A DNA stretch of 54,267 nucleotides from a virus (Duplodnaviria > Heunggongvirae > Uroviricota > Caudoviricetes): positions 117,500 through 171,766 of IMG/VR virus record IMGVR_UViG_3300042691_036629; one strand, 5' to 3'. How positions within the stretch are numbered: position 1 is the first letter of the stretch; each line of letters opens with the position of its first letter. The notes beneath the pieces were generated by a model. That model searched no databases and was not told the origin of the DNA. It was given only the letters and a program-made list of their open reading frames with translations. Made by a program: the position numbers and the translations under genes. Below, in pieces: positions 1 through 54,267 of the stretch.

Positions 1-2
1 GG

Positions 3-248
3 GATTTCAATTGTAGTAATAATCAATTAACAACTTTAGTTGGATCACCACAAATTGGTGTGGAAAGATTTGATTGTAGTAAAAATGAATTGACATCTTT
101 AGAAGGTTCACCAAAAAAGGTTTATGTTTTTGATTGTAGAGATAATAAATTGACATCTTTGGATGGTGCGCCGACAGTTAGTGGAACTAGTCCAAGTGGT
201 GTTCCTTATCTTTTTTATGTAGGAAATAATATTAGTTTGAGTAGTTAA
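3..248 (+). CDS. Leucine-rich-repeat protein, C-terminal part (5' end outside window)
   Basis: Frame open from nt 3; repeats FNCSNNQLTTLVGSP, FDCSKNELTSLEGSP, FDCRDNKLTSLDGAP. Confidence 0.8.
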   Translation, partial: DFNCSNNQLTTLVGSPQIGVERFDCSKNELTSLEGSPKKVYVFDCRDNKLTSLDGAPTVSGTSPSGVPYLFYVGNNISLSS

Positions 249-268
249 TTGACTACTCAAACTTTTTT

Positions 269-553
269 TTATAAACCCAGTTTTCTTAGTTTTTTATCTC
301 TATTGTACTGTAATAAATCTCTTTCATAAACAAATAGGTTCATATCAGAAACACCATGTCCAAGTTCATTAATGGCACCATTATTATAATATAATCGAGT
401 TACTTCATATTTCTTGCCATAAATTAAACCTCTATCATTTGAAATTGAAATGATAAAATCACCAATTGATGGATGATCCTTTCCATAATCAATAACTTTT
501 TTTAGTTTAGGTTTCTCCTCAAATATCTTTAATAAGAGTTTTAATATTTTCAT
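269..553 (-). CDS. C-tag protein, KxIC-family-like
   Basis: LIYGKKYEV motif; ends RDKKLRKLGL. Confidence 0.75.
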   Translation of the reverse strand: MKILKLLLKIFEEKPKLKKVIDYGKDHPSIGDFIISISNDRGLIYGKKYEVTRLYYNNGAINELGHGVSDMNLFVYERDLLQYNRDKKLRKLGL

Positions 554-562
554 AAGTCCAAT

Positions 563-781
563 TTAATCACGAGTTTCTACATTACAGAAGTAATTATCGA
601 AATGACCATTACCACATGTTAAATATATTGAAGTATGACATGTTTCTGATGGTATCTGTTCAAGTTCAGATATATATTTCTCTTTCTTTTTTTTAGACCA
701 AAAGCCAGTGTTTAGACTTTCTATTGATGTATATTCATGAAATATTTCACAATCACATTGTTTACATTTTACTTTCTTCAT
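563..781 (-). CDS. Small putative Zn-binding protein
   Basis: CKQC...CH...CGNGH. Confidence 0.65.
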   Translation of the reverse strand: MKKVKCKQCDCEIFHEYTSIESLNTGFWSKKKKEKYISELEQIPSETCHTSIYLTCGNGHFDNYFCNVETRD

Positions 782-796
782 AATTCGTTTTTATTT

Positions 797-1015
797 TTAT
801 ATACCCAGAAGATCTTTTAGTTTCTGATCTCTATAATACTCTTTATCCATCTGTATTCTGGTTTCATTCATAAAATAATCTATTTTGTATGAATAGTTTG
901 TCTTACCATACCAGTGTATGATTATGTTTTTCTCTTTTATATCCTTTATAATTCCTCTTATGATATATCCATCTTCAATCCAAAGGTATCTGGTACCAAT
1001 CTTTATCTCTTTCAT
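797..1015 (-). CDS. C-tag hypothetical protein
   Basis: Ends RDQKLKDLLGI. Confidence 0.75.
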   Translation of the reverse strand: MKEIKIGTRYLWIEDGYIIRGIIKDIKEKNIIIHWYGKTNYSYKIDYFMNETRIQMDKEYYRDQKLKDLLGI

Positions 1016-1212
1016 ATCCCAAGATTTTTTAGTTTCTTATCTCTTAATAAACTCTTATAGTAGTTATAATCAACACCATAAGCACCACTATTAGGATTCA
1101 GTCTAAACATAATTGAATTACCAAGTAATCTGATATCAAATAAAGGACCGTCGTGTTTAATTCCTTGTGAATGTATAATAAAATATCTTAGTAAATCTTC
1201 ATCTACATTCAT
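1012..1212 (-). CDS. C-tag hypothetical protein
   Basis: Ends RDKKLKNLGI; ATGA overlap with next gene. Confidence 0.75.
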   Translation of the reverse strand: MNVDEDLLRYFIIHSQGIKHDGPLFDIRLLGNSIMFRLNPNSGAYGVDYNYYKSLLRDKKLKNLGI

Positions 1213-1478
1213 ATCCCAATCTCTTTTAGTTTTTGATCTCTAATATTCTGTTTAGTTGAAAACCATCTCCAAATACAATCAACTCCACCAGAACCGGTAA
1301 ATCTTATCCAAGCATTTGATTTATCTCTAACATTTGTACAATAGTAATAAACAGAGCAATATCTATTACTTGTTAGTCTACCATAGTCTTGCACTTTGAA
1401 ATCATACTCTTTACCAACAACTAATTGGTTGGATAAGTTTTTTCCTTTTATTTTATTTGTTATACAAACCATTTTCAT
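1209..1478 (-). CDS. C-tag protein, KxIC family
   Basis: MKMVCI...LVVGKEY; ends RDQKLKEIGI. Confidence 0.8.
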   Translation of the reverse strand: MKMVCITNKIKGKNLSNQLVVGKEYDFKVQDYGRLTSNRYCSVYYYCTNVRDKSNAWIRFTGSGGVDCIWRWFSTKQNIRDQKLKEIGI

Positions 1479-1699
1479 AACCCAAGTTCTTTTAGTTTCT
1501 TATCTCTCCATTCTTTGAGAGTTATAAATCTATTAAAATTATAAATACCAATTACACCACTATCATTTTTAATGGATATACTTGAATTTAATTTATAATT
1601 ATCAATTCTTTTAATTGTATATCCTTTACCATAAGTTAATTTCTGTTTCTTACCATGATCAGATGAATCAATACAAAAAACAATATCACCTTCTTTCAT
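1475..1699 (-). CDS. C-tag protein, KxIC family
   Basis: IVFCID...LTYGKGY...NDSG; ends RDKKLKELGL. Confidence 0.8.
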   Translation of the reverse strand: MKEGDIVFCIDSSDHGKKQKLTYGKGYTIKRIDNYKLNSSISIKNDSGVIGIYNFNRFITLKEWRDKKLKELGL

Positions 1700-1725
1700 A
1701 AACCATATTAAAAGTAAATTATGTG

Positions 1726-1947
1726 TTATAGTTTTTCATATTCTTGTCCTGTTCTTAAAGGTTGAGTAGCTCCTAATCTATACTCTGTATATTCAACATT
1801 ATTGAGATAAGGTAATAGAATACTTATTTGTGGAATTCCATCTATTATTTCATCTACATAAAAGTCAACCGGAATGATATTTACGGTTAATCTAATAATA
1901 TCTCTTTTAGTAACTATTGGTTCGGTTGTTGAGTATTCTGTTATCAT
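1726..1947 (-). CDS. Hypothetical protein
   Basis: ORF in co-oriented gene run. Confidence 0.5.
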   Translation of the reverse strand: MITEYSTTEPIVTKRDIIRLTVNIIPVDFYVDEIIDGIPQISILLPYLNNVEYTEYRLGATQPLRTGQEYEKL

Positions 1948-1959
1948 ATTAGTCTTTGT

Positions 1960-2256
1960 TTAATAAAAATACTCTTTATAATAATTTAAGGATAAATCCA
2001 TGGAATCATATTCTTTATTCTCATCATCTAATAAACAAACATGTTCACCACAAAAGCCAAGTATTTTATATGATATACCTTTTGTGAAACCACCAAGTAA
2101 TCCAGGTGCTTTAAGACTTTTTTTACAAGTTACAAACTCACCTATATTTTTACCTATACTTTTCATAAAATCTTCATTCTGTTTTTTATGAAGATCAGAT
2201 AAGTATCTATTTTTTAATCTTATCTTTTCTAAAGATTTCTTCTTAGAATTACTCAT
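1960..2256 (-). CDS. Hypothetical protein
   Basis: ORF in co-oriented gene run; FTKGISYKI resembles KxIC family core. Confidence 0.6.
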   Translation of the reverse strand: MSNSKKKSLEKIRLKNRYLSDLHKKQNEDFMKSIGKNIGEFVTCKKSLKAPGLLGGFTKGISYKILGFCGEHVCLLDDENKEYDSMDLSLNYYKEYFY

Positions 2257-2261
2257 ATCCT

Positions 2262-2456
2262 TTAATGTTTATACAAATATAGGAAAATCTTCTCAATAAA
2301 CCCCTTTCTTTTTAAAGAATTGTTCTTTGACCTCATCTCTCTAAATGATTTCGTCAAATCATCGATTTCTTTTATCCTATTCTTATCACGTTCGGAACTT
2401 CTCTTTTTTGAGAGAATTTTCATAAGTTCTTCGAAATCATTCGGTAAATCGTTCAT
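2262..2456 (-). CDS. Hypothetical protein
   Basis: ORF coupled to upstream gene. Confidence 0.55.
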   Translation of the reverse strand: MNDLPNDFEELMKILSKKRSSERDKNRIKEIDDLTKSFREMRSKNNSLKRKGFIEKIFLYLYKH

Positions 2457-2812
2457 ACACCAAGCTCATTTAACTTTTGATCTCTTATGATTCTTTTAAA
2501 GCTCCCATATATCATCTCATATCTTTCTTTATTAGATCCTAATCTATCATAACTATCAACATCAACCCAAATAACATCCCAATATTTATTAAACTCATGG
2601 AAAGTTTCTATTCTAATATATTTAGGGGTTCCGTCGGCATTCCAAACTTTTGGTCTTTCTTCTTCTTCATATCTTACACTTACAATATTTAGTTTATTTT
2701 CTAAATCTCTAACGTTTATTGTAATGGAACCAGGCATTGCCTTAGAAGTTCTTATTATATCTATGTTAAATTCTTCACCGGTTCTTTTTAATATAGCCCT
2801 AACTTTTATCAT
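2453..2812 (-). CDS. C-tag hypothetical protein
   Basis: Ends RDQKLNELGV. Confidence 0.8.
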   Translation of the reverse strand: MIKVRAILKRTGEEFNIDIIRTSKAMPGSITINVRDLENKLNIVSVRYEEEERPKVWNADGTPKYIRIETFHEFNKYWDVIWVDVDSYDRLGSNKERYEMIYGSFKRIIRDQKLNELGV

Positions 2813-3099
2813 ATTCCAAGTTCATTTAGTTTTTGATCTCTTCTCCATTGAACTATAAAGTCATTAAAATTCATTTGTTCCATTTCACTTATACCACTTA
2901 TGATTACTCTTACCCATGGACAATTCATTTGAGCATCAATAAAGGTATCGTAGTTATCAGTTCCTTCGGTATATTTTCTTATAGCATCTTCTAATATAGG
3001 TTTTGGATCTTCATCACCGGCATACATGAATATTGCTATTACACCAGTGCCACCATTTTTAAGTGGGAATGTTGATTGGTTTATTCTTAAATCTTTCAT
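2809..3099 (-). CDS. C-tag hypothetical protein
   Basis: Ends RDQKLNELGI. Confidence 0.8.
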   Translation of the reverse strand: MKDLRINQSTFPLKNGGTGVIAIFMYAGDEDPKPILEDAIRKYTEGTDNYDTFIDAQMNCPWVRVIISGISEMEQMNFNDFIVQWRRDQKLNELGI

Positions 3100-3347
3100 A
3101 TACCCAGTTCTTTAAGTTTCTCTTCTCTCATTGTCTCCACATCCAATTCGTATTCGTATGCATTTTCCCAGCCAGACATATCCTTTCCGTTGACCCACCA
3201 TTTATCATAGTACCTCACGCGAACCTGATCGATAACGAAGTTGGTGGATGTGTTCGGATCGACGTATTTCCTCATTTCTATTATTCTCATTTTAATGTGT
3301 GGTTTCATTACCATGTTTCTTATCTTAACCCAATCTCCTACGTTCAT
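3096..3347 (-). CDS. C-tag protein, SH3-like (VGDWVKI), GC-richer than neighbours
   Basis: Ends REEKLKELGI; about 41% GC over 3151-3300 by hand count. Confidence 0.8.
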   Translation of the reverse strand: MNVGDWVKIRNMVMKPHIKMRIIEMRKYVDPNTSTNFVIDQVRVRYYDKWWVNGKDMSGWENAYEYELDVETMREEKLKELGI

Positions 3348-3577
3348 ATTCCTAATTCGTTTAATTTCTCATCTCTCATTCTCTCCACATCTACTACAAA
3401 TTCATCTGCGGCTTCCCAGGACATTAAAGGTTCTCTATTTAATGTAGATCTATTATGGTACTTCACGAGTATTCGTCCGGATGATATATTAGTATCTGGT
3501 ATTATCTGTATTATTTCCATTTTACCTTTACCAAATTTAAATCCGTTGATGGGTTTTATTAAGTCTCCTACTTTCAT
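3344..3577 (-). CDS. C-tag protein, SH3-like (KVGDLIK)
   Basis: Ends RDEKLNELGI. Confidence 0.8.
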   Translation of the reverse strand: MKVGDLIKPINGFKFGKGKMEIIQIIPDTNISSGRILVKYHNRSTLNREPLMSWEAADEFVVDVERMRDEKLNELGI

Positions 3578-3816
3578 ATACCAAGTTCATTTAGTTTATT
3601 ATCTCTTTCTCTCTGAAAATTTCGGAACCTTTTCACATCATATATCTCCCTGGCCCTTCTATCGTTAATTATGAATATATAGGTTCTACCATTTAAATAT
3701 TTAAGTGATTGTATCTCATATTGTTTACCTTCCGTTAGATATCTCCCTTCTGAGAATGGTATATTTGTTCCACCTTCTATACATACTACGATATCTCCTA
3801 TTCTAAACTCATTCAT
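3574..3816 (-). CDS. C-tag protein, KxIC family
   Basis: IVVCIE...LTEGKQY...NDR; ends RDNKLNELGI. Confidence 0.8.
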   Translation of the reverse strand: MNEFRIGDIVVCIEGGTNIPFSEGRYLTEGKQYEIQSLKYLNGRTYIFIINDRRAREIYDVKRFRNFQRERDNKLNELGI

Positions 3817-4160
3817 ATACCAAGTTCATTTAGTTTCCTTTCTCTAATAATATCTTTGAATTCATTTTCAAGTACTTCAAAGTCATCTAATTTGAAGTTT
3901 ATCTTGTTAGACGTGACTTTTTCGCCAAGCCAAATGGTAGTCCTACTCAAAGTTGTTTCGGAACCACTTGTGATATATGTAACGTTGTGTTCATTTTTTT
4001 TAAACCCCAGACTATATCTTTTTTCGAATCCACTATGTTCTTCCGGATTGTATATGGTTATCGTGTATCTTCCATAAGAAAGGTAGATAAACTCATCTCT
4101 TATAATAGTGAGAGTGAATCCAATATCTTTTACAAATTTTAAAAAGTCTTCTAACATCAT
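3813..4160 (-). CDS. C-tag hypothetical protein
   Basis: Ends RERKLNELGI. Confidence 0.8.
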   Translation of the reverse strand: MMLEDFLKFVKDIGFTLTIIRDEFIYLSYGRYTITIYNPEEHSGFEKRYSLGFKKNEHNVTYITSGSETTLSRTTIWLGEKVTSNKINFKLDDFEVLENEFKDIIRERKLNELGI

Positions 4161-4384
4161 ATACCAAGTTCATTTAGTTTCCTTTCTCTTTCCAATTCAA
4201 TCTTTATAAGTATAATCATTTCCATATACTCAATCCAAGAATCCCATATACCAGTGTAAGCAACACCCTTCAATCCATTTATAAGAACTTTAATTTCTTC
4301 TATGGGTAGTTCATCAATCCATTTCTGTTTCTCTTCTCTACCTTTACTAGCAAACTCTGGTACTAACTCTTCATATGTTCTCAT
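4157..4384 (-). CDS. C-tag hypothetical protein
   Basis: Ends RERKLNELGI. Confidence 0.8.
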   Translation of the reverse strand: MRTYEELVPEFASKGREEKQKWIDELPIEEIKVLINGLKGVAYTGIWDSWIEYMEMIILIKIELERERKLNELGI

Positions 4385-4417
4385 ATTCCTAATTCTTTTT
4401 AGTGATTAACAAATTTT

Positions 4418-4609
4418 TTATAAATACCCATCCCATTCAAACTTAACATCTTCTAGTTTGAAATCAATATCATAAATATCTTTCAATATCTTTACAGCAT
4501 GTTGAGCATATGTCATCCTATTCATTTCTAAACGGTGATGATTACCATTAACTATCATAGTCATTTCTTCCCCTAAGAAGGAGTGACTTTCAATAAATTT
4601 TATTTCCAT
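4418..4609 (-). CDS. Hypothetical protein
   Basis: ORF in co-oriented gene run. Confidence 0.6.
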   Translation of the reverse strand: MEIKFIESHSFLGEEMTMIVNGNHHRLEMNRMTYAQHAVKILKDIYDIDFKLEDVKFEWDGYL

Positions 4610-4611
4610 AA

Positions 4612-4854
4612 CTACTTTAATAAATCATTAAGTTTAATTTCTCTCCACTCTTCTAGTGGAACTACTTCTTCTCTAGTATACCAAGATTCCTTACCTTTGT
4701 TGTTCTTTATAGAAAAATGTTCTTTTCCTTCTATATCAAACAAAGATTTCATATTTGAAAAATCATATCTATAAAATCTTTGTTTGATATCATAGACTTT
4801 TCCCATAGTAAGTGGAATCTGATCCATATGGTTGTTTATACAAATAACTTTCAT
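4612..4854 (-). CDS. C-tag protein, KxIC family
   Basis: MKVICIN...LTMGKVY; ends REIKLNDLLK. Confidence 0.8.
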   Translation of the reverse strand: MKVICINNHMDQIPLTMGKVYDIKQRFYRYDFSNMKSLFDIEGKEHFSIKNNKGKESWYTREEVVPLEEWREIKLNDLLK

Positions 4855-4903
4855 TCTTCCTTTTTTGAATCAATATGTCTCACTTTATAGATGAATATCT
4901 TTT

Positions 4904-5125
4904 TCATATTCCTATCTCTTTTAGCCTTTTCTCTCTCCATTCATCTATCGGCATCACCGTGATCTTGCTGTACCAGTATGTGTTTCCCTCGTCGTCCTGT
5001 ATTAGGTAGATCGGCTCTTCGGTGTTGTTGTCTTTCCCCTGTTCCAGCACGTCGTAGGCCTTTCCTGGGGTGAGGTCCCATTTGCAGTATCCAGGGTGGG
5101 ATTTTCTTATGCAGATTGCTTTCAT
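4904..5125 (-). CDS. C-tag protein, KxIC family, anomalously GC-rich
   Basis: MKAICI...LTPGKAY...DDEG; ends REKRLKEIGI; about 54% GC over 4951-5100. Confidence 0.85.
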   Translation of the reverse strand: MKAICIRKSHPGYCKWDLTPGKAYDVLEQGKDNNTEEPIYLIQDDEGNTYWYSKITVMPIDEWREKRLKEIGI

Positions 5126-5346
5126 ATTCCTAATTCATTTAATTGTTTCTCTCTCCATTCATCTAATGGAATTATAACTCTTCTCGTATAGTATGATCCA
5201 TATCCAGCATCGTTAATAATAAAGAATCTCATTTTATCATCCGGGAATTTTATTTCTTTAGCTTTTTTAACGACATTATAGATCTTACCTAAAGTTAGTT
5301 CCATATAAGTATCACCGACGTATTCGTTTATACAAATAGCTTTCAT
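5122..5346 (-). CDS. C-tag protein, KxIC family
   Basis: MKAICIN...LTLGKIY...NDAG; ends REKQLNELGI. Confidence 0.85.
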   Translation of the reverse strand: MKAICINEYVGDTYMELTLGKIYNVVKKAKEIKFPDDKMRFFIINDAGYGSYYTRRVIIPLDEWREKQLNELGI

Positions 5347-5351
5347 ATGAT

Positions 5352-5630
5352 TTACTTTATAAATTCTTCAAAAATCTCGTCAATAGTTTTACCTTTTAAA
5401 TTTTTAAGGTTGTCACCTAAGTATAAACCAAATTGTTTCATATCTTCTTCGGTGTACATTTTTTCTGATTGCCATTTAGCACCAGCTTTGAAAGCATTTC
5501 TAACATCTTTATTATAATCTTCGGTGCTACCATAATCTCCTTCATATAGATCTGGTGGATATAATTTAAGAGCAACTCCTTCTAAATTTTCATTACTTTC
5601 GTTATATCTGTGTAAATATTTCATAATCAT
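5352..5630 (-). CDS. N-tag hypothetical protein (likely start 5624)
   Basis: MKYLHRYNES. Confidence 0.7.
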   Translation of the reverse strand: MIMKYLHRYNESNENLEGVALKLYPPDLYEGDYGSTEDYNKDVRNAFKAGAKWQSEKMYTEEDMKQFGLYLGDNLKNLKGKTIDEIFEEFIK

Positions 5631-5640
5631 TATTTATTTT

Positions 5641-5900
5641 TTAGTAATACTTATCGTAATTATCATCAATTGTTGAATTAAGAAACTCTAAAGCTTTCTC
5701 TTTTGAGACAGTTCCTCTAAGAGAACCAATATACTTCAGTTCACCACCTTGTGTCTTTATATCCACTCTAACGAAATAACCTCCAGGTTTAGTATCCATT
5801 GCAATACTGCTTCTGGATATTTTTTTCTTAATTCACTTAATGAAAGCAACTCTTTATGAGATTGCTCTTTTAGCATCTTAAAATTTTTAATATACTTCAT
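5641..5900 (-). pseudogene. N-tag protein with a 1-nt frameshift (pseudogene or sequence error)
   Basis: MKYIKNFKMLKE...ELRKKYPEA; protein-like sequence continues in the -1 frame (SIAMDTKPGGYFVRVDIK...DKYY*); TAATATATA 4 nt before ATG. Confidence 0.6.
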
Positions 5901-6064
5901 TAGTTATATATTAAAATTCTTTTAATCATTTATAAAAATCTTTAATTTTCTTCTAAGAGAATCTTTATACTTTTTAGGTGTCATTAAATATATAAATGAT
6001 ACAAAAATTATACAAAAAAACCAAAAAGATATGACGATTAAGTATAATAGGTTATTAAATATTT

Positions 6065-6283
6065 TCATCTTTTAAGTATATTCTCTATCTTTTTATCTCG
6101 TTCTTCTTGTTTGTGTAAATAATCAAAATAATCATATTTACTTTTAAACCCGTGTTTTCTTAAAACCTGAGTTTCATGTGAACGGAACTCGGTGTAACCA
6201 CGAGTTGATTTCTCACCTAAATTTTTACAAATGTATTGATAGTCGTCGTAATCATCATACATTTTATCTAGTCCACTTCCCAT
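6065..6283 (-). CDS. C-tag hypothetical protein
   Basis: Ends RDKKIENILKR. Confidence 0.75.
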   Translation of the reverse strand: MGSGLDKMYDDYDDYQYICKNLGEKSTRGYTEFRSHETQVLRKHGFKSKYDYFDYLHKQEERDKKIENILKR

Positions 6284-6293
6284 TATTTTATAT

Positions 6294-6743
6294 TTATTCT
6301 ATTCCTAATTCTGATAATTTTCTATCTCTGATCTTTTTCTGATCAACAACTATCTCTACTATTCTCTTATCTATCCACTTCTCTTTCATAAAGTTAATTA
6401 TACTAGGTCTGTTATTAGGATCTCTTGGATAAAGATCAAATGAAGAGAAATCAGTAGCAGTAACCTTAACACTATCTTTTGATACTTCTAAGATGGTTAC
6501 CTCATAAGTTACTTTATATTCTATTTTAACAGGATCTCTTTTCGGGTTGGTGTTTACAATCCCATAGTCCTTTATTATCCCAGTATCACCAGGCATTATA
6601 TCAAATATCTCTTTTTCTTTTACAACTACCTTTTTAGCAGAATCTAATTCTGTTCTGAGTGTAGTGTTTTTATCAAGGAGGTTTGATATGGTTATAGCAG
6701 AGATTACCAGTGCTATAGACAAACATATAATAACTATTAACAT
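6294..6743 (-). CDS. C-tag membrane-anchored protein, paralogue of 45371..45790
   Basis: N-terminal hydrophobic helix; YEVTILEVS..VKV...IINFMKEKWID; ends RDRKLSELGIE. Confidence 0.8.
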   Translation of the reverse strand: MLIVIICLSIALVISAITISNLLDKNTTLRTELDSAKKVVVKEKEIFDIMPGDTGIIKDYGIVNTNPKRDPVKIEYKVTYEVTILEVSKDSVKVTATDFSSFDLYPRDPNNRPSIINFMKEKWIDKRIVEIVVDQKKIRDRKLSELGIE

Positions 6744-6952
6744 ATTCCTAATTCATTTAGTTTTTCTTCTCTAATTTGTTGTATGGTTTTAAAAAAATCT
6801 TGACTTATAGTAATCCAACGATGTTTATCATCACATATTATATATTTACCATTCTTAAATTGTTCAGTAAATACTTTGGGGTCGGCAATTCTATACCACT
6901 TACCAACTGTTATAGAACTAACATCATCATTATTAATACAAAGTACTTTCAT
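6737..6952 (-). CDS. C-tag protein, KxIC family
   Basis: MKVLCIN...ITVGKWY; ends REEKLNELGIC. Confidence 0.8.
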   Translation of the reverse strand: MKVLCINNDDVSSITVGKWYRIADPKVFTEQFKNGKYIICDDKHRWITISQDFFKTIQQIREEKLNELGIC

Positions 6953-7319
6953 ATCTAATATGATTTGTATATAATATTCCTTCTAAACTCCTAAGAGCTT
7001 TAATACTTAATAAGTATTTTAAGTCAGACTTCAATCTATAACATTCTTCTTTATGTGATATTTCTATGGTTTCTAAGATGGGTTTATTATGATAATTATA
7101 GAAATCATCATTAGATTTAATATCTATATTTAAAACATCTCCTTTAAAGTAGATATTAGTTATAATGAATGGCATAACCGGATTACTGAATAAGTAAAGA
7201 TTAGGTTTATAACCCATTAAATCATCTCCACTTATTTTTAATTTATTGTTTCTATCTAAATAGCTTAGAATTCTTTCTATCATTTCTAACTTTAGATTCT
7301 TGGTTTTTAAGACATTCAT
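6933..7319 (-). CDS. Hypothetical protein
   Basis: ORF coupled to neighbours. Confidence 0.6.
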   Translation of the reverse strand: MNVLKTKNLKLEMIERILSYLDRNNKLKISGDDLMGYKPNLYLFSNPVMPFIITNIYFKGDVLNIDIKSNDDFYNYHNKPILETIEISHKEECYRLKSDLKYLLSIKALRSLEGILYTNHIRYESTLY

Positions 7320-7660
7320 GATAATAATTGATTTAATTTTTCTTCTCTAAAAAAGGCTTTAATCTTTTCTTTATTAATTCTTAATGAATCTCCAGGTGCG
7401 AGTTTAGAATCTGGTGTAGTCCAAGTTAGTTTACCATCATGGGTATACCAGAAGTAATCAGCAAGAGGTTCTCTTTTAAGAACATCATATATTTCTTCTA
7501 ATGCTCCTTTAACTATATCATCTTCTAATTCTTTCTGAGTGCTTTGAGGCATTTTATTAAATGAATGTGTTATTTTATCCCAATACTTAATTGATTTTGG
7601 ATAATTACTATCAATTACCCAATCAAAAAATGGTGTGTTAAAACAATCTTCTAAACTCAT
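7316..7660 (-). CDS. C-tag hypothetical protein
   Basis: Ends REEKLNQLLS. Confidence 0.75.
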   Translation of the reverse strand: MSLEDCFNTPFFDWVIDSNYPKSIKYWDKITHSFNKMPQSTQKELEDDIVKGALEEIYDVLKREPLADYFWYTHDGKLTWTTPDSKLAPGDSLRINKEKIKAFFREEKLNQLLS

Positions 7661-8052
7661 AATATCGTCCTTAATAATTGATCTCTCTTATCTTCTAAGC
7701 TCTTACTAAACCAAATGGTTTTTCTATAAGCCACTAATAGTTCTTTCCAATTTGGCATTTTATCCCAAACACCATACACATCCATAGAATCATCCCATAG
7801 AATTATATTTTGTATCTCTGGTTTATCTTCGAGTTTCCATGCCCAATAACCAACCTCTTTAGCTGTTATCATTAGTTTCTCACCAATTACTTTAATACCA
7901 GTTGCTTTGAAGTCATAATTATCATTACCAACTCTTACTTTAAAGTAATCGCCTTTCTTAACATTCTCTGTGGTTTCGAATTCAATATAAACACCACCAG
8001 ATATTTTTTCTCTTCTGTTTGATGCCACTAATTCTGCTGTCAGTACTTTCAT
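7657..8052 (-). CDS. Hypothetical protein with weak C-tag (start re-called at ATG 8052)
   Basis: MKVLTAEL...; ends RDQLLRTIL; ORF-track start overlaps the upstream gene. Confidence 0.65.
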   Translation of the reverse strand: MKVLTAELVASNRREKISGGVYIEFETTENVKKGDYFKVRVGNDNYDFKATGIKVIGEKLMITAKEVGYWAWKLEDKPEIQNIILWDDSMDVYGVWDKMPNWKELLVAYRKTIWFSKSLEDKRDQLLRTIL

Positions 8053-8056
8053 ATTC

Positions 8057-8509
8057 TTAGTATTCAAATCTTTTATCACAATCAAGTAATTGCTCAAACT
8101 CTTCTTCAGGAAGATAATCAAACTCTCCTATAACAGTATTAACAAAATAAGATGCTCTTGAGTAATTGGAGTAGTTGTCTAATACTTCGGATAGGATCTT
8201 ACCAATTTCTTTTAAAGGTTTGTTTTTTAGAAATTTTATGATATCATTCATGTTCATTACTTCATGTGGTCCTTTATCATCATAACTGTAAGTGCCGAAC
8301 TTTTGAATTGCTTTATCTATCTTATCAATAAGTAAAGAAGCATCTTCACTGATATTAGATGTTTGATTTTCTTTTAGTTTTTCTAAATACTCAGTTTCTA
8401 ATCTAAGATAGGATTGTAATACTGCTTTAAGTGTAGGCATATTAATACCACCTCTTTGGTCATAAAGTTCTATCTTATCGATAAGTTGTTGCATTGGTGT
8501 TTTTTCCAT
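8057..8509 (-). CDS. Hypothetical protein
   Basis: 150 aa; TATATTTG box at 8528-8535 upstream. Confidence 0.7.
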   Translation of the reverse strand: MEKTPMQQLIDKIELYDQRGGINMPTLKAVLQSYLRLETEYLEKLKENQTSNISEDASLLIDKIDKAIQKFGTYSYDDKGPHEVMNMNDIIKFLKNKPLKEIGKILSEVLDNYSNYSRASYFVNTVIGEFDYLPEEEFEQLLDCDKRFEY

Positions 8510-8543
8510 ATTCTTTAGATTTTATAACAAATATAATAATTTT

Positions 8544-8774
8544 CTAGGATATTCCCAATTCTTTTATTCTAATTTCTCTCCATTTTTCTAGTGGCATTAA
8601 AACATCCTTGTAATACCATCTTTGTATACCAGCATCATTTGTTACGACCCATGCTCCTTTATCTTTATCAAATAAATAACCGTTTTTATTTGAATCAACA
8701 TTATATATTTTACCTGGTGTTAGTTTTACTTTACGTCCAGCTAAGTCATAATCATCTATACAAATAACTTTCAT
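8544..8774 (-). CDS. C-tag protein, KxIC family
   Basis: MKVICID...LTPGKIY...NDAG; ends REIRIKELGIS. Confidence 0.85.
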   Translation of the reverse strand: MKVICIDDYDLAGRKVKLTPGKIYNVDSNKNGYLFDKDKGAWVVTNDAGIQRWYYKDVLMPLEKWREIRIKELGIS

Positions 8775-9052
8775 TCTAATATCTTATTAAGTTTTTCATC
8801 TCTAAACATGGTATGGTTTATGAATAGTTCTTTCATAAACATACCGATATAATTATCATAAATATCAACACCATCAACTTTAAATCCTGTTGGTTCTGGT
8901 ATAACTAATTCAGATGGTGTTGATTTACCTTCACCAAATATTCTATATACTTTATTCATAAACTCTTCACCAACATACCATTTACCTTCTTCTACAAGAA
9001 TGTTTTCTGTTCCTGATAATATAAAAGTTTTTATACAGAATATTTTTTCCAT
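8771..9052 (-). CDS. C-tag protein, KxIC-family-like
   Basis: KIFCIK...EEGKWY; ends RDEKLNKILE. Confidence 0.75.
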   Translation of the reverse strand: MEKIFCIKTFILSGTENILVEEGKWYVGEEFMNKVYRIFGEGKSTPSELVIPEPTGFKVDGVDIYDNYIGMFMKELFINHTMFRDEKLNKILE

Positions 9053-9765
9053 TAGTGTTTGTGATTTATTACTTTAGTTTCTCCTTTTTGAACGTGTTCG
9101 CGTTCGTTAAGTATTCTTTTTATTTTTAGATTTCCTCTTCCTTGATTTATAAACAAACTTCTTTTATACATCTTTAAAAGTCTTTCAGTAGAGAGTTTAT
9201 CAAGTTTTTTATCAATTGAAATATTAGTAAGATCTTCTTTTTTTCGTTTACGTAAACAAACACCATCTACATATCTATGTTCGGTATCTCCTACTTTAAC
9301 ACTCCATAGTTGGTTACCACCAAGATATTGGTGTTTGAATGTTATAATACCATAGTGTCCATTGTAGTGTACTGGGTCTCCTATTTCAAAAGACTTTGAA
9401 TATTCTTTCTTTGCTTCAATAACTTGACGATAATCAAACTTATATTGTTTAGTTGGAGTTCTAAGTTCTTCTAATCGTTTTTGTTGTTCTTGTGTATAGA
9501 TAATACTTTCTACATCAAATGATGGTAGTTCTTCTCTATCTGTTTTTAAGATGAAGTCTATAAGACTATCACGAACTTCAGCTTTTATATCAAGCATTTC
9601 ACACTCAATAGTAAATTGTGGTTTGTTATTATAATACTCTAAACTTATGTAAGTAATATCATAATATTTATCATCTTTAACTTTACTTTTCTCGATAGAA
9701 ATCAATCTCCAAAAGTCTTTTATATTGGATCTAATTTTATTTAGAATATTTTCATTATGTTCCAT
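9052..9765 (-). CDS. Hypothetical protein with SH3-like segment
   Basis: FEIGDPVHYNGHYGII. Confidence 0.7.
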   Translation of the reverse strand: MEHNENILNKIRSNIKDFWRLISIEKSKVKDDKYYDITYISLEYYNNKPQFTIECEMLDIKAEVRDSLIDFILKTDREELPSFDVESIIYTQEQQKRLEELRTPTKQYKFDYRQVIEAKKEYSKSFEIGDPVHYNGHYGIITFKHQYLGGNQLWSVKVGDTEHRYVDGVCLRKRKKEDLTNISIDKKLDKLSTERLLKMYKRSLFINQGRGNLKIKRILNEREHVQKGETKVINHKH

Positions 9766-9776
9766 GTGACAATATA

Positions 9777-10070
9777 TTATATTCCTAATTGATTTAATTT
9801 TATGTCTCTTATTTTCTCTTTTATGATATTTGTTATTATTTGGATATTACCACATAATTCTAAATCATAATAGGACTTATTAATTTCAAATGGGTGTTCA
9901 ATAACCTTTATATTATAATAAGTAAGATCTTTTGTGTGTAGTTTCTTATGAATTAATTTTATATAATTACTTCTACGAACAGTTATAAATTCATCAATCC
10001 AACTCATGTATGATGTTTGTTGTTTATGAATTAAACTCAATGATTCCCAATACCATTTTTTATCTTCCAT
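9777..10070 (-). CDS. C-tag hypothetical protein
   Basis: Ends RDIKLNQLGI. Confidence 0.75.
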   Translation of the reverse strand: MEDKKWYWESLSLIHKQQTSYMSWIDEFITVRRSNYIKLIHKKLHTKDLTYYNIKVIEHPFEINKSYYDLELCGNIQIITNIIKEKIRDIKLNQLGI

Positions 10071-10092
10071 TAGTATTATGAAGTATATCTAT

Positions 10093-10434
10093 TTAATTAA
10101 ATGAATAGATGAAACTTTCTTCGAAGTCATAGTTGTTAGCCATTTCTCTTAATTTATCAACTGTAATAGAATTATAAAAATCTTCACCTCTACCTACTAC
10201 ATCATAAACTAAATCACCCCAACTATCATCACCAACACTGATACCTGGTCCGCCATCATGTCCTAACCAAGCTGATTCATATTTTTTGAATAGAATGTTT
10301 GCTTTCTCATTTACAAATTCTTCTATTTCTCTTTGGTTATCTAAACCAGATAATTCATTTTGAATTCTTTCATAATCATGATCTGATTTCCATTTAAGAC
10401 CTTCGATTACTTTCCAAATTTCTTTCTCACTCAT
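10093..10434 (-). CDS. Hypothetical protein, possibly DUF4240-like
   Basis: W.VIE at N-terminus and GDDSWGDLVYDVVGRGEDFY; family call from memory. Confidence 0.55.
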   Translation of the reverse strand: MSEKEIWKVIEGLKWKSDHDYERIQNELSGLDNQREIEEFVNEKANILFKKYESAWLGHDGGPGISVGDDSWGDLVYDVVGRGEDFYNSITVDKLREMANNYDFEESFIYSFN

Positions 10435-10472
10435 ATCTTATAATATTATTATTACAAATATACTAAAAAATA

Positions 10473-10898
10473 TTATATACCAAGTGAATTAATTTTATAA
10501 TCTCTATCAAACTCTTTTACAATTCTTTTAAAGTCGTCTGTTAATCTAAATGCTTCATCATCTATTAAACATTGGTTTAGGAATATGTCTTTATTTAATT
10601 CCATTTCAGTTACAATCACTTCATCAAAATCTTTAATCTTATCATACTTATTTAATAAGGTTTGATATTGATAAGATTCTTTCCAGATGAATTCATCATC
10701 ATAATGATCAAACCATTGATCACTTTTTGGATCCCAATTGTCAGGCTCATCTAATATAGTTGAATAAGTTCTGTGGAATGTTCTCCATTTTTCAGCAATC
10801 TCATTTGCTTTATCTTTATCGGTGAAAAGACCAATAGTTATTAGTTGTGATCCTTCAAAATCACTATACATTATTTCTACTTGCCAAATCTTACTCAT
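10473..10898 (-). CDS. C-tag hypothetical protein
   Basis: Ends RDYKINSLGI. Confidence 0.75.
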   Translation of the reverse strand: MSKIWQVEIMYSDFEGSQLITIGLFTDKDKANEIAEKWRTFHRTYSTILDEPDNWDPKSDQWFDHYDDEFIWKESYQYQTLLNKYDKIKDFDEVIVTEMELNKDIFLNQCLIDDEAFRLTDDFKRIVKEFDRDYKINSLGI

Positions 10899-11236
10899 TC
10901 AAATAATTTATTTAATTTATCGTCTCTATCAAACTCTTTATATAGATTATTCAGTTTGTCTATTTTCCATTGTTGGTCAAAAATCTGATGTATATGTGTA
11001 TATAAAATACCTTTACGGAAATCTGGCTTACCACCATTTGGTATATGAGATAATCGAAACCAACATATCTCATCACCAACTACATATCTAAAATAATAAG
11101 CATCATCATTTTTAAGTAATCTAATAGTTTTAATTTTATTAGATTGTATATCACCAATCATCTTTTTATAAGCGTTAGATGTAGTGATATTAGCAAGAAC
11201 TATATTATCTGTATCAATCCAATCTATATGTTCCAT
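10895..11236 (-). CDS. C-tag hypothetical protein
   Basis: Ends RDDKLNKLFE. Confidence 0.75.
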   Translation of the reverse strand: MEHIDWIDTDNIVLANITTSNAYKKMIGDIQSNKIKTIRLLKNDDAYYFRYVVGDEICWFRLSHIPNGGKPDFRKGILYTHIHQIFDQQWKIDKLNNLYKEFDRDDKLNKLFE

Positions 11237-11248
11237 TAGAGTATAATT

Positions 11249-11755
11249 TCAACAATCATTATCTTCATCTATTAGTGTATCAACGTACCTTATATATGGC
11301 TCATCATTTAAAATTCTTTTATCATTTTCTGACAACGACTCTATTCCGTATAAGTTTATTTTATCTAAGATTATATCTTTTGTTATGTAGTTTTCAATAT
11401 AATCATCGAAGGTAATTATCATATTTTCTTTTAAGAATCCATATATTTCCATATCGTGTTTACCGTATAATACTTCATCGGTAATATCTTCTACTTTGGT
11501 GAAACCATCCATACCTTCGTGAATGATAGCATCCCATTTTTTAAATTCTATTGCGTATTCTTCTGGACAGAAACCTACACTTAGATATAGATCACCGTCT
11601 CTCCAATGACATACTTTACCGTCGTATCTAAGATCGAAGAAATCATAACGATTAGCAAAATCAATTAAAAAGTCTTTAGTTTCTTTTTCAAATTTATCAA
11701 GACCTATGGTAGTTTCTTCTTCAGAGAATGAAGAAATAAATCTGTATATTCTCAT
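11249..11755 (-). CDS. Acidic hypothetical protein
   Basis: 168 aa ORF. Confidence 0.7.
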   Translation of the reverse strand: MRIYRFISSFSEEETTIGLDKFEKETKDFLIDFANRYDFFDLRYDGKVCHWRDGDLYLSVGFCPEEYAIEFKKWDAIIHEGMDGFTKVEDITDEVLYGKHDMEIYGFLKENMIITFDDYIENYITKDIILDKINLYGIESLSENDKRILNDEPYIRYVDTLIDEDNDC

Positions 11756-11887
11756 TTATTTTAATTCAATAGATATATTATCAGTTTCGGTACCTAACAA
11801 ATTTGCTAACTTCTCTTTTAATTCCTCTATCTCATTGACATCAATCATAACATCTTTATAAACAGAGATTGATATAAGTTCTTTCAT
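11756..11887 (-). CDS. Small hypothetical protein (start re-called at ATG 11887)
   Basis: MKELISISV...; directly follows 11889..12059. Confidence 0.5.
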   Translation of the reverse strand: MKELISISVYKDVMIDVNEIEELKEKLANLLGTETDNISIELK

Positions 11888-11888
11888 T

Positions 11889-12059
11889 TTAGTTGTTGTT
11901 AGAATTTCTATTTCTTTTAATGATGTTACCAGCGAAGACAACGATGATTGCTATCCAAAGTGGTATTAGTACGATTGACCAAGACCAGTTAATTACTCCG
12001 AATATTTTTAGGATTATTAATATAATTAATACAGGTCCTAATATAGATTTATTTTTCAT
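11889..12059 (-). CDS. Small two-TM phage membrane protein (not in ORF track)
   Basis: MKNKSILGPVLIILIILKIFGVINWSWSIVLIPLWIAIIVVFAG...; LK.xGxIxWSWxxVLxPLW pattern. Confidence 0.75.
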   Translation of the reverse strand: MKNKSILGPVLIILIILKIFGVINWSWSIVLIPLWIAIIVVFAGNIIKRNRNSNNN

Positions 12060-12101
12060 ATTTATAGATTTTATTTTAGTATAAAGTTAGAAATATATTT
12101 T

Positions 12102-12335
12102 TTATATTCCTAATTCTTTAAGTTTAATTTCTCTTACTTCTGATATTGTTAAAAAATTATCAGCGTTATACTTTCTGAGCATTCCGTCTTCACATTTTAC
12201 TATATAAGATGGTTCGTCTGGTTTGAATGTGATTACATCATATATGATTGGTGCTGGTTCACATTCATACCACTCACCTTTTATAAGGACTTGGGTATCT
12301 ACCCAATTTACATTTATTTTGGATTGGCATTTCAT
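12102..12335 (-). CDS. C-tag protein, KxIC-family-like
   Basis: LIKGEWY...EDG; ends REIKLKELGI. Confidence 0.8.
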   Translation of the reverse strand: MKCQSKINVNWVDTQVLIKGEWYECEPAPIIYDVITFKPDEPSYIVKCEDGMLRKYNADNFLTISEVREIKLKELGI

Positions 12336-12574
12336 AGTCCAAGTTGTTTAAGTTTTTCTTCTCTCAGTTGGTTTTTTGAAAGTGTTATCTGATTTTGGTT
12401 CACAACATAATGTTTACTTACGTCAAATGCTTTATCCGGATCTGTTGGTATTAGTCTAATTTTAGTTAGACCTTTTGATGTCTTTTCATCTAATATCTCA
12501 GTTACTTTATATAAATCATAATTATCTCCAAATAATTTGATTGATACTTCGTCACCTACTTTGAAATCTCTCAT
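12332..12574 (-). CDS. C-tag protein, SH3-like (FKVGDEV)
   Basis: Ends REEKLKQLGL. Confidence 0.8.
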   Translation of the reverse strand: MRDFKVGDEVSIKLFGDNYDLYKVTEILDEKTSKGLTKIRLIPTDPDKAFDVSKHYVVNQNQITLSKNQLREEKLKQLGL

Positions 12575-12597
12575 AATCCAATTTCTTTATTTTTATA

Positions 12598-12629
12598 CAA
12601 AAATAATATTCTTTTTTAATATATACAAA
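12598..12629 (-). promoter_or_regulatory. Bacteroidota sigma-A-type promoter, overlapping a divergent TAATATATA motif
   Basis: TTTG-N20-TATTTTTG on - strand; TAATATATA at 12617-12625 on + strand. Confidence 0.65.
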
Positions 12630-12630
12630 T

Positions 12631-13062
12631 ATGAAATATTTAAAGATATTTGAAGATTTTAATGACCCTATAACGGAAAATAATAATAAGGCTAATGAGA
12701 TAGTAGATGATATTAAAACCATTTCATATCTTTTAGAAGAAGAAGGTTTTGAATTAAGATATACATTTGCTACTAAATCTGGTAATTCTTTTGAGGTTGA
12801 TGAATATAATAAAATCATTAATAGTCATGTTTTTAATACTAAATCAGTAAATATAGATATGGTGGTTGTAAAAATAATTGGAAGAACAATTACTGATCCT
12901 AAAACATTCCAAAGGACTTTAACTGATAGTGGTAAAGAAGCCATTGAGAGATATATTAATCTCTTAAAAGAACACTTAGATTATATAGACCCTAATAATA
13001 TAACTACTCAAAGATCTTTGATCGGGAATACAAATGTTATAATTAAATTAGATAAAGAGTAG
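12631..13062 (+). CDS. N-tag hypothetical protein
   Basis: MKYLKIFEDFND; TAATATATA 5 nt before ATG. Confidence 0.8.
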   Translation: MKYLKIFEDFNDPITENNNKANEIVDDIKTISYLLEEEGFELRYTFATKSGNSFEVDEYNKIINSHVFNTKSVNIDMVVVKIIGRTITDPKTFQRTLTDSGKEAIERYINLLKEHLDYIDPNNITTQRSLIGNTNVIIKLDKE

Positions 13063-13302
13063 ATATAATCTTATATCTCTTATAATAGATTGATCTCTTA
13101 AATCTGAAGCACCACTCTTTATATATTCCGATAAATATGATTCACATATACTAATAAACTCTTCAGTTTCTATTTCATCATTATCAGAATATAATCCATA
13201 GACTTCCTTCTTAATATCACTTACTACGCAATATAAATAGAATGATCCTGATGTCATAGAAGTCATTTCATTAATTATCTTGGTAGCAATTGATATTCTC
13301 AT
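13048..13302 (-). CDS. C-tag hypothetical protein
   Basis: Ends RDIRLYLLFI. Confidence 0.65.
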   Translation of the reverse strand: MRISIATKIINEMTSMTSGSFYLYCVVSDIKKEVYGLYSDNDEIETEEFISICESYLSEYIKSGASDLRDQSIIRDIRLYLLFI

Positions 13303-13574
13303 AGTCCTAATTCTTTTAGTCTATCTTCTCTTTTTGTTTGAGGGTTTATTTTTCGAGATTCTTCAGTTTCAACCCAACCAGTAAAAATTGTTTTATGCCA
13401 AAAATCACTATTGTGTTTTTTAAACTCACCATCTACTATTTTAGCAACAGATCTATATTTTATTTTAGGATATTCATTTAAATCTAATTCATATAGATGA
13501 TCATCATTTTGTTCACTTGCTACAATCATGCCAGTGTGTAATTCCGAAATATCTAATCTTCTTAATATCTTCAT
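13299..13574 (-). CDS. C-tag hypothetical protein
   Basis: Ends REDRLKELGL. Confidence 0.75.
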   Translation of the reverse strand: MKILRRLDISELHTGMIVASEQNDDHLYELDLNEYPKIKYRSVAKIVDGEFKKHNSDFWHKTIFTGWVETEESRKINPQTKREDRLKELGL

Positions 13575-13783
13575 TCTCCTAGTAACTCACTAAGTTTTTT
13601 ATCGCGAGCTTCAGCTTTTTCTCTTGCCAATCTTTCTTCCTCTGATTCTGATGGTTTTGATTCATACCATATTTTAGCGTCATAATATTTTGAAAGGTAT
13701 TTACCATCATATGTCATATACCCATCTTCATCGTCAAAAGAGTATTTACCATACTTATCGTATGTTGTATATTTATCTTTCAT
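13571..13783 (-). CDS. C-tag hypothetical protein
   Basis: Ends RDKKLSELLGE. Confidence 0.75.
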   Translation of the reverse strand: MKDKYTTYDKYGKYSFDDEDGYMTYDGKYLSKYYDAKIWYESKPSESEEERLAREKAEARDKKLSELLGE

Positions 13784-13787
13784 AAAG

Positions 13788-13886
13788 TTAACTTATTAAT
13801 AAGATTGCTATTATTCCCATTATACCTACTCCTAAAATCAAGCCAATTGTAAAATACTCAGCTCTTTCTGATTTCTTCTTAGCCAT
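13788..13886 (-). CDS. 32-aa single-TM peptide (not in ORF track)
   Basis: MAKKKSERAEYFTIGLILGVGIMGIIAILLIS. Confidence 0.55.
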   Translation of the reverse strand: MAKKKSERAEYFTIGLILGVGIMGIIAILLIS

Positions 13887-14064
13887 TATAGTTTTCTATT
13901 TCATCAACATATTCTGGGATTCTTATAATATCATCATACCATTGTAAATTACTTAAATCCTCATTTTTCATGGTTTCTAATAATATAAGATATTCCATTC
14001 CTGTTTCATAAAAGTTCTTTATAAACCAAGATATACGTTCTTCGTAAGTTAACTTTTCTCTCAT
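13879..14064 (-). CDS. Hypothetical protein
   Basis: TATATTTG box at 14070-14077 just upstream. Confidence 0.6.
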   Translation of the reverse strand: MREKLTYEERISWFIKNFYETGMEYLILLETMKNEDLSNLQWYDDIIRIPEYVDEIENYNG

Positions 14065-14087
14065 AATTACAAATATATGAAAAATAT

Positions 14088-14705
14088 TTATAAACCCAAT
14101 TCTTTTAGTTTTCTTTCTCTTATGTTAGATTTCATTATTGCTTCCATATTATGATAAACATCTTTAGTTGATTCCCAAACTTTGTTTGATACGGTACGTT
14201 TAACTATCTCATTATTAATTTCTATATAGAGTCTTTTCTTAGAAATAAAGTAGATTTGATTTATTTGATGTATCTCATATGGTACTCCAATACTTTTAAT
14301 GAAATCTTCATCTTGTATCTCAGTAACATAGATAGAATCTGTATCAATATAAAGAACAGTATCAATATATTTATTAAAGTAATATTCCATTATAGAATAC
14401 ATATATCCACTAATTCTAACTGAGTTTTTAAATTCTAACTTACCAAACCAACTATTTAATATTAGATTTTCATAATCTGAATGGTTATTCCTTTTAAGTA
14501 GTTCTTTTAAATCATCTATCTTTATATTTGATTTATCATCACCTGTTATTAACCCTTCGTCATAAAACTGTATAATAAGATGGGTATAAAGTTTTTTAAA
14601 CTCTATTTTTAAGATATTACTATGTATTGATAAGTTATTAAACTTAGAGTTTAACTCACAAAAACCACCACTGTTATTATGATTATCTAAAAATTGTTTA
14701 AGCAT
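14088..14705 (-). CDS. C-tag protein with family-B DNA polymerase-like motifs (fragment-sized)
   Basis: LILNSWFG (cf. motif B NSxYG) and VLYIDTDSIY (cf. motif C YGDTDS); ends RERKLKELGL; ATG at 14705. Confidence 0.65.
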   Translation of the reverse strand: MLKQFLDNHNNSGGFCELNSKFNNLSIHSNILKIEFKKLYTHLIIQFYDEGLITGDDKSNIKIDDLKELLKRNNHSDYENLILNSWFGKLEFKNSVRISGYMYSIMEYYFNKYIDTVLYIDTDSIYVTEIQDEDFIKSIGVPYEIHQINQIYFISKKRLYIEINNEIVKRTVSNKVWESTKDVYHNMEAIMKSNIRERKLKELGL

Positions 14706-14877
14706 TAATTCCAATTTGTTTTAATTTCCAATCTCTATAACATTTCTTACAAATCGTAACATTTATTTCTGTTTTAAGACCATTAATTTTAGCGGGTATA
14801 GTATAAATATCTTCACCAGTTATCACCTCATCACATTTAAAACAATTTGGTGATTTATATGACCAACTTCCACTCAT
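14698..14877 (-). CDS. C-tag Zn-finger-like small protein (not in ORF track)
   Basis: CFKC...CKKC; ends RDWKLKQIGINA. Confidence 0.75.
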   Translation of the reverse strand: MSGSWSYKSPNCFKCDEVITGEDIYTIPAKINGLKTEINVTICKKCYRDWKLKQIGINA

Positions 14878-15083
14878 TATATTCCCAATTCAGTTAATTT
14901 CTTATCTCTAATCACATCTGTGTGATAAACAGGTTTCCAAATGTGTGGATATTTAGAAAACTCACCACTTGTATATGGTTCAAATTCTCCAAGTTTTCTT
15001 CTATTACCTGGATAATCAGCAATCAAAATATATCCCTTAATCTCAGGGTGTCTTCTCGGTGTACTACACATACAAGGTCTCAT
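14877..15083 (-). CDS. C-tag hypothetical protein
   Basis: Ends RDKKLTELGI. Confidence 0.75.
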   Translation of the reverse strand: MRPCMCSTPRRHPEIKGYILIADYPGNRRKLGEFEPYTSGEFSKYPHIWKPVYHTDVIRDKKLTELGI

Positions 15084-15089
15084 TAACTC

Positions 15090-15494
15090 TTACTCTTCTT
15101 TTTTTATTTTCTTATCATTTGGAAGTTTTACTTTCACACCTACTGGTTTCCATCTAAAGTATGGAGGTAAACATTCACAACACATTTCTCTCTCACCACA
15201 CGTTCCACAATAATTACCATCACCATCATTTATCATGTATTTAAGAGCTTTCTCATTTATCTCTATCTCTGGAACTTTTTCACCACAGAAAGGACAAAAA
15301 TTAACTTCTATATAACTTTCATGTTTTCCCCAAGAAAAATCTCTAAAACCAAATGATAACCATTTAGGTTTTTTTGTGGATGGTAGATCAATTGAATACG
15401 AATCTTCAAAATTAAATTGAAGTTTTACAACTTTATGTTTTTTAGATTCATCACAACAATTTGTTGTTATAACATGTTCATATATTCTACTCAT
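15090..15494 (-). CDS. Cys-rich putative Zn-binding protein
   Basis: CC, FCPFCG, YCGTCG, CCEC. Confidence 0.7.
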   Translation of the reverse strand: MSRIYEHVITTNCCDESKKHKVVKLQFNFEDSYSIDLPSTKKPKWLSFGFRDFSWGKHESYIEVNFCPFCGEKVPEIEINEKALKYMINDGDGNYCGTCGEREMCCECLPPYFRWKPVGVKVKLPNDKKIKKEE

Positions 15495-15754
15495 TATAAA
15501 ATCTTATTTAATTGCATTTCTCTCCATTCTTCTAAAGTCACAAAGTTTTCTTTAGAAAAAATTAAACTATGAGAACCATATTCAGTTTTATCATCAAACC
15601 AAAATCTAATATAACTTGATGATAAGTATCTATCTAATTCATAGTAAGGTAAATCATAAACTTTACCAACTTCTAAGAAGTCGTCTTTTTTAAGATACTC
15701 ATTTCCCATACTATCTCTTCTCAAGATTTTATCATTTACACAAACTAATTTCAT
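15494..15754 (-). CDS. C-tag protein, KxIC family
   Basis: MKLVCVN...LEVGKVY; ends REMQLNKIL. Confidence 0.8.
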   Translation of the reverse strand: MKLVCVNDKILRRDSMGNEYLKKDDFLEVGKVYDLPYYELDRYLSSSYIRFWFDDKTEYGSHSLIFSKENFVTLEEWREMQLNKIL

Positions 15755-16011
15755 ACTCCTAATTCATCAAGTCTTTTTTCTCTCCATTCATCAACCGTTA
15801 TAAAGTTGTGTATGAAATATTTACCTTTAGCTTGACCTCTGCTAAGATCATCAATGAATTCAATTGATACCATATGAGACGACGACTTCCAGTAACTTCC
15901 TGCTAAAATTATATCTTCATCAGTAACTATGGCTTTAGCACCAGGTAAACAATTATATCCATCCACCTTCTCCTTCCAAACAAGAATGGTTCCTTTATTC
16001 AGTCTAATCAT
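15751..16011 (-). CDS. C-tag hypothetical protein
   Basis: Ends REKRLDELGV. Confidence 0.75.
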   Translation of the reverse strand: MIRLNKGTILVWKEKVDGYNCLPGAKAIVTDEDIILAGSYWKSSSHMVSIEFIDDLSRGQAKGKYFIHNFITVDEWREKRLDELGV

Positions 16012-16280
16012 CTAACTTCAATTTCTTCATATGAGTAAGCATTCACATCACTTAAAGTATGATACTTACTCCACCATTCTAAAAGTAGATTTCTTCTAAC
16101 ATCAGTATCATCAATATCTTCTAACTCACTATCAATTTCACCAAACCTCTTTTTTAGTCTTTTATTGAATTCATTAGCTTTATCACAATACTTTTTAGCG
16201 AATTCTTCTGATCCGGTTACAAATAGGGATTCTGTATAAAAATCATCCCACGAACCACCTGTTCTTTTAACTACAAACAT
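16008..16280 (-). CDS. Hypothetical protein
   Basis: ORF coupled to neighbours. Confidence 0.65.
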   Translation of the reverse strand: MFVVKRTGGSWDDFYTESLFVTGSEEFAKKYCDKANEFNKRLKKRFGEIDSELEDIDDTDVRRNLLLEWWSKYHTLSDVNAYSYEEIEVR

Positions 16281-16286
16281 AATATT

Positions 16287-16589
16287 TTATTTATATGACC
16301 ATTCATCATCTTCATCAAAGTAATAAGACTTTGATTTATCACCATCTGATATAGTACAATAGTATTCAAACTCTTGACATATTTCTTCACATAAGAAAGT
16401 ATCGATATCCTCTATGTTAGTTAATTCATTAGTTTCTATTTTGACATTATGTAGTTCTTCATCTATATCATAATCAAATGTTATAATTGAATCTGGATAA
16501 TCAGATAGAAATCGTTCCATTATTTTTTCACCAATTGAATCTATAATGTTAGTGTCGTCTGTGTAAACGAAAAATTCGGTTGTTATCAT
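16287..16589 (-). CDS. Acidic hypothetical protein
   Basis: ORF coupled to neighbours. Confidence 0.65.
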   Translation of the reverse strand: MITTEFFVYTDDTNIIDSIGEKIMERFLSDYPDSIITFDYDIDEELHNVKIETNELTNIEDIDTFLCEEICQEFEYYCTISDGDKSKSYYFDEDDEWSYK

Positions 16590-16918
16590 ATTCTCCCTGT
16601 TTTTGATGTTCTTCTTAATTCATTTGCTAAAGTCTCCATTGTTTCACTAACAATAGGATGATTTTTATATGGTTTTCCAACCACAAGTAAAGTTCTTAGA
16701 ATACCACGATCAGTTTCATTTAGATAACCTTTTAAATATTCGTTATATTTAACCATTGTTTCATCACTTGGTGATCCTGATCTTTTACCAGTGAATGGTT
16801 CTAAATGTTTTTCAGCACCTAATATCTCACTACAATCTTCATATATTCCGTGATATATTTTAAGATTATCATTTGTTTCTTTTGAGAACATCGGATTGTA
16901 TTGATATTCTTTTCTCAT
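16586..16918 (-). CDS. Hypothetical protein
   Basis: ORF coupled to neighbours. Confidence 0.65.
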   Translation of the reverse strand: MRKEYQYNPMFSKETNDNLKIYHGIYEDCSEILGAEKHLEPFTGKRSGSPSDETMVKYNEYLKGYLNETDRGILRTLLVVGKPYKNHPIVSETMETLANELRRTSKTGRI

Positions 16919-17160
16919 ATGTTTAACATTTTTAGTTTAAAGTCTCTAAGTAAAGGTAGTATTAAGTTTTTATCATTTTCACCTAAATCATCTATATACT
17001 TATGACATATTTCCATAAAGTCTTCTAATATTAGATCTTCATCCAATACATATTTGTAATTTAGTTCTTTTTTTATTTTAGATATAAAAAAATAGTTATC
17101 TAACTTACGTAAAACTGTAAGTTTTTCTAACTCCTTAATAAAATCTCTATACTCATTCAT
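16915..17160 (-). CDS. C-tag hypothetical protein (start re-called at ATG 17160)
   Basis: Ends RDFKLKMLNI; the ORF-track extension to 17226 reads through a tRNA-like RNA. Confidence 0.7.
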   Translation of the reverse strand: MNEYRDFIKELEKLTVLRKLDNYFFISKIKKELNYKYVLDEDLILEDFMEICHKYIDDLGENDKNLILPLLRDFKLKMLNI

Positions 17161-17162
17161 AG

Positions 17163-17242
17163 TGGTCAAGATAGGATTCGAACCTATGACGATGCGACCA
17201 TTAAGGGTGAGATACCACTTTCTCATTACGCATTACTTGACC
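17163..17242 (-). ncRNA. Non-canonical tRNA-like RNA A
   Basis: Acceptor GGTCAAG/CTTGACC+A; T-arm ATAGG-TTCGAAT-CCTAT; interior is an ATGCG/CGCAT helix enclosing TGAGA-AAGTGGTA-TCTCA and a short 6-nt-loop hairpin; no canonical anticodon arm. Confidence 0.7.
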
Positions 17243-17296
17243 AACCTACTTCCTTTCTTCGTCGATGCTCGTTGTTTAGTAGTAACCAATCAGAAG

Positions 17297-17377
17297 TAGT
17301 CAGGACAGGATTCGAACCTGTATCATAACGCTATAAGGAACTTAATCCACGATGACTTCCCATTAGCCCACCTGACT
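17297..17377 (-). ncRNA. Non-canonical tRNA-like RNA B
   Basis: Acceptor AGTCAGG/CCTGACT+A; D-arm GGCT-AATGGGA-AGTC; T-arm ACAGG-TTCGAAT-CCTGT; no 5-bp/7-nt anticodon arm. Confidence 0.7.
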
Positions 17378-17410
17378 AACATTGCCCATTATCCATCGGA
17401 AATGTTTCTA

Positions 17411-17418
17411 CAAATATA
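17411..17418 (-). promoter_or_regulatory. -7 box (TATATTTG) upstream of the tRNA-like pair
   Basis: caaatata on + strand; no clear -33 box. Confidence 0.5.
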
Positions 17419-17468
17419 ATAAATATTTTTAATATATACTTTATAATATAAAACAAATTTCATTTAGT

Positions 17469-18023
17469 ATGAAAAAGATTAAGAGTTGGAAGTTATTCAA
17501 CGAGTCAGTTGAAGAAAGTTTAGAGGATGTAAAATGGTTTTTAGTTGATTATGATAATATAGTTCCTTATGATTATTATCCTAACTCAACTAATTTACTT
17601 GTGTATCGTATATCTGGTTATGGATTTTCAAAAGCTGATTTTGAAAGAATTGAAAGACTAGCTAATGAAGAAGATTGGAATGTTATAAATAAGAAAGAGT
17701 TTCTTATTTTCTATAAAGGGAGTAGAGAAGAAGCTGTTTTAAATTGGTTAGATGAGAATTATAATAATCTTAAAATTAAAGTTATATCAAAAGGTGAAGA
17801 CCACTACTATAAGGAAAATGAGTATGTAATTTCATTTACAGTTAATAAAACTTTTAATCCGAATTATGAATTACTTTATAACAATATATTTATGGAAAGT
17901 GATATATCTTATGTACCACATGTTTTTATAGATGATGCTAACTTATTAGACGATATTTTAAAAAAGTGGTTAGAAAGGACTTATAATATTACTAAAATAA
18001 CTAACATTTATTATGAGGATTAA
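17469..18023 (+). CDS. N-tag hypothetical protein
   Basis: MKKIKSWKLFNESVE; TAATATATA at 17430-17438. Confidence 0.8.
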   Translation: MKKIKSWKLFNESVEESLEDVKWFLVDYDNIVPYDYYPNSTNLLVYRISGYGFSKADFERIERLANEEDWNVINKKEFLIFYKGSREEAVLNWLDENYNNLKIKVISKGEDHYYKENEYVISFTVNKTFNPNYELLYNNIFMESDISYVPHVFIDDANLLDDILKKWLERTYNITKITNIYYED

Positions 18024-18468
18024 AAATTGGAAATTATTCAACGAGTCAGTTGAATCGAGTATGGAAGATAAGTTTATGAAACATGAAATACTAAACAATA
18101 TAGAAGTTATTAAAACATATGGTCGTCAAAAAAATAATAAATCAATAGATTTAAAATTTATTTATAATGATGATATTATTTGGGAGTTTAAGATTGAGGG
18201 AAACGAATATTTTGATGAGGTTATGGAGACAGGTGAAGGTATTTATAGGATAATATCGTATAAACTCATTGATAAGTATAGGGGTAAAAACTTGGGGTTT
18301 GATTTATTTAAAAAAAGTATTAATATTGTTTTCAATGAGGATGATATAAAAAAAATCTACTCATATAATAATGAGCGAAATAGAAACTCAAATAGATTAT
18401 GGAATAAACTTTCTGAAAATGGCTATATTGTAAATAAAGATGAAAATTTCTACTCTGTTGAACGTTGA
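18013..18468 (+). CDS. N-tag protein, GNAT-like acetyltransferase fold
   Basis: MRIKNWKLFNESVE; LIDKYRGKNLG (cf. GNAT motif A RxxGxG) and downstream SNRLWNKL. Confidence 0.7.
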   Translation: MRIKNWKLFNESVESSMEDKFMKHEILNNIEVIKTYGRQKNNKSIDLKFIYNDDIIWEFKIEGNEYFDEVMETGEGIYRIISYKLIDKYRGKNLGFDLFKKSINIVFNEDDIKKIYSYNNERNRNSNRLWNKLSENGYIVNKDENFYSVER

Positions 18469-18487
18469 TAAAAAAATATATTGTAAC

Positions 18488-19156
18488 ATGAGGATTAAAA
18501 ATTGGAAATTATTCAACGAGTCACTTGATATGATAGAAGGTGAGTTGGAAGATATTGTTATTCACTTCTGTGAAGATGGTAATACTACTTTTGAATTGGT
18601 TGAAGTTTTTTGTGATGGTGGTATTTATATTTGGAAGGTTGATGATACTAGACAAATAAGAAGTAAAAATGATTACTGGGACTTTTATGAATCTCATAGG
18701 AGAATGGCTTTAGAGGTTGGTTATCATTTTCATTTATCTGGAGTATTGAGTGATTTAATAATATTCTCTAAGTTTGGTGATTTAAAAAACACTCTAATAG
18801 AATTATTAGATTGGATTAGTAGTTTAGAATTGGTTAGTAAAGAAAAACCATTTAATAATAGATATGTTGTTGGTAAGAAAATTTTTAATTATTATTTGTA
18901 TAAGGACAAGAAGTTAGTAGAGTGGAATAAATATGTTAATTCGGATGGTTTAGAGTCATTAGATCCACGTAGAGCAAGTTTTTCAAATGGTGAGATTGGT
19001 AGTCATTATAAATCTACTGTTTATCTAGAAAATATAGTTTGTAACATTTTTTTATGTGTTGATTCAAAAATTAAATTTGATATACTTAAATCATGGTTAA
19101 TTGAAATAGATCCTTTATTTAAAAAGTTTGAACTTAATGTTGGTGAATTAAAATAA
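18488..19156 (+). CDS. N-tag hypothetical protein (start re-called at ATG 18488)
   Basis: MRIKNWKLFNESLD; first 36 nt identical to those of 18013. Confidence 0.8.
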   Translation: MRIKNWKLFNESLDMIEGELEDIVIHFCEDGNTTFELVEVFCDGGIYIWKVDDTRQIRSKNDYWDFYESHRRMALEVGYHFHLSGVLSDLIIFSKFGDLKNTLIELLDWISSLELVSKEKPFNNRYVVGKKIFNYYLYKDKKLVEWNKYVNSDGLESLDPRRASFSNGEIGSHYKSTVYLENIVCNIFLCVDSKIKFDILKSWLIEIDPLFKKFELNVGELK

Positions 19157-19174
19157 AAACTCATTCGATTTATT

Positions 19175-19333
19175 TTACTTATTTAAAAGGTTATCAATTC
19201 TTAAATCTCTATCTTCTGCTAATATCTCTTCTTTAGATTTCTCTGGAATGAAATTTATTTTAAGATCTATTAATTGATTATCTTCTCTTTGTGTCCAAGT
19301 TATACTCTCGACACTAACTAAGTTTATACCCAT
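19175..19333 (-). CDS. C-tag small protein (not in ORF track)
   Basis: MGINLVSVES...; ends RDLRIDNLLNK. Confidence 0.65.
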   Translation of the reverse strand: MGINLVSVESITWTQREDNQLIDLKINFIPEKSKEEILAEDRDLRIDNLLNK

Positions 19334-19380
19334 ATAGTTTGGGATAACCGATAAAGGAAGAGGTGAAATATGTTTTGGTT

Positions 19381-19676
19381 TTAAGTTATTCCTAATTCTT
19401 TTATTCGATTATTTCTTAATAGAGGAAGTATCCATTTATCATAAGTGTATGATTCTTCATCTATAAAATAATTCATGGTTAGTTTATAAAGTTCATCTTT
19501 TATATCTTCAAAGAATGGTAATGCTTCAACTAACTCACCATCTTTTGAGATTGTTATTTTGAAAAAACATCACCAGTTCTAATGTTATATAATAGAAATT
19601 CCTTTCCGGTACTAAATTCTCTTTTTTCTTTTGAAAAGAATTTCAGTTCAAATCCTCTGTTATCTTTATATCTCAT
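19381..19676 (-). pseudogene. C-tag protein with 1-nt frameshift in a homopolymer
   Basis: MRYKDNRGFE...TGDVF; one extra base in the run at 19562-19567 restores the frame to ...RNNRIKELGIT*. Confidence 0.65.
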
Positions 19677-19677
19677 A

Positions 19678-20052
19678 TTAAATTCCACATGGTACTCTTT
19701 TTCCATTATCGGATCTAAGTACAAAACTTATATCAATTTTAGCTTCTCCTTCTTTTAGTTTAAGTGATTTAACACCGGTTGTTTTACCAGATTTTATTTC
19801 AACTATATTTAACTTTGATATAGTATCAACTTTAACTTCATAAAAAACAATTATGTCTTTATTATATCCATTTAATATTTCAGTTTCCCATTTCCCATTA
19901 TCCGTTGGATATAATCTATACTCAATTGAATAGCAATCATCTCTATACCATTGGTCTTTAGGATCTTTTTTATCGGTTGCTAGTTCATATAAAGCAACAA
20001 AAACCGCTATAACTAAAGTTAATTTTATTAAATATCTTAAAGTTCTAAACAT
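19678..20052 (-). CDS. Putative exported or membrane-anchored protein
   Basis: Basic N-terminus plus hydrophobic stretch LTLVIAVFVALY. Confidence 0.7.
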   Translation of the reverse strand: MFRTLRYLIKLTLVIAVFVALYELATDKKDPKDQWYRDDCYSIEYRLYPTDNGKWETEILNGYNKDIIVFYEVKVDTISKLNIVEIKSGKTTGVKSLKLKEGEAKIDISFVLRSDNGKRVPCGI

Positions 20053-20086
20053 ATTATTTTTTTTATTTTTTATACTAAAAATTAGA

Positions 20087-20341
20087 TTATTTGTTTATAC
20101 CTAATTTTCTAAGTTTAAGATCTCTTTGAAGTGCCAACCAATCAGATTCGTAAACAAATAATGACATATCACATATCATATGACCATAATCATTTTTAAC
20201 TGACCAAAAAAGACTGCTGTAAGATAAGGTATATTTTTTACCTTTTGTTAATCTACAATTATTAGTTATAGATATAACAACTTCACCATCAACTGGCTTA
20301 CGTTCACTTCGTTCATTTACGGATTTTAGACCCCATTTCAT
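20087..20341 (-). CDS. C-tag protein, KxIC-family-like
   Basis: LTKGKKY...NDYG; ends RDLKLRKLGINK. Confidence 0.8.
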   Translation of the reverse strand: MKWGLKSVNERSERKPVDGEVVISITNNCRLTKGKKYTLSYSSLFWSVKNDYGHMICDMSLFVYESDWLALQRDLKLRKLGINK

Positions 20342-20358
20342 ATTATCAATCTTTTATC

Positions 20359-20511
20359 TTAGTGGGCAATAGTTTTTAAATAGACCCAGAATAATCCTAA
20401 GAATTTACCTTGTATAACAGTAGCAACTAATGGTGCTGACCCTTCACCGTTTGAATCCATGGTCATGTCACCATAGATATTCACTCTTCTTAATTTTGTA
20501 AATAGTTTCAT
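20359..20511 (-). CDS. 50-aa hypothetical protein (not in ORF track)
   Basis: MKLFTKLRRVNIYG...; fills the gap and is coupled to the upstream gene. Confidence 0.5.
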   Translation of the reverse strand: MKLFTKLRRVNIYGDMTMDSNGEGSAPLVATVIQGKFLGLFWVYLKTIAH

Positions 20512-20738
20512 TTGTTTATAATTTGGTTAATTTTAACATCGCGATTATCACTCTTAATAGAAGATATTAATTTATTGATTTCATATCGGTGGATACTTGA
20601 ACTCAATAAGACTCCATTATTAAAAAGGATATGTATAGCGGGTTCTGAGTTACCTTCACTCAAAACTTGTATAGATTTGATATCATACTTTTTTAGTATT
20701 TCCTCACTAAGATTTAATTGTTTTATTTCTTCTAACAT
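20508..20738 (-). CDS. C-tag hypothetical protein
   Basis: Ends RDVKINQIINK. Confidence 0.75.
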   Translation of the reverse strand: MLEEIKQLNLSEEILKKYDIKSIQVLSEGNSEPAIHILFNNGVLLSSSIHRYEINKLISSIKSDNRDVKINQIINK

Positions 20739-20748
20739 ATTATTTATT

Positions 20749-21132
20749 TTAATTTGGATCTGTTACTAAACACCAATGTTTAACTTTCATTAAACCATCT
20801 TTTACTAATTCTTTTATCTCTTGTGATGTGTGTATATCCCAGATATATTCTTTACCATCACTATTTATTTCAATCTTTAGTAATCTAGCAAAAAAGTAAT
20901 TACCCATTCTATGATCAACACAAACAAGTAGTTTTGTATTAAATGGTGGATCAATTTCATCACCAATTGAAATCCATTTCATATCTGATTTACTTTTGAG
21001 TTCTTTTAATTGTTTCTTCCACATTACCAAACTATCACTTAATAGTGGGTTACCATTTTCTTCAGCATATTTGATAACATCAATAAGATTTTTTATTCTC
21101 TCACTATCATCTATTAGATTATCACAATTCAT
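20749..21132 (-). CDS. Hypothetical protein with DUF551-like C-terminal part
   Basis: MKWISI..PP.NTKLLV...VKHW. Confidence 0.6.
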   Translation of the reverse strand: MNCDNLIDDSERIKNLIDVIKYAEENGNPLLSDSLVMWKKQLKELKSKSDMKWISIGDEIDPPFNTKLLVCVDHRMGNYFFARLLKIEINSDGKEYIWDIHTSQEIKELVKDGLMKVKHWCLVTDPN

Positions 21133-21152
21133 ATTGTAAATATAATAAAAAT

Positions 21153-21410
21153 TTATAAAATTTCATTGAGTTTTATATCTCTTAATTCACTTTTCGTGTA
21201 GAAGTATTTACCATAATATAATTCATGATCTTCTTCTAAGTAAAATCCAAAAGATCTACTATCAGTTATTCTAACCCATATTCTACTCGAACTTTTTGGA
21301 ATTGGAACAGAGTCTTCCTCGACTATTTGGTATTTATTACCTAATAACATCTCAAATTCAACTCCATACTTTATTAAAGGAACACCTTTAGATATTAGAA
21401 ATTCATCCAT
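21153..21410 (-). CDS. C-tag hypothetical protein
   Basis: GNKYQI; ends RDIKLNEIL. Confidence 0.75.
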   Translation of the reverse strand: MDEFLISKGVPLIKYGVEFEMLLGNKYQIVEEDSVPIPKSSSRIWVRITDSRSFGFYLEEDHELYYGKYFYTKSELRDIKLNEIL

Positions 21411-21912
21411 TACTATTCATCATTAGTTCTATTCTTGATATTAAAGACGCGAAAGCATACTCATAATCATCAAAAAGTGGTACTGAAAATCTCGAACAAA
21501 CAATCTCAACATTTCCTCTACGATAAAACTTTTTAGGAGCACAAGCAATTATTTTACCACTTGAGGCGAAGTGGCCAAGTTCAAGAAGTGAAATAGGAGA
21601 CATAGTATCCTCAACAAAGTTTAAGAAAATAATATCTGACTCTTCGAGTTTATTTAACTCCCAGTTTACTTGGTATCTAAACTCAGGATTCTTTTCGCTT
21701 TGTTCCCAACTTGAATCCCAAGAGTCTCTTCTGGGGTTATAGATTGTAATATTACCTGGTGTAAAAGAAAACTCATTTATTCTATTTGTAATATCTGTCT
21801 GCCAATCAACAGCTTTACCCATTTCAATAGATCCTGCTAAGAATATCTTAATGCTATTCTCAGTAGAGAACTTTGTTTTATTATCTGGTTTTATAACTTC
21901 AATTTGTGCCAT
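21403..21912 (-). CDS. Nucleoside 2-deoxyribosyltransferase-like protein
   Basis: IFLAGSI...DWQ...IYNPRR...QVNWEL...SPISLLELG. Confidence 0.85.
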   Translation of the reverse strand: MAQIEVIKPDNKTKFSTENSIKIFLAGSIEMGKAVDWQTDITNRINEFSFTPGNITIYNPRRDSWDSSWEQSEKNPEFRYQVNWELNKLEESDIIFLNFVEDTMSPISLLELGHFASSGKIIACAPKKFYRRGNVEIVCSRFSVPLFDDYEYAFASLISRIELMMNSNG

Positions 21913-22310
21913 TATCTTAAAAATTTATTTATTACATCGTTTATATCATCTGTTGTGACTTTTTCTAAAAGAAGATTTGTAAATCTATTGTCTATTATAT
22001 TTAAATTAATAAAATCAATAATATCTCTTCGATCACCGGTTAAAGCTAATAATCTTGCTTCTCTAATACTTCCTCTATCAATAATTGTAATTTTGAAATC
22101 ATTAGACTCCATATCCTTTTTCAACTCTTCGATAGATTCAATATTAGGAAAATCAACTTCTGTAAAATCATAACTAATCTCATAGTTTTCCATTAAAGAC
22201 TCGGTTAAATTTTTAGCCTCCCGTAAAGTAATTGGTAAGTATTCTTTTATTATCTTAACAAACTGTAATTTACGATCTATTTTATCTTCTAATCTTATTC
22301 TAACTTTCAT
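21912..22310 (-). CDS. Protein with ribosomal bL12 C-terminal-like N-domain
   Basis: KLQFVKIIKEYLPITLREAKNLTE (cf. KIxVIKxVRxxxxLGLKEAKxLVE); internal REARLLALTG. Confidence 0.65.
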   Translation of the reverse strand: MKVRIRLEDKIDRKLQFVKIIKEYLPITLREAKNLTESLMENYEISYDFTEVDFPNIESIEELKKDMESNDFKITIIDRGSIREARLLALTGDRRDIIDFINLNIIDNRFTNLLLEKVTTDDINDVINKFLR

Positions 22311-22647
22311 TTAACAAGTCATTTAATTTAATATCTCTATTTTTTACTATATAATTATCATATTCAAGTCTTATTGTTCTGAGATAATTTATATTATTAA
22401 GTATTAAATTGTGAATAAATGGTGTAGCGAATCCATCTCTTAAAAAGATGAAGAAGTCTTCTATTTGAAGAAAAGTTAAATCATTAATTTCAATGAATTC
22501 AGCTTCATCATCAAATATTACAAAGTTGTAATACTCTTCACATTTAATTATGAAATTGATAAAGTCATAAACATCATCTATTTCAGACAACTTTGAATCT
22601 AAATCTAAATCATATTCAAATAACTCACTTTCTAATATAGACTTCAT
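22300..22647 (-). CDS. C-tag hypothetical protein
   Basis: Ends RDIKLNDLLNES. Confidence 0.75.
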   Translation of the reverse strand: MKSILESELFEYDLDLDSKLSEIDDVYDFINFIIKCEEYYNFVIFDDEAEFIEINDLTFLQIEDFFIFLRDGFATPFIHNLILNNINYLRTIRLEYDNYIVKNRDIKLNDLLNES

Positions 22648-22649
22648 TG

Positions 22650-23666
22650 TTAATCATATTCTTCGATATATGATTTGTTTATTCTACTAAATTCGTCTAA
22701 TAAAATTTGATGTTGTTCAAACTCACCACATTGAGGTGTTAAATATAAAACGTGTGGATAAAATCGACCAGACATTGGTATCAAATTATATCGAACATTC
22801 ATTAAGTGAACAATAGAATCTCCAAATACTTCCATATTATCAAAGTATTGAACTGATATTGGTTTCTTAACCTCTTCAATTTCATATTCTTTACCGTGTT
22901 TTCTCCACAATTTACTCAATCTATCATGTAGTGAGTTATCCTTATTATCAAATAACCTACCCAAATTTTTCTTGTATAATTCAGGTGATTGTAACCTCCA
23001 TAGTTCATTAGAAGTTTTCTCTTTTAAGAAATTAAATTCTTCCGAAACTTCTATATACGATTCTAAACAATATGAATCATTTCCAGCTACACGATAAACA
23101 AATTGTCCATTATGAGATAATAGAGAGCTTCCATCTGAATAGAAAATAACACCATCTTTTTGGTATTTGAATTTATATCTTTTTTGATCATAGTTTTCAA
23201 TAATTCCTTCAATCGGTTCAAATCCTAATAGAGATAACATTTCTGGTCTACCAAGATCATGTTTACCAATCTCCCATTGGTCATGACACTTAGACATAAC
23301 ATCATAAACTTTCTTATCGACCCACATGAAACGCCAGTTCTCTACCTCATCATACTTATCATTTTCATCTAATTTAGTGATGATTTTATTTACCTCTCTT
23401 CTGTTATAAGTAAACTTACCATCAACTAAGAATTTAATAAAATCAGCAATGGTGATACCTAAGTGACTTTCTATTAGTTTTGTATTATCATCTTCGATGA
23501 TATCTTCCATACCACCATAATCGTTATAACGACCGAATATGGGTAATGTACAAGGTACATAACCGCCATACTCACTTGTTGATTCTTTTAAAGGTATGAT
23601 AGCACATTCATGAACACTCGTTATTGCGATGTTGCTTATTCCACAACTTACTGACCAACTTCCCAT
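22650..23666 (-). CDS. Conserved-looking phage hypothetical protein
   Basis: 338 aa; MGSWSVSCGISNIAI...LPIFGRYNDYG. Confidence 0.8.
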   Translation of the reverse strand: MGSWSVSCGISNIAITSVHECAIIPLKESTSEYGGYVPCTLPIFGRYNDYGGMEDIIEDDNTKLIESHLGITIADFIKFLVDGKFTYNRREVNKIITKLDENDKYDEVENWRFMWVDKKVYDVMSKCHDQWEIGKHDLGRPEMLSLLGFEPIEGIIENYDQKRYKFKYQKDGVIFYSDGSSLLSHNGQFVYRVAGNDSYCLESYIEVSEEFNFLKEKTSNELWRLQSPELYKKNLGRLFDNKDNSLHDRLSKLWRKHGKEYEIEEVKKPISVQYFDNMEVFGDSIVHLMNVRYNLIPMSGRFYPHVLYLTPQCGEFEQHQILLDEFSRINKSYIEEYD

Positions 23667-23691
23667 ATTTTATTTTTTACAAATATAAAAA

Positions 23692-23916
23692 TTATAAACC
23701 AATATCAGACAATTTCTTTTCTCTAAGTTCTGATTTATCACCAAATCTATCTTTATGTATTGAAATAAATTTATTGTTATCATCTCTTAAAAAATAGAAA
23801 TTACTAAATGTGATGTCATCATCAAGATAGTTTGGTTCTATATCATATTCTTTATATAAGGTTAAACTAATCCCCATATCTGATAAATTATCAGTATTTA
23901 TACATATCAATTTCAT
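23692..23916 (-). CDS. C-tag protein, KxIC family
   Basis: MKLICIN...LTLYKEY...DDN; ends REKKLSDIGL. Confidence 0.8.
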   Translation of the reverse strand: MKLICINTDNLSDMGISLTLYKEYDIEPNYLDDDITFSNFYFLRDDNNKFISIHKDRFGDKSELREKKLSDIGL

Positions 23917-24113
23917 ATTCCTAATTTTTCTAATTGTGAGTTTCTAATATCTGCTATCCATTCAACTTCCGCTATCTTATAAGCCACTCCGTTCATTGCG
24001 TAAAAAGAAGCTCCTTCGCCTATGTGAACTATTACATGATCAACATAACCATAATACCAATCGTCACTATATTTAGACTTAAATCTAAATTTCATTCCTC
24101 TTTCTATTTTCAT
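23913..24113 (-). CDS. C-tag hypothetical protein
   Basis: Ends RNSQLEKLGI. Confidence 0.75.
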   Translation of the reverse strand: MKIERGMKFRFKSKYSDDWYYGYVDHVIVHIGEGASFYAMNGVAYKIAEVEWIADIRNSQLEKLGI

Positions 24114-24577
24114 TTTAATAGTTCATTTAGTTTATTGTCTCTTCTTTCTGATTTATAATCAAAGTAATCATCTACTCTATGAACAGAGAGTGTGAAATAT
24201 GGTTTTTCATTTTTACCCATATCAGCTCCCAATTGATAGAGTTCATCATCAGATAATGTTAAAAAGTAGTGAACTGTATCTCTATCATCTGATTTAATCA
24301 TTAAATGTGGTAGTGATAAAGTCTTCTCACATTCTTTTTTTATTTTCTCTAAAACTTTATTCTTACTAACCAACCAAGTAGAGTCAATATCTTTATTTTT
24401 CAACTTCATTATTTCAAATCCATTTTGAACTATTTCACTGAGTGAATTATTCCAAACTTTAAAGTTGGTTACAAAGGTAACTTCTTTCTCATAGATTGTA
24501 TAGTCATAATATTTACCATATTCGAATATAACACCCCAGTGAGCTGCCATTGATTTAGTACAAAGTAATTTACTCAT
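24110..24577 (-). CDS. C-tag protein, KxIC-family-like with insertion
   Basis: KLLCTK...FEYGKYY; ends RDNKLNELLK. Confidence 0.75.
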   Translation of the reverse strand: MSKLLCTKSMAAHWGVIFEYGKYYDYTIYEKEVTFVTNFKVWNNSLSEIVQNGFEIMKLKNKDIDSTWLVSKNKVLEKIKKECEKTLSLPHLMIKSDDRDTVHYFLTLSDDELYQLGADMGKNEKPYFTLSVHRVDDYFDYKSERRDNKLNELLK

Positions 24578-24600
24578 TAAATAAAAAGATTATTATCTCA

Positions 24601-24631
24601 CAAAGATAAACAAAAAAATTATTTATCCAAA
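24601..24631 (-). promoter_or_regulatory. Bacteroidota sigma-A-type promoter
   Basis: TTTG-N19-TATCTTTG. Confidence 0.75.
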
Positions 24632-25525
24632 TAATTCTATTAACTCTTCTTTTGTCTTATCTTTTAATAAGTCATGTTTTATCATAAGACAATCATCTTC
24701 AAACCAACATTCATTACTCTCCTTTGAGAAAATTTCGGGTAAATCTTTTAGATATTTAATACTAAAATCATTTAGAGTTGGATCTAAAACTTTATTTAAG
24801 TTTTCCAACAAAGTTAAGTTTTTATTATAATCAGGGAAATAGATTGTCTTTGGTTCAGATCCATCTATTGATACTCTTTCTTTTCCATATTTTTTTTTAC
24901 TAAACTCATCATACTTTTGATCTAAATATGGTTTTAACTCTTCCCAATTTGTATCACTTATTTTATGACCAGCTTTAGCTTCAACTACATCAATTATACC
25001 TCTGAACCAATTAACAAGTAATCCAGGTGAATCATAATCAAATTTTGGATTTCCAGAAGCCACTTTAAAAATTGTTAATCTTTTAAAGGCATACCACATA
25101 TCCATACTTGGACAAACTCCTATTTTTGTTGTATCATAAGGTATTACTAAGTAAATAACTTTACCATGTGACATTTTTACTCTTGAAAGTCTTGAAGTAC
25201 AAATTGATTTATTTCTTCTTGGATATTCTTTCCAAGAATCTATATTTGATAAAATAAGATTATGATAATTACCTACTGGTGAATGAGGTGCTATTCTTTC
25301 ATGAGATGCGGAAACTGGTTTTGAATAAACTATATTTCCTATATCATTAGTTTTTCTGAAAAGTAATTGATCGCTATTAATATCATAATCTAAACTTTTT
25401 AATATAGTCAAGAAATCTCTACAATTCTCAATTAAAAGTGATTTAAATTCCTCAATTGTTATTTCTCTAACTGGTAGAACTCCATCTGATGGTCTAAACT
25501 CTTCATAATATTTAATATATCTCAT
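24623..25525 (-). CDS. N-tag protein, 300 aa, function unknown
   Basis: MRYIKYYEEF; TAATATATA 4 nt before ATG. Confidence 0.8.
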   Translation of the reverse strand: MRYIKYYEEFRPSDGVLPVREITIEEFKSLLIENCRDFLTILKSLDYDINSDQLLFRKTNDIGNIVYSKPVSASHERIAPHSPVGNYHNLILSNIDSWKEYPRRNKSICTSRLSRVKMSHGKVIYLVIPYDTTKIGVCPSMDMWYAFKRLTIFKVASGNPKFDYDSPGLLVNWFRGIIDVVEAKAGHKISDTNWEELKPYLDQKYDEFSKKKYGKERVSIDGSEPKTIYFPDYNKNLTLLENLNKVLDPTLNDFSIKYLKDLPEIFSKESNECWFEDDCLMIKHDLLKDKTKEELIELFG

Positions 25526-25554
25526 ACTTTATATATTAAATATTATTATTTATT

Positions 25555-26163
25555 TTAATTATCACCTAATAAATCATTTATTCTACTATCTCTTTTAGAT
25601 GCTTTTGATACGATTCTATCAACATCATCTTTAAATTTATTAAATTTCTCAATGACAGTTTTATCTTTTTGTTGTTGTAAAGAAACATACATAGAGTGAA
25701 TAATATCCATGTATTTATGAAGATCTTTATTATCTTTCCATCTAATGTTATTATCACCAAAGTGAATGTTACTAACCTTAAATTGATCATCTTTTATTTC
25801 CCAACTAATTAAAAAATATATATCTCGGTAATTGGATAATTTTCTCTTTATAATAATACTACCACTAATTCCTTCTTCAATATACCACTTTTGGTAATTA
25901 TAACCAACCTCATAACCACTAAATGATATATCATCAAGAACTTGAATAAGTAGGTTTTTATATTCATCTAATTCGTTGAACCTTTCTGCTACACCATAAG
26001 ATTTCTTTTCTACTTTTGTCTCCTCTTCTTTTTTCTCTTTTTTAAATAATTTATTAAAAAGAGATTTAGTGTTATTAAGATCACAAAAAAGCCAATCCAT
26101 TCCAAATAATACACCAGATGCCATAGAAAGTACTATAAGAGTGCCAATCATAAATTCATACAT
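25555..26163 (-). CDS. C-tag membrane-anchored protein
   Basis: N-terminal TM helix; ends RDSRINDLLGDN. Confidence 0.75.
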   Translation of the reverse strand: MYEFMIGTLIVLSMASGVLFGMDWLFCDLNNTKSLFNKLFKKEKKEEETKVEKKSYGVAERFNELDEYKNLLIQVLDDISFSGYEVGYNYQKWYIEEGISGSIIIKRKLSNYRDIYFLISWEIKDDQFKVSNIHFGDNNIRWKDNKDLHKYMDIIHSMYVSLQQQKDKTVIEKFNKFKDDVDRIVSKASKRDSRINDLLGDN

Positions 26164-26387
26164 TATTTTTCAGTTTGTAATAATAAATCTAAAATAATTG
26201 GCTTCAATTCCTCACATTGTTTAGCCAACCTCGTAACCATTTCCATTATCTCTGGATTATCTTTATATTCATCTTCGGATAGAATACTTGTTAAAGTCCA
26301 AAATGGAGTTAATCTATTTCTAATTTTTGCTTGTGGTGTCTCTGGTACCCAGTTACCATCCTTATCTTTATGTCCAGTTTCTTCCAT
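26163..26387 (-). CDS. Hypothetical protein
   Basis: ORF coupled to neighbours. Confidence 0.65.
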   Translation of the reverse strand: MEETGHKDKDGNWVPETPQAKIRNRLTPFWTLTSILSEDEYKDNPEIMEMVTRLAKQCEELKPIILDLLLQTEK

Positions 26388-26770
26388 TATATTCCTAATC
26401 TAATTAGTTTTTTATCTCTTATTTTCATTTCCATATCATCTATTTGGTGATTAGAACCAGCTATACCAGTACCTTCTAGTGAATATGTTATACTAACATT
26501 GTAGGTTGTAACAAGTTTAGTTTTTAAAACATCACCACCTCCATTAAGATCATATAGATGTTGTTTTTCCATTTTAACATAATGTATCTTAAATAAACCA
26601 TCAAGTTTTAATAGTCCTTCATCTTTTAAAACTGATATAATATCTTCCGCTACCCAAGTAGTGTAAACTGAATATTGTGAACTAAATGGTAAATCTTCAA
26701 ATAATCTAACTTCGATTAGATCATCTGGTGATGTAAATAAATTTCCACTAAACGTATATTCCATATTCAA
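26387..26770 (-). CDS. C-tag hypothetical protein
   Basis: Ends RDKKLIRLGI. Confidence 0.75.
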   Translation of the reverse strand: MNMEYTFSGNLFTSPDDLIEVRLFEDLPFSSQYSVYTTWVAEDIISVLKDEGLLKLDGLFKIHYVKMEKQHLYDLNGGGDVLKTKLVTTYNVSITYSLEGTGIAGSNHQIDDMEMKIRDKKLIRLGI

Positions 26771-26939
26771 TTTTATCTAATATTTGCTTAACCTCATTTA
26801 GTTCTGCTTGAGATCCGAATAACTCAACTGGTTTTCTTCCATTCAAAGCAATTATTGGTGAATTAAGCCAACGTCTAAACTTATCTTTTTCATTGTTAAA
26901 GACACTTAGACCATATTTAAGTATTTCTCTTTTATTCAT
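26748..26939 (-). CDS. Orphan Xre/MbcA/ParS antitoxin C-terminal domain (DUF2384-like)
   Basis: VFNNEKDKFRRWLNSPIIALNGRKPVELF...EVKQILDKIEYG. Confidence 0.8.
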   Translation of the reverse strand: MNKREILKYGLSVFNNEKDKFRRWLNSPIIALNGRKPVELFGSQAELNEVKQILDKIEYGIYV

Positions 26940-26961
26940 AACTATAAAGTTAATAAAATTA

Positions 26962-27501
26962 TTATTTTATTCCTAATTTTTCCAACTTATCATCTCGCTC
27001 TGATTTTTTATCTATATACCCATCCCAATTTTTAAACTTATCACTAATATTTTTATCTCTTAGTTTATCCTCATATATAGATTCTATTTCACGTTTAATT
27101 CTATTTCTTAGAGATTCTATATCACCATAATAATCAACTTTACTGATTTTTATCAACGCAAATAATTTTTGTTCATAGATAGTTATGTAATTACCTTTTT
27201 TATAACACCAAAAGTAACCAAGATCTGAATAGTATATTTTTTTAAATCTGAGCGTAATTAATCCAAATGGTGGTGTGATTAAATCAAATGGACTACTAAT
27301 TTTATTTAAGTCGATTAAATTTGAAATAGCTCCTATAATAGTAGATATTAAACTAATTGCTACTTCTACTAAAAGAAGTAGTAATGTAAATCCAATAGTA
27401 GCACCAATTGGTGTTGAAGTTTCTCTAGCCATTAAGTTAGCCAGATAAATTGTTACAATGAAAACTACAACATTTATTAATAAATATATTTTTCTTTTCA
27501 T
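26962..27501 (-). CDS. C-tag membrane protein
   Basis: Two N-terminal TM helices; ends RDDKLEKLGIK. Confidence 0.75.
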   Translation of the reverse strand: MKRKIYLLINVVVFIVTIYLANLMARETSTPIGATIGFTLLLLLVEVAISLISTIIGAISNLIDLNKISSPFDLITPPFGLITLRFKKIYYSDLGYFWCYKKGNYITIYEQKLFALIKISKVDYYGDIESLRNRIKREIESIYEDKLRDKNISDKFKNWDGYIDKKSERDDKLEKLGIK

Positions 27502-27502
27502 T

Positions 27503-28021
27503 TTATGCTAATAATGATTTTAATGCTAAATCTCTTAAATCTGATCTAAGTTGACCTTGATTAAACTTAATATCAATAGTGTCTCCTTTTATCTTGAAAG
27601 ACATAGGTTTTTTTGTACCATCTGTATTTCTTTTCCAATATCCTCGACCACGAAAAACAGTCACATTATAATTATTAATTTCAATACCAAGTGTCATTGT
27701 TGTAACAATTAGATTTGGTTTAGAAGTTATAACTATATGATATTTACTATCCAAATCAACTGACTTGGCCCATTTTTTATAGTTGTTTATATGGTTTGAA
27801 ATAACATAGTTATACTCTTCAGTATTGAAATATGTTATAAGTTCTTGTTTAACTCTTTCCTCATTACATTCGGAAACCTTTATTAAATTAATAACTCCTT
27901 TTCTGAAACCAAGTGTATTAGTTTCAGACTCACTGTTATGAATTTCTTTTGCTAATTTTGAAACCAATAACCAATCTGGTGTTTCTTTTGATAATTCTAA
28001 TTGAATCAATTCTTTACTCAT
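27503..28021 (-). CDS. C-tag hypothetical protein
   Basis: Ends RDLALKSLLA. Confidence 0.75.
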   Translation of the reverse strand: MSKELIQLELSKETPDWLLVSKLAKEIHNSESETNTLGFRKGVINLIKVSECNEERVKQELITYFNTEEYNYVISNHINNYKKWAKSVDLDSKYHIVITSKPNLIVTTMTLGIEINNYNVTVFRGRGYWKRNTDGTKKPMSFKIKGDTIDIKFNQGQLRSDLRDLALKSLLA

Positions 28022-28257
28022 ATTCCTAGTTTATTTAATACTAATTCTCTAAATAACGATTTGAACTTTCGATAGTGTATTGATCCACTTCGAAAATAAA
28101 CAGCTGGTGGTTCAAAAGTATATAAACTATCATTATCAATTAAATAATAACGAGTTTTCCCATCCGCGACAACCTTTATAAAGTCTCCACTTTCAACTGA
28201 TTTAACGTTCAATTTACTATCAGGGTATAACTCTTCAAGTGTTTTTTTCAAATCCAT
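28018..28257 (-). CDS. C-tag hypothetical protein
   Basis: Ends RELVLNKLGI; TATATTTG at 28263-28270. Confidence 0.75.
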   Translation of the reverse strand: MDLKKTLEELYPDSKLNVKSVESGDFIKVVADGKTRYYLIDNDSLYTFEPPAVYFRSGSIHYRKFKSLFRELVLNKLGI

Positions 28258-28275
28258 ATTTACAAATATAATAAA

Positions 28276-28698
28276 TTATTTCGGTAAAACCTTATGTTGA
28301 TCACACTCAATTACCTCACCAGTTTCCAACTCTACTAAATATTCGTTTAACCACAATCCTTTCTTAACTTCTTTTACAATACCATCAACTCGTCTGTTCT
28401 TGCTAACACCGATTACTCCTTTTATAAAAACTCTCACTTCATCATCAACATTAAACTTCTTATGAGTTATCTCTGCTGGATGTTTAAGTAACCATTCTTT
28501 TAGATTGTATCTATCTCCTTCCCACTCATCTTCTTCTTCATCATAACCCCAAGGTTGGATAATGAAATCTTCATATGGTTGAAACTTTTCTAAATTATCA
28601 TTACAGGTTGAACACATCATATGTTGTCTATGTGATCCAACTTGCTCACCTTCTTTGTTGAGTATTCTATACTCTATTACGTTTGCTGATGTAGCCAT
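28276..28698 (-). CDS. Hypothetical protein with SH3-like C-terminal domain
   Basis: KFNVDDEVRV...GIVKEV; TATCTTTG at 28712-28719. Confidence 0.7.
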   Translation of the reverse strand: MATSANVIEYRILNKEGEQVGSHRQHMMCSTCNDNLEKFQPYEDFIIQPWGYDEEEDEWEGDRYNLKEWLLKHPAEITHKKFNVDDEVRVFIKGVIGVSKNRRVDGIVKEVKKGLWLNEYLVELETGEVIECDQHKVLPK

Positions 28699-28767
28699 AT
28701 TTTATTTTTTACAAAGATAAAAACTTTTATTGAAAAGTTAAATAGAATTATAAATTAAAAAATATTT

Positions 28768-28944
28768 ATGGAAGACGGACCAATGATGGAAAGACCATCT
28801 TACAGATGGGAAAACAAAGAATACTTATTAGAAGTATTTATGAAACAATTAGGTATCACAGAAGATCAATTAGAAAATGAACCTTCTTGGATCAAAGCTA
28901 AAGTTAGAGAAGCTAATATTGATAAAGTGTTAGATAATAACTAA
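28768..28944 (+). CDS. C-tag small protein on + strand (not in ORF track)
   Basis: MEDGPMMERP...; ends REANIDKVLDNN. Confidence 0.7.
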   Translation: MEDGPMMERPSYRWENKEYLLEVFMKQLGITEDQLENEPSWIKAKVREANIDKVLDNN

Positions 28945-28949
28945 AAAGA

Positions 28950-28980
28950 AAAAGGGATTGTGAAAACAATCCCTTTTTTT
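28950..28980. terminator. Bidirectional intrinsic terminator
   Basis: AAAAGGGATTGT-GAAA-ACAATCCCTTTT between convergent genes. Confidence 0.85.
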
Positions 28981-29137
28981 ATTCTTTCAATAGTTGTCTA
29001 AAAACAACTTCTGTTCCTCCATTTTCAACATCCGGTCTGATAAAAACAAGATATTTATCATTGTTGATGTTAATTTCTTGTCTAAATCCAACCTTATTAT
29101 CTTTTATGACTTCGTAGATTTTATCAAATTCGCTCAT
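28979..29137 (-). CDS. 52-aa hypothetical protein (not in ORF track)
   Basis: MSEFDKIYEVIK...; ATGA overlap with upstream gene. Confidence 0.6.
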   Translation of the reverse strand: MSEFDKIYEVIKDNKVGFRQEININNDKYLVFIRPDVENGGTEVVFRQLLKE

Positions 29138-29367
29138 AATCCTAATTCTTTTAATCTTTCTTCTCTAATAAATGGCATCAAACATTTATCTAAATATTCA
29201 TTAATATCGTTGTTCATTTGATCTCTTGTTTGTTGTGTATTATATTCCCAAACATATCTAGCAACAATTTCACTTATATCTTTTATTATACAATCTTTTG
29301 CTATATCGCCTAAGTTAGAAAGTTTTTCTATCTTCTCTATGGTTTCATTTGTTAATTCTATATTCAT
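29134..29367 (-). CDS. C-tag hypothetical protein
   Basis: Ends REERLKELGL. Confidence 0.75.
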   Translation of the reverse strand: MNIELTNETIEKIEKLSNLGDIAKDCIIKDISEIVARYVWEYNTQQTRDQMNNDINEYLDKCLMPFIREERLKELGL

Positions 29368-29726
29368 CGAATTTTATATTTATTAAATACTTCTAAGTTG
29401 TTTGGTTCTAAAATGAATTGTAATATATTCTCACATTGTTGTATGTTTTCTGCTTTGAACCTTACTAAAATTCCACTTTTGTTGGTTTCGTATGGATCAA
29501 ATGAATTTATCATAAATATCTTATCTTTCGGATAAAATGTTGCTGTCGCCATTTCTCTTGAATTATCTTTATCGTGTAATCCAATATTATATAAAAATCT
29601 ATCATCTTGTTCAGACTTTTCATTTAAGAGTTTACTTAATCTAATATCTCTTAAATCTTGTAAACTAACTTCCCAACCGTAGTGGTCTGTTACATTCCAT
29701 GTGTATAAGTTTCCTTTGTAATCCAT
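29364..29726 (-). CDS. Hypothetical protein with internal tag-like motif
   Basis: LRDIRLSKLL at about aa 25-34. Confidence 0.7.
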   Translation of the reverse strand: MDYKGNLYTWNVTDHYGWEVSLQDLRDIRLSKLLNEKSEQDDRFLYNIGLHDKDNSREMATATFYPKDKIFMINSFDPYETNKSGILVRFKAENIQQCENILQFILEPNNLEVFNKYKIR

Positions 29727-30184
29727 TATATTCCTATTTCGTTTAACCTCTTATCTCTTAAATATTGTTTAAATCTATCTGGTTTAAATTGAACAATAAA
29801 TCTACTACCTTGATAAACTATGTATTCTTCTTCGGTGTGAAGAGATGGGTAGGATAAATTACCTCGATTAAAATAAATTGTACTATATTTATCAATATAC
29901 TTTATTCCACCAAATATTTCAATAAAAGTCTTTTCAATTTCATTCACTCTCATTGGTAAATAAGATTTCATATCAAAATCTTTATGAAACATTGAGTTAT
30001 TTACTAAGTAATCTTTAATTTCTTTTTCGGTATTTTTATATTCTTCTTTACTAAATAAACTACTTCTGAAATTAAAATTTACTTTGATAGTTTCATCGTT
30101 CATTTCGATGACTTTATAGTCCTCAACTTGTTTGATCCTATCAATTATGTTAACCCACTCGTTTAATAATATTTTTAAGTTCAT
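29726..30184 (-). CDS. C-tag hypothetical protein
   Basis: Ends RDKRLNEIGI. Confidence 0.75.
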   Translation of the reverse strand: MNLKILLNEWVNIIDRIKQVEDYKVIEMNDETIKVNFNFRSSLFSKEEYKNTEKEIKDYLVNNSMFHKDFDMKSYLPMRVNEIEKTFIEIFGGIKYIDKYSTIYFNRGNLSYPSLHTEEEYIVYQGSRFIVQFKPDRFKQYLRDKRLNEIGI

Positions 30185-30441
30185 ATACCTAATCCTGTTA
30201 TTTTTTTATCTCTCATTTCACTTAAAGTAACAAAGTCTTCTTTAGGAAAAGGCATGTAACACCAAACAAATCTAATATACGAATAATCAGATGAATTATC
30301 TTTTTCTACTAATCTCTTATAGGATTTACCTTCTTCAACTTCGAAATTTCCCCAATCAACATGTAATATAGATTTTGTTTTGAGACAAATTACATCTTCC
30401 ACTTTATCCGTATTTCTAGTCATTTTCATTGAATTGCTCAT
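30181..30441 (-). CDS. C-tag protein, KxIC-family-like
   Basis: DVICLK...EEGKSY; ends RDKKITGLGI. Confidence 0.75.
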   Translation of the reverse strand: MSNSMKMTRNTDKVEDVICLKTKSILHVDWGNFEVEEGKSYKRLVEKDNSSDYSYIRFVWCYMPFPKEDFVTLSEMRDKKITGLGI

Positions 30442-30959
30442 ATACCTAATTCTTTTAATTTATCGTCTCTTAGTTGTCTTTTTGTATAAAAATATTTTCC
30501 GTACTTTAACCAATTTATGTTAAATAACATACCAAGATGATCATCTTTATCACTTAAAGTTACATAGTAAAATTCATCATTCATACCTTTCTTGATATTA
30601 TAAATTTTATAACTTTTATCTTTAATTTTATTTTTAAAATTTTGAGTACCACTATAATACATCGAACTAATTAGTAACAAATCTAATGTTTTATATGGTA
30701 TATTTTCGACCATGTATATTTCATCATCATAATCTGGTATTCTCAAGTATTCTCTAGTTTCACTTTCTGAAATACTCATTGATAATTTATCTAAGATTGC
30801 TCTGATACTTAGAATTAGAATGAGTAGTATAACTACTGTAATAGTATATTCTTTTGAATTATTTATAACAAATAAAATAGGAGTAAATGAGGCTAAGAGT
30901 ACTAAAACTCTACTCACTGATCGAATTTTATATTGAATTAAAATATTTGTTATTCTCAT
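30438..30959 (-). CDS. C-tag membrane protein
   Basis: Two TM helices; ends RDDKLKELGI. Confidence 0.75.
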   Translation of the reverse strand: MRITNILIQYKIRSVSRVLVLLASFTPILFVINNSKEYTITVVILLILILSIRAILDKLSMSISESETREYLRIPDYDDEIYMVENIPYKTLDLLLISSMYYSGTQNFKNKIKDKSYKIYNIKKGMNDEFYYVTLSDKDDHLGMLFNINWLKYGKYFYTKRQLRDDKLKELGI

Positions 30960-30975
30960 ATTTAATATATACTAT

Positions 30976-31251
30976 ATGAAAGAATTATTATCAAGTTTAG
31001 CCGATAAAATCGGTAATTCATTTTCCAATAATGAAAAAGGTTGGTCAGCTAGAAAATTGACAGCTTTCATAATAACTGTTATTGTTGTCTTTGCTCACAT
31101 TAAATGGTTATCATCTTGTTATAAAAACGGTGATTTTGGTTTACTACCAGAAATACTAATAATCGACTTCTCTACTATATTATCTTTATTAGGTCTAACA
31201 ACTTGGGAAAGAGTTAAAAACCGAAAAGATGATAAAAACAAAAATGAATAA
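30976..31251 (+). CDS. Two-TM protein, holin-like topology
   Basis: SARKLTAFII...; two hydrophobic helices and charged C-terminus; TAATATATA 4 nt before ATG. Confidence 0.65.
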   Translation: MKELLSSLADKIGNSFSNNEKGWSARKLTAFIITVIVVFAHIKWLSSCYKNGDFGLLPEILIIDFSTILSLLGLTTWERVKNRKDDKNKNE

Positions 31252-31252
31252 T

Positions 31253-31408
31253 TTATTTCTGAAAAAATCTCATTTTTTCATTAAGTTCACTAATTAAATT
31301 TAAAGGTGGTAATTGACCAATTTCCTTAAATTGTCTAATTGTTCTTTGTAAGTATTCAATTCTATTGATTAATTCTTTATCATCAATCTTAACCATATCT
31401 TTTGCCAT
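31253..31408 (-). CDS. 51-aa hypothetical protein (not in ORF track)
   Basis: MAKDMVKIDDKELI... Confidence 0.5.
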   Translation of the reverse strand: MAKDMVKIDDKELINRIEYLQRTIRQFKEIGQLPPLNLISELNEKMRFFQK

Positions 31409-31462
31409 AATTCAATTTTTAATAAAGATAATAAAAATTTAAAAAAATTCATAATAATTTTC

Positions 31463-31738
31463 TTATCTTAAATAAAAATTCTTGAAGTTTAATACTCTTG
31501 ATTCATAAACAGAAGAAGTATCAATACCACTTTGTTTTAATTTATCTAAACACTGATTTAAATAATATTCAGATGGACTACCCACTCTAATGAAGTGTAT
31601 AGCTGTCCACTTATCACCTTGTGGTTTAAATAAATCTTCTGGTAAATCTGAATTCTCAATCAAATCAGCAATTTTCTTCTTTCTAGGTATTAGAGGTTCA
31701 CCTACCGGAACATCATATGGTTTTATTTTTCTTTCCAT
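31463..31738 (-). CDS. Hypothetical protein
   Basis: TTATATATA variant 4 nt before ATG. Confidence 0.65.
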   Translation of the reverse strand: MERKIKPYDVPVGEPLIPRKKKIADLIENSDLPEDLFKPQGDKWTAIHFIRVGSPSEYYLNQCLDKLKQSGIDTSSVYESRVLNFKNFYLR

Positions 31739-31756
31739 AGAGTATATATAAAATAA

Positions 31757-31782
31757 AAAAAGAGAGTTTTTAACTCTCTTTT
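31757..31782 (-). terminator. Intrinsic terminator hairpin
   Basis: AAAAGAGAG-TTTTTAA-CTCTCTTTT; near-copy of 34279-34305. Confidence 0.65.
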
Positions 31783-32000
31783 AACATTCCAAATAATTGA
31801 TCTTTTAAGTTTAATCTCTTTTTTCTTAAAGAATTTAATTCATCATTAGTGTAAATTTCATTAGCCTCAAGTCTATGAATGTCTTTATCTACTTGGTGAT
31901 AGTCGTCAAATAATTTTCTAAAATGATTATTTGTAGTTTTTAAAACATGAATTTTTTCATCATATTCAACAAACTCATGGTGTAAATCGTGTTTTTCCAT
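31770..32000 (-). CDS. YdcH/DUF465 family protein
   Basis: HDLHHEF...HFRKLFDDYHQVDKDIHRLE...LRKKRLNLKDQL. Confidence 0.8.
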   Translation of the reverse strand: MEKHDLHHEFVEYDEKIHVLKTTNNHFRKLFDDYHQVDKDIHRLEANEIYTNDELNSLRKKRLNLKDQLFGMLKES

Positions 32001-32055
32001 AATAAATTATATTTTTAATTTATATAAAAGATATAGGCTAATGTTTAATTTCGAG

Positions 32056-32709
32056 TTATATTCCTATTTTATTTAATTTAATATCTCTTAATTCAGATTT
32101 TGTATAATAATTTTCTCTACTGAAGAATTCCTTCATAGTTGTTTCTGATACAAATTTATCAAGGTGTGATGTGTCCCATGATCCATTTCTATTTGTTTTT
32201 ACTCTAAGTATTTTAGAGTATGACGTGTGATAATATTTAGTATCACCATCTTCTTCAATTTCACTGATTTTATAATCATTATAAATAGTATCCTTTAGAA
32301 CCTGGCTAAGTTCTAAATTAATATCACTTTCATTAACAAAGCAAGATATTAAAACAATAGCAAAAGCAATATAAGCAAATACCATTGTTGTTATACCAAG
32401 TTCACTCCATTCAACACTCTTTATAAAAAACTCTCCTTTATCTTCAAATAGCCTTTGTTCAGTATCATAAACTAAAGCATCTTTATAATAAGTAAGATCA
32501 TAAAAATGAATTCCATTATCAATAAAGTGTTTATCTACTCTATAAAAACAGACGGACTTATCCATTGAAGTTCCTAATGAGTAAAGTAAAATACCAACAG
32601 TTAGTATTATAAACTTAACTTTATTCAAAGCGATTAAGTTTTTAATGTAGTTTATCCAAAATCTAATTAAGTTTTGTTTAGTCATTTTTATCGTATTTCC
32701 ATTTAACAA
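32056..32709 (-). CDS. C-tag membrane protein, paralogue of 37271..37870
   Basis: Two TM helices; ends RDIKLNKIGI. Confidence 0.75.
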   Translation of the reverse strand: MLNGNTIKMTKQNLIRFWINYIKNLIALNKVKFIILTVGILLYSLGTSMDKSVCFYRVDKHFIDNGIHFYDLTYYKDALVYDTEQRLFEDKGEFFIKSVEWSELGITTMVFAYIAFAIVLISCFVNESDINLELSQVLKDTIYNDYKISEIEEDGDTKYYHTSYSKILRVKTNRNGSWDTSHLDKFVSETTMKEFFSRENYYTKSELRDIKLNKIGI

Positions 32710-32813
32710 TATTAACCCAAATAGCTGAACCAGTTATCGGTTCTCTCCACTCTGTACAATTCTCAGATTTACAGGCACATCTATAACAATAGTGTTTATC
32801 ACCTTTAGAATCA

Positions 32814-32930
32814 ATGGCAAAAGCAAGAAAAGAGGGTAAACCTAAAAGAAATAGAAAAAATTTAGTTAAGACACATAAAAGACTTCAAAATAATTACGAA
32901 TTATTAAAAAAATATGAAACCATCCAATAA
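32814..32930 (+). CDS. 38-aa basic peptide (not in ORF track)
   Basis: MAKARKEGKPKRNRKNLVKTHKRLQNNYELLKKYETIQ. Confidence 0.55.
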   Translation: MAKARKEGKPKRNRKNLVKTHKRLQNNYELLKKYETIQ

Positions 32931-32975
32931 AAGATGGTTTTTTTTATTATATTTGTATAAATAAAAGTCAACACT

Positions 32976-33176
32976 ATGAACGGAACAAAAAATGTAGTAG
33001 CTATCGAAAATGCTACAAAGTCAATTGAAACATTGACAAGTCTTTTTAAGTCTAAAAGAATTTCATATGAGGAATTTGTAAAAGGCATTAATCAAAATTT
33101 ATCTGATATGTCGAGTAAACGAGACTACATTCAATATCTAAAGAATATTGGATTTTATGATAAATTAGTTAAATAA
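32976..33176 (+). CDS. Hypothetical protein
   Basis: TATATTTG at 32948-32955; terminator directly after stop. Confidence 0.7.
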   Translation: MNGTKNVVAIENATKSIETLTSLFKSKRISYEEFVKGINQNLSDMSSKRDYIQYLKNIGFYDKLVK

Positions 33177-33205
33177 AAAAAACCCTCTTAATGAGGGTTT
33201 TTTTT
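33175..33205. terminator. Bidirectional intrinsic terminator
   Basis: AAAAAAACCCTC-TTAAT-GAGGGTTTTTTT between convergent genes. Confidence 0.85.
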
Positions 33206-33821
33206 ATTTTGTTTTTCTATAAAAAATTAGATCATCAATATGATTAAACTCTAATTCATTAAACTTTTCAATCAATTCCGGACTACCATACTCCATAACA
33301 CGATATTGATCTAAACCAAATATAAACCCACCAACTGGTATCTCAGTTATTATTTTATCAAAAAAACTCATTAACTTATTAGAAATTTTAAATGGTGTGA
33401 AAAACCAAATAAAATTAGTATTAGAATAATCATAACTCATAATATCATCATGAATTAAATTCAAATTGTTATCCCAATATGAAAGTAATTCACTTTTTAA
33501 TGAATTAACATACTCATCACATTTTTCAATTCCAGTGAATGTGAATTGTCTATTATTAAATTCTTTTGATTGTAAATAAAGATCGTATAATACTGTTCCA
33601 AAACCAACACCACAATCACAAGCATTAACTTCACTTGGAAGTAAACCTGCTTCTTCTAATCGTTTTAGTAAAAAAATGTTTCTTTCTATGTTGGATTCAA
33701 CATATTGCCACTCACCATCTGAGTCGAATTTATCTAAATCAACTTTTACTGATGATTTTAAATATTGTACTTTATTAAAGTACTCCACTAAAAGTGGATT
33801 TGGTTCAATTATTTCAGTCAT
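33204..33821 (-). CDS. Class I SAM-dependent methyltransferase
   Basis: ACDCGVGFG (motif I), FTGIE (motif II), IHDDI, WFFTPF. Confidence 0.8.
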   Translation of the reverse strand: MTEIIEPNPLLVEYFNKVQYLKSSVKVDLDKFDSDGEWQYVESNIERNIFLLKRLEEAGLLPSEVNACDCGVGFGTVLYDLYLQSKEFNNRQFTFTGIEKCDEYVNSLKSELLSYWDNNLNLIHDDIMSYDYSNTNFIWFFTPFKISNKLMSFFDKIITEIPVGGFIFGLDQYRVMEYGSPELIEKFNELEFNHIDDLIFYRKTK

Positions 33822-33850
33822 ATTAGTTATATGACCTACTACAAATTTGT

Positions 33851-34009
33851 TTATTCTTTTTCAGTAAATGCCCATAATATACAATAGGTGAAAAACCACC
33901 CAGTTAAAACAAATCCAATTCTCCATATAATCGGATCAACACCAGACCATTCTCCTAATCCTTCACAGACACCACCAATATAACCTTCTTTCCTTTTAAA
34001 CTTTTTCAT
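33851..34009 (-). CDS. pspC: PspC-domain membrane protein (start re-called at ATG 34009)
   Basis: YIGGVCEGLGEWSGVDPIIWRIGFV...Y.ILW. Confidence 0.8.
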   Translation of the reverse strand: MKKFKRKEGYIGGVCEGLGEWSGVDPIIWRIGFVLTGWFFTYCILWAFTEKE

Positions 34010-34047
34010 ATCAAATATATATTTAATTACAAATATACCTATTAAAA

Positions 34048-34278
34048 ATGAAATTAACGTCAATTAAAAAAAATAAAAAATACATAGTTAAGTATATTGA
34101 AGACTCAAATTTTAAAGTAAACATAATAGAATTTGGAATTTTCCCAAATCAAATAGTAAAATTTGTTTATAAAGCTCCATTTGGCGGACCAATAGCAATA
34201 CTCACTGGTGATCTACAAGGAAATGTTATAGCAATAAGTAGAAGAGAAGCTGATTTGGTTATCGTTGAAGAGATATAA
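34048..34278 (+). CDS. feoA: FeoA family protein
   Basis: IIEFGIFPNQIVKFVYKAPFGGPIAI...IAISRREA..VIVE. Confidence 0.8.
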   Translation: MKLTSIKKNKKYIVKYIEDSNFKVNIIEFGIFPNQIVKFVYKAPFGGPIAILTGDLQGNVIAISRREADLVIVEEI

Positions 34279-34305
34279 AAAAAGAGAGCTTTTAACTCTC
34301 TTTTT
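34279..34305. terminator. Bidirectional intrinsic terminator
   Basis: AAAAAGAGAG-CTTTTAA-CTCTCTTTTT between convergent genes. Confidence 0.75.
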
Positions 34306-34306
34306 A

Positions 34307-35500
34307 TTAATCTTCATCATCCCAATCTTCATCATCATCACCATCAGCAGACCATATGATTTCACGAGAACCTTCAAATCTTCTATTACTAATTTTACCA
34401 GTATTTCTATCCCAGTTTCTCATGTTATCAACCGATGGATAAGCACGGTATCCTTCTGGTTTAACTTTAGTGTGAGCAACATATGTTCTACCACCATCAT
34501 AGATGTAATGCCATCCTTTAGATCTAGCATATTCTCTAAAAACAGCATTATCTGAATCAGCACTTGTATATATACAATCCATTAAAACACCACCATCATC
34601 TAATGTCCAAAGAAGTGCTCTACCAATTATTTTATCAGGATTATCTAATGATTTTAAAATAAGTAGTTTAACTGTATCTGGATTATCAATATAGATTTCT
34701 AACCAATCTCTTCTACCAACTGCTTGGCAAGAACCACCTAAGTTTCCTCTATTTGGGAACTCATAGTTTTCTCTTTTATACCAGTAAAGAAGATCTTCAC
34801 CATCAACGATTTCAAATCTTGAGAAAACATCATTCATTACCGCGATAACACCTCTAAACTCATTTACAAATGTTTCTAATTGAGCATCGTTAAATCTTAA
34901 ACCTTTAGCATTTAAAAGAGCTCTGATTGCTCTACCAATTCTAATAGTTTGTCTTGATGAAGTGAAGACTTTCTTTTTTAATTCTTCATGAGCGTTAGCC
35001 AATCTTTCTTGACTATAAACACCTTCACCATTTTCAAACTTAACATAACACCAAGTTTTATTTGTTCTTGGAGAAGTCCATTTTGATATAACTTCACCAT
35101 ATTCAGTAGCTTGTGGATGATAAACTGGAGTATCAACAACCGGTTCATAACCCATTCTTCTAAAGATATTAAGGTTTCCAGCAGTATTTGTTAACCAATT
35201 ACCTCTACGACCAGTCCATCTAACCATCTCTTTGTCTAATCTAATAATAGCTTGAGCTGTTCTATCGTTAGTAAATGATAGTTCATTATCGTTATCAATT
35301 AAGATATCAAAGAAGTTAGATACAACATCTAAGTCTTCATTCTCAATTTCTAATAAGGCTTTAGCAACCTCGTTATCAGGTAGTCTTTGTAAAGCCTTTT
35401 TAAACTTAGGTGAGTAAGCAACAATTGACTCTAAAAGAAGTAAACTTTCAACTAAAAGTTTTTCTGATAAGAAATATTTGTAGTTTAATATATTCTTCAT
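34307..35500 (-). CDS. N-tag protein, paralogue of 38127..39374
   Basis: MKNILNYKYFLSE; shared IRIGR..R.LL, WYKRENY, G.L..SC, GRA.LW, MD.IYT; TAATATATA 5 nt before ATG. Confidence 0.85.
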   Translation of the reverse strand: MKNILNYKYFLSEKLLVESLLLLESIVAYSPKFKKALQRLPDNEVAKALLEIENEDLDVVSNFFDILIDNDNELSFTNDRTAQAIIRLDKEMVRWTGRRGNWLTNTAGNLNIFRRMGYEPVVDTPVYHPQATEYGEVISKWTSPRTNKTWCYVKFENGEGVYSQERLANAHEELKKKVFTSSRQTIRIGRAIRALLNAKGLRFNDAQLETFVNEFRGVIAVMNDVFSRFEIVDGEDLLYWYKRENYEFPNRGNLGGSCQAVGRRDWLEIYIDNPDTVKLLILKSLDNPDKIIGRALLWTLDDGGVLMDCIYTSADSDNAVFREYARSKGWHYIYDGGRTYVAHTKVKPEGYRAYPSVDNMRNWDRNTGKISNRRFEGSREIIWSADGDDDEDWDDED

Positions 35501-35563
35501 AATTTTATATATTATTTTTAATTTCTCAAAAAAACTATTATATTTGTATCTATATAAAAAAAT

Positions 35564-35653
35564 ATGAACGAATATAAGCTTGTTACTGAAAAACTACCCG
35601 AAAAGGGCAAAGATGTTATTGCCATAGTGTTTTTTTTTATTTTTATATATTAA
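35564..35653 (+). pseudogene. Truncated remnant (DUF551-like start)
   Basis: TATATTTG at 35539-35546, then MNEYKLVTEKLPEKGKDVIAI, which runs into a T-tract. Confidence 0.4.
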
Positions 35654-35670
35654 AAAATAATATATAATTT

Positions 35671-35850
35671 ATGGAAAATATTTATACATGGGAAGAATTT
35701 AACGAGTCTTATAACAAACCAAGAGCTGGTGGTAAAAAAAGATGGTCTGTAAAATACAAAAAATCTATTGACTGTAATAACCCTAAAGGTTTTAGTCAGA
35801 AACAATATTGTAAGAGAAAAAGAAAAGGTGGTAAATACAAGAATAATTAA
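35671..35850 (+). CDS. 59-aa basic N-tag protein (not in ORF track)
   Basis: MENIYTWEEFNES...WSVKYKKSIDCNNPKGFSQKQYC; TAATATATA 4 nt before ATG. Confidence 0.8.
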   Translation: MENIYTWEEFNESYNKPRAGGKKRWSVKYKKSIDCNNPKGFSQKQYCKRKRKGGKYKNN

Positions 35851-35876
35851 AAAAAGAGGCTAAAGCCTCTTTTTTT
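35851..35876. terminator. Bidirectional intrinsic terminator
   Basis: AAAAAGAGGC-TAAA-GCCTCTTTTT between convergent genes. Confidence 0.85.
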
Positions 35877-36114
35877 AAATAGTAATTTTATTTTTTGCTT
35901 TATATCCGATTGTCTTACCGGTATAGATTGGATCTTTAAATTGATTATATCCTTGATCATACAAAGTCATTCTTTCTCTACCAAGTTGGCACATAATAGA
36001 ACCCTCACTACGACCAAGAGCTTTACATAGGAATTGAATATCCTCAGCATTATTTAAAATTGATGCTCTTAATAAAGCAATTTCGTTTTCAGTCCAGTTT
36101 TTTCTAGTTTTCAT
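35875..36114 (-). CDS. Small protein with Myb/SANT-like HTH pattern
   Basis: RKNWTENEIALLR...LCKALGRSEGSI. Confidence 0.65.
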   Translation of the reverse strand: MKTRKNWTENEIALLRASILNNAEDIQFLCKALGRSEGSIMCQLGRERMTLYDQGYNQFKDPIYTGKTIGYKAKNKITI

Positions 36115-36140
36115 AATTTTAAATTATTAGTTAATATTTG

Positions 36141-36171
36141 CAAATATAAGAATAAAAATTGAAAAAACAAA
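36141..36171 (-). promoter_or_regulatory. Bacteroidota sigma-A-type promoter
   Basis: TTTG-N19-TATATTTG. Confidence 0.8.
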
Positions 36172-36172
36172 A

Positions 36173-36346
36173 TTATTCTTCAGTTTCTTCTATTTTTTTC
36201 GGTGGATTCATCCATTTATATCTCTCACCATCTATATAAATATAATGAGAGTGTGAATTAGCCCCTTTTTGCCAAATTTCTTTCTCGCCTTCGTTTGGAT
36301 ATAAAATGAATCCGTTTTCAGTAAATTTAATTTTCCCTTTAATCAT
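36173..36346 (-). CDS. 57-aa hypothetical protein (not in ORF track)
   Basis: MIKGKIKFTENG... Confidence 0.55.
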   Translation of the reverse strand: MIKGKIKFTENGFILYPNEGEKEIWQKGANSHSHYIYIDGERYKWMNPPKKIEETEE

Positions 36347-36396
36347 ATTATACTTTTAATTTTTTTGTATATATAATATGAAAAAAATGATTTTTT

Positions 36397-36798
36397 TTAA
36401 TTATTAGAATAATAATCTGAATCGCATTTTTTATATAGATCTTTAATCAGAGTTTCTTTTTTAGAATCCGTTATAGTATAATATAAAATACCGTCTTCAG
36501 ACTCTTCTTCAACTTCTAAATCAGTAGTATTTAACTTACCAACTTCAACAATAAACTTGATAACATTGGAATTTTTTTGAATAATGTGCTTTTCGAGTGG
36601 CGTTATATATTCAATTTCATCAATAATAGAACATATAAGCAAGATGTATTCATCTAAATTAAATGTTGATTTAACCAAATCACTAAAAGAATCTTTGGTT
36701 AGTACTATTTTGTTTTTAATTTTTAATTTATCATAAATAGATCTAACCATCTTAGGATTAGTAGATCTTATATATGAAATCAATACATCTAAATTCAT
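36397..36798 (-). CDS. Hypothetical protein
   Basis: TATATTTG at 36813-36820. Confidence 0.65.
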   Translation of the reverse strand: MNLDVLISYIRSTNPKMVRSIYDKLKIKNKIVLTKDSFSDLVKSTFNLDEYILLICSIIDEIEYITPLEKHIIQKNSNVIKFIVEVGKLNTTDLEVEEESEDGILYYTITDSKKETLIKDLYKKCDSDYYSNN

Positions 36799-36828
36799 TG
36801 TAAATATTTTTACAAATATAAAAAATAA

Positions 36829-37242
36829 TTAAATCTTACTACGTTTTATCTCACCATTATCAAAAAATATAGTAACAATCTCTTCAATACCAGTTATTGT
36901 TAAAATAGATCTTTCTAAGTCAAAATCAATTTTCTTTCTCTCATACAAATGAATAACATGAGATGGTTCTCCATTCTTGAATATGATTACACCAAACCAA
37001 CTATTATACCACTCACCCTTTGTTTCTAAGTTATAAACTTTATACTTATCTTCACCAACAGTAAATATTTTAAGTGGCTTATTTGTTAAGTCATAACAAA
37101 CTTTTGAAAATTGTGTTATGTTTGAGTAATCTTTTCTCTTTGAAAGATCAATAGTTACTCCTTTATTCATAAGTTGTTTTAAACTGAAAACTGTTTCATT
37201 TGGGTTTTCATTTTTAAATGAGTTAAAGTCTTTAATTAACAT
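36829..37242 (-). CDS. N-tag hypothetical protein
   Basis: MLIKDFNSFKNE; TAATATATA at 37265-37273. Confidence 0.75.
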   Translation of the reverse strand: MLIKDFNSFKNENPNETVFSLKQLMNKGVTIDLSKRKDYSNITQFSKVCYDLTNKPLKIFTVGEDKYKVYNLETKGEWYNSWFGVIIFKNGEPSHVIHLYERKKIDFDLERSILTITGIEEIVTIFFDNGEIKRSKI

Positions 37243-37270
37243 TTTAATTTAATATATTTTTTATTATATA

Positions 37271-37870
37271 TTAAATTCCCAACTTATTAAGTATGTTTTC
37301 ACGTTTTCTTTGAATAGATTTCCACTCTGGGCAATTATTTAACTCAGTAAGTGATCTAACTCCAAAGTAGTTAGCTATATTACTCTCAGTTCTTCTATTA
37401 CTATTTTCACCAATCAATTTATTACCAAAGTAGTAGTAAAATCTACCATCTTCTACTTCACATTTAGTAAAGAATGAAACTGTTTTTGAAAAGACTCTAT
37501 CAAGTTGATAATTCGTTTCATCGTCGTTAGCGAAAATACCAACAACAGCCATTATAAAAGCAATTGTATAAATAATCCAAATAAAAATATTAGCATCATT
37601 ATACTTATACTCTACAATGTTATTACCCTTTGTTAATTTGAGTGGTTTAGATTCACTTCTCATTTCTAAATCACCATCATCAAAATAAAAATAACAATGT
37701 GATCCTTCAATATTCAATTCTTTAACTACGTGAGTTACTTCTTTAACATCTGGTAATGAATTTAGTACCGGGTATAAAAGTATTAACAAACCAATAGCAA
37801 CTGTTTTAACTTTGTTTGTTTTAATAAAGTTTAATAAATAAACAAGTGGAAATAGAATAATATTTTTCAT
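37271..37870 (-). CDS. C-tag membrane protein, paralogue of 32056..32709
   Basis: TM helices; ends RENILNKLGI. Confidence 0.75.
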   Translation of the reverse strand: MKNIILFPLVYLLNFIKTNKVKTVAIGLLILLYPVLNSLPDVKEVTHVVKELNIEGSHCYFYFDDGDLEMRSESKPLKLTKGNNIVEYKYNDANIFIWIIYTIAFIMAVVGIFANDDETNYQLDRVFSKTVSFFTKCEVEDGRFYYYFGNKLIGENSNRRTESNIANYFGVRSLTELNNCPEWKSIQRKRENILNKLGI

Positions 37871-37874
37871 CTTT

Positions 37875-38123
37875 TTAAATTCCTAATATTTTTAATTTTT
37901 GTTCTCTTATAAAAGAGGTATAACTTCTAAGTGATCTTGGGCTAAATGCTTCACCAGTTAAATACTTAAAACTATCTCTTTTAGATTGTTTTATTATTTT
38001 TTTAGATGGTTCATCATAATCAACATAAACATAACCATCTTCTAATTCTCTAACAAAGCCACTTAAACCGAATTTATCGGAAAGTGGCATTATTATTACA
38101 ACTCGCTCCCCTACCTTAAACAT
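37875..38123 (-). CDS. C-tag protein, SH3-like (FKVGERV)
   Basis: Ends REQKLKILGI. Confidence 0.8.
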   Translation of the reverse strand: MFKVGERVVIIMPLSDKFGLSGFVRELEDGYVYVDYDEPSKKIIKQSKRDSFKYLTGEAFSPRSLRSYTSFIREQKLKILGI

Positions 38124-38126
38124 ATT

Positions 38127-39374
38127 TTAGTCGTTATCGTACCAACCTCCGTGTGTTGTTCTTGCTACTCTGGTTTCATCACCACAGATTGACTTAGTAT
38201 TTGTACAAAACTTACCATCAATATCAATATAACAAAGAGTATCCATATATGGTAATTTACCAGTTTTCACTTTGTTAAGAGGAACCTTAATTGTTGCTCT
38301 TTTTCTGATAGACCCATTACTGATGTATTGACCTGGCTCCATATCTTGATGTTCTTTATACCACCATCCATTTTCTTTCGCAAACTCTCTAAATAAGTTT
38401 ACATCAGAGTCATTTTTAGTGTAGATACGATCCATATAAGTTGCTTTCTCACCATCAATCTCACCGTGCCATAAGATAGCACGACCTTTGATTTTTTTAG
38501 AAGTGTATTTTTCATCTTTGATTGTACCTTCATCATCATAAAGAATAACCATTTGAACATTATCATTCTTAACATAAATGTTAAAGTAAGTTTTAGCAAC
38601 TTCAGCCATACAAGATGAGTTTAAAGTACCACCACCCTCAACATAGTTTTCTCTTTTATACCAGTGTTGAATTTCTTCATCTTGAACAATATCAAACTTC
38701 TTGAAAGCGTCTCCTAAAACGTCATAAGTTGATTTGTATAAGTTTACAAACTCTTCAATATTAGAATCAGTATATTCTTCTTTAAGTAAAGTTCTAACAA
38801 GACGACCAATTCTAATTGGGTTTCTTGATTTTGTGATCATACCAACGTGTACATCAATTGTGTTGTACCAAGGTGATATAGAACCAGAACAATCATCATT
38901 GAAATAATTTTCACCGTAGTATTGGTAATAATTTTGGTCGTATGGTCGAGTGGCTTGTTTGTTGATAACACCAACACGATCTCCATCTTTTTCTTTGAAT
39001 AAACAATAAGTTTTACCAGATTGTTTTGAAACAACTTCATTTAAAATCTCACCGATTGTCCCTTGTGGAATTTGGAAAGCTAAAGGTGACTCCATATCAA
39101 ATTCTAAAGCTCCAAATATTCTTCTATTTGAGTTTTTGAAAAGTAAGTTACCAGTTCCGGTAACAATATGATACACCTTTGTATCATTAAGTAATTCAGC
39201 CGCTTTTCTTTCAGTGGTGAAAATTAATCCATCATTAGTAGCACCAACATCAACATAGTTGTTTACTAATTCCATTTCAGTATTGGCGTTTGATAAAATC
39301 TCCATAGCGATTTTATTTCTACCCATTGCTCTTAAAACATTTGCAAATTTAATACTTATTCTAAGTTTACTCAT
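38127..39374 (-). CDS. Conserved phage protein, untagged paralogue of 34307..35500
   Basis: IRIGRLVR, WYKRENY, LNSSCM, GRAILW, MDRIYT; TATATTTG at 39395-39402. Confidence 0.85.
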   Translation of the reverse strand: MSKLRISIKFANVLRAMGRNKIAMEILSNANTEMELVNNYVDVGATNDGLIFTTERKAAELLNDTKVYHIVTGTGNLLFKNSNRRIFGALEFDMESPLAFQIPQGTIGEILNEVVSKQSGKTYCLFKEKDGDRVGVINKQATRPYDQNYYQYYGENYFNDDCSGSISPWYNTIDVHVGMITKSRNPIRIGRLVRTLLKEEYTDSNIEEFVNLYKSTYDVLGDAFKKFDIVQDEEIQHWYKRENYVEGGGTLNSSCMAEVAKTYFNIYVKNDNVQMVILYDDEGTIKDEKYTSKKIKGRAILWHGEIDGEKATYMDRIYTKNDSDVNLFREFAKENGWWYKEHQDMEPGQYISNGSIRKRATIKVPLNKVKTGKLPYMDTLCYIDIDGKFCTNTKSICGDETRVARTTHGGWYDND

Positions 39375-39414
39375 TGTTTGAATTTTTAATAATACAAATA
39401 TAATAATTATTTTC

Positions 39415-39963
39415 TTATTTGAAAATAGATTTTAATTTTTTTAATACAGAATTTATTTGTCTACCATTTTCGAATGGATACATGAACTTACCAATTGGTT
39501 CTTGTGTAGTGAAAAGTACTTTTGTGAAGAAACCATCAGTGAAGAAACGAGACTTACAAGCTTCAAGTATCTCACTACATTTTTCTTCTGATGTTATTAA
39601 TCCACAGTTCCAAGATCCATCAGGTCTTTTTTCTAAAAGAACATATGGGTGTTGGAATATAGGGTGCATTAAAACATCACCTTTTTTATACTCAGATGGA
39701 ACATTTTTCTTAGGAGTTGGTTGGAATGATCCTTGAGTTGATTTTGGAGTAACCATTTCATCTAAAACTTTTAGTACCTCAGTTTGATTTACAGGTAAAC
39801 CTTTTAGTTTTTCTAATAGGTATTCTCTATCGTCCTTTGGTAATGACCTTACCCAAGTAACAAATTTTTCTTTAGTGAAGTCAGCATTTTTAGTAATTAG
39901 GTTGATAAACGTCTTTAAAGGAATACCTACATTTTTTAATTTTTCTTCTGAGATCATAACCAT
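39415..39963 (-). CDS. Hypothetical protein (start re-called at ATG 39963)
   Basis: ORF-track start lies inside the promoter box at 39976-39983. Confidence 0.75.
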   Translation of the reverse strand: MVMISEEKLKNVGIPLKTFINLITKNADFTKEKFVTWVRSLPKDDREYLLEKLKGLPVNQTEVLKVLDEMVTPKSTQGSFQPTPKKNVPSEYKKGDVLMHPIFQHPYVLLEKRPDGSWNCGLITSEEKCSEILEACKSRFFTDGFFTKVLFTTQEPIGKFMYPFENGRQINSVLKKLKSIFK

Positions 39964-39975
39964 ATTTTTGTTTAA

Positions 39976-40006
39976 CAAATATAGTAAAAATATTTATTAT
40001 AACAAA
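39976..40006 (-). promoter_or_regulatory. Bacteroidota sigma-A-type promoter
   Basis: TTTG-N19-TATATTTG. Confidence 0.75.
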
Positions 40007-40008
40007 TT

Positions 40009-40230
40009 TTATTCATCATTAGAAATTTTGATAACTTGTCTTATAGTTGATACAGTTGTTCCAAAGACACCAAAAAGTGTTAAAATCTTTTTATAGTTAA
40101 AAGTATTACTTGGGTGGTTAACATCTAACCAACCACCTAAAATGCTACATAAATAAATGGTTAAACCCATTTGTAATCCCATTGTTGTAAATCTTAACCA
40201 AAGAGATTTATTATTATTTTTTTGACTCAT
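40009..40230 (-). CDS. AtpZ/AtpI family membrane protein
   Basis: LRFTTMGLQMGLTI...LGGWLD...TLFGVF; resembles the first gene of Bacteroidota atp operons. Confidence 0.7.
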   Translation of the reverse strand: MSQKNNNKSLWLRFTTMGLQMGLTIYLCSILGGWLDVNHPSNTFNYKKILTLFGVFGTTVSTIRQVIKISNDE

Positions 40231-40672
40231 ATATTTTATCTATATTATTTGGATTTAATGAAGCTTCAACTGCTAACTTATCACACATTTCATTTTCAAT
40301 GTGACCATTGTGACCTTTAACCCAGTGATATGTTATATTAAATTTTTTAGAAACTTCTAAAAATCTTTTCCACAAATCTTCGTTCTTTTTACCACCAAAG
40401 TTTGGTTTAGTTACCCAACTATTAACCCATCCTTTTGTTATTGAATCAATAACATATTTTGAGTCTGAGTATATTTCAATTGGATAAGTATCAACTGTTA
40501 CTTTTTCTAAAGCAACAATAACGGCTAACAACTCCATTCGGTTATTGGTTGTTAGTCTAAATCCTTCTGAAATAGTTTTTTGTTTATCATTAAACTTCAT
40601 TACTATTCCATATCCGCCTTTCCCAGGGTTACCAGAGCAAGCGCCATCTGTATAAATTTGAATAATTTTCAT
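40214..40672 (-). CDS. rnhA: Ribonuclease HI
   Basis: YTDGACSGNPG, TTNNRMELLAVI, YSDSKYV, KNEDLW, WVKGHNGH..NE.CDKLA. Confidence 0.95.
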   Translation of the reverse strand: MKIIQIYTDGACSGNPGKGGYGIVMKFNDKQKTISEGFRLTTNNRMELLAVIVALEKVTVDTYPIEIYSDSKYVIDSITKGWVNSWVTKPNFGGKKNEDLWKRFLEVSKKFNITYHWVKGHNGHIENEMCDKLAVEASLNPNNIDKIYESKK

Positions 40673-40711
40673 AAAGCAAATATAAAATAATTTTTTAATA
40701 TATACAATATT

Positions 40712-41605
40712 ATGAAGAATATAAAAAAGTTTAATGAGTTTGTAGATTTACAAAATGAGGGAGTTAAAGACTGGGTAGCTGGTGCTGGACTTTTAGCATC
40801 TACACTTTTGCCTAATAAAGCAACTGCCGGTGTTGAACCTGGTGATACTTTACATAAAGTTACTAAAAGTAAAAGTGAGATGGAACAATTGGTTAAATAT
40901 AACCATTGGACTTTAGACTCAACAAAGGTTGATACTTTATATCAAATAATAAAAAAGAAAGCTCCTGAGACTAAAATCTATTCAGATACTATCACTTTTG
41001 GAGTTGATGGTGAATTATTTTTAACTGGTAAGTTTGAGTTGAATAGTACTGTTATTAGTGGTATAATGGATGATATAAATAGTATTGGTGAGAAGGGTGG
41101 TACTATAACAGACTTTCAAATTGAATCATCAACTGATAAAGAGCCAATTAAAATGGGTAATGATGTACTCGCTCAAAAAAGAGCTGATGTCATTAAAAAT
41201 GAATTAATTAAGAATGGAGTAGATCCGAGTCTCATTTCTATTCAGACATTACCAGAACAAGGTCCTGATTTATATAAATCTGGTATGAATTCTGATGAAA
41301 GAGTTGAGGCTAGAAAAAAAACATCCGAGTTTAGATATGTTAAAGTAAGAATAGTTTATATTTTAAATGGTGATGTTGATTTACCTGCTGAATATGATAC
41401 TATTATGAATAGTAAAAAGACTTATTATTTAAGTAAACCTGTTACGGTTGGTACTATAAAGCCAAGAAGGCTTAAAAATCATTTTAAAAAGACTACTGTT
41501 AGTTTACCGATTAAAAATACAAAAAGAAGTAATGGTAGAACTGATTGTCCAGACTGGGGTGGTAAAAAAGGATGGTGGAATAGTAAAAAACTTGGATACG
41601 AATAG
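40712..41605 (+). CDS. N-tag protein with signal-peptide-like segment and OmpA-C-like domain
   Basis: MKNIKKFNEF...NE-GVKDWVAGAGLLASTLLPNKATA; N..LAQKRADVIKNELI..GV...RYVKVRI. Confidence 0.7.
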   Translation: MKNIKKFNEFVDLQNEGVKDWVAGAGLLASTLLPNKATAGVEPGDTLHKVTKSKSEMEQLVKYNHWTLDSTKVDTLYQIIKKKAPETKIYSDTITFGVDGELFLTGKFELNSTVISGIMDDINSIGEKGGTITDFQIESSTDKEPIKMGNDVLAQKRADVIKNELIKNGVDPSLISIQTLPEQGPDLYKSGMNSDERVEARKKTSEFRYVKVRIVYILNGDVDLPAEYDTIMNSKKTYYLSKPVTVGTIKPRRLKNHFKKTTVSLPIKNTKRSNGRTDCPDWGGKKGWWNSKKLGYE

Positions 41606-41613
41606 TATCCAAT

Positions 41614-42069
41614 TTATTTAAAGTTCATAGTTGATAATACTTCATACATTTTAATCATTTTACCATTAAAACCTTTTGTTTCTCTAAGTATTTTAGAAGA
41701 AGATCCTACAAATTTATATTTAGGTGATATTAAAATTTTATTATGTTTCTCTGAAGATTTCCAAGATTTTATAATTTCTATCGCTAAGATTGAATCTACA
41801 TCTTTCTCATTTATATCAATTTTGACAACTACTCTATTAACAACTTCGGCTCGAATAAAATTTTCTGAGTGAAAAATTGTATTCTTCACTATCAACATTG
41901 AGTCTGTATTCTTTTCAGAAACATTAAAACAATCTTTAGTAAAAGAAACTGGTTGTAAATTTAAAGAAGTTCGGTAAGAGTTTAGTTCTTTCAACACTAA
42001 ACTATCTAATCTGGTTTGTGAGTAAACTACCTGAGTTAACAACAACAATATGTATAAAATCTTTTTCAT
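41614..42069 (-). CDS. Secreted CAP/SCP-domain protein
   Basis: Signal peptide; LKELNSYR...HSEN...SWKSS.KHNKIL. Confidence 0.75.
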   Translation of the reverse strand: MKKILYILLLLTQVVYSQTRLDSLVLKELNSYRTSLNLQPVSFTKDCFNVSEKNTDSMLIVKNTIFHSENFIRAEVVNRVVVKIDINEKDVDSILAIEIIKSWKSSEKHNKILISPKYKFVGSSSKILRETKGFNGKMIKMYEVLSTMNFK

Positions 42070-42073
42070 ATAT

Positions 42074-42104
42074 CAAATATAATAAAAAATTTTTAGTTTA
42101 CAAA
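42074..42104 (-). promoter_or_regulatory. Bacteroidota sigma-A-type promoter
   Basis: TTTG-N19-TATATTTG. Confidence 0.75.
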
Positions 42105-42443
42105 TTATTTCCAAAATATTTGAATTCCTAATATCAGTGCTGATAAGAAAAGACAAACTCCTGTTTTTAATGTTATACCTTCCCCAAAAAGTATTATTGA
42201 TAAAACTGAGAAGACTATTATTCCAATTGAAAAGCCTATTAATCTACTAGGCCATATTTGACCATCACCCCAAGCAACTAAATTTTTAACAGACATCATA
42301 AATACCCAAGAGATAGGTGCTCCCATCATTAGAACCCAAAATTTATGATCTTGTAAAAATTGATATTTTAAACTTCCTTGTATTTGAAAAAATATTAAAA
42401 TTTGTGCTATCGTTCCCCAAAAAATCCCCCAAAATAAATTCAT
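42105..42443 (-). CDS. Four-TM small membrane protein (DMT/SMR-like topology)
   Basis: Four hydrophobic helices in 112 aa; TAATATATA 4 nt before ATG. Confidence 0.7.
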   Translation of the reverse strand: MNLFWGIFWGTIAQILIFFQIQGSLKYQFLQDHKFWVLMMGAPISWVFMMSVKNLVAWGDGQIWPSRLIGFSIGIIVFSVLSIILFGEGITLKTGVCLFLSALILGIQIFWK

Positions 42444-42453
42444 TAGTTATATA

Positions 42454-43212
42454 TTAATTTTTAGTTTTTATTCTTTCAGCTGCTCTTTTATAAGCGTTTA
42501 ATTCATTTTGTAAAGATTCTCTATCTTTATGATTTCTTGGTAGTTTATCTAATTGTTCTTGTCTTAACTTAATCTTTTCATTTAGTTTATCTAAACGAGG
42601 ATTACCCGTAGTTGTTTCTTGTTTAGGTTGAGATCTTTTTTGTTCTTGATTATGTTCTCTTTTATAATCATTATACTTTTTGTCCCAATCATATTGGTTA
42701 TATGTTCTATAATTGTTGTTGGATGGTCTTCTTTGTGAATTTCTAGCGATATCCAAGAATATATTTAATACTCTATGGTATTGTTGAGAATTTAATTTAT
42801 AAATTCCAAGTGTACTACCAATTCGATCACTCAAAATGATAAAATTATTTAATGAACCTGAGGATAATTTAAGTCTATAACCATTTTCGAATTTATAATA
42901 AATTAGATCGCTAGTAATAATATTGATTTTATCACTATATGGATTAGCATTAAAGTCTTTAACTAATAAGTTGATTATCTTATTAGACTTTCTTTCGTCT
43001 TCATCTGATTTTTCTCTTTGACGGTTTTTATAATCTCTATAAGATTTATCAAAATCCTCATACGGATCACTGTTATATTCATAAGAATTGAAACTGTTTC
43101 TATACTTACTCTCCTTTTTATTACTCTCTTTTTCCTCAGGTTCACTTTCCAAATAATTGGTTATTAAAATAAACACTGATAATATTATAATAACAAAAAT
43201 TATAAATTCCAT
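42454..43212 (-). CDS. Membrane-anchored hypothetical protein
   Basis: N-terminal TM helix; charged coiled C-terminus. Confidence 0.75.
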   Translation of the reverse strand: MEFIIFVIIILSVFILITNYLESEPEEKESNKKESKYRNSFNSYEYNSDPYEDFDKSYRDYKNRQREKSDEDERKSNKIINLLVKDFNANPYSDKINIITSDLIYYKFENGYRLKLSSGSLNNFIILSDRIGSTLGIYKLNSQQYHRVLNIFLDIARNSQRRPSNNNYRTYNQYDWDKKYNDYKREHNQEQKRSQPKQETTTGNPRLDKLNEKIKLRQEQLDKLPRNHKDRESLQNELNAYKRAAERIKTKN

Positions 43213-43266
43213 AATAATATTTTTTTACAAAAATAAAAAAAGATTTTAATTTTTAATATATAAACT

Positions 43267-43920
43267 ATGAGAAAAATTAAACTATTTAGTGAATTTTTAA
43301 AAGAGAGTTTAGAAATTCCGGTTGAGTATATTGACTTTGTTCAAATGTTGAAAGATCATGGTATTGATACAGATTTATATGGTACTGGTACTTATAAAAC
43401 AATTGGACATCTTTGGCAAGAAATAAAAGAAGGTGAAACTGATTTAACTGATGAAAATGGTCAGTTGATGAGAAAAGTACAATTTGTCGGTGCTAGAATT
43501 CTTTATAAGAAAGATGGTGGTTGGTTAAGACTTTATGAAGAGAAACAACTATTCAAAGATGGTAGAGAAAGAAGAAGAACTCACATGCCTTATTCGGCAG
43601 CTGAAAAGTTTAAAGCTGGTGAAGATCCAAAAGAAGTAATCATCAGAGGTATGAAAGAAGAATTGGGTATTGATATAACTAAAGATCAATTTGCTTTTTA
43701 TAATAAGAAAGAAATACAGAATGATGATGATTATCCTGGGATTATTTCGACTCATACTGGTTATGAATTCTTAGTTATATTAAATGATAGTCAATATATA
43801 GAAGAAGGTTACATAGAAAGACAAAAAGACAAAGATGTTTATTTTACTTGGAGACCAGTTGAGAAATCATTAAAAGAATCAAAATTATTTTTAGTATTAG
43901 AAAAATATAATAAATTATGA
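43267..43920 (+). CDS. N-tag NUDIX-like hydrolase
   Basis: MRKIKLFSEFLKES; degenerate Nudix box GEDPKEVIIRGMKEELGI; TAATATATA 4 nt before ATG. Confidence 0.75.
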   Translation: MRKIKLFSEFLKESLEIPVEYIDFVQMLKDHGIDTDLYGTGTYKTIGHLWQEIKEGETDLTDENGQLMRKVQFVGARILYKKDGGWLRLYEEKQLFKDGRERRRTHMPYSAAEKFKAGEDPKEVIIRGMKEELGIDITKDQFAFYNKKEIQNDDDYPGIISTHTGYEFLVILNDSQYIEEGYIERQKDKDVYFTWRPVEKSLKESKLFLVLEKYNKL

Positions 43921-44255
43921 AAAAATTTTCCGAAATAAATGAAGCTAAATTCTTTTCAGCGGATCCAAGTATTATTAAAAAATACGCTGCTAGAATAATA
44001 CCATTTTACATAACTGGTGAGTTAGTTTGTAAAGATACAAAGTTAATTGATGAGTGGTTAGAGATGAATAAAAATAATCAAAAACATCAAAATGAGAATA
44101 TTGTTTGTGATTTGGAGATAATGGCAGTTAAAGCTGTTTTGGATTATAGTCCTTTAACTCAAAGTGGATATAGTGTTTTATTTAATGAAATAGATAATAA
44201 ATGTCCTAAATTAGAAAGATTTATAAGAAATTTAGTAATCAACTTTAAAAAATAG
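43917..44255 (+). CDS. N-tag hypothetical protein
   Basis: MKKFSEINEA; coupled to upstream gene. Confidence 0.7.
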   Translation: MKKFSEINEAKFFSADPSIIKKYAARIIPFYITGELVCKDTKLIDEWLEMNKNNQKHQNENIVCDLEIMAVKAVLDYSPLTQSGYSVLFNEIDNKCPKLERFIRNLVINFKK

Positions 44256-44318
44256 TTTGGATTTTTTATATTAAGAAATTATTATTTCTGATATATACCT
44301 TTAAAAAAATCCAAACAA

Positions 44319-44619
44319 ATGAAGTACAATCGACCTTAATAAGGTTTCACTTAACGACTTAAATCTTGTCGGTGGTAAAAACGCATCTCTTGGTGAGATG
44401 ATTCAAAATCTAAAGACGTTGGGAATAAAAGTTCCTAATGGTTTCGCAATTACAACAGACGCATACCACGATTTTATCAAGTATAATAAACTTGATGAAA
44501 AAATAACTAATCTTGTTTCTGATATAGATGATAGTGATATCAACTTACTTAGAAAAACTGGATTAGAAGTAAGACAATTAAGTTCCTCTTTTTTTATTCT
44601 TCTACTTTTTCAATTATAG
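44319..44619 (+). pseudogene. ppsA: 5' remnant of phosphoenolpyruvate synthase
   Basis: VGGKNASLGEMIQNL..LGIKVPNGFAIT; out of frame with ATG 44319 and truncated after about 95 codons. Confidence 0.8.
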
Positions 44620-44794
44620 TCATTAAATTATATTCTCTTGAATCTCTTCTCGAATCTTCATATGAATCATATGTTTTGTCTTTGGTAGATGTATATATGA
44701 ATGTTCTTTTTATAGATATTGCTTGTCTTTTCGTATCATACATACCTAACTCTAAAATTGGGTCTAAACCATTATCATAATAAACTCTCCACAT
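44594..44794 (-). CDS. Hypothetical protein with weak C-tag
   Basis: Ends REYNLMTIIEKVEE. Confidence 0.6.
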   Translation of the reverse strand: MWRVYYDNGLDPILELGMYDTKRQAISIKRTFIYTSTKDKTYDSYEDSRRDSREYNLMTIIEKVEE

Positions 44795-44869
44795 AAAAAC
44801 TTTTTTACTTTATACTATATATTTAAAGAAAATATTACTATATTTACATGTTAAATTAATATATAGATT

Positions 44870-45160
44870 ATGATTAATTGGGATAATTATAAGATTGGTC
44901 AAGAACTAAATCTTAAAATAGTAGCCACTAATTCAGTAGCAAACTTAAAAGTTAAAATATCTGATTTTGAATGGGCACCTAATAGAACATTACATCTTTC
45001 TGATGTAGAAGTTATTGAATCTGATGTGGAAGATTATCACACAGGTGACTTGTTAAGACTACCGATGATAGTAAAAGATGAATGTTTTAAATTCTTAGTA
45101 GTAACGCACTATAAATCTTACAAAGAAGTAGTAAAAGAAGGATCAATTTGTTTAAACTAA
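44870..45160 (+). CDS. Hypothetical protein
   Basis: TAATATATA 4 nt before ATG. Confidence 0.7.
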   Translation: MINWDNYKIGQELNLKIVATNSVANLKVKISDFEWAPNRTLHLSDVEVIESDVEDYHTGDLLRLPMIVKDECFKFLVVTHYKSYKEVVKEGSICLN

Positions 45161-45378
45161 TCCTTTTTTAAAATTTTATTAAGTTTCCATTCTCTAAGTG
45201 CGGCTGGAACTTTTGAATAATAATTTTCATGTATAGAAAATGTTAGGTTTTCTTTACCATTCTTTATGGTTATAAAATAAACATCACCTATTCTATTTTC
45301 TCGTATAAGTTCATAATCAAAGAAGTTAATATAAACCTCTTCGATTTCTCCATAAACACTTATTCTAAACTTATCCAT
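45157..45378 (-). CDS. C-tag hypothetical protein
   Basis: Ends REWKLNKILKKD. Confidence 0.75.
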   Translation of the reverse strand: MDKFRISVYGEIEEVYINFFDYELIRENRIGDVYFITIKNGKENLTFSIHENYYSKVPAALREWKLNKILKKD

Positions 45379-45790
45379 TTAAAATTTGTTCTAATTTAAT
45401 ATCTCTTTTGGTTGCTTCATCAGCAATCAGTTTAAGTTCTTTAATATCAACCCATTGACCATTCAAAAAATCAATTATACCATTTCTATTTGATTTATCT
45501 CTTACATAATTATCCGTACCTGATATATCTTCAACTTTGACTTTAGCTTTTGTATCAGAAACATTCAAAAGTGATACTTCATAATAAACAGTGAACGTAT
45601 TACCTGATGAATTTTCTTTCAAATCTAAAATATGAAGACATTTATCACCAATTCCTAATTTATAAACATCTTTCTTAACTTTAGATTTCAACCTTTCTAT
45701 TTCAACATTCTTACTCTTTACTTTAATTAAAAGTAAAATTGTTGATGATATTGTAAATATAAATCCTGTTATAGCAAATGCGAAACTCAT
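45371..45790 (-). CDS. C-tag membrane-anchored protein, paralogue of 6294..6743
   Basis: TM helix; YEVSLLNVS..AKV...IIDFLNGQWVD; ends RDIKLEQILNG. Confidence 0.8.
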   Translation of the reverse strand: MSFAFAITGFIFTISSTILLLIKVKSKNVEIERLKSKVKKDVYKLGIGDKCLHILDLKENSSGNTFTVYYEVSLLNVSDTKAKVKVEDISGTDNYVRDKSNRNGIIDFLNGQWVDIKELKLIADEATKRDIKLEQILNG

Positions 45791-45792
45791 AA

Positions 45793-46032
45793 TTATTTTT
45801 TAGACATTAACTTAATATTATCGGTTGTTGCTTCCATCATTTCATGAATTGCTTGATGATAAGCAATAAACGCTTTATGAAACTTTAGATTGTTCTCCAT
45901 AATTTTAGAGTTATTCTCCATCATTTCTGTCGCATTTTTAGTTAAATTGTTGAATAGATCAACTGGATTTGTGAACTTTTGATCATTAAAAGCTTTTTGC
46001 CACATATCCATCATTTCTTTAAATTGTTCCAT
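45793..46032 (-). CDS. Helical Met-rich hypothetical protein
   Basis: ORF coupled to neighbours. Confidence 0.65.
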   Translation of the reverse strand: MEQFKEMMDMWQKAFNDQKFTNPVDLFNNLTKNATEMMENNSKIMENNLKFHKAFIAYHQAIHEMMEATTDNIKLMSKK

Positions 46033-46231
46033 CTTGTAGTATATTTTCTATTTTTTTATTTCTTATTTCATATAAAGGTTTAAAACGCCACATAGGGTAA
46101 ATGTCATAAAAACTCATATCGTTTTTTATGACACTACCATGTTTAAAAGTATCAATTTGATCTAATGTGTATATCTTACCTATTGTTAGGTGACGTTCTA
46201 CTCCTTTATTATCAATACACAATAGTTTCAT
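46019..46231 (-). CDS. C-tag protein, KxIC family
   Basis: MKLLCID...LTIGKIY...ND; ends RNKKIENILQDGTI. Confidence 0.8.
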   Translation of the reverse strand: MKLLCIDNKGVERHLTIGKIYTLDQIDTFKHGSVIKNDMSFYDIYPMWRFKPLYEIRNKKIENILQDGTI

Positions 46232-46653
46232 TACTCTAAAACATCATTAATTCTTTCATTTCTGAAAGATTGTAAATCTATTTCAGTTTCAACATATTCA
46301 TAGAAACTAATAGTAACCATACTTGCGTATTCATTAGACTCTTCTTCATTAGCACTTGGATGTAACATATAATCTACATCTTCACGCCATCTTGTTTGGA
46401 TTTCACCATACTTCTCACGTAGTTTTCTATTGAATGCTAAAAATGTATCTTCATCAACACTTAAAACATCTTCCATGTCGTAGGCATAGTCTCGTAGAGA
46501 AACTTTTTTATATTCAGAAATATTAAGTTCCTTAACTTTATTTTTAGCACCTTCAAGGTCAAATGTAACTAATGATGGACTACCACCTTCTGAGTCAGAG
46601 TAAATCTCATCGTTGTACTCAAAACCCTTTTGTAAAATAACGTAACTTTTCAT
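46231..46653 (-). CDS. C-tag hypothetical protein
   Basis: Ends RNERINDVLE. Confidence 0.75.
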   Translation of the reverse strand: MKSYVILQKGFEYNDEIYSDSEGGSPSLVTFDLEGAKNKVKELNISEYKKVSLRDYAYDMEDVLSVDEDTFLAFNRKLREKYGEIQTRWREDVDYMLHPSANEEESNEYASMVTISFYEYVETEIDLQSFRNERINDVLE

Positions 46654-46654
46654 A

Positions 46655-46855
46655 TTATTTGTTTAATTCAGTAATTAATAAGTCTGCGAAATGAACTGCG
46701 CTTTTAGATAACTCGGAAACATCAATTTCATTACTTGATATTAATAAACCATTTAATATCTCTAATGCCATCTTTTCTCGTTTAGTCATTTCTGATGCTG
46801 GTCTACTTCCCATTTGCTCAATTCGCAATTTGTTGTTTTCTTCAATTGTACTCAT
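46655..46855 (-). CDS. Small phage protein (start re-called at ATG 46855)
   Basis: MTKRE.MA..ILNGLL...A...AD.L; ORF-track start overlaps the promoter box at 46888-46895. Confidence 0.7.
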   Translation of the reverse strand: MSTIEENNKLRIEQMGSRPASEMTKREKMALEILNGLLISSNEIDVSELSKSAVHFADLLITELNK

Positions 46856-46896
46856 GTTATTTAAAATATTTAATAAGTTTAATGTCACAAATATAA

Positions 46897-46927
46897 TAAA
46901 AAAGATCCATTTTTACAATGGATCTTT
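46897..46927 (-). terminator. Intrinsic terminator
   Basis: AAAGATCCATT-GTAAA-AATGGATCTTT followed by a T-run on - strand. Confidence 0.75.
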
Positions 46928-47117
46928 ACCAAAAACAATTACATCAACTTTATTTTGAATTTTTGAAAGTGGTGGTAAAATAACTTTATCAACAACCCAT
47001 CTCTCAATCATCATATTTGGATCTTTTCTAGCATTGTGCTTAAGTGGTAATTTATCAATCTTTTACCACCTTTTGACAAAGAAAAATAATAGTTTATATT
47101 TATACAAATATAATAAA

Positions 47118-47570
47118 TTATTTTCTGTTCTGTTGTAAAAACTTTAAGTAATTTTCATTTCTTATGTTTTTCATTTTAACTATTAGTTTGTCCCACTCTA
47201 ACATTAAAGATTCTGGTATCTCTATACCTTTCATCTCAAACTCTTTAAGTATTTCTTCTTTAGTGAAACTACATTCAACAATACCTTCAGTCCATTGTTT
47301 AACCCATAAACCCCAACCTTTTTTACCACTGATTACAGCTTTAAGTATATTAGGGTGTTTTGTTCTTGGATTTACAAACTTAAATCTACCGTTGTCATAT
47401 TCTCTAAACGCAAACTTAGCTTCAGAACCGTTTTTGACGTAATCTACTTCGAAATTAGAACCACAAAAAGTTATTAAACCAGTTCTATAAATTTTGAAAT
47501 AAAACTCAAACATTTTATTAAAATTATCTGAGTATTTTTTTAATTTTCTATCGTTTCTAGAACCTACCAC
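47118..47570 (-). CDS. Hypothetical protein; probable true start ATG 47620 is displaced by a 1-nt frameshift
   Basis: Adding one A at 47615-47617 gives MKRVGGDKLTRIKKSLEVVGSRN... Confidence 0.7.
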   Translation of the reverse strand: MVGSRNDRKLKKYSDNFNKMFEFYFKIYRTGLITFCGSNFEVDYVKNGSEAKFAFREYDNGRFKFVNPRTKHPNILKAVISGKKGWGLWVKQWTEGIVECSFTKEEILKEFEMKGIEIPESLMLEWDKLIVKMKNIRNENYLKFLQQNRK

Positions 47571-47640
47571 TTCCAGTGATTTTTTTATTCTAGTTAGCTT
47601 ATCGCCTCCAACTCTTTCATATAATTTATTTTATTTTTAG

Positions 47641-47714
47641 TGGAGAATACCGGAATCGAACCGGTCACCTCTTGTCTGCCAGACAAGCGCTCTAGCCAAA
47701 TGAGCTAATTCCCC
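47641..47714 (-). tRNA. tRNA-Ala(GGC)
   Basis: Full cloverleaf; G3:U70; loop CT-GGC-AG; CCA not encoded. Confidence 0.95.
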
Positions 47715-47718
47715 AATT

Positions 47719-47862
47719 AAGTAGAGAAATTTAGATGAGTGTGTTTTTACTATGCTATCCATTACACCACCACCGCATTATTTTTATTTGAGCGGTGACC
47801 AGGACTCGAACCTGGATCAGTCGTTTGAAATACGAAGTAACACTCGTTCTTTACTACTACTT
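47719..47862 (-). ncRNA. Circularly permuted tRNA-like RNA without an anticodon loop
   Basis: 3' half (T-arm CCAGG-TTCGAGT-CCTGG, TCACCGC+T; 47791-47845) precedes a 14-nt spacer and the 5' half (GCGGTGG, D-arm; from 47776); the outer ends pair with each other. Confidence 0.75.
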
Positions 47863-47864
47863 TG

Positions 47865-47936
47865 AGCGAGAAATGAGATTCGAACTCACGACACTCTGGT
47901 TGGTAACCAGATACTCTACCACTGAGCTATTCTCGC
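47865..47936 (-). tRNA. tRNA-Gly(ACC)
   Basis: GCGAGAA/TTCTCGC+T (Gly identity G1-C72, C2-G71, G3-C70, U73); TCTGG-TT-ACC-AA-CCAGA. Confidence 0.9.
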
Positions 47937-47947
47937 AATTACAAAAG

Positions 47948-48094
47948 TTAAACTTTCAACTTTTGTTTTCTTTTTCTTTTGATCATCTTCATTATGAATT
48001 TGAATACATGATCATTTGCATCCTTTCTTAATTTTACCTTTGATGATTCGAAACTTCCCGTTAATACTTCTTTACTTTTTTTCATTTGTTTCAT
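47948..48094 (-). CDS. 48-aa basic peptide between tRNAs (not in ORF track)
   Basis: MKQMKKSKEVLTGSF...KRKRKQKLKV. Confidence 0.5.
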   Translation of the reverse strand: MKQMKKSKEVLTGSFESSKVKLRKDANDHVFKFIMKMIKRKRKQKLKV

Positions 48095-48110
48095 ATTTTT
48101 ATTTTTTGTG

Positions 48111-48184
48111 TGGAGCTAGGGGTGTACGATACCCCATCTCCGCATTGCAAGTGCGGTATGTTAGCCAGTTGTCACCATAGCCCC
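48111..48184 (-). tRNA. tRNA-Ala(TGC), atypical T-loop
   Basis: GGGGCTA/TAGCTCC with G3:U70; CCGCA-CT-TGC-AA-TGCGG; T-loop ATCGTAC. Confidence 0.9.
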
Positions 48185-48229
48185 AAATTGAAGGAAGACT
48201 AACCTTCGTTGTAACTTAAAGTCTTTTTG

Positions 48230-48317
48230 AGCAGGTAGTGGGATTCGAACCCACGATGTGAACCTTATCTGACCGGATTGGAAATCCGGAGCCATCGACC
48301 AACTAGGCGACACCTGC
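48230..48317 (-). tRNA. tRNA-Gly(TCC) with long variable region
   Basis: GCAGGTG/TACCTGC+T; CCGGA-TT-TCC-AA-TCCGG; 18-nt variable region; 88 nt in total. Confidence 0.9.
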
Positions 48318-48854
48318 ATGTATTTCTCTATGACAATTAGAACAAACTAAAATACATTTATCTAATTCATTTTTTATTCTATCCCAAGAAAGATTATATT
48401 TCCCGGAGATTGTAAAATCTTTTTCACTCGGATTGGTATGATGAAAATCAAGTGCTTGAATACATTTATTATACCCACATAAAATACATTCACCACCTTT
48501 ATACTCAACCGATTTTATTTTTAACATTGTTCTTCTTTTCAATCTATAAATTTTAGAATTTTTTTTAGCTGCATCACTATCAACCCTCTTAATATCAGCA
48601 TGTTTAATTACTGTTGTTTCTGAAATTCCAAAATATATAGATGTTTCTTTTTTTGTGTGTGTTTTATAATATTCTTTTAATTGTAAAATTTCATCTTCAT
48701 TTAACTCTTTATATTTTTTTAATCCAATATCACTTAGTCCATTTTCCTTACACCATTTTGATACTATTGATTTTGAACATTTTAATATTTCACTTATTTT
48801 ATTTAAACTGAATCCATTTTTTCTCAATTCAATTATTTTACTTTCCAAACTCAT
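48303..48854 (-). mobile_element. Free-standing HNH homing endonuclease with N-terminal HTH
   Basis: CILCG...LDFHH...E..KC..VCSNCHREIH; last codons overlap the tRNA-Gly 5' end. Confidence 0.85.
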
Positions 48855-48910
48855 ATACTTTCCAATTCTTTCTTATATATATTAAAGTATATGGGTTCTC
48901 ACCCAAAATG

Positions 48911-48991
48911 TCGATAGGGTGGGATTCGAACCCACGTTTTCAACTTCCCGCTACGGATATTCAATGTATAAGATTGAACCGGTACCTATCG
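48911..48991 (-). ncRNA. D-armless tRNA-like RNA with CU-UAU-AC loop
   Basis: CGATAGG/CCTATCG+A; T-arm GTGGG-TTCGAAT-CCCAC; TTCAAT-CTTATAC-ATTGAA hairpin starts only 6 nt after the acceptor strand. Confidence 0.65.
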
Positions 48992-49061
48992 TTTTAATTC
49001 TTTTCGTGAATCACTCGGTGGATTTTGATAGACCAGTAGACCACTTACTACCTGTTTCTTA

Positions 49062-49376
49062 TTATAACTTTATAAATGTTTCACTCTTAATTGATTTACT
49101 AATCCATCTAGCTAATTCAGAACCTCTAATTTCAGCTTCAAATCTAGTTGTGCCTAAATCTTCTGATAAAATAACAGTTTCTACTTCATACATAGATAAA
49201 CCACTTTCATCATTAAATGTTGGTCCTTCTTGTGTTGTTGATATTGGGAATTGGTATAACTCACCAAATACTTCAACATTGTAATATAAATTACCAGCGA
49301 TATAGTGACTGAATCTTGCCATTGTTTTAGACTTCATTAAGTCTTTTTTTACTTCTACTTCATTAAACATAATCAT
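49062..49376 (-). CDS. Hypothetical protein in tRNA cluster
   Basis: 104 aa ORF. Confidence 0.75.
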   Translation of the reverse strand: MIMFNEVEVKKDLMKSKTMARFSHYIAGNLYYNVEVFGELYQFPISTTQEGPTFNDESGLSMYEVETVILSEDLGTTRFEAEIRGSELARWISKSIKSETFIKL

Positions 49377-49390
49377 TTATTTTTTATTTG

Positions 49391-49473
49391 TTGGAAGGGA
49401 GGGATTCGAACCCCCGTACCCGTTAGGGAGCGGATTTACAGTCCGCCGCATTTAACCACTCTGCCACCTTCCA
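49391..49473 (-). tRNA. tRNA-Tyr(GTA), class II, U1-A72
   Basis: TGGAAGG/CCTTCCA+A; GCGGA-CT-GTA-AA-TCCGC; long variable arm. Confidence 0.92.
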
Positions 49474-49487
49474 GTTTTTATTTCATT

Positions 49488-50114
49488 TTATTTTTTTAAT
49501 CTTCCCAATTCCCATCCTTCAGGGATTATCTCATTTTTTTTTATTTTTTTATTCTCATACCCATTTGTTATCCAACAAGTTCCAAATTGAGAATTATTCT
49601 CACCTTTTTGAATTTCACTCAACTTTTCACTTATCTTAATTTTAGATTCTTGTGAATGTTTTTTACCACTGAAACCTTTACTATTTAAATTATTTTTATT
49701 ACCTTTTAGTTTATTTGATATTTTTTTTATCCAATTATCTTTAAAATCAATATCTTTCCTTTTTTCATTTAGTCTATCATTACCAGCTTTAGAACATTTC
49801 ATTTGATGTTCCTCATCTTTAAATCCACCACTACCACCAACTCTCAAATTCATACAAAGAGTTTCATTTATTAGATTTGATGTAATAAGATCAATTTCCG
49901 CTTTTATCAGTTCATCTCTATTATCATAAAATTCCAATATTTCAATTTTAAAATTCTCTTTACCATACTTTCTTATTGAGTATCTTAATTTTTTACCAGA
50001 TCCCAAATATCCATCGTTTAAATTATTTGTACTGTGCATACCATAATAATAATTATGATTTATCAAATTTGTCGTTTTATACAAATAGTGATAACATTTA
50101 ATTTTTCTTGGCAT
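49488..50114 (-). mobile_element. Seg-like GIY-YIG homing endonuclease with NUMOD3-like motif
   Basis: YLYKTTNLIN..YYYGMH...YLGSG...E..LI...MN...GG; GKKHSQESKIKIS. Confidence 0.9.
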
Positions 50115-50170
50115 TTTTAAATTTTATTTTTATTTATATATTAAATATAATAGTACAAAAATGTCTAAAG

Positions 50171-50238
50171 TGGGAGACGTGAGACTCGAACTCACCTGCT
50201 AGGATTTTACAGATCCGGCCGTCACCATAACCCCTCCC
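50171..50238 (-). tRNA. Reduced tRNA-Tyr(GTA)-like gene (68 nt, possibly pseudo)
   Basis: GGAT-CT-GTA-AA-ATCC; T-arm GTGAG-TTCGAGT-CTCAC; shrunken D-arm; short variable loop; 7/66 mismatch. Confidence 0.6.
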
Positions 50239-50249
50239 AAGTATAAACT

Positions 50250-50281
50250 AAAAAACCCAACTGATTTTGTCAGTTGGGTTT
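50250..50281 (-). terminator. Attenuator-type intrinsic terminator ahead of the tRNA operon
   Basis: AAACCCAACTGA-CAAAA-TCAGTTGGGTTT, ending in a U6 run. Confidence 0.85.
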
Positions 50282-50306
50282 CATAATATTTTTTTATTAA
50301 AATATA

Positions 50307-50402
50307 TTATAATACACTTTTACTGACAATAGGTAATCTATACCCCGCCTCATAAGCCTCGTAGCCTCTCGCTTCTATTGATATGTTAACTATTGTTCTC
50401 AT
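50307..50402 (-). CDS. Putative 31-aa attenuator leader peptide (not in ORF track)
   Basis: MRTIVNISIEARGYEAYEAGYRLPIVSKSVL; lies between promoter and terminator; TTGTCAGT (50322-50329) is complementary to the terminator's ACTGACAA (50267-50274). Confidence 0.75.
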   Translation of the reverse strand: MRTIVNISIEARGYEAYEAGYRLPIVSKSVL

Positions 50403-50436
50403 TGTATATTTTTTTAATTGTTTTTATTTTACTCTA

Positions 50437-50467
50437 CAAAGATACGGAAGTTTTTTAAAACACCAAA
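50437..50467 (-). promoter_or_regulatory. Bacteroidota sigma-A-type promoter of the leader/tRNA operon
   Basis: TTTG-N19-TATCTTTG. Confidence 0.85.
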
Positions 50468-50487
50468 TCTTTTTATATTTTTTTTAG

Positions 50488-50561
50488 TAGCGGGAGCTGG
50501 ATTCGAACCAACGACCTCAAGGTTATGAGCCTTGCGAGCTACCAGACTGCTCTATCCCGCG
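50488..50561 (-). tRNA. Initiator tRNA-fMet(CAT)
   Basis: C1xU72 mismatch; CAAGG-CT-CAT-AA-CCTTG; full cloverleaf. Confidence 0.92.
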
Positions 50562-50665
50562 ATGTAAGTATATATATTAAAAAGTTTTTCTTCCTTTTTA
50601 ATTTTTATGATATTTTTTTGAAAAAGTTTAAAAAAACTTTATATTTTTTTATAAATATATACAAT

Positions 50666-50866
50666 ATGGATGATTTAGTAAGAAAAATTGGAGTTGAAAA
50701 GATAAAAGTTTTTGAAAAAGACCTTGATTACTTTATTGATTATTATAAAGATAAAGCTTTATCACAAGGATATAAAGGTGATTTAAAATTTAAAAAAGAG
50801 GGTCCAAATATTATTATATTTGTTAAACTTATTTATGAGGATAATAATTCTTCTGAATATAAATAG
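50666..50866 (+). CDS. Hypothetical protein (start re-called at ATG 50666)
   Basis: AAATATATA 4 nt before ATG; ORF-track extension is antisense to tRNA-fMet. Confidence 0.65.
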   Translation: MDDLVRKIGVEKIKVFEKDLDYFIDYYKDKALSQGYKGDLKFKKEGPNIIIFVKLIYEDNNSSEYK

Positions 50867-51071
50867 TTTCACCTAATCTATATTTATTCACACTAAAAAC
50901 AAATGTATCACCACAATCTGTTACTATTGTATATTTAGGTTTTACATCTAAAGTAGATCCGACTTCTTCTTCAATTTGAGTTACTACACATTCTTTAAAC
51001 TCAACTTTTGGTTTATTTGAATGATAACAACCACTTATAATTAAAGTTAATATAAATAATAAATGTTTCAT
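50829..51071 (-). CDS. Putative lipoprotein
   Basis: MKHLLFILTLIISG-C lipobox. Confidence 0.75.
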   Translation of the reverse strand: MKHLLFILTLIISGCYHSNKPKVEFKECVVTQIEEEVGSTLDVKPKYTIVTDCGDTFVFSVNKYRLGETIYIQKNYYPHK

Positions 51072-51074
51072 AAT

Positions 51075-51830
51075 TTATATATTTAAATTTAAAAATCTAT
51101 TAAATCTTTCTTTCGCTGTTAATCCTATTAATTTATTATCACTTTTCATATTTCTACTTTCCCAAATATGAACTGCCATCTCAGGTGAATTCTCATCAAT
51201 TTTTGGATTTGTTGATATATTATCTGAATCATAGTATGGATATAAATATCCAAATTTCATACCTATGTCTAAAAGATGCCAGAATAAAAAGTAGTATGGT
51301 TCTTTATCTTCTATAAAAGAATAAGGTCCAATAATTTTATGTGGATATTTAAAATTATCCTTGTACTCCTTTTTACATTTTATATCAGCAGTAACATTCC
51401 ATCCAACTAATCCTTGTTTTAGTTTTAACTTATATCTAAGATTAGACATATTGTATTTAATCTTATTTAAATTATCGACTTTTCCAAATAATAAGAATGG
51501 ATTTATTATTATTGGATTTGTGTTTCTAAGAGGATGATATCCATCTGGACAACCTATATAATCATAATTATCAAGAAGTGATAAAGTTTTTATTATTTCT
51601 TCTTTATTTGTTAAAAAACAATCTTCGTCTAATAGAATGAAATATTTTTCGTTTCTATCTTTTATCTCATTTATCCAATAAAACATAGAGTTTGGCCATT
51701 TTTGTATATCTCTCCCATCAATTAATATATGTTCAGATTCAGGAAACATATTTTTTATTATATTTCTTTGAACCTCTAAACACTCACTAAATAGTGTAGT
51801 AGTAACAAAAACTATATCTCTATCTTCCAT
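51075..51830 (-). CDS. Glycosyltransferase-like (GT-A) protein
   Basis: FVTT at N-terminus; YFILLDEDCF (DxD-like). Confidence 0.6.
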   Translation of the reverse strand: MEDRDIVFVTTTLFSECLEVQRNIIKNMFPESEHILIDGRDIQKWPNSMFYWINEIKDRNEKYFILLDEDCFLTNKEEIIKTLSLLDNYDYIGCPDGYHPLRNTNPIIINPFLLFGKVDNLNKIKYNMSNLRYKLKLKQGLVGWNVTADIKCKKEYKDNFKYPHKIIGPYSFIEDKEPYYFLFWHLLDIGMKFGYLYPYYDSDNISTNPKIDENSPEMAVHIWESRNMKSDNKLIGLTAKERFNRFLNLNI

Positions 51831-51925
51831 ATCTTTTTTATTTTTTTTCTTCTCTTCATTTGTAAAAAGTTAAGCTTCATAGTAAAACTATTTGGATATA
51901 ATGAAGCGAAGTCAAAATTTATCAT
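51812..51925 (-). CDS. 37-aa peptide with PolB motif-A-like sequence and variant C-tag (not in ORF track)
   Basis: MINFDFASLYPNSF...KRRKKIKKIWKIEI. Confidence 0.5.
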   Translation of the reverse strand: MINFDFASLYPNSFTMKLNFLQMKRRKKIKKIWKIEI

Positions 51926-51932
51926 TTTCCAT

Positions 51933-52124
51933 TTATCTTCCATATATCTTTTTAATTTTAATTTTACGATCGTGTGCTTTCATTAAAGATTTACTTGCCT
52001 TTAACCATCTTTCTATATAATCTTGATCACCAGACTCAAGATCAATATTAAAGTATTTTCCTGAATTACCATATGATGGTAACACTCTTATGCTATTATA
52101 TAAGTTTGGATCAAATGTTTTCAT
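51933..52124 (-). CDS. Hypothetical protein with variant C-tag
   Basis: Ends RKIKIKKIYGR. Confidence 0.65.
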   Translation of the reverse strand: MKTFDPNLYNSIRVLPSYGNSGKYFNIDLESGDQDYIERWLKASKSLMKAHDRKIKIKKIYGR

Positions 52125-52738
52125 ATTTTTGGTGTTAATTTTCTAAAGTCTGTTAGTACGTTATTATGTAATTGCTTAAATTCATTTTCTAATTCTTCCC
52201 AAGTCCAAATTTTACTCTTTATCTTATCCCAAATAAAGTTAGCACAAGTAAAATCATTTATTTTACCAGTTTCAACTATTTGTGAAGAAAACATTGGTAT
52301 TCTTAAAGAGTGATATAAAGATTTAACACCAATGTTGTATTCATCAGCAACTGTTAACTTCTTTTTACACTTTACCCAACTATTTGAACTAACATGAGAA
52401 GTAGCGTGTCTTAATTTTTTTAAATCTAATTTTAGATCAAACTTCATATCTTCTTTCAACTTGGCCCAATCTGGAGCAAAATAACATTCTAAGTTTTTTG
52501 GCATATGCCAGTCTAAGTCGGCTTTAAACTTATCAGGAGTGTAAATATGAATGTTATATAAATCAGTTTTAATTTCAATTGATTCAACTGAGTTCTTACC
52601 AACAATAACAACATCCCAATCAGAATTATCTGAATGAGTGCCGTAAATTCTACTACCAAATATTATCACATTTAATATTCGAGATTGATGTAAACCAGAA
52701 GCTTCTATAATATCATTCAAAATTTTATTCTCATCCAT
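52121..52738 (-). CDS. Pol-beta-superfamily nucleotidyltransferase
   Basis: IIFGSRIYGTH...SDWDVVIV (hG[GS]...DhD); TATATTTG at 52743-52750. Confidence 0.85.
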   Translation of the reverse strand: MDENKILNDIIEASGLHQSRILNVIIFGSRIYGTHSDNSDWDVVIVGKNSVESIEIKTDLYNIHIYTPDKFKADLDWHMPKNLECYFAPDWAKLKEDMKFDLKLDLKKLRHATSHVSSNSWVKCKKKLTVADEYNIGVKSLYHSLRIPMFSSQIVETGKINDFTCANFIWDKIKSKIWTWEELENEFKQLHNNVLTDFRKLTPKI

Positions 52739-52804
52739 ATAACAAATATATTAAAAATATTTAATATATATTATTTTGGCTTTAGATTTTTTATATATAA
52801 TAAC

Positions 52805-53599
52805 ATGAAATATACAATTAATGATACTAAATTTTTCCCAAAAACAAATGGGGTATATAAAATATCTTTCACCAACTCAATTAATGGAAAAGTTTATATA
52901 GGGAGTGCTTCTGGTGGATATGGATTTTATACTAGATGGAAATCACATATTTCAAGTTTAAAAAATAAAAAATCAGGAAATACAATATTGCAACTAGCAA
53001 CAAATAAATATGATTTAAGTAATATTATATTTGAAGTTTTGGAATTTTGTGAAAAGGATGATTGTCTAAATAGAGAACAGTTCTATATAGATAAATATAA
53101 CTCTTATAATTATGGGTATAATGGAAGACCAAAATCATCAAATAATGGTTGCTTACCAATGAAAAAAGTAACAAAAGATAAAATATCAGATAAATGGAAA
53201 ATAAAACGAGATTTTTATGTGGGTGAAGTTAGAAGATTGTATATTAATGAGAATAAAAATACTAGGGAAATATCAGATATTTTGAATATAAGTAGAACTT
53301 TTATTCAAAAAATATTCAAAGAGAATGAAATAGAACCTAGAAAAAATTTTGGTCTCCAAAAGGTAAGATTTTACCAATATAAAGACGGAATTTTAATAAA
53401 AGAATGGGATTCGATAAATGATTGTGTGATTAGAAATTCATTCAATTCTAATGGTATTAGAATTGTTTTAAATGGTCAATGTTTTTTTTACAAAAACTTT
53501 CATTTTAATTATTTAAAACTAGATGTAGATGAGATAAATAAATTAGAAAATGAATTTAAAATTAAATCAAAATGTAGAAAATATTATTATATTAACTAG
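52805..53599 (+). mobile_element. Free-standing GIY-YIG homing endonuclease
   Basis: GVYKI...NGKVYIGSA...RW..H...EQFYID....YN. Confidence 0.9.
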
Positions 53600-53844
53600 T
53601 CATTCCCATCTAATAATTTATTTAATTTAATATCTCTCATAATACTTGGATCTAAACTTTCTAAAATACCTTCTACACAATCTTGACAGATTATCATAAC
53701 ATGATTCTCCAATGTTCTTATACTAGCACATCTTACATTGTAAGAATCACAACCATCGCATATTTTGTTTTCTTCAACAAACATTAGTGATGCCTTTTCA
53801 ACTCTGGGTCTATCAATAAACTTATCTAAGTGTATTTTTCTCAT
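53596..53844 (-). CDS. C-tag Zn-finger-like protein
   Basis: CDGC...CQDC; ends RDIKLNKLLDGND. Confidence 0.75.
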   Translation of the reverse strand: MRKIHLDKFIDRPRVEKASLMFVEENKICDGCDSYNVRCASIRTLENHVMIICQDCVEGILESLDPSIMRDIKLNKLLDGND

Positions 53845-54170
53845 TAGTCTAATAAATTATTTAACTTCAACTCTCTTATAATTCTTAAATCAAAAATTAA
53901 GGTCTCATAAGTTGAATATTTATAAGTTTTACCACCATCATAAGAATAAGTATCATACTCTTTGTTATATTTAACAAGTGTATAGTCTAATGGTTTCAAT
54001 AACTTAAGCTTATAAAAACTACCATCACCTGGTATGTATATTACTTGAAAAGCATAGACACCATTATTTACTCTTCCTTCAATGTCATCTAATATTTCAT
54101 CGCTATATACTATACTACCCTTGATGAAAAAATTAGTAATTGTATCTCTTATGTAACTTTTTAGTGTCAT
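53844..54170 (-). CDS. C-tag hypothetical protein
   Basis: Ends RELKLNNLLD; TATCTTTG at 54190-54197. Confidence 0.75.
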   Translation of the reverse strand: MTLKSYIRDTITNFFIKGSIVYSDEILDDIEGRVNNGVYAFQVIYIPGDGSFYKLKLLKPLDYTLVKYNKEYDTYSYDGGKTYKYSTYETLIFDLRIIRELKLNNLLD

Positions 54171-54198
54171 TTTATTTTATTTTATTTTACAAAGATAA

Positions 54199-54228
54199 AA
54201 AAACCTCAGATAAATCCGAGGTTTTTTT
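54199..54228 (-). terminator. Intrinsic terminator
   Basis: AAAACCTCGGA-TTTA-TCTGAGGTTTT on - strand (G:U pair). Confidence 0.7.
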
Positions 54229-54267
54229 ATTAATTTAATTTTTCAAAAAAATCATCATCAGTATCAT

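Follow-up and report, generated by a model that had tools for sequence, protein, structure and literature searches.

A clade-specific C-terminal helix, apparently an address label, on nearly half of the genes in a window of an uncultured giant phage

Tagged genes of the window

The window, i.e., the whole stretch of 54,267 nt that was analysed, is part of the 172-kb contig of an uncultured giant phage with Bacteroidota-type hosts. Nearly half of its genes end in the same short peptide, h-R-[DE]-x-[KR]-[LI]-x-x-[LI]-[G/L]-[I], which is found near the stop codon and is numbered here from the hydrophobic position 0 to I10. The features (window positions) are as follows.

269..54170, minus strand: accessory-gene arrays, 61 tagged among 139 called genes (position-matrix, i.e., PSSM, and regular-expression census)
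272..301, minus: tag of gene 269-553 (94 aa), G-class, 24.3 bits
1478..1507, minus: tag of gene 1475-1699 (74 aa), SH3-like family by family HMM, 28.3 bits
2812..2841, minus: tag of gene 2809-3099 (96 aa), top score of the window, 30.3 bits
3099..3128, minus: tag of gene 3096-3347 (83 aa), masked by a spurious plus-strand ORF, 25.9 bits, in the six-frame list
3347..3376, minus: tag of gene 3344-3577 (77 aa), paralogue of gene 3096-3347 by BLASTP cluster, 28.6 bits
3577..3606, minus: tag of gene 3574-3816 (80 aa), SH3-like family, weak phrog_4927 match, 26.5 bits
4160..4189, minus: tag of gene 4157-4384 (75 aa), helix-rich-looking sequence outside the SH3-like family (no family-HMM match), 24.5 bits
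4615..4644, minus: tag of gene 4612-4854 (80 aa), SH3-like body with L-class ending, 27.5 bits
5125..5154, minus: tag of gene 5122-5346 (74 aa), modelled protein with helix 61-71 (AF2 pLDDT 92), SH3-like matches
6740..6772, minus: tag of gene 6737-6952 (71 aa), one residue beyond I10, 29.4 bits
8547..8579, minus: tag of gene 8544-8774 (76 aa), SH3-like family, 24.6 bits
12105..12134, minus: tag of gene 12102-12335 (77 aa), 27.5 bits; its orthologue in LR745206 (orthologue pair) has an L-class tag
14091..14120, minus: tag of gene 14088-14705 (205 aa), mini family-B polymerase palm by fold match; orthologues at 45-50% identity retain the tag
14701..14736, minus: tag of gene 14698-14877 (59 aa), Cys-rich and Zn-ribbon-like, two residues beyond I10, 20.8 bits
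15497..15523, minus: tag of gene 15494-15754 (86 aa), L-class, ends at position 9, 25.2 bits
21156..21182, minus: tag of gene 21153-21410 (85 aa), with an intergenic spacer after it, 27.4 bits
24113..24142, minus: tag of gene 24110-24577 (155 aa), 27.6 bits; its orthologue in LR745206 has a G-class tag
29137..29166, minus: tag of gene 29134-29367 (77 aa), helix-rich-looking sequence, 23.1 bits
30441..30470, minus: tag of gene 30438-30959 (173 aa), no Pfam/PHROG match, 25.2 bits
32059..32088, minus: tag of gene 32056-32685 (209 aa), 26.8 bits
37274..37303, minus: tag of gene 37271-37870 (199 aa), uncoupled from the downstream start (TAA, then spacer), 18.6 bits
45160..45195, minus: tag of gene 45157-45378 (73 aa), L-class, two-residue extension, 21.9 bits
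53599..53637, minus: tag of gene 53596-53844 (82 aa), L-class, three-residue extension, 26.3 bits
53847..53876, minus: tag of gene 53844-54170 (108 aa), L-class, 22.0 bits
28906..28941, plus: doubtful tag of gene 28768-28944 (58 aa), regular-expression match below 12 bits

Census and chance level

Given a position-matrix call of at least 12 bits at most 7 aa from the stop, 61/139 called genes of the window are tagged (38 G-class, 20 L-class, 2 F, 1 I), as are 93/327 genes of the whole contig at the same cut-off. Moving the same scan window 25 aa upstream leaves 0 matches. The regular expression R-[DEN]-x-x-[LI]-x-x-[LIV]-[GLIF], restricted to the last 18 aa, matches 60/145 greedily called ORFs of the window, such that the first-pass annotation's hand count (about 65 of roughly 145 CDS) is borne out by both methods. 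Matches in called proteins lie at most 5 aa from the end in 60/62 cases. Six-frame translation of the window (regular expression at most 6 aa from the stop) yields 65 matches on the minus and one on the plus strand.

The comparison with shuffled sequences likewise favours a real signal, i.e., per-protein shuffling gives on average 0.17 matches (maximum 2 in 500 trials). This is also reflected in five related genomes, where strong matches (at least 18 bits) are terminal in 244 and internal in 14 cases. The tag marks 10-28% of all genes. With regard to strand, a spurious plus-strand ORF masks three tagged genes (3096-3347, 3344-3577 and 3574-3816), and six good tags are found on the plus strand elsewhere on the contig. 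The plus-strand gene 28768-28944, which had been put forward as an example, is a weak case.

Structure of the tag and its carriers

As modelled, the tag is a short three-turn capped helix with its conserved residues (h0, R1, K4, L5, L8) along one face, an N-cap (S/T/D/E at -2 or -4) and a Schellman-type C-cap by Gly9-Ile10, for which a continuing Leu9 is the alternative. The helix is predicted with high confidence, e.g., as helix 61-71 of the carrier 5122-5346. The amphipathic helix proposed earlier is not a classical one, since R1 and K4 share the conserved face with the hydrophobic positions 0, L5 and L8. The distance from motif to stop varies by 0-6 extra residues, and the last residues of L-class tags are variable.

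The carriers are small, fast-evolving ORFans of 52-310 aa, and 78/95 are BLASTP singletons. Their folds comprise SH3-like barrels, a mini PolB palm (Foldseek E about 1e-7), Zn-ribbons and helical proteins. None of 45 tagged proteins reaches the cut-off in a Pfam scan while many untagged proteins do, which agrees with the earlier remark that recognisable enzymes lack the tag. The claim of unrelated bodies stands for these several folds but has to be restricted in that about a fifth of the carriers, i.e., 21/93 according to a family HMM, form one divergent SH3-like family. Orthologues with bodies at only 27-59% identity retain the tag and interchange G-class and L-class endings.

The SH3-like family raises the question of whether any common reader is needed. 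In a hugely expanded, fast-diverging family of small proteins, the tag could be all that is still recognisable of a shared ancestor, or an intramolecularly capping helix, and tandem duplication along with recombination at 3' ends would have spread it. Every member of the family has the tail, its helix is confidently modelled as part of the domain, tagged genes stand in tandem arrays (e.g., nine within 4.2 kb on contig L035), and remote homology would be invisible to BLASTP. We nevertheless consider this explanation unlikely: the PolB palm, the Cys-rich Zn-ribbon-like and the helical-looking carriers cannot descend from the same ancestor as an SH3-like barrel, and the conserved residues lie on one face in every body type. 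Furthermore, neither clade-wide shifts of the consensus nor the exclusion of N-terminally tagged proteins (both below) are expected for a cis-acting cap.

Codon usage and translational coupling

The codons of the conserved residues vary (L5: TTA 40, CTA 19, CTT 13; L8: TTA 37, CTT 12, TTG 8; G9: GGA 29, GGT 18, GGG 3), and codon homozygosity at the conserved Leu/Gly sites is not above background usage. In G003, four L8 codons are in almost equal use. Since, in addition, the same motif is kept in relatives of 28-37% GC, codon usage indicates that selection is on the peptide and not on the DNA, in line with the first reading of the sequence. That reading had also held that the tag persists where no downstream start overlaps, and indeed 27/85 tagged genes are uncoupled and retain perfect tags.

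A secondary, nucleotide-level signal is also present. GGA and ATA are about twofold enriched at positions 9 and 10, resulting in ATATGA junctions, AGA, AAA, TTA and ATA codons are in mild excess within tags, and stop/start overlaps are found for 48/76 tagged vs. 24/98 untagged small genes. All three observations would fit a translation-level device, i.e., a nascent peptide or A-rich DNA that aids termination-reinitiation or the downstream start context in a host without Shine-Dalgarno pairing. Such a device is very improbable given the perfect tags of uncoupled genes and the background-like variation of the Leu/Gly codons. Beyond that, a motif-stop distance varying by up to six residues is a misfit with an exit tunnel mechanism, and composition alone leaves position-specific Leu, Gly and Arg unexplained.

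Expression and the N-terminal tag

Bacteroidota-type -7 boxes (TAnnTTTG) are found upstream of 22/64 accessory-region genes with an intergenic gap, compared to about 4.5% expected. These host sigma-A-type boxes suggest that the tagged genes are probably expressed early and transcribed by the host RNA polymerase, which makes the proposed class of early proteins plausible.

The same genomes also encode proteins with an N-terminal, capsid-targeting-like tag. None of 84 carries the C-terminal tag as well, while about 12 would be expected, which is in line with the earlier statement that N-tagged proteins lack it. Both observations bear on a possible capsid-loading signal. Mullaney and Black reportedly described, in 1996, the capsid targeting sequence (CTS) of the T4 internal proteins IPI/IPII/IPIII and Alt. 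In the hypervariable T4 internal proteins, the targeting peptide is the sole conserved feature, and the pattern here is alike. Like the CTS, the tag is a terminal peptide of roughly ten residues that is the only link between hypervariable accessory proteins, and the CTS is served by one reading machinery. A C-terminal counterpart could bind a scaffold or the inner capsid, such that variable proteins are packaged and injected with the DNA. Encapsulin cargo-loading and microcompartment encapsulation peptides, too, are short C-terminal peptides or helices that direct unrelated cargo to one shell, and encapsulin shells and phage capsids have the HK97 fold in common. Megaphage heads are large, the carriers are fast-evolving ORFans, and most of the conserved clade-restricted proteins are found in the virion module, a possible seat of a co-evolving reader.

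We still regard capsid loading as unlikely. The genomes already have their separate N-terminal CTS-like tag, which never co-occurs with the C-terminal one, the tagged genes stand in arrays whose -7 boxes point to early expression, and the cargo would have to comprise over 100 different protein species. The CTS is N-terminal, cut at L/I-x-E by the prohead protease and restricted to a handful of proteins. The tag is C-terminal and helical, occurs on a far larger share of the genes and lacks a consistent protease site (E7 in 39/95 tags only). Encapsulin and microcompartment peptides differ by their consensus and small cargo sets, while the tagged genes here look early.

Distribution in relatives and cellular genomes

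The follow-up in related phages and cellular proteomes suggested with the original claim places the tag in relatives, with variants in sister clades. The sister megaphages LR756504 and LR756501 have C-terminal tags of their own, i.e., R-K-x-[RK]-I-x-x-L (about 81-112 proteins) and DPYGEExW (about 45), respectively. LR756500 and Lak-B5 are without this tag, and it is absent from cultured jumbo relatives on Flavobacteriia hosts. Across 185,579 species genomes, 18 loci match, which is roughly what chance would produce, and multi-tag matches are confined to small phage-like contigs; the motif does not terminate any family of cellular proteins. A proteome-wide change of the tag between sister clades is what a common reader would predict.

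Whether this reader might be a conserved hub of the host cell (sliding clamp, RNA polymerase, ClpX, chaperone or ribosome), docked to for host take-over and with tag variants reflecting host lineages, can be judged from the same data. As far as can be told from sequence, the h-x-x-h spacing resembles helical motifs of the PIP-box/LD type. Like the tag, clamp-binding tails (T4 gp43, gp33, gp55) and LD motifs (LDxLLxxL) often sit at the extreme C-terminus and link many clients to one hub. One carrier is polymerase-derived, and early expression is likely. We consider host docking improbable since no cellular protein family uses the motif, the cultured relatives on Flavobacteriia hosts lack it, and one consensus spans phages of 28-37% GC yet differs sharply between close clades. 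The tag also departs from the consensus of these motifs, having neither a Gln nor an aromatic pair. In LR745206, the replicative PolB piece has a distinct terminal tail, clamp-type, T4-like and hydrophobic (...VVMDIFGGFK), and we thus rejected the tag as the polymerase's clamp peptide. A sliding clamp gene was looked for in the phage and none was detected.

A proposed docking helix read in trans

The tag is apparently a clade-specific, undescribed address label in the form of a ten-residue helix. We favour, with a probability of about one half, a docking helix for one common, clade-co-evolving partner in trans, for which the phage's Clp machine is the most concrete candidate. That is, a portable peptide tag would have been added to the C-termini of over 100 fast-evolving accessory proteins of different folds and retained there, and one common partner would recognise its helix in trans. 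What we infer here is that the tag is bound in trans, which protein reads it and what follows from the binding. As the partner would change with the phage clade, a phage-encoded one is likelier than a universal host hub. Two considerations point the other way: in the SH3-like family the helix may be a mere part of the fold, and the tag variants could equally follow different hosts.

The candidate, though unproven, reader of this docking helix is the phage's own ClpC-like/ClpP machine, i.e., a ClpC-like unfoldase that lacks the N-domain and has a VGF loop for docking to ClpP, together with ClpP paralogues, one of them on the contig. If so, the accessory proteome may be removed or remodelled on schedule. 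Clp protease and chaperones have been noted in large Bacteroidetes phages (PMC9723584). ClpP with an intact Ser/His/Asp triad is encoded at 54562-55314 of the contig, and all four near-complete genomes with the helix tag encode a ClpC-like protein in which a UVR-type middle domain and the VGF loop are present and a Clp_N domain is absent. LR756501, with its unrelated tag, has a ClpB-like protein without VGF, and ClpP was not found there; five cultured tagless relatives have neither ClpC-like protein nor ClpP. The correspondence is incomplete in that LR756500 and Lak-B5 have Clp genes though the tag is absent, while G002 has tags and no detectable ClpP. As the clades are few and related, the co-occurrence counts as one or two events.

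Clp degrons (ssrA, MuA-type tails) and the SspB XB tethering peptide are likewise short C-terminal peptides on many proteins, read by an AAA+ unfoldase or adaptor. In contrast to ssrA, which is added co-translationally, unstructured and defined by LAA-COOH, the tag is gene-encoded and helical, is characterised by an internal R/K/L/L face and can be followed by 0-6 extra residues. A point against Clp is that classical degrons are unstructured with conserved last residues, while the tag is helical and its L-class ends vary.

We know of nothing comparable to the peroxisomal PTS1 (-SKL) in phage-infected bacteria. PTS1, like the tag, is a C-terminal address code across a proteome, with one receptor; unlike the tag, it is found in eukaryotes, consists of the last three residues and has a known receptor and compartment.

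A shared C-terminal tag on the proteins of the window

The tails considered here are confirmed as a C-terminal helical tag that is encoded in the genes, selected at the peptide level and carried by a large accessory proteome that evolves fast. The first-pass annotation had counted such an ending on about 65 of roughly 145 CDS and proposed a docking or targeting signal. We find the shared ending to be real, i.e., the regular expression used there matches the tails of 60/145 greedily called ORFs, while shuffled proteins yield a mean of 0.17 matches. In all six frames, 65/69 minus-strand matches lie at most 6 residues from a stop, and the plus strand holds 2 matches. A position matrix built from the tags recovers 61/139 window genes and 93/327 genes of the whole contig, and no match is left when the matrix window is moved 25 residues upstream. 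Shuffling and this upstream control thus rule out chance as the source of the motif.

The logo reads [KLI]-3, [SEQA]-2, E-1 and h0 on the N-terminal side, followed by the core R1 (invariant by construction), [DE]2, x3, [KR]4, [LI]5, [NK]6, E7 (41%) and [LI]8. It closes with G9 (53%) or L9 (38%), I10 and the stop; we refer to the two endings as G-class and L-class. At position 7, K, D, Q and N are also common, such that L5-x-E7 is present in 39/95 tags. The tag sits 0-6 residues from the C-terminus, that is, the last residues vary and up to 6 extra residues are tolerated. Among matches of at least 18 bits in five genomes, 244 are terminal vs 14 internal, the latter L-class without exception. 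Two internally tagged proteins of the window may have arisen by fusion of a tagged gene to the gene downstream of it:

9052-9765 (-), internal L-class tag at residue 65
29364-29726 (-), internal L-class tag at residue 26

Plotted on a helical wheel with 100 degrees per residue, positions 0, 1, 4, 5 and 8 fit into an arc of 140 degrees that excludes the variable positions 3, 6 and 7. With wheel positions read from sequence, the tag is not a classical amphipathic helix; one face of an amphipathic helix had been suggested before. Judged by its residues, G9-I10 resembles a Schellman C-cap in which L5 is predicted to contact I10, and in both modelled carriers the tag is modelled as a helix.

Selection acts on the peptide

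The earlier proposal of protein-level selection holds, since the homozygosity of codons used for L5, L8 and G9 matches background usage in three genomes. Leucine 5 is mostly encoded by TTA (40), CTA (19) and CTT (13), leucine 8 by TTA (37), CTT (12) and TTG (8), and glycine 9 by GGA (29), GGT (18) and GGG (3). In the tag-bearing relative G003 (36.6% GC), four codons are used near-equally at L8. Given the background-like homozygosity and the scarcity of plus-strand matches (only 2), we reject a repeat or boundary element at the nucleotide level.

A secondary nucleotide signal is seen nevertheless: GGA and ATA are enriched about twofold, so that stop and start join as ATATGA, and the tag slightly favours A-rich codons. 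Such a junction would suit a rival reading of the tail as a translation-coupling device, and 48/76 tagged genes overlap the next start vs 24/98 untagged small genes. However, 27/85 tagged genes are uncoupled and still carry perfect tags; therefore, coupling does not explain the motif.

Carriers of the tag

Tagged proteins are 52-310 aa long (median 86), and none of the 45 scanned reaches a curated cut-off in Pfam or PHROG. Recognisable enzymes lack the tag, as had been noted before: the untagged neighbours include methyltransferases, nucleases, FolD, LemA and TPM. With tails removed, 78/95 bodies are BLASTP singletons. Iterated HMM searches with the tail-less bodies result in one SH3-like family of 21 tagged members and one with a decayed tag (E 1e-10 to 1e-23). 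This family shows the pattern MKxICI...LTxGKxY, has more members in related contigs and only weakly matches phrog_4927 and DUF7244. Two carriers were modelled:

5122-5346 (-), SH3-like protein
14088-14705 (-), stand-alone miniature family-B polymerase (PolB) palm, 205 aa

The AF2 model of the first (pLDDT 92) is a five-stranded barrel followed by a helix, residues 61-71, which is the tag. SH3 domains top both structure searches, weakly (TM 0.45-0.55; Z about 5). The second is matched by Foldseek to archaeal and eukaryotic PolB (E about 1e-7) and keeps YIDTDS and KKR[YL] in nine orthologues. Of a complete polymerase, the exonuclease, N-terminal and thumb domains are missing, and the neighbouring genes are small, tagged and unrelated. 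Its orthologues (45-50% identity) are all tagged, with the tag ending a long C-terminal helix. E or S takes the place of the motif-A Asp, and the protein is conserved in megaphage contigs of 629-687 kb. By sequence, other carriers are Cys-rich and Zn-ribbon-like, or helical-looking.

The first-pass description of the carriers as having unrelated bodies is therefore largely, not wholly, true: several folds carry the tag, but the SH3-like family makes up about a fifth of the carriers. The same two observations bear on a rival reading, i.e., a helix that acts in cis or is ancestral. It would sit well with the SH3-like family, in which every member carries the tail and only the decayed one departs from it, and less well with the presence of the tag on several folds.

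Carriers evolve fast. Reciprocal best hits in LR745206, a tag-bearing megaphage, exist for only 9/93 tagged proteins, and among the protein pairs of LR745206 and its sister LR756504 a tagged protein occurs in 3/150. Where orthologues exist they keep the tail, with G-class and L-class endings interchanging.

Distribution in phages and cells

The contig (171,766 bp, 27.7% GC), of which the window is the final 54 kb, carries there small, densely packed genes that are nearly all on the minus strand. Its nearest relatives by conserved proteins are the uncultured 'huge phage' genomes LR745206 and LR756502 (634-642 kb), with 62-63% identity of the baseplate wedge. LR756504, LR756501, LR756500, Lak phages and cultured jumbo phages of Tenacibaculum, Flavobacterium, Chryseobacterium and Sphingomonas follow at greater distance. 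Because its conserved proteins are closest to LR745206/LR756502, we assign the contig as a fragment of a Mahaphage-type megaphage with predicted Bacteroidota-type hosts. For 18 kb of the window, megablast found no match among GenBank phages.

We compared the contig with the tag-bearing relatives G001, G002, G003 and LR745206 (full or to contig ends) and with the sister megaphages LR756504 and LR756501.

Share of tagged genes per genome (genome, length, tagged genes)
This contig, 172 kb, 28%
G001, 85 kb, 27.5%
G002, 281 kb, 9%
G003, 344 kb, 18%
LR745206, 635 kb, 12%
LR756504, 636 kb, 0.4%
LR756501, 735 kb, 0%

DNA-pattern scans found a broader core pattern at chance-level counts in LR756500 and Lak-B5, and no match of the G-class pattern in the cultured jumbo phages pT24, PTm1, MaF61, MA9V-2 and PAU. 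A search of 185,579 species genomes with a degenerate pattern yielded 18 loci, roughly as many as chance predicts, and no cellular protein family with this ending; mimicry of a host C-terminal motif is rejected on these grounds. The only multi-tag loci of that scan are two small phage-like contigs, a 4.2-kb contig binned in a Cloacimonadota MAG (L035, 9 tagged genes) and a 3.5-kb contig binned in an Acidimicrobiaceae MAG (L032, 3 tagged genes), almost certainly pieces of these phages that were wrongly binned with bacterial genomes. Full-text literature searches returned no description of the tag.

Sister-clade tags, the N-terminal tag and timing

We also searched for sister tags blindly, via spaced triplets enriched in the last 16 residues. 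LR756504 carries a related, charge-shifted variant of the window's tag, R-K-x-[RK]-I-[ED]-x-L-h, on about 81-112 proteins (loci L113-L144), SH3-like ones included. LR756501 shows an unrelated tail, ...DPYGEE[DEN]W[DNSE], on about 45 proteins of 55-843 aa (loci L145-L181, e.g., record 500-506 kb and 552-560 kb), of which the literature searches likewise found no description in phages. No comparably strong C-terminal tag was found in the 400 of 462 kb of LR756500 examined.

A separate N-terminal, capsid-targeting-like tag (N-tag) is present in 6/7 genomes examined. The earlier observation that N-tagged proteins lack the C-terminal tag is borne out: 0/84 carry both vs about 12 expected from the tag frequencies (Poisson P about 4e-6). 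The C-terminal tag varies with the clade, differs from the N-tag and is missing from cells.

In intergenic regions, the Bacteroidota -7 box TAnnTTTG is found 10-30 nt before the start of 22/64 accessory-region genes vs 4.5% expected, and before 6/53 genes in the contig's virion half. Judging from these boxes, the accessory genes are probably transcribed early by the host polymerase, such that the tagged accessory proteome is probably early.

Candidate readers of the tag

The best-supported mechanism, to which we give a probability of about 0.5, is that the tag docks in trans to a single partner co-evolving with the clade. A host hub is a rival for this role; against it, related clades differ in their tags, and the scanned species genomes hold no cellular protein family with the ending seen here.

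To our knowledge, terminal address peptides of phages are known only on a small scale, e.g., the T4 capsid targeting sequence (CTS). As with the T4-type CTS, carriers are hypervariable with only the peptide in common (9/93 reciprocal best hits, 78/95 singletons), which would speak for capsid loading as a rival reading. The CTS, however, is N-terminal, after Met, and ends in an L/I-x-E prohead-protease site, whereas this tag is C-terminal and has L5-x-E7 in only 39/95 cases. Encapsulin cargo-loading peptides, whose binding site is the inner side of an HK97-fold shell, share the C-terminal position.

A polymerase clamp peptide was considered given PIP-like spacing and the PolB-derived carrier. 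The tag lacks the Gln and the aromatic pair of the PIP box/QL[SD]LF consensus (Q-x-x-[LIM]-x-x-[FY]-[FY]). The actual C-terminal PolB piece of LR745206 ends in ...VVMDIFGGFK, i.e., a T4-like hydrophobic tail and not the tag, and the clamp families PF02916, PF09116 and PF02768 have no match in the contig or five megaphage genomes, where a divergent clamp could be missed. The clamp idea is therefore dropped as stated. In LR745206 the polymerase itself appears to be split between two genes that lie about 100 kb from each other (record 130.6-132.0 kb (-) and 233.9-234.3 kb (+); 60.7-61.1 kb in G003). The N-terminal product has about 513 aa and the C-terminal one, which bears the T4-like clamp tail, 474 aa.

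A presence/absence screen started from 94 proteins common to the tag-bearing genomes, of which 32 are absent from both LR756504 and LR756501 and 8 only from LR756501. It gave no clean candidate, as nearly all are virion-module proteins or FolD. The gene of the latter (methylene-THF dehydrogenase/cyclohydrolase; L002:3269-4153 (+), contig 23269-24153) shows 72-79% identity among tag-bearing phages and is not detectable in LR756504 and LR756501. A free SH3-like barrel does not qualify as reader either, since all family members are tailed. Peptidase S41 (Tsp-type) was not found in five genomes, and a chaperonin (GroEL) occurs only in LR756501.

The most concrete candidate partner, albeit an improbable one, is a phage Clp machine:

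contig 54562-55314, i.e., L003:14562-15314 (-), ClpP, 250 aa
G003, L067:13802-15919 (+), ClpC-like unfoldase

The contig's ClpP keeps the Ser/His/Asp triad, has a C-terminal extension of about 25 residues and shares 80-82% identity with the copies in LR745206 and G003; it lies in a syntenic block near an HU-like gene. LR745206 and G003 have two ClpP genes each and LR756504 three. A ClpC-like unfoldase of ~700 aa is encoded by LR745206, G002, G003 and LR756504, and the gene is absent from the 172-kb contig itself. It lacks the Clp_N domain, combines a UVR-type middle domain with a VGF ClpP-docking loop and is highly conserved (85-100% identity, >120 database clusters). LR756501, with its unrelated tag, encodes a ClpB-like protein with Clp_N and without VGF, and no ClpP; cultured tagless relatives show no Clp genes. 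Clp protease and chaperones have been noted in large Bacteroidetes phages (PMC9723584).

The tag resembles an ssrA-like Clp degron in its location at the extreme C-terminus of diverse proteins and in that these phages encode a cognate Clp unfoldase and ClpP. In contrast, such degrons are unstructured, with fixed last residues and a free carboxylate, whereas this tag is modelled as a helix with a variable end. Furthermore, LR756500 and Lak-B5 have ClpP without this tag, G002 is tagged but has no detectable ClpP, and the clades are few and related. Complex prediction for the G003 ClpC-like protein and an SH3-like tagged protein, run without controls, scored 0.00, which speaks neither for nor against binding. 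The ClpC-like Hsp100 has an acidic run (EDDDD) near its N-terminus; this stretch finds no support as tag receptor, as the more basic tag of LR756504 pairs with a ClpC-like protein without it.

Implications

A single peptide marks a quarter of this phage's genes, i.e., unannotatable 'dark matter' ORFans, and related clades use other peptides. We tentatively consider it possible, on balance doubtful, that Mahaphage-type Bacteroidota phages run their own protein-addressing codes read by dedicated phage machines, a system without described bacteriophage counterpart. In each clade, 5-28% of the genes would bear a C-terminal peptide private to that clade (R-[DE]-x-K-L-x-x-L-G-I here, R-K-x-[RK]-I-x-x-L in LR756504, DPYGEExW in LR756501), with a second, separate N-terminal code beside it. 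A phage-encoded machine per code, e.g., the N-domain-less ClpC/ClpP, would then sort the fast-evolving accessory proteins, time them or remove them as infection proceeds.

If a single reader serves all carriers, more than 100 unknown proteins per genome would gain a common functional context, and megaphages would organise their proteome in time or space by their own machinery. The tag would then also serve as a sequence handle for accessory or counter-defence genes in metagenomes and, paired with its reader, as a portable module for Bacteroidota engineering. Read conservatively, the tag is a very specific marker of this phage lineage, and useful as such because multi-tag loci in the species genomes are confined to phage-like contigs.

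Other features of the window

The window also encodes tRNAs, including one with a four-base anticodon (taag) to which ARAGORN assigns no definite identity. An HNH-type endonuclease gene interrupts the tRNA cluster:

17296-17377 (-), tRNA with anticodon taag
47640-50561 (-), tRNA cluster Ala-GGC, Gly-ACC, Ala-TGC, Gly-TCC, Tyr, Met
48303-48854, HNH-type endonuclease gene within this cluster

Follow-up and report, generated by a model that had tools for sequence, protein, structure and literature searches.

Why do 13 unrelated, probably late genes in a fragment of an uncultured freshwater giant phage begin with a common peptide of about 12 residues? We analysed a stretch of 54,267 nt (the window), part of a 171,766-bp record. 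In T4, an N-terminal tag loads proteins into the head; this capsid-targeting sequence (CTS) is carried by IPI, IPII and IPIII (and Alt) and is removed by the gp21 prohead protease. The original prediction proposed the same role for the peptide in question and reported about 13 N-termini with the motif. All 13 are present in the window, each at a Met start. Eleven of the starts stood as given and two required a slight correction: in the longest open reading frame (ORF), MKYLH begins at codon 3, and the second MRIKNW copy begins at 18488, not at 18440. A 14th tagged gene, starting MKKLKTFEGF, initiates 300 nt ahead of the window, which holds its C-terminal part (3..248, plus strand; genome 117199-117747).

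The first tagged genes that start in the window are on the minus strand. A small ORF of 47 aa (5757..5900) starts MKYIKNFKMLKE, and an ATATATA element (5905-5911) ends 4 nt before its ATG. Directly downstream on the same strand lies a 90-aa gene (5352..5624) that starts MKYLHRYNES and has no promoter-like element of its own. The 143-aa gene at 12631..13062 (plus strand), starting MKYLKIFEDFND, has ATATATA at 12619-12625, 5 nt before the ATG, and a paralogue at genome 93995-94426; it is the sole plus-strand gene amid a run of minus-strand genes with the C-terminal tag (C-tag). An operon of three tagged genes follows (17469..19156, plus strand), with a single ATATATA (17432-17438) upstream of the first gene. 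Gene 1 (17469-18023) starts MKKIKSWKLFNES, and genes 2 and 3 (18013-18468 and 18488-19156) both start MRIKNWKLFNES. The 300-aa gene at 24623..25525 (minus strand) starts MRYIKYYEEF, has ATATATA at 25530-25536, 4 nt before the ATG, and its product matches phrog_12810 (function unknown).

The 397-aa gene at 34307..35500 (minus strand; ATATATA 35506-35512) starts MKNILNYKYFLSE and continues with the linker KLLVESLLLLE↓S, where the arrow marks the boundary after the closing Glu. Its tagless paralogue of 415 aa (38127..39374, minus strand) served as a comparator. A small gene of 59 aa with a basic tail (35671..35850, plus strand) starts MENIYTWEEFNES and has ATATATA at 35660-35666, 4 nt before the ATG; in the 137-aa gene at 36829..37242 (minus strand), starting MLIKDFNSFKNE, the element (37265-37271) lies 22 nt upstream. 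The 297-aa gene at 40712..41605 (plus strand; ATATATA 40698-40704) starts MKNIKKFNEF and encodes an OmpA-like peptidoglycan-binding domain (PF00691, E = 1e-6). Finally, a two-gene tagged unit (43267..44255, plus strand) has ATATATA at 43256-43262, ending 4 nt upstream of its first ATG. Gene 1 (43267-43920, 217 aa) starts MRKIKLFSEFLKES, and gene 2 (43917-44255, 112 aa) starts with the T4-like variant MKKFSEINE↓A.

A profile made from 31 N-termini was run on the ORFs of the whole record at a threshold of ≥6 bits. It matched 37 of 344 ORFs (37-38 are tagged in all counts), in every case at the first residue or, where the ORF was over-extended, at an internal Met. The highest score within a protein of the record was 5.7 bits. 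The same profile matched 103 of the 990 ORFs of a 635-kb relative, LR745206.1, where the tagged total is about 124. The consensus is M-[KR]-x-[IL]4-K-x-[FYW]7; the commonest form is MK[YH][IL]Kx[FY](xx[FY])xE[S], often followed by a second site of the L-L-E↓S type. We found no publication on the tag in the literature.

MK-rich starts are frequent in AT-rich genomes, so the motif could be a chance or compositional artefact of Lys-, Asn- and Phe-rich N-termini in a genome of 28% GC. Three controls refuted this reading, which we regard as extremely improbable. First, four cultured relatives (GC 29-37%) gave 0/318 (pT24), 1/331 (PTm1), 1/205 (MaF61) and 0/279 (MA9V-2) matches, compared with 37/344 here, and the single PTm1 match was weak and was not accepted as a tag; because the two relatives equally rich in AT, pT24 and PTm1, yield 0-1 matches, a by-product of AT-rich coding is excluded. 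Second, no internal position attains the scores of the N-termini. Finally, the exact DNA pattern for MK[YH]LKxFNE was found in 99 stretches in IMG/VR, against a rough chance expectation well below 1.

Outside the tag, mean column identity among the tagged proteins is 8%, and for most of them BLAST searches found no relative, whether within the tagged set or in the rest of the two genomes. Could the conserved start be an RNA- or DNA-level property of late messages that may be leaderless (a translation enhancer, for instance, or the joint of a recombination cassette), with the peptide as a by-product? The promoter-like element ends 4-5 nt ahead of the ATG in 16 of the 37 tagged genes, so transcription may start on or beside the start codon, which would place the first codons under pressure. 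However, the synonymous codons for K, F, Y, E, N and S within the tag follow genome-wide use, indicating that selection acts at the protein level. Conservation follows amino-acid classes (F/Y/W, I/L) and tolerates indels of three residues. In addition, the structural late genes that have the element, among them 44 untagged genes of the relative with 4-nt spacing, begin with quite different residues, for example MA.. and MS... We consider a nucleic-acid feature very unlikely.

The element itself separates the gene classes. In the record, 70% of tagged genes have ATATATA in the 45 nt ahead of them, compared with 0% of the C-tag genes and 17% of the remainder (OR 16.7, P = 1.6e-13); the corresponding values in LR745206.1 are 50%, 4% and 23% (P = 1.2e-9). 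In LR745206.1 it also stands ahead of the portal, protease, major capsid, tail sheath and head-decoration genes. Each tagged gene that lacks an ATATATA of its own immediately follows a tagged gene with the element. By these distributions, the tagged genes carry a late-class promoter-like element. Of the listed sequencing runs containing this DNA, none is recorded as RNA. The original prediction noted no C-tag on any of the tagged proteins, and this was borne out (0/37 tagged vs 80/307; Fisher P = 4.5e-5). The proposal of two mutually exclusive labels holds as an observation, and the labels coincide with two promoter classes: the tag goes with the late-type element and, in the record, the C-tag never does.

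We compared tagged proteins with their tagless homologues. In the family of 34307-35500, 52 of 56 aligned homologues (55 from the database and the window's tagless paralogue) have the tag in either form, followed by a nearly invariant L-L-E-S. The tagless members P0206 and window 38127-39374 begin precisely at the E↓S junction, the Met of the latter falling opposite ...LLE↓S in the tagged copy. In another family the tagged extension closes with L-I-L-E↓G at the point where the tagless protein (genome 8577) starts, and in two further families homology begins one residue past N-E-S or directly past L-F-E. In every case the extension ends hydrophobic-x-Glu, and the tagless homologues begin right after it. 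Orthologues and paralogues swap freely between a M-I-K-K-Y-x-Q-F-I-x-E form and the MKYLKxFNES form. The AlphaFold2 model of the 34307-35500 product (mean pLDDT 86.5) places residues 1-22 in a detached helix with pLDDT near 50, next to a confident globular body (pLDDT above 85) with weak GNAT-like fold matches. Judged from these alignments, the tag is a portable, detachable module.

The tagged proteins had been labelled OmpA-like, NUDIX-like, GNAT-like and unknown. The OmpA-like label stood; the NUDIX match of window gene 43267-43920 is weak (E = 0.008, below cut-off), the clear NUDIX protein (2e-17) being the product of another tagged gene of the record, and GNAT-like rests on the weak fold matches alone. 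The rare tagged proteins with Pfam matches include NUDIX, OmpA-like, RNA ligase, 2H/Acb1-like, exonuclease, methyltransferase and M15 peptidase proteins, and by these matches are enzymes, not structural parts. No recognisable enzymatic domain was found in 34 of 37. Membrane segments are predicted in 0/38 tagged proteins vs 37/268 others in the record and in 2/124 vs 91/784 in LR745206.1; by this measure, the tagged proteins are soluble. The region just after the tag is acidic (D/E enriched 1.5-1.7-fold). We also considered a Sec/Tat, lipoprotein or T9SS signal, for which a hydrophobic core of about 10 or more residues behind a basic N-region, or a sorting domain at the C-terminus, would be expected, and rejected it: the tag is amphipathic with an acidic stretch after it, has no hydrophobic run, and 0/38 show a TM-like segment. 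Tagged families turn over fast between close relatives. Depletion of cleavage-like motifs in the bodies of the tagged proteins was looked for and none was found.

In the T4 genome (NC_000866), IPII and IPIII start MKTYQEFIAE↓A and IPI starts MKTFKEF. Targeting in T4 depends on residues 4 and 7 of the CTS, as mapped in IPIII, and processing on residues 8 and 10 (PMC9026906). Positions 4 and 7 of the tag are likewise hydrophobic or aromatic. One protein of the record, MRKYNQFILE (genome 66036), shares M1, Y4, F7, I8 and E10 with T4 MKTYQEFIAE, and LR745206.1 has 21 more proteins of the M-I-K-K-Y-x-Q-F-I-x-E form. As in T4, a 10-19-residue N-terminal peptide with a hydrophobic-x-Glu end stands on unrelated, fast-evolving, soluble proteins of a phage lineage with a gp20/gp21/gp23-type head module, here seen in relatives. 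In contrast to T4, which has about four such proteins, this lineage has the tag on about 1/9 of its genes, more than 100 in the 635-kb relative. The commonest form here is also longer or re-spaced and often has the second L-L-E↓S-type site; in its short version P3 of the closing motif is Phe or Tyr, not the Leu/Ile of the T4 gp21 consensus. Protease and scaffold form a single fused protein in this lineage.

The expected gp21-like protease and core were looked for in this incomplete record and the head module (protease, scaffold) was not found; the relatives have a protease-scaffold fusion. LR745206.1, which shares 63% identity with the record in the baseplate wedge protein, has genes in the order of T4 for a portal, a head-maturation protease of 707 aa (phrog_207, weak PF03420) and a gp23-like capsid protein. 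The fusion also occurs in two IMG/VR loci (L088 and L071), and its family has more than 5000 database homologues, some with PF03420; the cut-off for PF03420 (S77) is passed by database homologues and by cultured PTm1, pT24 and MA9V-2. Because these three phages have the S77 protease-scaffold without the expanded tag, the machinery alone does not imply the tag. The tripeptide NES is rare within proteins (0.30 per 1000 aa), and the sole NES-enriched protein among the 990 of LR745206.1 is the protease-scaffold, with four sites (P = 6.7e-5). The four positions are conserved across 52 homologues, three keeping N-E-S and the fourth being mostly F-E-S, and hydrophobic-N-E-S sites recur in LR756504, LR756501 and PTm1. 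The x-N-E-S sites of the protease-scaffold match the end of the tag. In addition, four IMG/VR loci encode an 83-aa protein made up of MKKFKEYIKE↓D and, immediately after it, a copy of residues 45-96 of the capsid protein. Its tag Glu aligns with I-N-E↓N of the capsid protein, at the end of the gp23-like N-terminal propeptide, and the segment joined to the tag is the predicted mature N-terminus of the capsid protein.

These observations also bear on whether the tag is a short amphipathic helix that directs late proteins to a destination other than the capsid, such as the inner membrane face or a late zone of assembly or replication, and resembles the T4 CTS by convergence. Lys and aromatic residues spaced i, i+3, i+6 are typical of amphipathic helices, the tag is predicted to be helical, and more than 100 different capsid cargo proteins would lack precedent. 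However, such targeting leaves unexplained the hydrophobic-x-Glu end at the start of tagless homologues, the sole x-N-E-S enrichment in the protease-scaffold and the alignment of the tag Glu with the capsid propeptide boundary. Furthermore, one variant equals T4 at all four mapped residues, and the acidic stretch after the tag is poor for membrane binding. We judge a destination other than the capsid to be unlikely.

The gp22, gp67 and gp68 proteins of T4 are degraded or expelled during maturation. Similarly, the tag might dock to the prohead core or mark protease substrates, and the tagged proteins would share that fate as assembly helpers, core fillers or decoys instead of being cargo for the next host. 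The machinery evidence behind capsid targeting of cargo serves this reading too, the tag joined to a mimic of the capsid N-arm in the 83-aa protein resembles an assembly part more than an effector, and the scarcity of recognisable enzymatic domains points the same way. Against it, large folded enzymes are numerous among the tagged proteins (NUDIX, RNA ligase, Acb1-like, methyltransferases, the GNAT-like body), and rapid family turnover, as in the T4 internal proteins, fits arms-race cargo better. Assembly helpers are, in our assessment, improbable.

Two other systems invite comparison. About 50 head proteins are known for phiKZ-type phages, and we know of no shared N-terminal decapeptide tag in this group. 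The gp21-like proteases (gp175, gp245) of phiKZ, 201phi2-1 and SPN3US cut head, inner-body and ejection proteins; in phiKZ-type giant phages this diverged gp21-type protease cuts many head proteins after Glu in a three-residue motif (S/A-x-E in phiKZ), propeptide regions bear several cleavage sites, and packaged proteins enter the host by ejection in their dozens (PMC9026906). The present phages are alike in being giant and in having a diverged gp21-type protease (here in relatives), with packaging predicted, but the phiKZ lineage has no sequence-level relation to these Bacteroidota phages. Encapsulins offer an analogy, in that a short portable peptide sends unrelated enzymes into an HK97-fold shell. 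Their cargo-loading peptides are usually C-terminal and uncleaved, and the shell is non-viral, with no scaffold or protease.

The best explanation of the tag is the T4-like capsid-targeting one, and it is likely that the tag represents an expanded and diverged T4 CTS. The tagged proteins would be made late, alongside the head proteins. The amphipathic N-terminal helix, hydrophobic or aromatic at positions 4, 7 and often 10, would dock onto the protease-scaffold core of the prohead, and the gp21-type (S77) protease would cut after Glu, at F-N-E↓S, x-F-E↓S, I-x-E↓x or the linker L-L-E↓S. The mature protein would thereby be freed inside the head and leave with the DNA at the next infection. We infer the scaffold binding, cleavage, virion presence and ejection of the tagged proteins from the sequences. 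These phages probably carry a very large stock of ready-made proteins in the head and inject it. The products of about 12% of all genes would need packaging, or more than 100 proteins in the 635-kb relative, far above the about 50 head proteins of phiKZ-type phages, and this counts against the explanation, as do the Phe or Tyr at P3 of the commonest short form and the undepleted cleavage-like motifs in the protein bodies. The capsid-targeting proposal was partly upheld: the indirect tests (T4 match, late-class element, modularity, solubility and the protease sites of relatives) all pointed towards it, and the absence of the head module from this fragment and the lack of a cultured relative with the expanded tag speak against it. 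The verdict stays at partly because the protease and scaffold are seen solely in relatives, which makes the protease link for this record, a fragment without the head module, one by proxy, and because none of the cultured relatives carries the expanded tag set.

Tentatively, Bacteroidota megaphages may have turned the T4 tag into a proteome-scale address, by which about 1/9 of the genes are expressed late and their products loaded into the head via the protease-scaffold, trimmed after Glu and injected, with the exclusive C-terminal tag marking non-late small proteins; we regard this as a serious possibility, just short of likely. Since the tag end, the x-N-E-S sites and the capsid propeptide boundary are linked, the idea is testable with recombinant proteins and needs no cultured host. 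If it is true, a simple sequence rule would predict virion cargo across thousands of uncultured genomes, and a short portable tag would be available for loading foreign proteins into large capsids. The 635-kb relative would inject more than 100 soluble proteins, among them RNA-repair, nucleotide-hydrolysing, acetyl- and methyl-transferase and cell-wall-binding enzymes, and infection would open with an enzyme arsenal several times bigger than that of any studied phage. Many "hypothetical" late genes would then be first-minute factors of host takeover and counter-defence, and the gene content of the largest known phages would be reinterpreted as that of phages delivering at least 100 pre-made proteins with their DNA.

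All 13 N-termini of the original prediction, listed there as sharing a T4-like motif, were found in the window, each opening with Met; one more tagged gene, the 14th, starts 300 nt ahead of it. Simple regular expressions proved too permissive for the tag, and a profile made from 31 N-termini was used in their place with a threshold of at least 6 bits. In the whole record, 37 of 344 ORFs reached this threshold, each match beginning at residue 1 or, in over-extended ORFs, at an internal Met; the top match elsewhere inside a protein scored 5.7 bits. Most tagged starts follow the consensus M-[KR]-x-[IL]-K-x-[FYW]-(x-x-[FY])-x-E-[S/N/A]. An alternative form, M-(I)-K-K-[YW]-x-Q-F-I-x-E, was seen in one protein of the record (MRKYNQFILE) and in 21 of LR745206.1, a related megaphage record that we fetched whole, and the start at window 43917, MKKFSEINE/A, is similar to it. 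With a further 103 profile matches, about 124 of the 990 ORFs of LR745206.1 are tagged. An exact DNA pattern for MK[YH]LKxFNE retrieved 99 stretches from IMG/VR, on contigs up to 676 kb, and 205 of 1116 ORFs were tagged in 80 of these loci. The same profile gave 0/318 in the cultured relative pT24 (28.7% GC), 0/279 in MA9V-2, 1/331 in PTm1 (a weak match, not accepted as a tag) and 1/205 in MaF61. These negative controls rule out that the tag is a compositional artefact. We found no published accounts of this tag in megaphages.

Two further observations concern N-termini. On the minus strand at window 5641-5900, a 47-aa tagged ORF (5757-5900) overlaps a 52-aa ORF (5641-5799) in a different frame; a frameshift or a sequencing error may have divided a single gene into these two ORFs. 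In the 42 kb of Prevotella phage Lak-B5 examined, L161:8446-9684 and L161:34915-35979 have a common N-terminus, M-N-K-L-I-K-K-L-[VM]-E-[SG]-L-F-D-D, which differs from the tag and may be the Lak clade's own version of an N-terminal tag.

The record is a linear IMG/VR virus sequence of 171,766 bp (27.7% GC; CheckV completeness estimate ~62%), and the window is its final 54 kb. It encodes a T9SS-sorted protein, which suggests a Bacteroidota host. Its gp6-like baseplate wedge protein has 63% identity to those of the 'uncultured phage' records LR745206.1 and LR756502.1 (634-642 kb), which makes the record part of a megaphage genome from that clade. As the single query for related loci, the wedge protein returned one short locus; searching the phage collection by tblastn yielded more. 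Near-identical DNA was found again in lake and freshwater metagenomes of several studies; none of the public runs holding the record's DNA is listed as RNA.

The family of the 397-aa protein encoded at window 34307-35500 has 197 database relatives. We aligned this protein with 55 of them and the window's tagless paralogue (56 compared sequences). In 52 of the 56, either tag form is followed by a nearly invariant L-L-E-S. The tagless paralogue (window 38127-39374) and the tagless database homologue P0206 start exactly at the E/S junction of this motif. The start of a tagless 522-aa protein at genome position 8577 lines up with the end of a 26-residue extension closing in L-I-L-E/G, and in two more families homology to the tagless relative begins one residue past ...Y-N-E-S or directly past ...L-F-E. 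These boundaries mark the tag as a detachable module. It is kept between orthologues of the record and LR745206.1 even at 29% overall identity, and paralogues alternate between both tag forms. The AlphaFold2 model of the 397-aa protein (mean pLDDT 86.5) places residues 1-22 in a helix of their own, at pLDDT near 50, ahead of a confidently modelled body that begins at about residue 25.

A conserved gene start could also be a signal at the RNA or DNA level. We found, in the record and in LR745206.1, that the first 13 codons of tagged genes use synonymous K, F, Y, E, N and S codons in genome-wide proportions. The tag is conserved by residue class and tolerates a three-residue indel, and these three properties together place the constraint on the peptide. 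ATATATA, mostly inside TTAATATATA, is found in the 45 nt ahead of 26 of the 37 tagged genes of the record. Its frequency here was 70% for tagged genes, 0% (0/80) for C-tag genes and 17% for the others (OR 16.7, P = 1.6e-13); the corresponding values in LR745206.1 were 50%, 4% and 23% (P = 1.2e-9). The TTAATATATA element ends 4-5 nt before the ATG of 16 tagged and 12 other genes of the record (close-set copies in the window include 12619-12625, 25530-25536, 35660-35666 and 43256-43262), and 44 untagged genes of LR745206.1 have it at 4-nt spacing. In the window nine units have it, and each of the four tagged genes that are without it immediately follows a tagged gene. In LR745206.1, ATATATA also stands ahead of the genes for portal, protease, major capsid, tail sheath and head decoration. 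On this basis we read it as a putative late-promoter-like signal of the clade. These structural late genes are without the tag, so the tag is not a requirement of late expression. A signal at the RNA or DNA level is thus disfavoured by the codon test and by the untagged late genes. Should transcription begin a few bases past the element, as it does at T4 late promoters, the late messages of genes with the 4-5-nt spacing would have little or no leader.

The C-terminal sequence R-D-x-K-L-x-E-L-G-I (C-tag) had been predicted to exclude the N-terminal tag, and this held across the record, where none of the 37 tagged proteins carries it (0/37 vs 80/307, P = 4.5e-5). Of the 80 C-tag genes, 77 are on the minus strand, in long runs (e.g. 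window 269-5346 and 12102-17226). As none of the 80 has ATATATA and nearly all lie in such runs, the two tags separate transcription classes as well as protein sets. On the minus strand at window 17296-17377, just upstream of the operon of three tagged genes, ARAGORN also reported a tRNA-like gene whose anticodon has four bases (taag); the window has six ordinary tRNA genes at 47640-50561.

Searches with PF03420 and PF07068 found no capsid or protease gene in the record, a negative result that in a fragmentary record does not show the genes to be absent. LR745206.1 encodes, in T4 gene order, a portal (phrog_213), a 707-aa head-maturation protease (phrog_207; PF03420, E = 1e-4; L011:8546-10669) and a 560-aa major capsid protein (phrog_138). 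The IMG/VR loci L088 (protease at 9405-11591) and L071 have the same head module. In its C-terminal half the protease resembles a scaffold: about 11 repeats of 13-14 residues, Y-S-E-Y-[LI]-A-E-N-L-D-K-N-I, stand there in tandem, each containing a T4-type [LI]-A-E site. Separate ORFs of 63-80 aa at L107:178-420, L058:9756-9947 and L094:1409-1600 consist of a few copies of this repeat. Databases contain more than 5000 relatives of the protease-scaffold, and for several of these a PF03420 match is precomputed. Cultured PTm1, pT24 and MA9V-2 have homologues of it that are above the S77 cut-off. The capsid protein had no phmmer match among PDB sequences; aligned directly with gp23 from the T4 record, it matches from the first residues, with K-W-x-P-[VL]-L-E in both.

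In the T4 record, the internal proteins IPII and IPIII start MKTYQEFIAE/A and IPI starts MKTFKEF. Residues 4 and 7 of the IPIII capsid-targeting sequence (CTS) govern targeting and residues 8 and 10 processing, and the prohead protease gp21 cuts after L/I-x-E (PMC9026906). MRKYNQFILE and MKKFKEYIKE match the T4 CTS at just these four positions. N-E-S, which ends many tags, is rare inside proteins (0.30 per 1000 residues). The protease-scaffold, whose four N-E-S sites fall at domain borders, is the one protein among the 990 of LR745206.1 that shows enrichment (P = 6.7e-5). All four positions are conserved in 52 homologues, three as N-E-S and the fourth mostly as F-E-S, and thus mirror the two tag endings. 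Hydrophobic-N-E-S sites also occur in the protease-scaffolds of LR756504, LR756501 and PTm1 (three sites in the latter). The more distant LR756500 has V-N-E-A in their place and, over the 41 kb analysed, hardly any tags. Two adjacent PTm1 genes annotated as hypothetical (L162:2355-5006; record 139854-142505) start MKLFETINES and MKELIKHIQES, with an I-x-E-S ending as in the tag; they are the nearest cultured-phage candidates for tag-like cleavage.

Four IMG/VR loci encode an 83-aa protein (L129:6113-6364, L077:1692-1943, L123:9983-10234 and L076:10844-11095) in which MKKFKEYIKE/D runs straight into a copy of capsid residues 45-96, from the predicted mature N-terminal arm, and ends in a basic tail. 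It aligns with the capsid protein with a score of 122 (BLAST E 1e-8; 45% identity to residues 33-96). The I-K-E of its tag aligns with capsid I-N-E/N, the end of the predicted N-terminal propeptide, and the capsid residues ahead of this junction, M-S-E-Y-A-E-F-H-S-I-N-E, are themselves tag-like. With its Lys/Arg-rich tail, this protein may mimic the capsid N-arm, either in the capsid interior or in binding DNA. An apparent likeness to the same arm in a methyltransferase-like tagged protein of 282/355 aa (L129, L123) did not exceed shuffled controls and was dropped. When the protease-scaffold was modelled in complex with a tagged protein of 141 aa from the L088 contig, the score was 0.00, which was uninformative either way.

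These comparisons suggest that the tag is related to the T4 CTS, and we consider T4-like targeting and cleavage fairly probable. The tag may instead be an amphipathic helix with another sorting role, which would not account for the boundary ending in Glu, the motif shared with the protease-scaffold or the alignment with the capsid propeptide. It is also possible that it docks proteins to the scaffold without delivery to the host. The sheer number of tagged proteins and, in the short tag form, a P3 residue of Phe or Tyr count against T4-like targeting and cleavage. If this reading holds, the tag would work like the CTS. It differs from the CTS in scale; the common megaphage form is re-spaced and longer, with frequent double sites, and the protease is fused to the scaffold in the megaphage relatives.

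The tagged proteins are predicted to be soluble. TM-like segments occur in 0/38 tagged versus 37/268 untagged proteins of the record (P = 0.007) and in 2/124 versus 91/784 of LR745206.1 (P = 1.7e-4). The predicted cargo labels stood in part: among the 37 tagged proteins of the record, Pfam recognised one OmpA-like and two NUDIX domains and no other, the NUDIX match of the window gene being weak, and the GNAT-like label of the 397-aa protein body drew only weak GNAT-superfamily fold matches (E 4e-3 to 2e-2). Cleavage-like motifs inside tagged proteins showed no depletion, in counts too small to be informative. Among 119 tagged LR745206.1 proteins, Pfam found single members of the T4-type RNA ligase, NFACT-R, M15 peptidase and 2H/Acb1-like phosphoesterase families, and also an RNase T-like exonuclease, methyltransferases, DHH and Toprim. 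No canonical structural protein is among the Pfam-matched tagged proteins. For such enzymes, made late, the most sensible time of action would be when the next infection begins.

What the first reader, a model, noticed from the sequence alone, without database searches (positions are those of the whole stretch)
47719..47862. Circularly permuted, anticodon-less tRNA-like RNA with Gly acceptor identity
Seen (- strand, in transcript order): AAGTAG..GAGTGTTACT, hairpin TCGT-ATTTCAA-ACGA, T-arm CCAGG-TTCGAGT-CCTGG, TCACCGC-T, then a 14-nt A-rich spacer, then GCGGTGG-TG, D-arm GTGT-AATGGATA-GCAT, AGTAA-AAACA-CACTC..CTACTT. The 3' half comes first. GCGGTGG pairs 7/7 with TCACCGC; AGTAA+CACTC pair 10/10 with GAGTGTTACT around a 5-nt bulge; the outermost AAGTAG/CTACTT also pair. 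The 'anticodon arm' is therefore an open helix made from the two ends of the precursor, which would be released by processing of the flanking tRNA-Gly and tRNA-Ala. The acceptor has Gly determinants (G1-C72, C2-G71, G3-C70, U73). Established: permuted genes are known for two-piece tmRNAs and for algal and archaeal tRNAs. I know of none like this in phages. Inference: a two-piece Gly-chargeable tRNA mimic that anticodon nucleases cannot cut (decoy, sensor bait or non-ribosomal Gly donor).
Basis: partly seen in the sequence, partly recalled or inferred. Interest (0 to 1): 0.9.

Follow-up and report, generated by a model that had tools for sequence, protein, structure and literature searches.

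The report
Phage Y RNA that mimics tRNA
This is a real, conserved small phage RNA wired like a back-to-front tRNA, but it is a divergent relative of the known YrlA 'Y RNAs' that partner with the Ro60 protein, not a new kind of molecule.

Summary
On the minus strand at 47862-47719, between tRNA-Gly(ACC) and tRNA-Ala(GGC), lie a hairpin, a T arm, a 7-bp 'acceptor' stem joined by a 15-nt A-rich loop, and a D arm. All are closed by pairing of the RNA's two ends. In four related phages every pair forms and 8 pairs show compensatory changes. Contigs from several studies run through it unchanged.

The layout is not new. It is the published architecture of YrlA-type Y RNAs, described as circularly permuted tRNAs with a closed acceptor and no anticodon loop, and already reported in phages.

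A model built only from the window's group finds full-length relatives beside Ro60 (TROVE) genes in 8 of 8 independently chosen phage loci. The reverse model, built only from Ro60-locus RNAs, scores the window element at 107 bits, against 37 for a tRNA-dimer control. All four near-complete genomes with the element, plus LR745206, encode Ro60.

Departures: Rfam's YrlA model misses it, the literal Ro60-binding motif is absent, and no Ro60 gene lies on this 62%-complete contig.

Glycine identity and the nuclease-decoy idea are not supported. RNase P opening of the loop has a precedent but is untested. This scan has met such phage Ro60/Y-RNA pairs before on other DNA.

The parts
47719..47862 (-). 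Whole YrlA-like RNA. The likely mature RNA is about 47715-47864, bounded by the flanking tRNAs.
   Evidence: R2 hit at 47718-47863, 107.4 bits.
47857..47862 (-). Outer stem, 5' strand AAGTAG. It starts 2 nt after the discriminator of tRNA-Gly.
   Evidence: 6 of 6 pairs in all four relatives, 2 compensatory.
47846..47856 (-). 5' side of the internal loop (TAGTAAAGAAC). Together with the last bases of the outer stem it forms the conserved block GUAGUAGUAA, the candidate Ro60-contact region.
   Evidence: Conserved in the window group. The same block occurs in the short RNA upstream of TROVE genes in relatives and matches the R2 consensus GugGUGAU.
47836..47845 (-). Inner closing stem, 5' strand GAGTG+TTACT. 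TTAC is the conserved YUAY of YrlA.
   Evidence: YUAY is described in PMC4201824.
47821..47835 (-). V hairpin TCGT-ATTTCAA-ACGA, in the position of the YrlA V arm. Its 7-nt loop looks like an anticodon loop, but its sequence varies between relatives.
   Evidence: Loops are ATTTCAA, ATTTCCA and CTGCAAT in close relatives. One compensatory pair.
47816..47820 (-). Linker CTGAT. Its last base is U48, the Levitt partner of A15.
   Evidence: 15:48 is G:C or A:U in 18 of 18 parsed family members.
47799..47815 (-). T arm CCAGG-TTCGAGT-CCTGG.
47792..47798 (-). Acceptor-like stem (AS), 3'-type strand TCACCGC.
   Evidence: 7 of 7 pairs, 4 of them with compensatory changes among relatives.
47777..47791 (-). 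AS loop TCAAATAAAAATAAT (U73-like base plus 14 nt). It is either a closed loop or an RNase P / 3'-trimming substrate.
   Evidence: 12-15 nt in the window group, with the sequence better conserved than the stem. Precedent for cleavage in PMC4201824.
47770..47776 (-). AS, 5'-type strand GCGGTGG.
47752..47769 (-). UG (positions 8-9) plus D arm GTGT-AATGGATA-GCAT.
47737..47751 (-). Inner closing stem, 3' strands AGTAA and CACTC around the bulge AAACA.
   Evidence: The block AGUAAAAACAC is conserved in Ro-locus RNAs.
47725..47736 (-). 3' side of the conserved internal loop (ATCTAAATTTCT).
   Evidence: consensus aaaUuUUCcC.
47719..47724 (-). Outer stem, 3' strand CTACTT. It ends 4 nt before G1 of tRNA-Ala.
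47864..47936 (-). Upstream tRNA-Gly(ACC). Its 3' processing would create the 5' end of the Y RNA.
47640..47714 (-). Downstream tRNA-Ala(GGC). RNase P cleavage at its 5' end would create the 3' end of the Y RNA.

Best explanation
The element is a phage-encoded Y RNA of the YrlA type.

Its core is a tRNA-like module made of a V hairpin, a T arm, an acceptor-like stem-loop and a D arm, folding into the tRNA L-shape. That fold is inferred from conserved tertiary positions and from the solved YrlA structure.

The 5' and 3' ends pair into a bulged stem with conserved internal-loop sequences. This stem takes the place of the anticodon stem and is the handle that binds a ring-shaped Ro60 (TROVE) protein, encoded by the phage or the host. 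Binding is inferred, not shown.

The RNA is made as part of the tRNA operon transcript. It is freed by 3' processing of tRNA-Gly and by RNase P cleavage at tRNA-Ala (inferred from the 2-4 nt spacers and the lack of intervening signals).

By analogy with Deinococcus, Salmonella and Thermus phage phiLo, the Ro60-Y RNA particle would recruit an effector such as host PNPase and redirect decay or quality control of structured RNA during infection.

A sub-hypothesis, at about 35%: because the acceptor stem is exactly 7 bp with a long single-stranded loop, RNase P opens the loop and CCA is added, as in M. smegmatis YrlA. That would give a two-piece RNA held together by the stems.
For: - The order of parts is that of YrlA: 5' strand, YUAY, V, T, AS, D, 3' strand (against PMC4201824, and 10.1101/312249).
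- The structure is supported by covariation. In the window group 100% of cells pair and 8 pairs have double changes. In 12 Ro-locus RNAs 93% pair and 31 of 36 pairs have double changes.
- The Levitt pair 15:48 is G:C or A:U in 18 of 18 parsed members, a hallmark named in PMC4201824.
- RNAs with the same GTGTTACTTCG block and layout lie immediately upstream of TROVE genes on the same strand in L010, L014 and L016.
- Model R1, built from the window group only, gives full-length hits on the Ro60 gene's strand in 8 of 8 Ro60 loci chosen by protein homology alone.
- Rfam's YrlA model places its own sub-threshold hits at places overlapping R1 hits in 5 of 5 of these phages tested.
- Model R2, built from 12 Ro-locus RNAs with no window-group sequence, scores the window element at 107.4 bits (E about 1e-23). 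It is the only strong hit in the window, and a tRNA-dimer control scores 36.9.
- TROVE genes are present in 4 of 4 near-complete genomes that carry the element, and in LR745206. Only 99 of 50,697 phage records have one.
- In the three closest relatives, a short RNA of about 71 nt with the same stem module but no tRNA-like core sits about 400 nt upstream of the TROVE gene.
- No promoter- or terminator-like site lies between the element and its flanking tRNAs.
Against: - No TROVE gene is found on this 172-kb contig (62% complete). In the closest relatives the gene is 127-144 kb from the element, not adjacent.
- The literal Ro60-binding motif GNCGAAN0-1G is absent.
- Rfam RF02553 gives no hit on this genome even at E up to 10.
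- There are no expression, binding or processing data.
- R1 and R2 draw part of their score from generic tRNA features: the dimer control scores 37-39 bits.
- Alignment A4 was fitted to R1's structure.
- Loci L010-L022 were found with a motif taken from the window.
Confidence: 0.75

Rival explanations
1. One reading: a Ro60-independent, two-piece tRNA mimic. [quoted passage not shown] The RNA then acts as a decoy or bait for tRNA-targeting defences, or as a non-ribosomal glycine donor.
For: - The acceptor stem is exactly 7 bp with a 12-15 nt single-stranded loop in all four close relatives.
- M. smegmatis YrlA with a 7-bp stem is cut by RNase P and receives CCA in vivo (PMC4201824).
- In the window, the top of the acceptor and its trailer (GCG...CGC-U-CAAA) match the adjacent tRNA-Gly.
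- The V loop has anticodon-loop geometry.
Against: - G1-C72/C2-G71/G3-C70 is not kept in LR745206.
- Relatives cap the same stem with UUCG, GCAA or ATTA loops and cannot be charged.
- The conserved stem module is tied to TROVE genes.
- The V-loop triplet differs between close relatives: UUC, UCC and GCA.
Confidence: 0.08
2. A tRNA-like structured RNA of this family that works without Ro60. It might act as a processing or stability element of the tRNA operon, or partner with another tRNA-elbow-binding protein.
For: - No TROVE gene on the contig, and the element is more than 100 kb from TROVE in relatives.
- The literal Ro60 motif is absent.
- The effector that binds the YrlA tRNA-like domain is unknown (10.1101/312249).
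Against: - TROVE co-occurs in 5 of 5 sufficiently complete genomes.
- The stem module is shared with the TROVE-adjacent short RNA.
- The covariance-model hits are reciprocal with Ro-adjacent RNAs.
Confidence: 0.12
3. A genuine circularly permuted tRNA gene, as in Cyanidioschyzon or Thermofilum. It would be cut at the closing helix, circularised and opened at the acceptor to give a working tRNA, Glu(UUC) in this phage.
For: - The hairpin, 5-nt linker and T arm have the spacing of an anticodon arm, variable loop and T arm. Rfam's tRNA model aligns it that way at 17.5 bits.
- The loop has U at position 33 and A at position 37.
Against: - The loop triplet changes between close relatives: UUC, UCC, GCA.
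- The closing helix has one 5-nt bulge, not a bulge-helix-bulge.
- No splicing endonuclease or RtcB ligase is found on the contig.
- The stem of only 4 bp would carry a U-C mismatch at 27-43.
- Family members have closed acceptors.
Confidence: 0.03
4. Decayed remains of two tandem tRNA genes, or an assembly artefact, with no function.
For: Dimeric tRNAs are the known look-alike of this layout. The control L007 scores 37-39 bits.
Against: - Compensatory changes occur in every helix class.
- The non-tRNA blocks are conserved.
- Independent contigs are identical across the element.
- The element scores 107 bits against 37 for a dimer.
Confidence: 0.01

Closest known systems
YrlA Y RNAs of bacteria and phages (S. 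Typhimurium, M. smegmatis, mycobacteriophages, Bacillus phage G; Chen et al. 2014, PMC4201824; structure in Wang et al. 2018, 10.1101/312249; Rfam RF02553)
   Same: - Same order of parts: 5' strand, YUAY, V arm, T arm, closed acceptor stem-loop, UA/UG, D arm, 3' strand.
- tRNA tertiary positions are kept, including a covarying 15:48 pair.
- The two RNA ends form the stem that replaces the anticodon stem.
- The 7-bp acceptor matches the M. smegmatis member that RNase P cleaves.
   Different: - Rfam's model does not detect it.
- The GNCGAAN0-1G motif is replaced by GUAGUAGUAA.
- It is not within 4 kb of a Ro60 gene: none on this contig, and 127-144 kb away in relatives.
- It sits between two tRNA genes with 2-4 nt spacers.
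- The acceptor loop is long, A-rich and conserved.
Thermus phage phiLo Ro60 with Yrl1/Yrl2 and host PNPase (PMC12135203)
   Same: A phage-encoded Y-like RNA with a 5'/3' stem and an internal loop, thought to bind a phage Ro60. It offers a mechanistic model in which host PNPase is hijacked.
   Different: The phiLo RNAs lie directly upstream of the Ro60 gene, were found through a CGAA motif, and are not described as carrying a full tRNA-like module. Binding is shown there and not here.
Circularly permuted tRNA genes of Cyanidioschyzon merolae, green algae and Thermofilum (from my own knowledge; mentioned in PMC3400036)
   Same: The 3' half of a tRNA-like sequence is encoded before the 5' half, with a short spacer between the acceptor strands.
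   Different: Those genes yield real tRNAs through a bulge-helix-bulge cut, circularisation and RNase P/Z processing, and they keep a fixed anticodon. Here there is no bulge-helix-bulge, no conserved anticodon and no splicing endonuclease, and relatives have closed acceptors.
Two-piece (permuted) tmRNA
   Same: A permuted tRNA-like domain assembled from two RNA ends.
   Different: There is no tag reading frame, no pseudoknots and no G3-U70. ARAGORN and Rfam's tmRNA_permuted model give nothing here.

Membership tests
YrlA-type Y RNA | Permuted tRNA-like domain in the order V, T arm, acceptor stem-loop, D arm, enclosed by pairing of the RNA's 5' and 3' ends | tested here: met
   Definition in PMC4201824 and 10.1101/312249.
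YrlA-type Y RNA | tRNA tertiary nucleotides kept, with compensatory G15:C48 / A15:U48 | tested here: met
   The window has A15:U48, U8, G18G19 and a T loop TTCGAGT. Across the family 15:48 matches in 18 of 18.
YrlA-type Y RNA | Conserved YUAY just before the V arm | tested here: met
   TTAC at 47840-47837, inside the block GTGTTACTTCG that is invariant across relatives.
YrlA-type Y RNA | GNCGAAN0-1G motif near the 5' end (presumed Ro60 contact) | tested here: not met
   The window has GUAGUAGUAAAG instead. The variant block is shared with the short RNA next to TROVE genes in relatives.
YrlA-type Y RNA | Encoded within about 4 kb of a Ro60/TROVE gene on the same strand | tested here: not met
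   No TROVE gene on the 172-kb contig. In close relatives it is 127-144 kb away on the same strand. Other family members are adjacent.
YrlA-type Y RNA | Match to the curated Rfam model RF02553 at 69 bits or more | tested here: not met
   No hit at E up to 10. The same model is also below its cut-off on all five reference Ro60 phages, although its hits there overlap R1's.
YrlA-type Y RNA | Sequence-and-structure homology to RNAs that lie beside Ro60 genes | tested here: met
   R1 hits 8 of 8 Ro60 loci. R2, built without the window group, scores the window at 107.4 bits against 36.9 for a tRNA dimer.
YrlA-type Y RNA | Bound by Ro60/Rsr; modified by TruB and DusA | not testable with these tools
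   Needs pull-down or gel-shift assays and modification mapping.
Circularly permuted tRNA gene (functional tRNA) | Conserved anticodon loop, and a bulge-helix-bulge at the junction of the termini | tested here: not met
   The loop triplet varies among close relatives (UUC, UCC, GCA). The closing helix has a single 5-nt bulge. No tRNA_int_endo or RtcB on the contig.
Two-piece tmRNA | Tag reading frame, pseudoknots, alanine identity, match to tmRNA models | tested here: not met
   ARAGORN finds no tmRNA. Rfam tmRNA_permuted gives only a 13.9-bit hit elsewhere, at 47600-47665.
Canonical tRNA (RF00005) | Full cloverleaf in the standard order at 29 bits or more | tested here: not met
   Only a partial 17.5-bit local match covering model positions 8-63. 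ARAGORN makes no call.

The most novel reading that the evidence does not exclude
In this phage group the Y RNA has been moved into the tRNA operon and made into a true RNase P / CCA-enzyme substrate. It would mature as a two-piece, CCA-tailed tRNA mimic with an anticodon-like V loop, perhaps glycylated. It would act on the translation or tRNA-surveillance machinery, for example as bait for tRNA-cleaving defence nucleases or as an EF-Tu or synthetase ligand, while the short handle-only RNA next to the Ro60 gene serves as the ordinary Ro60 partner.
Probability: 0.08. Interest if true: 0.75.

Novelty: new variant of a known kind. Interest (0 to 1): 0.33.

Why it matters
It shows that unannotated gaps in phage tRNA arrays can hold Y RNAs that current tools miss. 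ARAGORN, the Rfam tRNA model and the Rfam YrlA model all fail here.

Phage Y RNAs need not sit beside their Ro60 gene. In huge phages a tRNA-like Y RNA in the tRNA operon can coexist with a short handle-only RNA next to Ro60.

The 7-bp acceptor with a conserved single-stranded loop makes this subgroup a good test case for an open question raised in 2014: are any Y RNAs opened by RNase P, given CCA and aminoacylated? It does not reveal a new class of molecule.

Tried and rejected
- **Rfam scans.** At gathering thresholds and at E up to 10, nothing covers the element except a partial tRNA match. The TROVE loci of LR745206 gave no Rfam hit.
- **Genes on the 172-kb contig.** Searches for TROVE, RtcB and the tRNA splicing endonuclease found none. 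The contig is only 62% complete, so this does not show absence.
- **Synteny.** I tried to predict where a TROVE gene would lie, using G005. There is only one weak tblastx hit within 20 kb either side of the element, so no prediction is possible.
- **Expression.** No RNA holder was listed among public runs, so processing sites could not be read.
- **First pattern scan.** It also picked up ordinary tandem tRNAs (L007), which I kept as a negative control.
- **Simple topology scanner.** It failed to parse three Ro-adjacent RNAs (Tenjo, Bambus 1, Neville) that the covariance model aligns.
- **Literature.** Supplementary tables of PMC4201824 and two reviews (PMC10870794, PMC6047535) are not held, so the published phage YrlA coordinates could not be compared directly.
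- **Hairpin as anticodon arm.** I first read the hairpin as a Glu(UUC) anticodon arm with a break at 26/27. I dropped this as the main reading once relatives showed other triplets and the YrlA V arm explained the position.
- **Not attempted.** No structure or complex prediction, because no Ro60 protein belongs to this window.

Full report
**What is there.** The window is the last 54 kb of a 172-kb IMG/VR virus contig estimated at 62% complete. The sequence occurs in lake and freshwater metagenomes. On the minus strand a tRNA array runs from about 50.6 to 47.6 kb. In transcript order it reads as follows:
- an outer stem strand, AAGTAG
- an 11-nt loop
- GAGTG+TTACT
- the hairpin TCGT-ATTTCAA-ACGA
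- CTGAT
- a canonical T arm
- TCACCGC-T
- 14 A-rich bases
- GCGGTGG-TG
- a D arm with A14, G18 and G19
- AGTAA, the bulge AAACA, then CACTC
- a 12-nt loop
- CTACTT

ARAGORN and the Rfam tRNA model do not call it. Rfam gives only a partial 17.5-bit match.

**Is it real?** A 635-kb uncultured phage (LR745206) and two IMG/VR phages of 385 and 476 kb carry the same element in tRNA arrays, directly after a tRNA; only LR745206 has the window's tRNA-Gly/tRNA-Ala pair. Across the four sequences all 144 pair cells form standard pairs. Eight pairs carry changes on both sides: four of the seven acceptor pairs, two in the outer stem, one in the inner stem and one in the hairpin. Shuffles give 2.9, and slid registers give 0-2. 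Contigs of four runs from four studies cross the element without a single difference; three of these runs may be the source sample, and the fourth covers 47698-47847. So this is a conserved structured RNA, not a pair of decayed tRNA genes and not a misassembly.

**What it is.** A looser scan turned up elements with the same T-arm-first order whose 'acceptor' is capped by a GNRA, UUCG or other short loop. These are closed stems that cannot be aminoacylated. This is the published architecture of YrlA-type Y RNAs: 5' strand, conserved YUAY, V stem-loop, T arm, acceptor stem-loop (AS), UA, D arm, 3' strand. The two ends form the stem that replaces the anticodon stem and leads to the Ro60-binding site (PMC4201824). 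[quoted passage not shown] They were reported in 254 bacteria and 22 phages. The M. smegmatis member, which has a 7-bp AS, is cut by RNase P and receives CCA in vivo.

**Tests of the link to Ro60.**
1. A scan of IMG/VR for the invariant block GTGTTACTTCG followed by a T loop gave 13 loci. In three of them a TROVE gene starts 60-410 nt downstream on the same strand.
2. All four near-complete genomes that carry the element encode a TROVE protein, and so does LR745206. Only 99 of 50,697 phage records do.
3. R1, a covariance model built only from the window group, was searched against Ro60 loci picked purely by protein similarity: Xanthomonas phage Tenjo, Arthrobacter phage Atuin, Bacillus phage G, csAssE-Sib, Brevundimonas phage Bambus, Gordonia phage Neville, Streptomyces phage BRock and G009. 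It gave full-length hits on the Ro60 strand in 8 of 8, at 26-55 bits and mostly just upstream of the gene. In Atuin the hit starts 3 nt after a tRNA inside the array. These hits lie in unannotated gaps and carry the non-tRNA blocks.
4. Rfam's own YrlA model (RF02553) puts sub-threshold hits at places overlapping R1 hits in the five of these phages I tested.
5. R2, built from 12 Ro-locus RNAs and containing no window-group sequence, scores the window element at 107.4 bits (E about 1e-23). It is the only strong hit in 54 kb, and a pair of ordinary tandem tRNAs scores 36.9.
6. The 15:48 Levitt pair is G:C (7) or A:U (11) in 18 of 18 parsed members. This is the covariation that PMC4201824 singled out.
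7. In the three closest relatives, a short RNA of about 71 nt lies about 400 nt upstream of the TROVE gene. It has the same stem module (AGUAGUAAU, GUGUUAC or GAGAUAC, AAAAACAC, AUUUCCUCU) but no tRNA-like core. That ties the window element's handle to Ro60 within the same genomes, much as YrlB accompanies YrlA.

**Where it departs from textbook YrlA.**
- RF02553 gives no hit on this genome even at E up to 10.
- The literal GNCGAAN0-1G motif is absent and is replaced by GUAGUAGUAA.
- No TROVE gene and no second R1 hit lie on the contig.
- In the relatives the Ro60 gene is 127-144 kb from the element.
- I could not use gene order to say where a Ro60 gene would fall in this phage, because the neighbourhood is not collinear with G005.

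For these reasons I file it as a divergent YrlA-like variant rather than a plain member. Ro60 binding remains an inference.

**The hairpin.** It has anticodon-arm geometry: a 4-bp stem, a 7-nt loop with U at position 2 and A at position 6, and a 5-nt linker to the T arm. I first read it as a Glu(UUC) anticodon arm. Close relatives show UUC, UCC and GCA at the middle positions, so no anticodon is conserved. Its position is that of the YrlA V arm. It may descend from the anticodon arm of the first tRNA of an ancestral tRNA dimer, the origin proposed in 10.1101/312249.

**Processing.** The outer stem starts 2 nt after the tRNA-Gly discriminator and ends 4 nt before G1 of tRNA-Ala. No promoter- or terminator-like site lies in between. 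Release by tRNA 3' processing and RNase P is therefore the simplest inference.

The acceptor stem is exactly 7 bp in the window and two of its three close relatives, and 7 or 8 in L018, with a loop of 12-15 nt. The loop sequence (UCAAAU...) is better conserved than the stem. In the window the top three pairs, the U73-like base and the CAAA trailer match the adjacent tRNA-Gly. [quoted passage not shown] The glycine determinants are not kept in LR745206, and without an anticodon I put charging below 10%.

**Function.** This rests on established work with Ro60-Y RNA-PNPase particles in Deinococcus and Salmonella, and on phage phiLo, whose Ro60 and Yrl RNAs assemble with host PNPase (PMC12135203). 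By analogy, the likely role is to arm or gate a Ro60 ring and recruit an effector through the tRNA-like module, reshaping decay of structured RNA during infection. Only the RNA's structure, its conservation and its genomic link to Ro60 are shown here.

**Novelty.** The kind is known, and this scan has met phage Ro60/Y-RNA pairs repeatedly on other DNA. What is modestly new:
- a subgroup that the Rfam model misses
- a Y RNA embedded between tRNAs and unlinked from Ro60
- a handle-only partner RNA beside the Ro60 gene
- a 7-bp acceptor with a conserved open loop

Noticed in passing
L008:455-528, L026:464-534, L027:478-548 (TROVE loci of LR745206, G006, G005): A short RNA of about 71 nt lies about 400 nt upstream of the TROVE gene. 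It has the same 5'/3' stem module as the window element but only a 12-17 nt loop in place of the tRNA-like core. It resembles a YrlB-like partner.
   Followed up: partly
L004:5670-5920, L005:7770-8030, L006:7625-7875, L003:3845-4070 (minus strand): A second family sits in phage tRNA arrays. It has two tandem permuted tRNA-like units, each closed by its own end-pairing. The acceptors are capped by GTAA, TTCAA or TTGGTC, and both units share the motif TTCAGCAA. No TROVE gene was found on these partial contigs. I did not test that link.
   Followed up: partly
L023:2671-2820 (Gordonia phage Neville): The YrlA-like hit directly upstream of the Ro-like gene overlaps two annotated small 'hypothetical protein' CDSs (gp89 and gp90). 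These are probably miscalled over a non-coding RNA. Rfam RF02553 hits the same place at 44 bits.
   Followed up: partly
L033:5900-6192 (Arthrobacter phage Atuin): Two tandem YrlA-like RNAs start 3 nt after tRNA-Thr, inside the tRNA array and downstream of the Ro-like gene. The first has the window-type D arm (UG GUGU AAUGGCA GCAC) and is missed by RF02553. The second is seen by RF02553.
   Followed up: partly
window 48230-48317 (-): An 88-89 nt tRNA with a Gly(UCC) anticodon and a long variable region. Its 5' end overlaps the stop region of the ORF at 48303-48854.
   Followed up: no
window 48911-48991 (-) and 17163-17377 (-): Three tRNA-like RNAs that only partly fit the tRNA model. 48911-48991 is seen by Rfam only, at 39.5 bits. 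17163-17242 scores 30.6 bits. For 17296-17377, ARAGORN reports a 4-base 'anticodon'.
   Followed up: no
window 47864-47936 (-): The flanking tRNA-Gly has the unusual anticodon ACC. The homologous tRNA in LR745206 has GCC.
   Followed up: no
window 48303-48854 (-), 49488-50114 (-), 52805-53599 (+): Homing-endonuclease-like ORFs lie in and around the tRNA array. One has an HTH domain with a C-terminal Cys/His motif, one has NUMOD3 and one has GIY-YIG.
   Followed up: no
window 52121-52738 (-): A small Pol-beta-type nucleotidyltransferase ORF of 205 aa lies near the array. It is too short for a class I CCA-adding enzyme, and its role is unknown.
   Followed up: no

Follow-up and report, generated by a model that had tools for sequence, protein, structure and literature searches.

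The closest described systems are the leaders trpL, hisL, leuL and pheL and the multivalent thrL and ilvL of E. coli and Salmonella, in which a short promoter-proximal ORF rich in regulatory codons is followed by an intrinsic terminator ahead of the structural genes. In these trpL-type leaders the antiterminator makes use of the 5' arm of the terminator; a ribosome at the stop codon destroys this pairing and a stalled ribosome leads to read-through, and in thrL and ilvL several amino acids are read at once. The pheM leader of E. coli pheST represents attenuation control of phenylalanyl-tRNA synthetase, so that a leader with cognate codons controls a component of translation by the level of the charged cognate tRNA. 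In T-box riboswitches the status of a specific tRNA is coupled to read-through by a choice between antiterminator and terminator, uncharged tRNA being bound directly via one specifier codon and the T-box sequence without a ribosome. Furthermore, leaderless polycysteine short ORFs of mycobacteria, which contain runs of one codon type, attenuate downstream genes (bioRxiv 10.1101/834739). The genes of tRNAs themselves are generally regarded as constitutive or growth-rate controlled. A description of leader-peptide attenuation of tRNA genes was not found in the literature searched, in agreement with an earlier sequence-only reading of the present locus, which knew of no attenuator controlling a phage tRNA operon.

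The element considered here lies in a 54,267-nucleotide stretch of phage DNA (the window) and is likely to gate phage tRNA genes as a ribosome-mediated (leader-peptide) transcription attenuator; that the leader is translated, that ribosomes stall on it and that read-through is regulated are inferences. It shares the trpL-type features named above, those that involve the ribosome by inference, including the reading of several amino acids at once. With pheM it shares the control of a translation component by a leader with cognate codons, with T-boxes the coupling of tRNA status to the terminator choice and with the mycobacterial ORFs the use of short codon runs as attenuators. However, it differs from the trpL-type leaders in that it controls tRNA genes, and thus its product feeds back on decoding and not on amino acid supply. 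One phage leader samples up to ~14 isotypes, a clear 1:2 anti-antiterminator is not seen, the antiterminator encloses a hairpin with the stop codon, and the element is phage-borne with a Bacteroidota host. Whereas pheM acts on a synthetase and one amino acid, the phage products are the tRNAs themselves and many amino acids are involved; the polycysteine ORFs concern one amino acid (Cys) and protein-coding operons instead of tRNA genes, and the signal of the phage element, unlike that of T-boxes, is frame-dependent. The Rfam models of the Trp, His, Thr, Leu and Phe leaders gave no match at positions 47000-51000 of the window, and the likeness to these families is functional, not homologous. In the same region (E up to 10) a T-box with Stem I, specifier loop and T-box sequence was not found either, as tRNAs were the only Rfam matches at gathering score.

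The anatomy of the window element and its conservation are established, and all of its parts lie on the minus strand. The promoter (50437..50466), read directly from the sequence, is composed of TTG at 50466-50464 and TATCTTTG at 50444-50437, which are separated by a spacer of 19 nt. It corresponds to the Bacteroidota-type sigma-A consensus TTG-N19-TAnnTTTG and not to the E. coli type, and both box and spacing are retained in relatives. TAnnTTTG occurs within 110 nt upstream in 21 of 34 leader classes compared with 8.6% of background windows. This -7 box alone is not enriched in the window (97 vs 91 expected), and only the full TTG-N19-box together with its position was counted as promoter evidence. 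The leader ORF (50307..50402) comprises 31 codons plus stop, with ATG at 50402 and TAA at 50309-50307; its codons 1-7 (M-x-T-I-x-N-I) form a start block common to the family. The same peptide is encoded with synonymous changes in the related L140, and variants exist in L147, L150 and L151. The control-codon block, codons 7-21 (50340..50384), contains two Ile (ATA), one Ser, three Glu, three Ala, one Arg, two Gly and three Tyr codons. Between this block and the antiterminator a small hairpin, GGUAU-AGA-UUACC (50332..50344), is predicted, which L004 and L006 retain with a stem of 5 bp and which is possibly a pause or spacer element, a role that is inferred only. Codons 25-27 carry the 5' strand of the antiterminator, TTGTCAGT (50322..50329), the exact complement of the 3' strand ACTGACAA (50267..50274), which consists of the top of the terminator left arm and three loop bases. 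In the predicted nascent-RNA fold an inner AU-rich hairpin (50281..50312), whose 5' arm includes the stop codon, is nested in the antiterminator. The intrinsic terminator (50250..50282) is a stem-loop at 50282-50252 followed by T6 at 50255-50250; it has a 13-bp stem with 5 G-C pairs, a 5-nt loop CAAAA and a stability of -17.6 kcal/mol, and across nine relatives it is 98% paired with four covarying pairs. For the leader RNA as a whole the folding z is -4.1. The sequence-only reading had listed a consensus sigma-A promoter, the ORF, an 8-nt segment in codons 25-27 exactly complementary to the left arm and loop of the terminator, the terminator itself and the tRNA genes, and each of these was confirmed at its position, with the specification that the promoter is of the Bacteroidota type.

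The first gene gated by the element is a 68-nt non-canonical tRNA-like RNA (50171..50238, minus strand) with the anticodon loop CUGUAAA (GUA, Tyr), which begins 12 nt past the T tract. No promoter box fits this gap in the window. Neither ARAGORN nor Rfam calls this RNA at 50238-50171, and its consensus fold in six phages contains 18 pairs, seven of which covary. The rest of the array (47640..49473, minus strand) would be reached by read-through and consists of a canonical tRNA-Tyr(GTA) (49473-49390), a tRNA-like RNA that lacks the D arm and has a UAU loop (48991-48911), tRNA-Gly(TCC) (48317-48229), tRNA-Ala(TGC) (48184-48110), tRNA-Gly(ACC) (47936-47864) and tRNA-Ala(GGC) (47714-47640). It is broken up by ORFs at 50114-49488, 49376-49062 and 48854-48303 on the same strand, and two homing-endonuclease genes split it that have promoter-like motifs of their own; these motifs, TTTAATATATA, are found at 50145-50135 and 48886-48876 (minus strand), before the first and the third ORF. 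Hence the attenuator of the window strictly gates only the first tRNA-like gene and read-through transcripts, and it is possible that the TTTAATATATA motifs feed the later tRNA genes independently of it.

Comparison of leaders among related phages shows that the codon block co-varies with the tRNA set behind it. An AYYYEGE block precedes Glu, Tyr, Glu and Tyr genes, FEFNVIED precedes Asp, Glu, Ile, Phe and Ile, AIIAIGKGK precedes Ile(tat), Gly and Ala, and SSQQSQSQ precedes Ser(gct), Ser(tga), Gln and Gln. Likewise, SSSSSRSNR is followed by Arg(acg), Ser and Asn genes, QQQQ by four tRNA-Gln genes and ALLLCLLVV by Cys, Val, Val, Leu and Leu. In the 36-codon leader of L116, residues 2-24 all fall inside the set of ten downstream tRNAs. 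For six independent specificity types the true pairing was the unique best of 720 permutations (37/54 matches, mean 13), with a product of binomial probabilities of 1e-23. Among 35 non-redundant modules, collected without any peptide constraint, 273 of 476 block residues match (57%) compared with 118.5 on average after permutation (z 10.6), a value reached by 0 of 100,000 permutations. The frames +1 and +2 of these modules match by only 23% and 18%, and the N- and C-terminal leader residues by 28% and 23%. Conversely, 97% of the downstream isotypes have a codon in their own leader, compared with 70% after permutation. At the level of single codons the fit is modest, since 85% of matched codons are decodable downstream versus 73% expected from synonymous usage. 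Synonymous and nonsynonymous block variants stand at 12 to 19, which is not decisive on selection of the peptide.

For ten of the 15 codons in the block of the window, an RNA of the same isotype (Tyr, Ile, Gly or Ala) is encoded downstream; the others, three Glu, one Arg and one Ser, have no cognate phage tRNA gene. The Glu codons match tRNA-Glu genes that the closest relatives, L140, L147 and L151, possess and the window has lost. Relatives whose array is organised in two gated units divide the codons between two leaders, Y/E and I/G/A, and the window-type element has a single leader carrying all five, Y, E, I, G and A. From codons 11-21, with their three Tyr, three Ala and two Gly, it had been proposed that Tyr, Ala and Gly are sensed as the isotypes of the canonical downstream tRNAs, among them two tRNA-Tyr. 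The codon count was confirmed (the remaining codons are two Glu and one Arg), but one of the two Tyr genes is non-canonical, and the proposed isotypes held in part, as the block also includes Ile (ATA) and Glu codons; the set sensed in the window lineage is inferred to be Tyr/Glu/Ile/Gly/Ala and not just Tyr/Ala/Gly. With Y, A and G making up 13.4% of residues in the long ORFs of the phage, 8 of 11 has a binomial probability of ~1e-5, a post hoc figure.

The antiterminator segment also co-varies with the terminator stem. In 19 of 19 terminator classes the ORF pairs at its 3' end with the left arm of its own terminator; the cognate duplexes have a mean of -12.6 kcal/mol versus -6.7 for non-cognate combinations, not reached in 20,000 permutations, and a mean z of -3.0 against shuffles. 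Counted from the stop codon, the site lies between -28 and +8. The window duplex (-10.7 kcal/mol) is equalled by 0.4% of dinucleotide shuffles, and its 6-bp core is paired in 98% of cells with one compensatory pair in nine relatives. When the nascent RNA was folded before the right arm exists, the left arm was sequestered in all 19 classes, and the stop codon is predicted to lie in an inner hairpin in 13 of them; in L069, L170 and L143 the antiterminator helix itself spans the stop codon. For the window the nascent antiterminator fold reaches -19.6 kcal/mol, whereas the final equilibrium prefers the terminator (-28.1 vs -20.4), by analogy the kinetic set-up typical of attenuators. At the 3' end of the leader the RNA and not the peptide is conserved, as frame-shifted variants keep the nucleotides: a 1-nt deletion between L172 and L042 alters the entire C-terminal peptide with the nucleotides retained, and L001 uses another frame than L003 and L127 for a shared nucleotide string. 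An anti-antiterminator like segment 1 of trp was looked for by asking whether the start region pairs with the ORF end; the signal was weak, with a mean z of -1.4, significance in some classes only and -0.7 in the window. A pyrBI-type model, in which the ribosome covers the terminator, was rejected because the ORFs end 19-45 nt ahead of the left arm.

In the IMG/VR and metagenome contigs ~70 instances of the element were found, which encode ~40 different leader peptides and fall into 12 or more specificity classes, and the order promoter, short ORF, intrinsic terminator and tRNA gene(s) is common to all of them. Start and stop are in frame in every instance, and the terminator has in every class the intrinsic form of a G+C-rich stem followed by T6-T8. 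The first tRNA follows the terminator at a distance of 2-30 nt, which rises to ~90-117 nt if there is an unrecognised tRNA-like gene in the gap, so that mostly no room remains for a promoter in between. The layout also exists in LR745206.1, a 634-kb uncultured phage, apart from many IMG/VR and metagenome contigs; the blastn match of the window to this genome lies in the flanking tRNAs only, and the leader alone had no blastn match in 50,697 phage records. A cultured example is Cellulophaga phage phi17:2_18 (KT962247.1), whose host is Cellulophaga baltica #18, with two leaders, both with nested antiterminator and terminator and with T tracts at ~5435 and ~6409 of L184. The block of leader 1 contains Q, R, L, H, E and P and is followed by Pro, Glu, Gln, His, Leu, Leu and Arg genes; leader 2 precedes Ala, Ile, Gly, Met, Asp, Thr, Val, Arg, Met and Tyr. 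A third, small annotated ORF of this phage (L184 8176-8277) was left out due to a partial codon match without a clear terminator, and L159 was discarded as a chance match lacking a convincing hairpin. The first start-block pattern had been too loose, giving 117 loci that were mostly chance matches, and was script-filtered afterwards. The start-block plus terminator pattern gave 0 matches in 185,579 prokaryote genomes; in that scan, which concerned the window subfamily only, no cellular or prophage copy of this subfamily was found.

Several features by which attenuators are recognised come together here: a short ORF close behind a promoter, codons matching the supply, a terminator before the regulated genes, an exclusive antiterminator using the terminator 5' arm and a stop codon inside the structure. 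According to the proposed mechanism, RNA synthesis would start at the host-type promoter and the first 31 codons would be translated. Codons 7-21 would be read by tRNAs of the array, namely those for Tyr, Ile-AUA, Gly and Ala and, in the lineage, also for Glu. With fast decoding the ribosome would reach the stop codon and open both the antiterminator 5' strand and the inner hairpin holding this codon, so that the freed left arm would pair with the right arm and transcription would end at the T tract. It speaks against this step that a ribosome on the stop codon would cover just the last few bases of TTGTCAGT, and masking would thus have to occur mostly via the inner hairpin and timing. If the cognate charged tRNA is scarce, decoding would be slow and the ribosome would wait upstream; TTGTCAGT would then pair with ACTGACAA once the left arm emerges, no terminator would form and RNA polymerase would enter the tRNA genes. 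In effect, the tRNA supply would feed back negatively on the transcription of the tRNA genes. That tRNA production is in this manner turned on when ribosomes lack those tRNAs is likely, but no expression data are available; a freshwater metatranscriptome run (X12) holds parts of the window phage, and its contigs miss the leader, the terminator and the first tRNA-like gene. Further points against the attenuator are the unmatched Glu, Arg and Ser codons of the window, its TTTAATATATA motifs, the weak signal for an anti-antiterminator, the modest fit of single codons and the indecisive variant counts. The attenuation reading originally made from the sequence alone is supported, as leader and antiterminator are conserved in relatives together with the terminator. 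Two checks suggested with it came out in its favour or as predicted: control codons co-vary with the downstream tRNAs, and both alternative folds are predicted.

Three other explanations were considered, all of which are regarded as very unlikely. The ORF could simply encode a small protein, have a promoter and a terminator to itself and lie within the array by chance, the tRNAs being expressed by leaky read-through or from other promoters. This would be in line with the conservation of the seven N-terminal residues over many classes and of the peptide inside the window subfamily, with the strength of the terminator (-17.6 kcal/mol) and with the further promoter-like motifs downstream in the window. 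It leaves unexplained, however, why the middle of the peptide shifts to mirror the following tRNAs, why frame-shifted variants with unrelated C-termini persist and why the ORF end always pairs with the left arm of its own terminator; in addition, the usual distance of 2-30 nt between T tract and tRNA excludes a promoter. Translation-free sensing, in which the row of codons binds anticodons like a T-box specifier or the terminated RNA is a small regulatory RNA, is favoured by the unusual structure of the leader RNA (z -4.1) and by a terminated product that would be a stable ~180-nt RNA with a terminal hairpin. T-box elements moreover show that tRNA can control terminators directly. Against it stand the absence of any matching Rfam family, T-box included, even at E up to 10, the confinement of the tRNA-set match to the ATG frame (57% vs 23% and 18%) and the in-frame start and stop codons everywhere, with the stop inside the antiterminator structure, a placement that is meaningful only to a ribosome.

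The leader might also be translated while the hairpin acts mainly post-transcriptionally, as a 3' stabiliser or processing signal after RNase P, or the logic might be reversed to a positive feedback. As the first tRNA-like gene begins 12 nt past the hairpin, an RNase P cut at its 5' end would make the hairpin 3'-terminal, and in the absence of kinetic data it is geometry alone from which the direction of the switch is inferred. However, the hairpin has the full intrinsic-terminator form in every class, and the ribosome cannot cover a terminator whose left arm begins 19-45 nt behind the ORF end. Its sole option is to destroy the antiterminator, which gives the classical logic that fast translation means off. 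The re-spelling of the leader to the own tRNA set in dozens of related phages makes the tRNA-shortage switch the most likely of these explanations.

If the tRNA-shortage switch is true, codon-by-codon feedback on the transcription of tRNA genes would be a new principle for these genes, and it would answer in concrete terms the old question of when and by what means phages express their tRNA arrays and which purpose these serve. Since the tRNA set can be read from each leader, the family provides a ready-made collection of attenuators that differ in specificity, which could be used in studies of attenuation kinetics and in the design of codon- or tRNA-specific biosensors. The leader would furthermore predict the identity of non-canonical tRNA-like genes missed by tRNA finders, such as the RNAs with GUA and UAU loops in the window. 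In a bolder reading, which we rate well below an even chance, each tRNA block has its own codon-matched leader, and all leaders together would constitute a multi-channel sensor of decoding speed by which the phage notices the selective loss of certain tRNAs and transcribes the exact replacement set. The loss of tRNAs might then be caused by host anticodon nucleases or other tRNA-targeting defences, by phage-induced decay of host tRNAs or, instead of a loss to the host, by the demand of the AT-rich messages of the phage itself; the link to cleavage or depletion of host tRNAs drawn in the sequence-only reading remains an inference, as do leader translation and regulated read-through. In such a sensor the enrichment of G/C-ending codons read by wobble would tune the sensitivity. 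Codons of this kind are indeed enriched in the blocks, whose GC3 is 0.39 compared with 0.17 genome-wide.

The leader module of the window lies on the minus strand behind tRNA-Met (50561-50487), which precedes its promoter. The sigma-A consensus of Bacteroidota is TTG-N19-TAnnTTTG, and the leader promoter fits it with TTG at 50466-50464, a spacing of 19 nt and TATCTTTG at 50444-50437. Next come about 28 nt of A-rich untranslated sequence and an ORF of 31 codons, from the ATG at 50402 to the TAA at 50309-50307. In codons 25-27 the segment TTGTCAGT (50329-50322) is perfectly complementary to ACTGACAA (50274-50267), the two being the putative antiterminator strands. The terminator at 50282-50252 comprises a 13-bp stem with a CAAAA loop and is followed by six T to 50250. 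The promoter, ORF, complementary segments and terminator, together with the tRNA genes behind them, had been listed in the sequence-only reading as a leader-peptide attenuator. All of them were confirmed in the window sequence; the attenuator interpretation is probably correct and is supported by strong comparative evidence, but experimental proof of the mechanism is lacking.

The same device is present in related phages. The 634-kb genome of an uncultured phage (LR745206.1) aligns with the window from tRNA-Met through the leader promoter, ORF and terminator to the odd GUA RNA behind it; the two differ in the ORF by an indel of 12 nt that keeps the frame, and in the terminator by changes that compensate each other. 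Further relatives were gathered by pattern scans of IMG/VR and metagenome contigs followed by script filtering, which left about 70 instances encoding some 40 different peptides. Their ORFs open with the start block M-x-T-I-x-N-I and have a variable middle; behind the ORF come a terminator of the form AAACCC...GGGTTTTTT and tRNA genes. One locus from a different metagenome (L140) encodes a peptide identical to that of the window with synonymous changes (TAC to TAT, GAG to GAA), and two pairs of its terminator stem are exchanged in a compensatory manner.

The variable middle of the leader corresponds to the tRNA genes behind it. Leader residues 8-16 were compared with the downstream isotypes called by ARAGORN. 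The block SSQQSQSQ is followed by Ser(gct), Ser(tga), Gln and Gln, SSSSSRSNR by Arg(acg), Ser(tga) and Asn, AYYYEGE by Glu, Tyr, Glu and Tyr, FEFNVIED by Asp, Glu, Ile(gat), Phe and Ile(tat), AIIAIGKGK by Ile(tat), Gly and Ala, AIIGGGAGA by an odd UAU-loop RNA, Gly and Ala, and VQQPQQHP by Pro, Pro and His. Behind the window-type block the nearest relatives carry Glu, Tyr, Glu, Ile(tat), Gly and Ala. With six independent specificity types, blocks and tRNA sets in their actual combination gave 37/54 matches, the single best of 720 permutations (mean 13.2), and the product of binomial probabilities is 1e-23 with the phage's amino-acid frequencies as null. Some relatives have the array split into two gated units, with Tyr and Glu codons in one leader and Ile, Gly and Ala codons in the second; the single leader of the window type holds all five.

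To avoid circularity with the start-block pattern, all fetched loci were searched again for any ORF of 10-60 codons with an ATG start whose end lies <=70 nt upstream of a hairpin-plus-T5, with a tRNA within the next 120 nt. This unconstrained search found many more modules, with N-termini other than the start block. Among them are a QQQQ leader before four tRNA-Gln, an ALLLCLLVV leader before Cys, Val, Val, Leu and Leu, a FDFAIEAAEADF leader before Ala, Phe, Phe, Glu, Val and Asp, and a leader of 36 codons (L116) in which every residue from 2 to 24 belongs to an isotype present among the ten tRNAs behind it. Over 35 non-redundant modules 273/476 block residues match (permuted mean 118.5, z 10.6). 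In the +1 and +2 frames the match falls to 23% and 18%, and for the terminal residues of these peptides it is 28% and 23%. Conversely, the leader contains a codon for 97% of the isotypes encoded behind it, compared with 70% after permutation. As to codon choice, both Ser boxes and both Arg boxes are used where both isoacceptors come behind, and ATA is chosen where Ile(tat) follows; overall the fit is modest, with 85% of the matched codons readable by a downstream anticodon (73% expected). As a separate observation, matched block codons in the 35 modules are rich in G/C-ending synonyms such as GCG, GGC, GGG, GAG, CAG and TCG, which are wobble-read or rare (GC3 0.39, compared with 0.17 in the ORFs of the phage). 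They might raise the sensitivity of the sensor.

A cultured example of the same design is Cellulophaga phage phi17:2_18 (KT962247.1), which possesses two modules. The first consists of a promoter box, a 22-codon ORF with Q-R-L-H-L-Q-E-L-E-Q-P and a terminator, followed by Pro, Glu, Gln, His, Leu, Leu and Arg. The second ORF uses the residues T, K, G, I, V, D, A, R and Y and stands before Ala, Ile, Gly, Met, Asp, Thr, Val, Arg, Met and Tyr. The nascent RNA of either module folds as an antiterminator around a hairpin holding the stop codon. This phage thus supplies a host-phage pair for testing the attenuator model.

Evidence for an RNA switch was obtained from 19 terminator-stem classes, in which the last ~30 nt of the ORF (plus <=12 nt past the stop) were searched for duplexes with the terminator left arm plus loop. 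The strongest duplex falls between -28 and +8, counted from the stop codon, and its sequence varies with the stem (GTCAGAC, GGTTTGGG, GGCTGGG, GCTCGG, GTGCGCGG, TCCTAAGAG and others). Cognate duplexes average -12.6 kcal/mol versus -6.7 for non-cognate ones, a sum reached by 0/20,000 permutations; against dinucleotide shuffles the mean z is -3.0, and -4.1 for the window. Across nine aligned sequences of the window subfamily, pairing reaches 98% both in the terminator, where four pairs covary, and in the 6-bp antiterminator core, and one position co-changes on three strands (ORF, left arm and right arm). When nascent RNA was folded up to the terminator loop, the left arm lay inside the antiterminator in 19/19 classes, with 9.7 of its nucleotides held there versus 4.7 after shuffling. 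The stop codon is located within a small hairpin nested in the antiterminator in 13 classes; in L069, L170 and L143 the antiterminator helix itself contains it. For the window the nascent antiterminator fold has -19.6 kcal/mol, whereas the full-length RNA favours the terminator (-28.1 versus -20.4 with the antiterminator forced). A nascent antiterminator with the terminator preferred in the complete RNA is the kinetic arrangement of classical attenuators.

The ORFs stop 19-45 nt short of the terminator left arm, and therefore a translating ribosome could only dismantle the antiterminator, being unable to cover the terminator. From this the inferred polarity follows: fast decoding would lead to dismantling of the antiterminator and termination, while upon slow decoding the antiterminator would stay and allow read-through into the tRNA genes. 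The tRNA-gene leader would work like the trp, his, leu, thr and ilv leader-peptide attenuators and resembles in concept the pheM leader of pheST; Rfam leader families and T-boxes are not homologous to the window leader. In the full-text literature searched, leader-peptide attenuation was not found described for tRNA genes, whether of phages or of cells, which does not prove that a description is absent. Leader-peptide attenuation itself is known; what appears to be new is the target class, tRNA genes, and the many-valued codon matching.

Frame-changed variants separate the constraints on the leader. Compared to L042, the loci L172 and L124 have one A deleted after the block, by which the entire C-terminal peptide is altered and the stop shifted by 4 nt; the nucleotides including the antiterminator are unchanged. 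Similarly, L001 reads in another frame a nucleotide string common to L003, L029 and L127. The 3' part of the leader is therefore conserved as RNA and the middle as codons. The start block ATGAnnACAATnnnTAACATA (codons 1-7) is common to leaders of very different specificity (L004, L007, L029, L042, L064, L069, L160 and others). Its conservation is unexplained; translation start context, pairing with the ORF end, which the first seven codons show in some classes only, or common descent by duplication are conceivable.

The record is a virus contig of 171.8 kb with 27.7% G+C and an estimated completeness of 62%. The C-terminal sorting domain of type IX secretion is a Bacteroidota-specific signal, and such a domain (Por_Secre_tail) in a 573-aa phage protein outside the window (G000:C1:70563-72287) supports the assignment to a Bacteroidota host. 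Near-identical DNA is present in lake and freshwater metagenomes, and the record most likely originates from a freshwater phage of Bacteroidota.

The first RNA gene behind the terminator, starting 12 nt past the T tract, is a 68-nt tRNA-like RNA (50171-50238, minus strand; anticodon loop CUGUAAA, GUA, Tyr), which was missed by ARAGORN and Rfam. Its consensus fold from six phages is cloverleaf-like with 7 covarying pairs; it has a 6-bp acceptor stem, a mini D hairpin of 3 bp and a short variable region, in contrast to bacterial class II tRNA-Tyr. Beyond it follow tRNA-Tyr(GTA), a D-armless UAU-loop RNA, Gly(TCC), Ala(TGC), Gly(ACC) and Ala(GGC). The D-armless RNA (48911-48991, minus strand) combines an acceptor stem of 7 bp and a normal T arm with a 6-bp stem whose cap is C-U-UAU-A-C. 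Since similar UAU-loop RNAs sit behind Ile-rich (ATA) leaders in L064, L130 and L137, the leaders predict it to be an AUA decoder. Three minus-strand ORFs interrupt the array: 49488-50114 with a weak GIY-YIG plus NUMOD3 match, 49062-49376 (104 aa) without an assigned family, and 48303-48854 with a Pfam HTH match and, by eye, a Cys/His HNH-like motif. In the nearest relatives (L140, L151) the array is compact, and tRNA-Glu genes take the two positions that hold inserted ORFs in the window, namely 49488-50114 and 49062-49376. No tRNA-Glu exists in the window or the whole 171-kb record, and the three Glu codons of its leader are probably a remnant of the ancestral tRNA set.

The gated route need not be the only one to these genes. 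TAnnTTTG is found within 110 nt upstream in 21/34 leader classes, compared with 8.6% of background windows, and ten of the 34 classes have the AT-rich motif TTTTWAWATATA. Just upstream of genes, the window contains 13 sites of TTTAATATATA (0.86 expected), among them 50571-50581 (-), 50135-50145 (-), 48876-48886 (-) and 40694-40704 (+). On the minus strand it precedes tRNA-Met, the GIY-YIG/NUMOD3-like ORF (50114-49488) and ORF 48854-48303, and Ile/Gly/Ala-type leaders of relatives are preceded by TTTAATATATA as TTTTWAWATATA. It probably represents a phage-specific promoter class, and as it stands before array ORFs, the later tRNA genes of the window may also be transcribed from such sites. Strictly gated by the attenuator would then be the GUA tRNA-like gene and whatever the inferred read-through reaches. 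In some relatives a second TTG-N19-TAnnTTTG promoter lies between terminator and next tRNA (L162, with its leader at about +0 and the box some 60 nt behind the terminator; L003, 490-560); here the same tRNA genes might be served by a gated and a constitutive route side by side, or the gated gene may have been lost.
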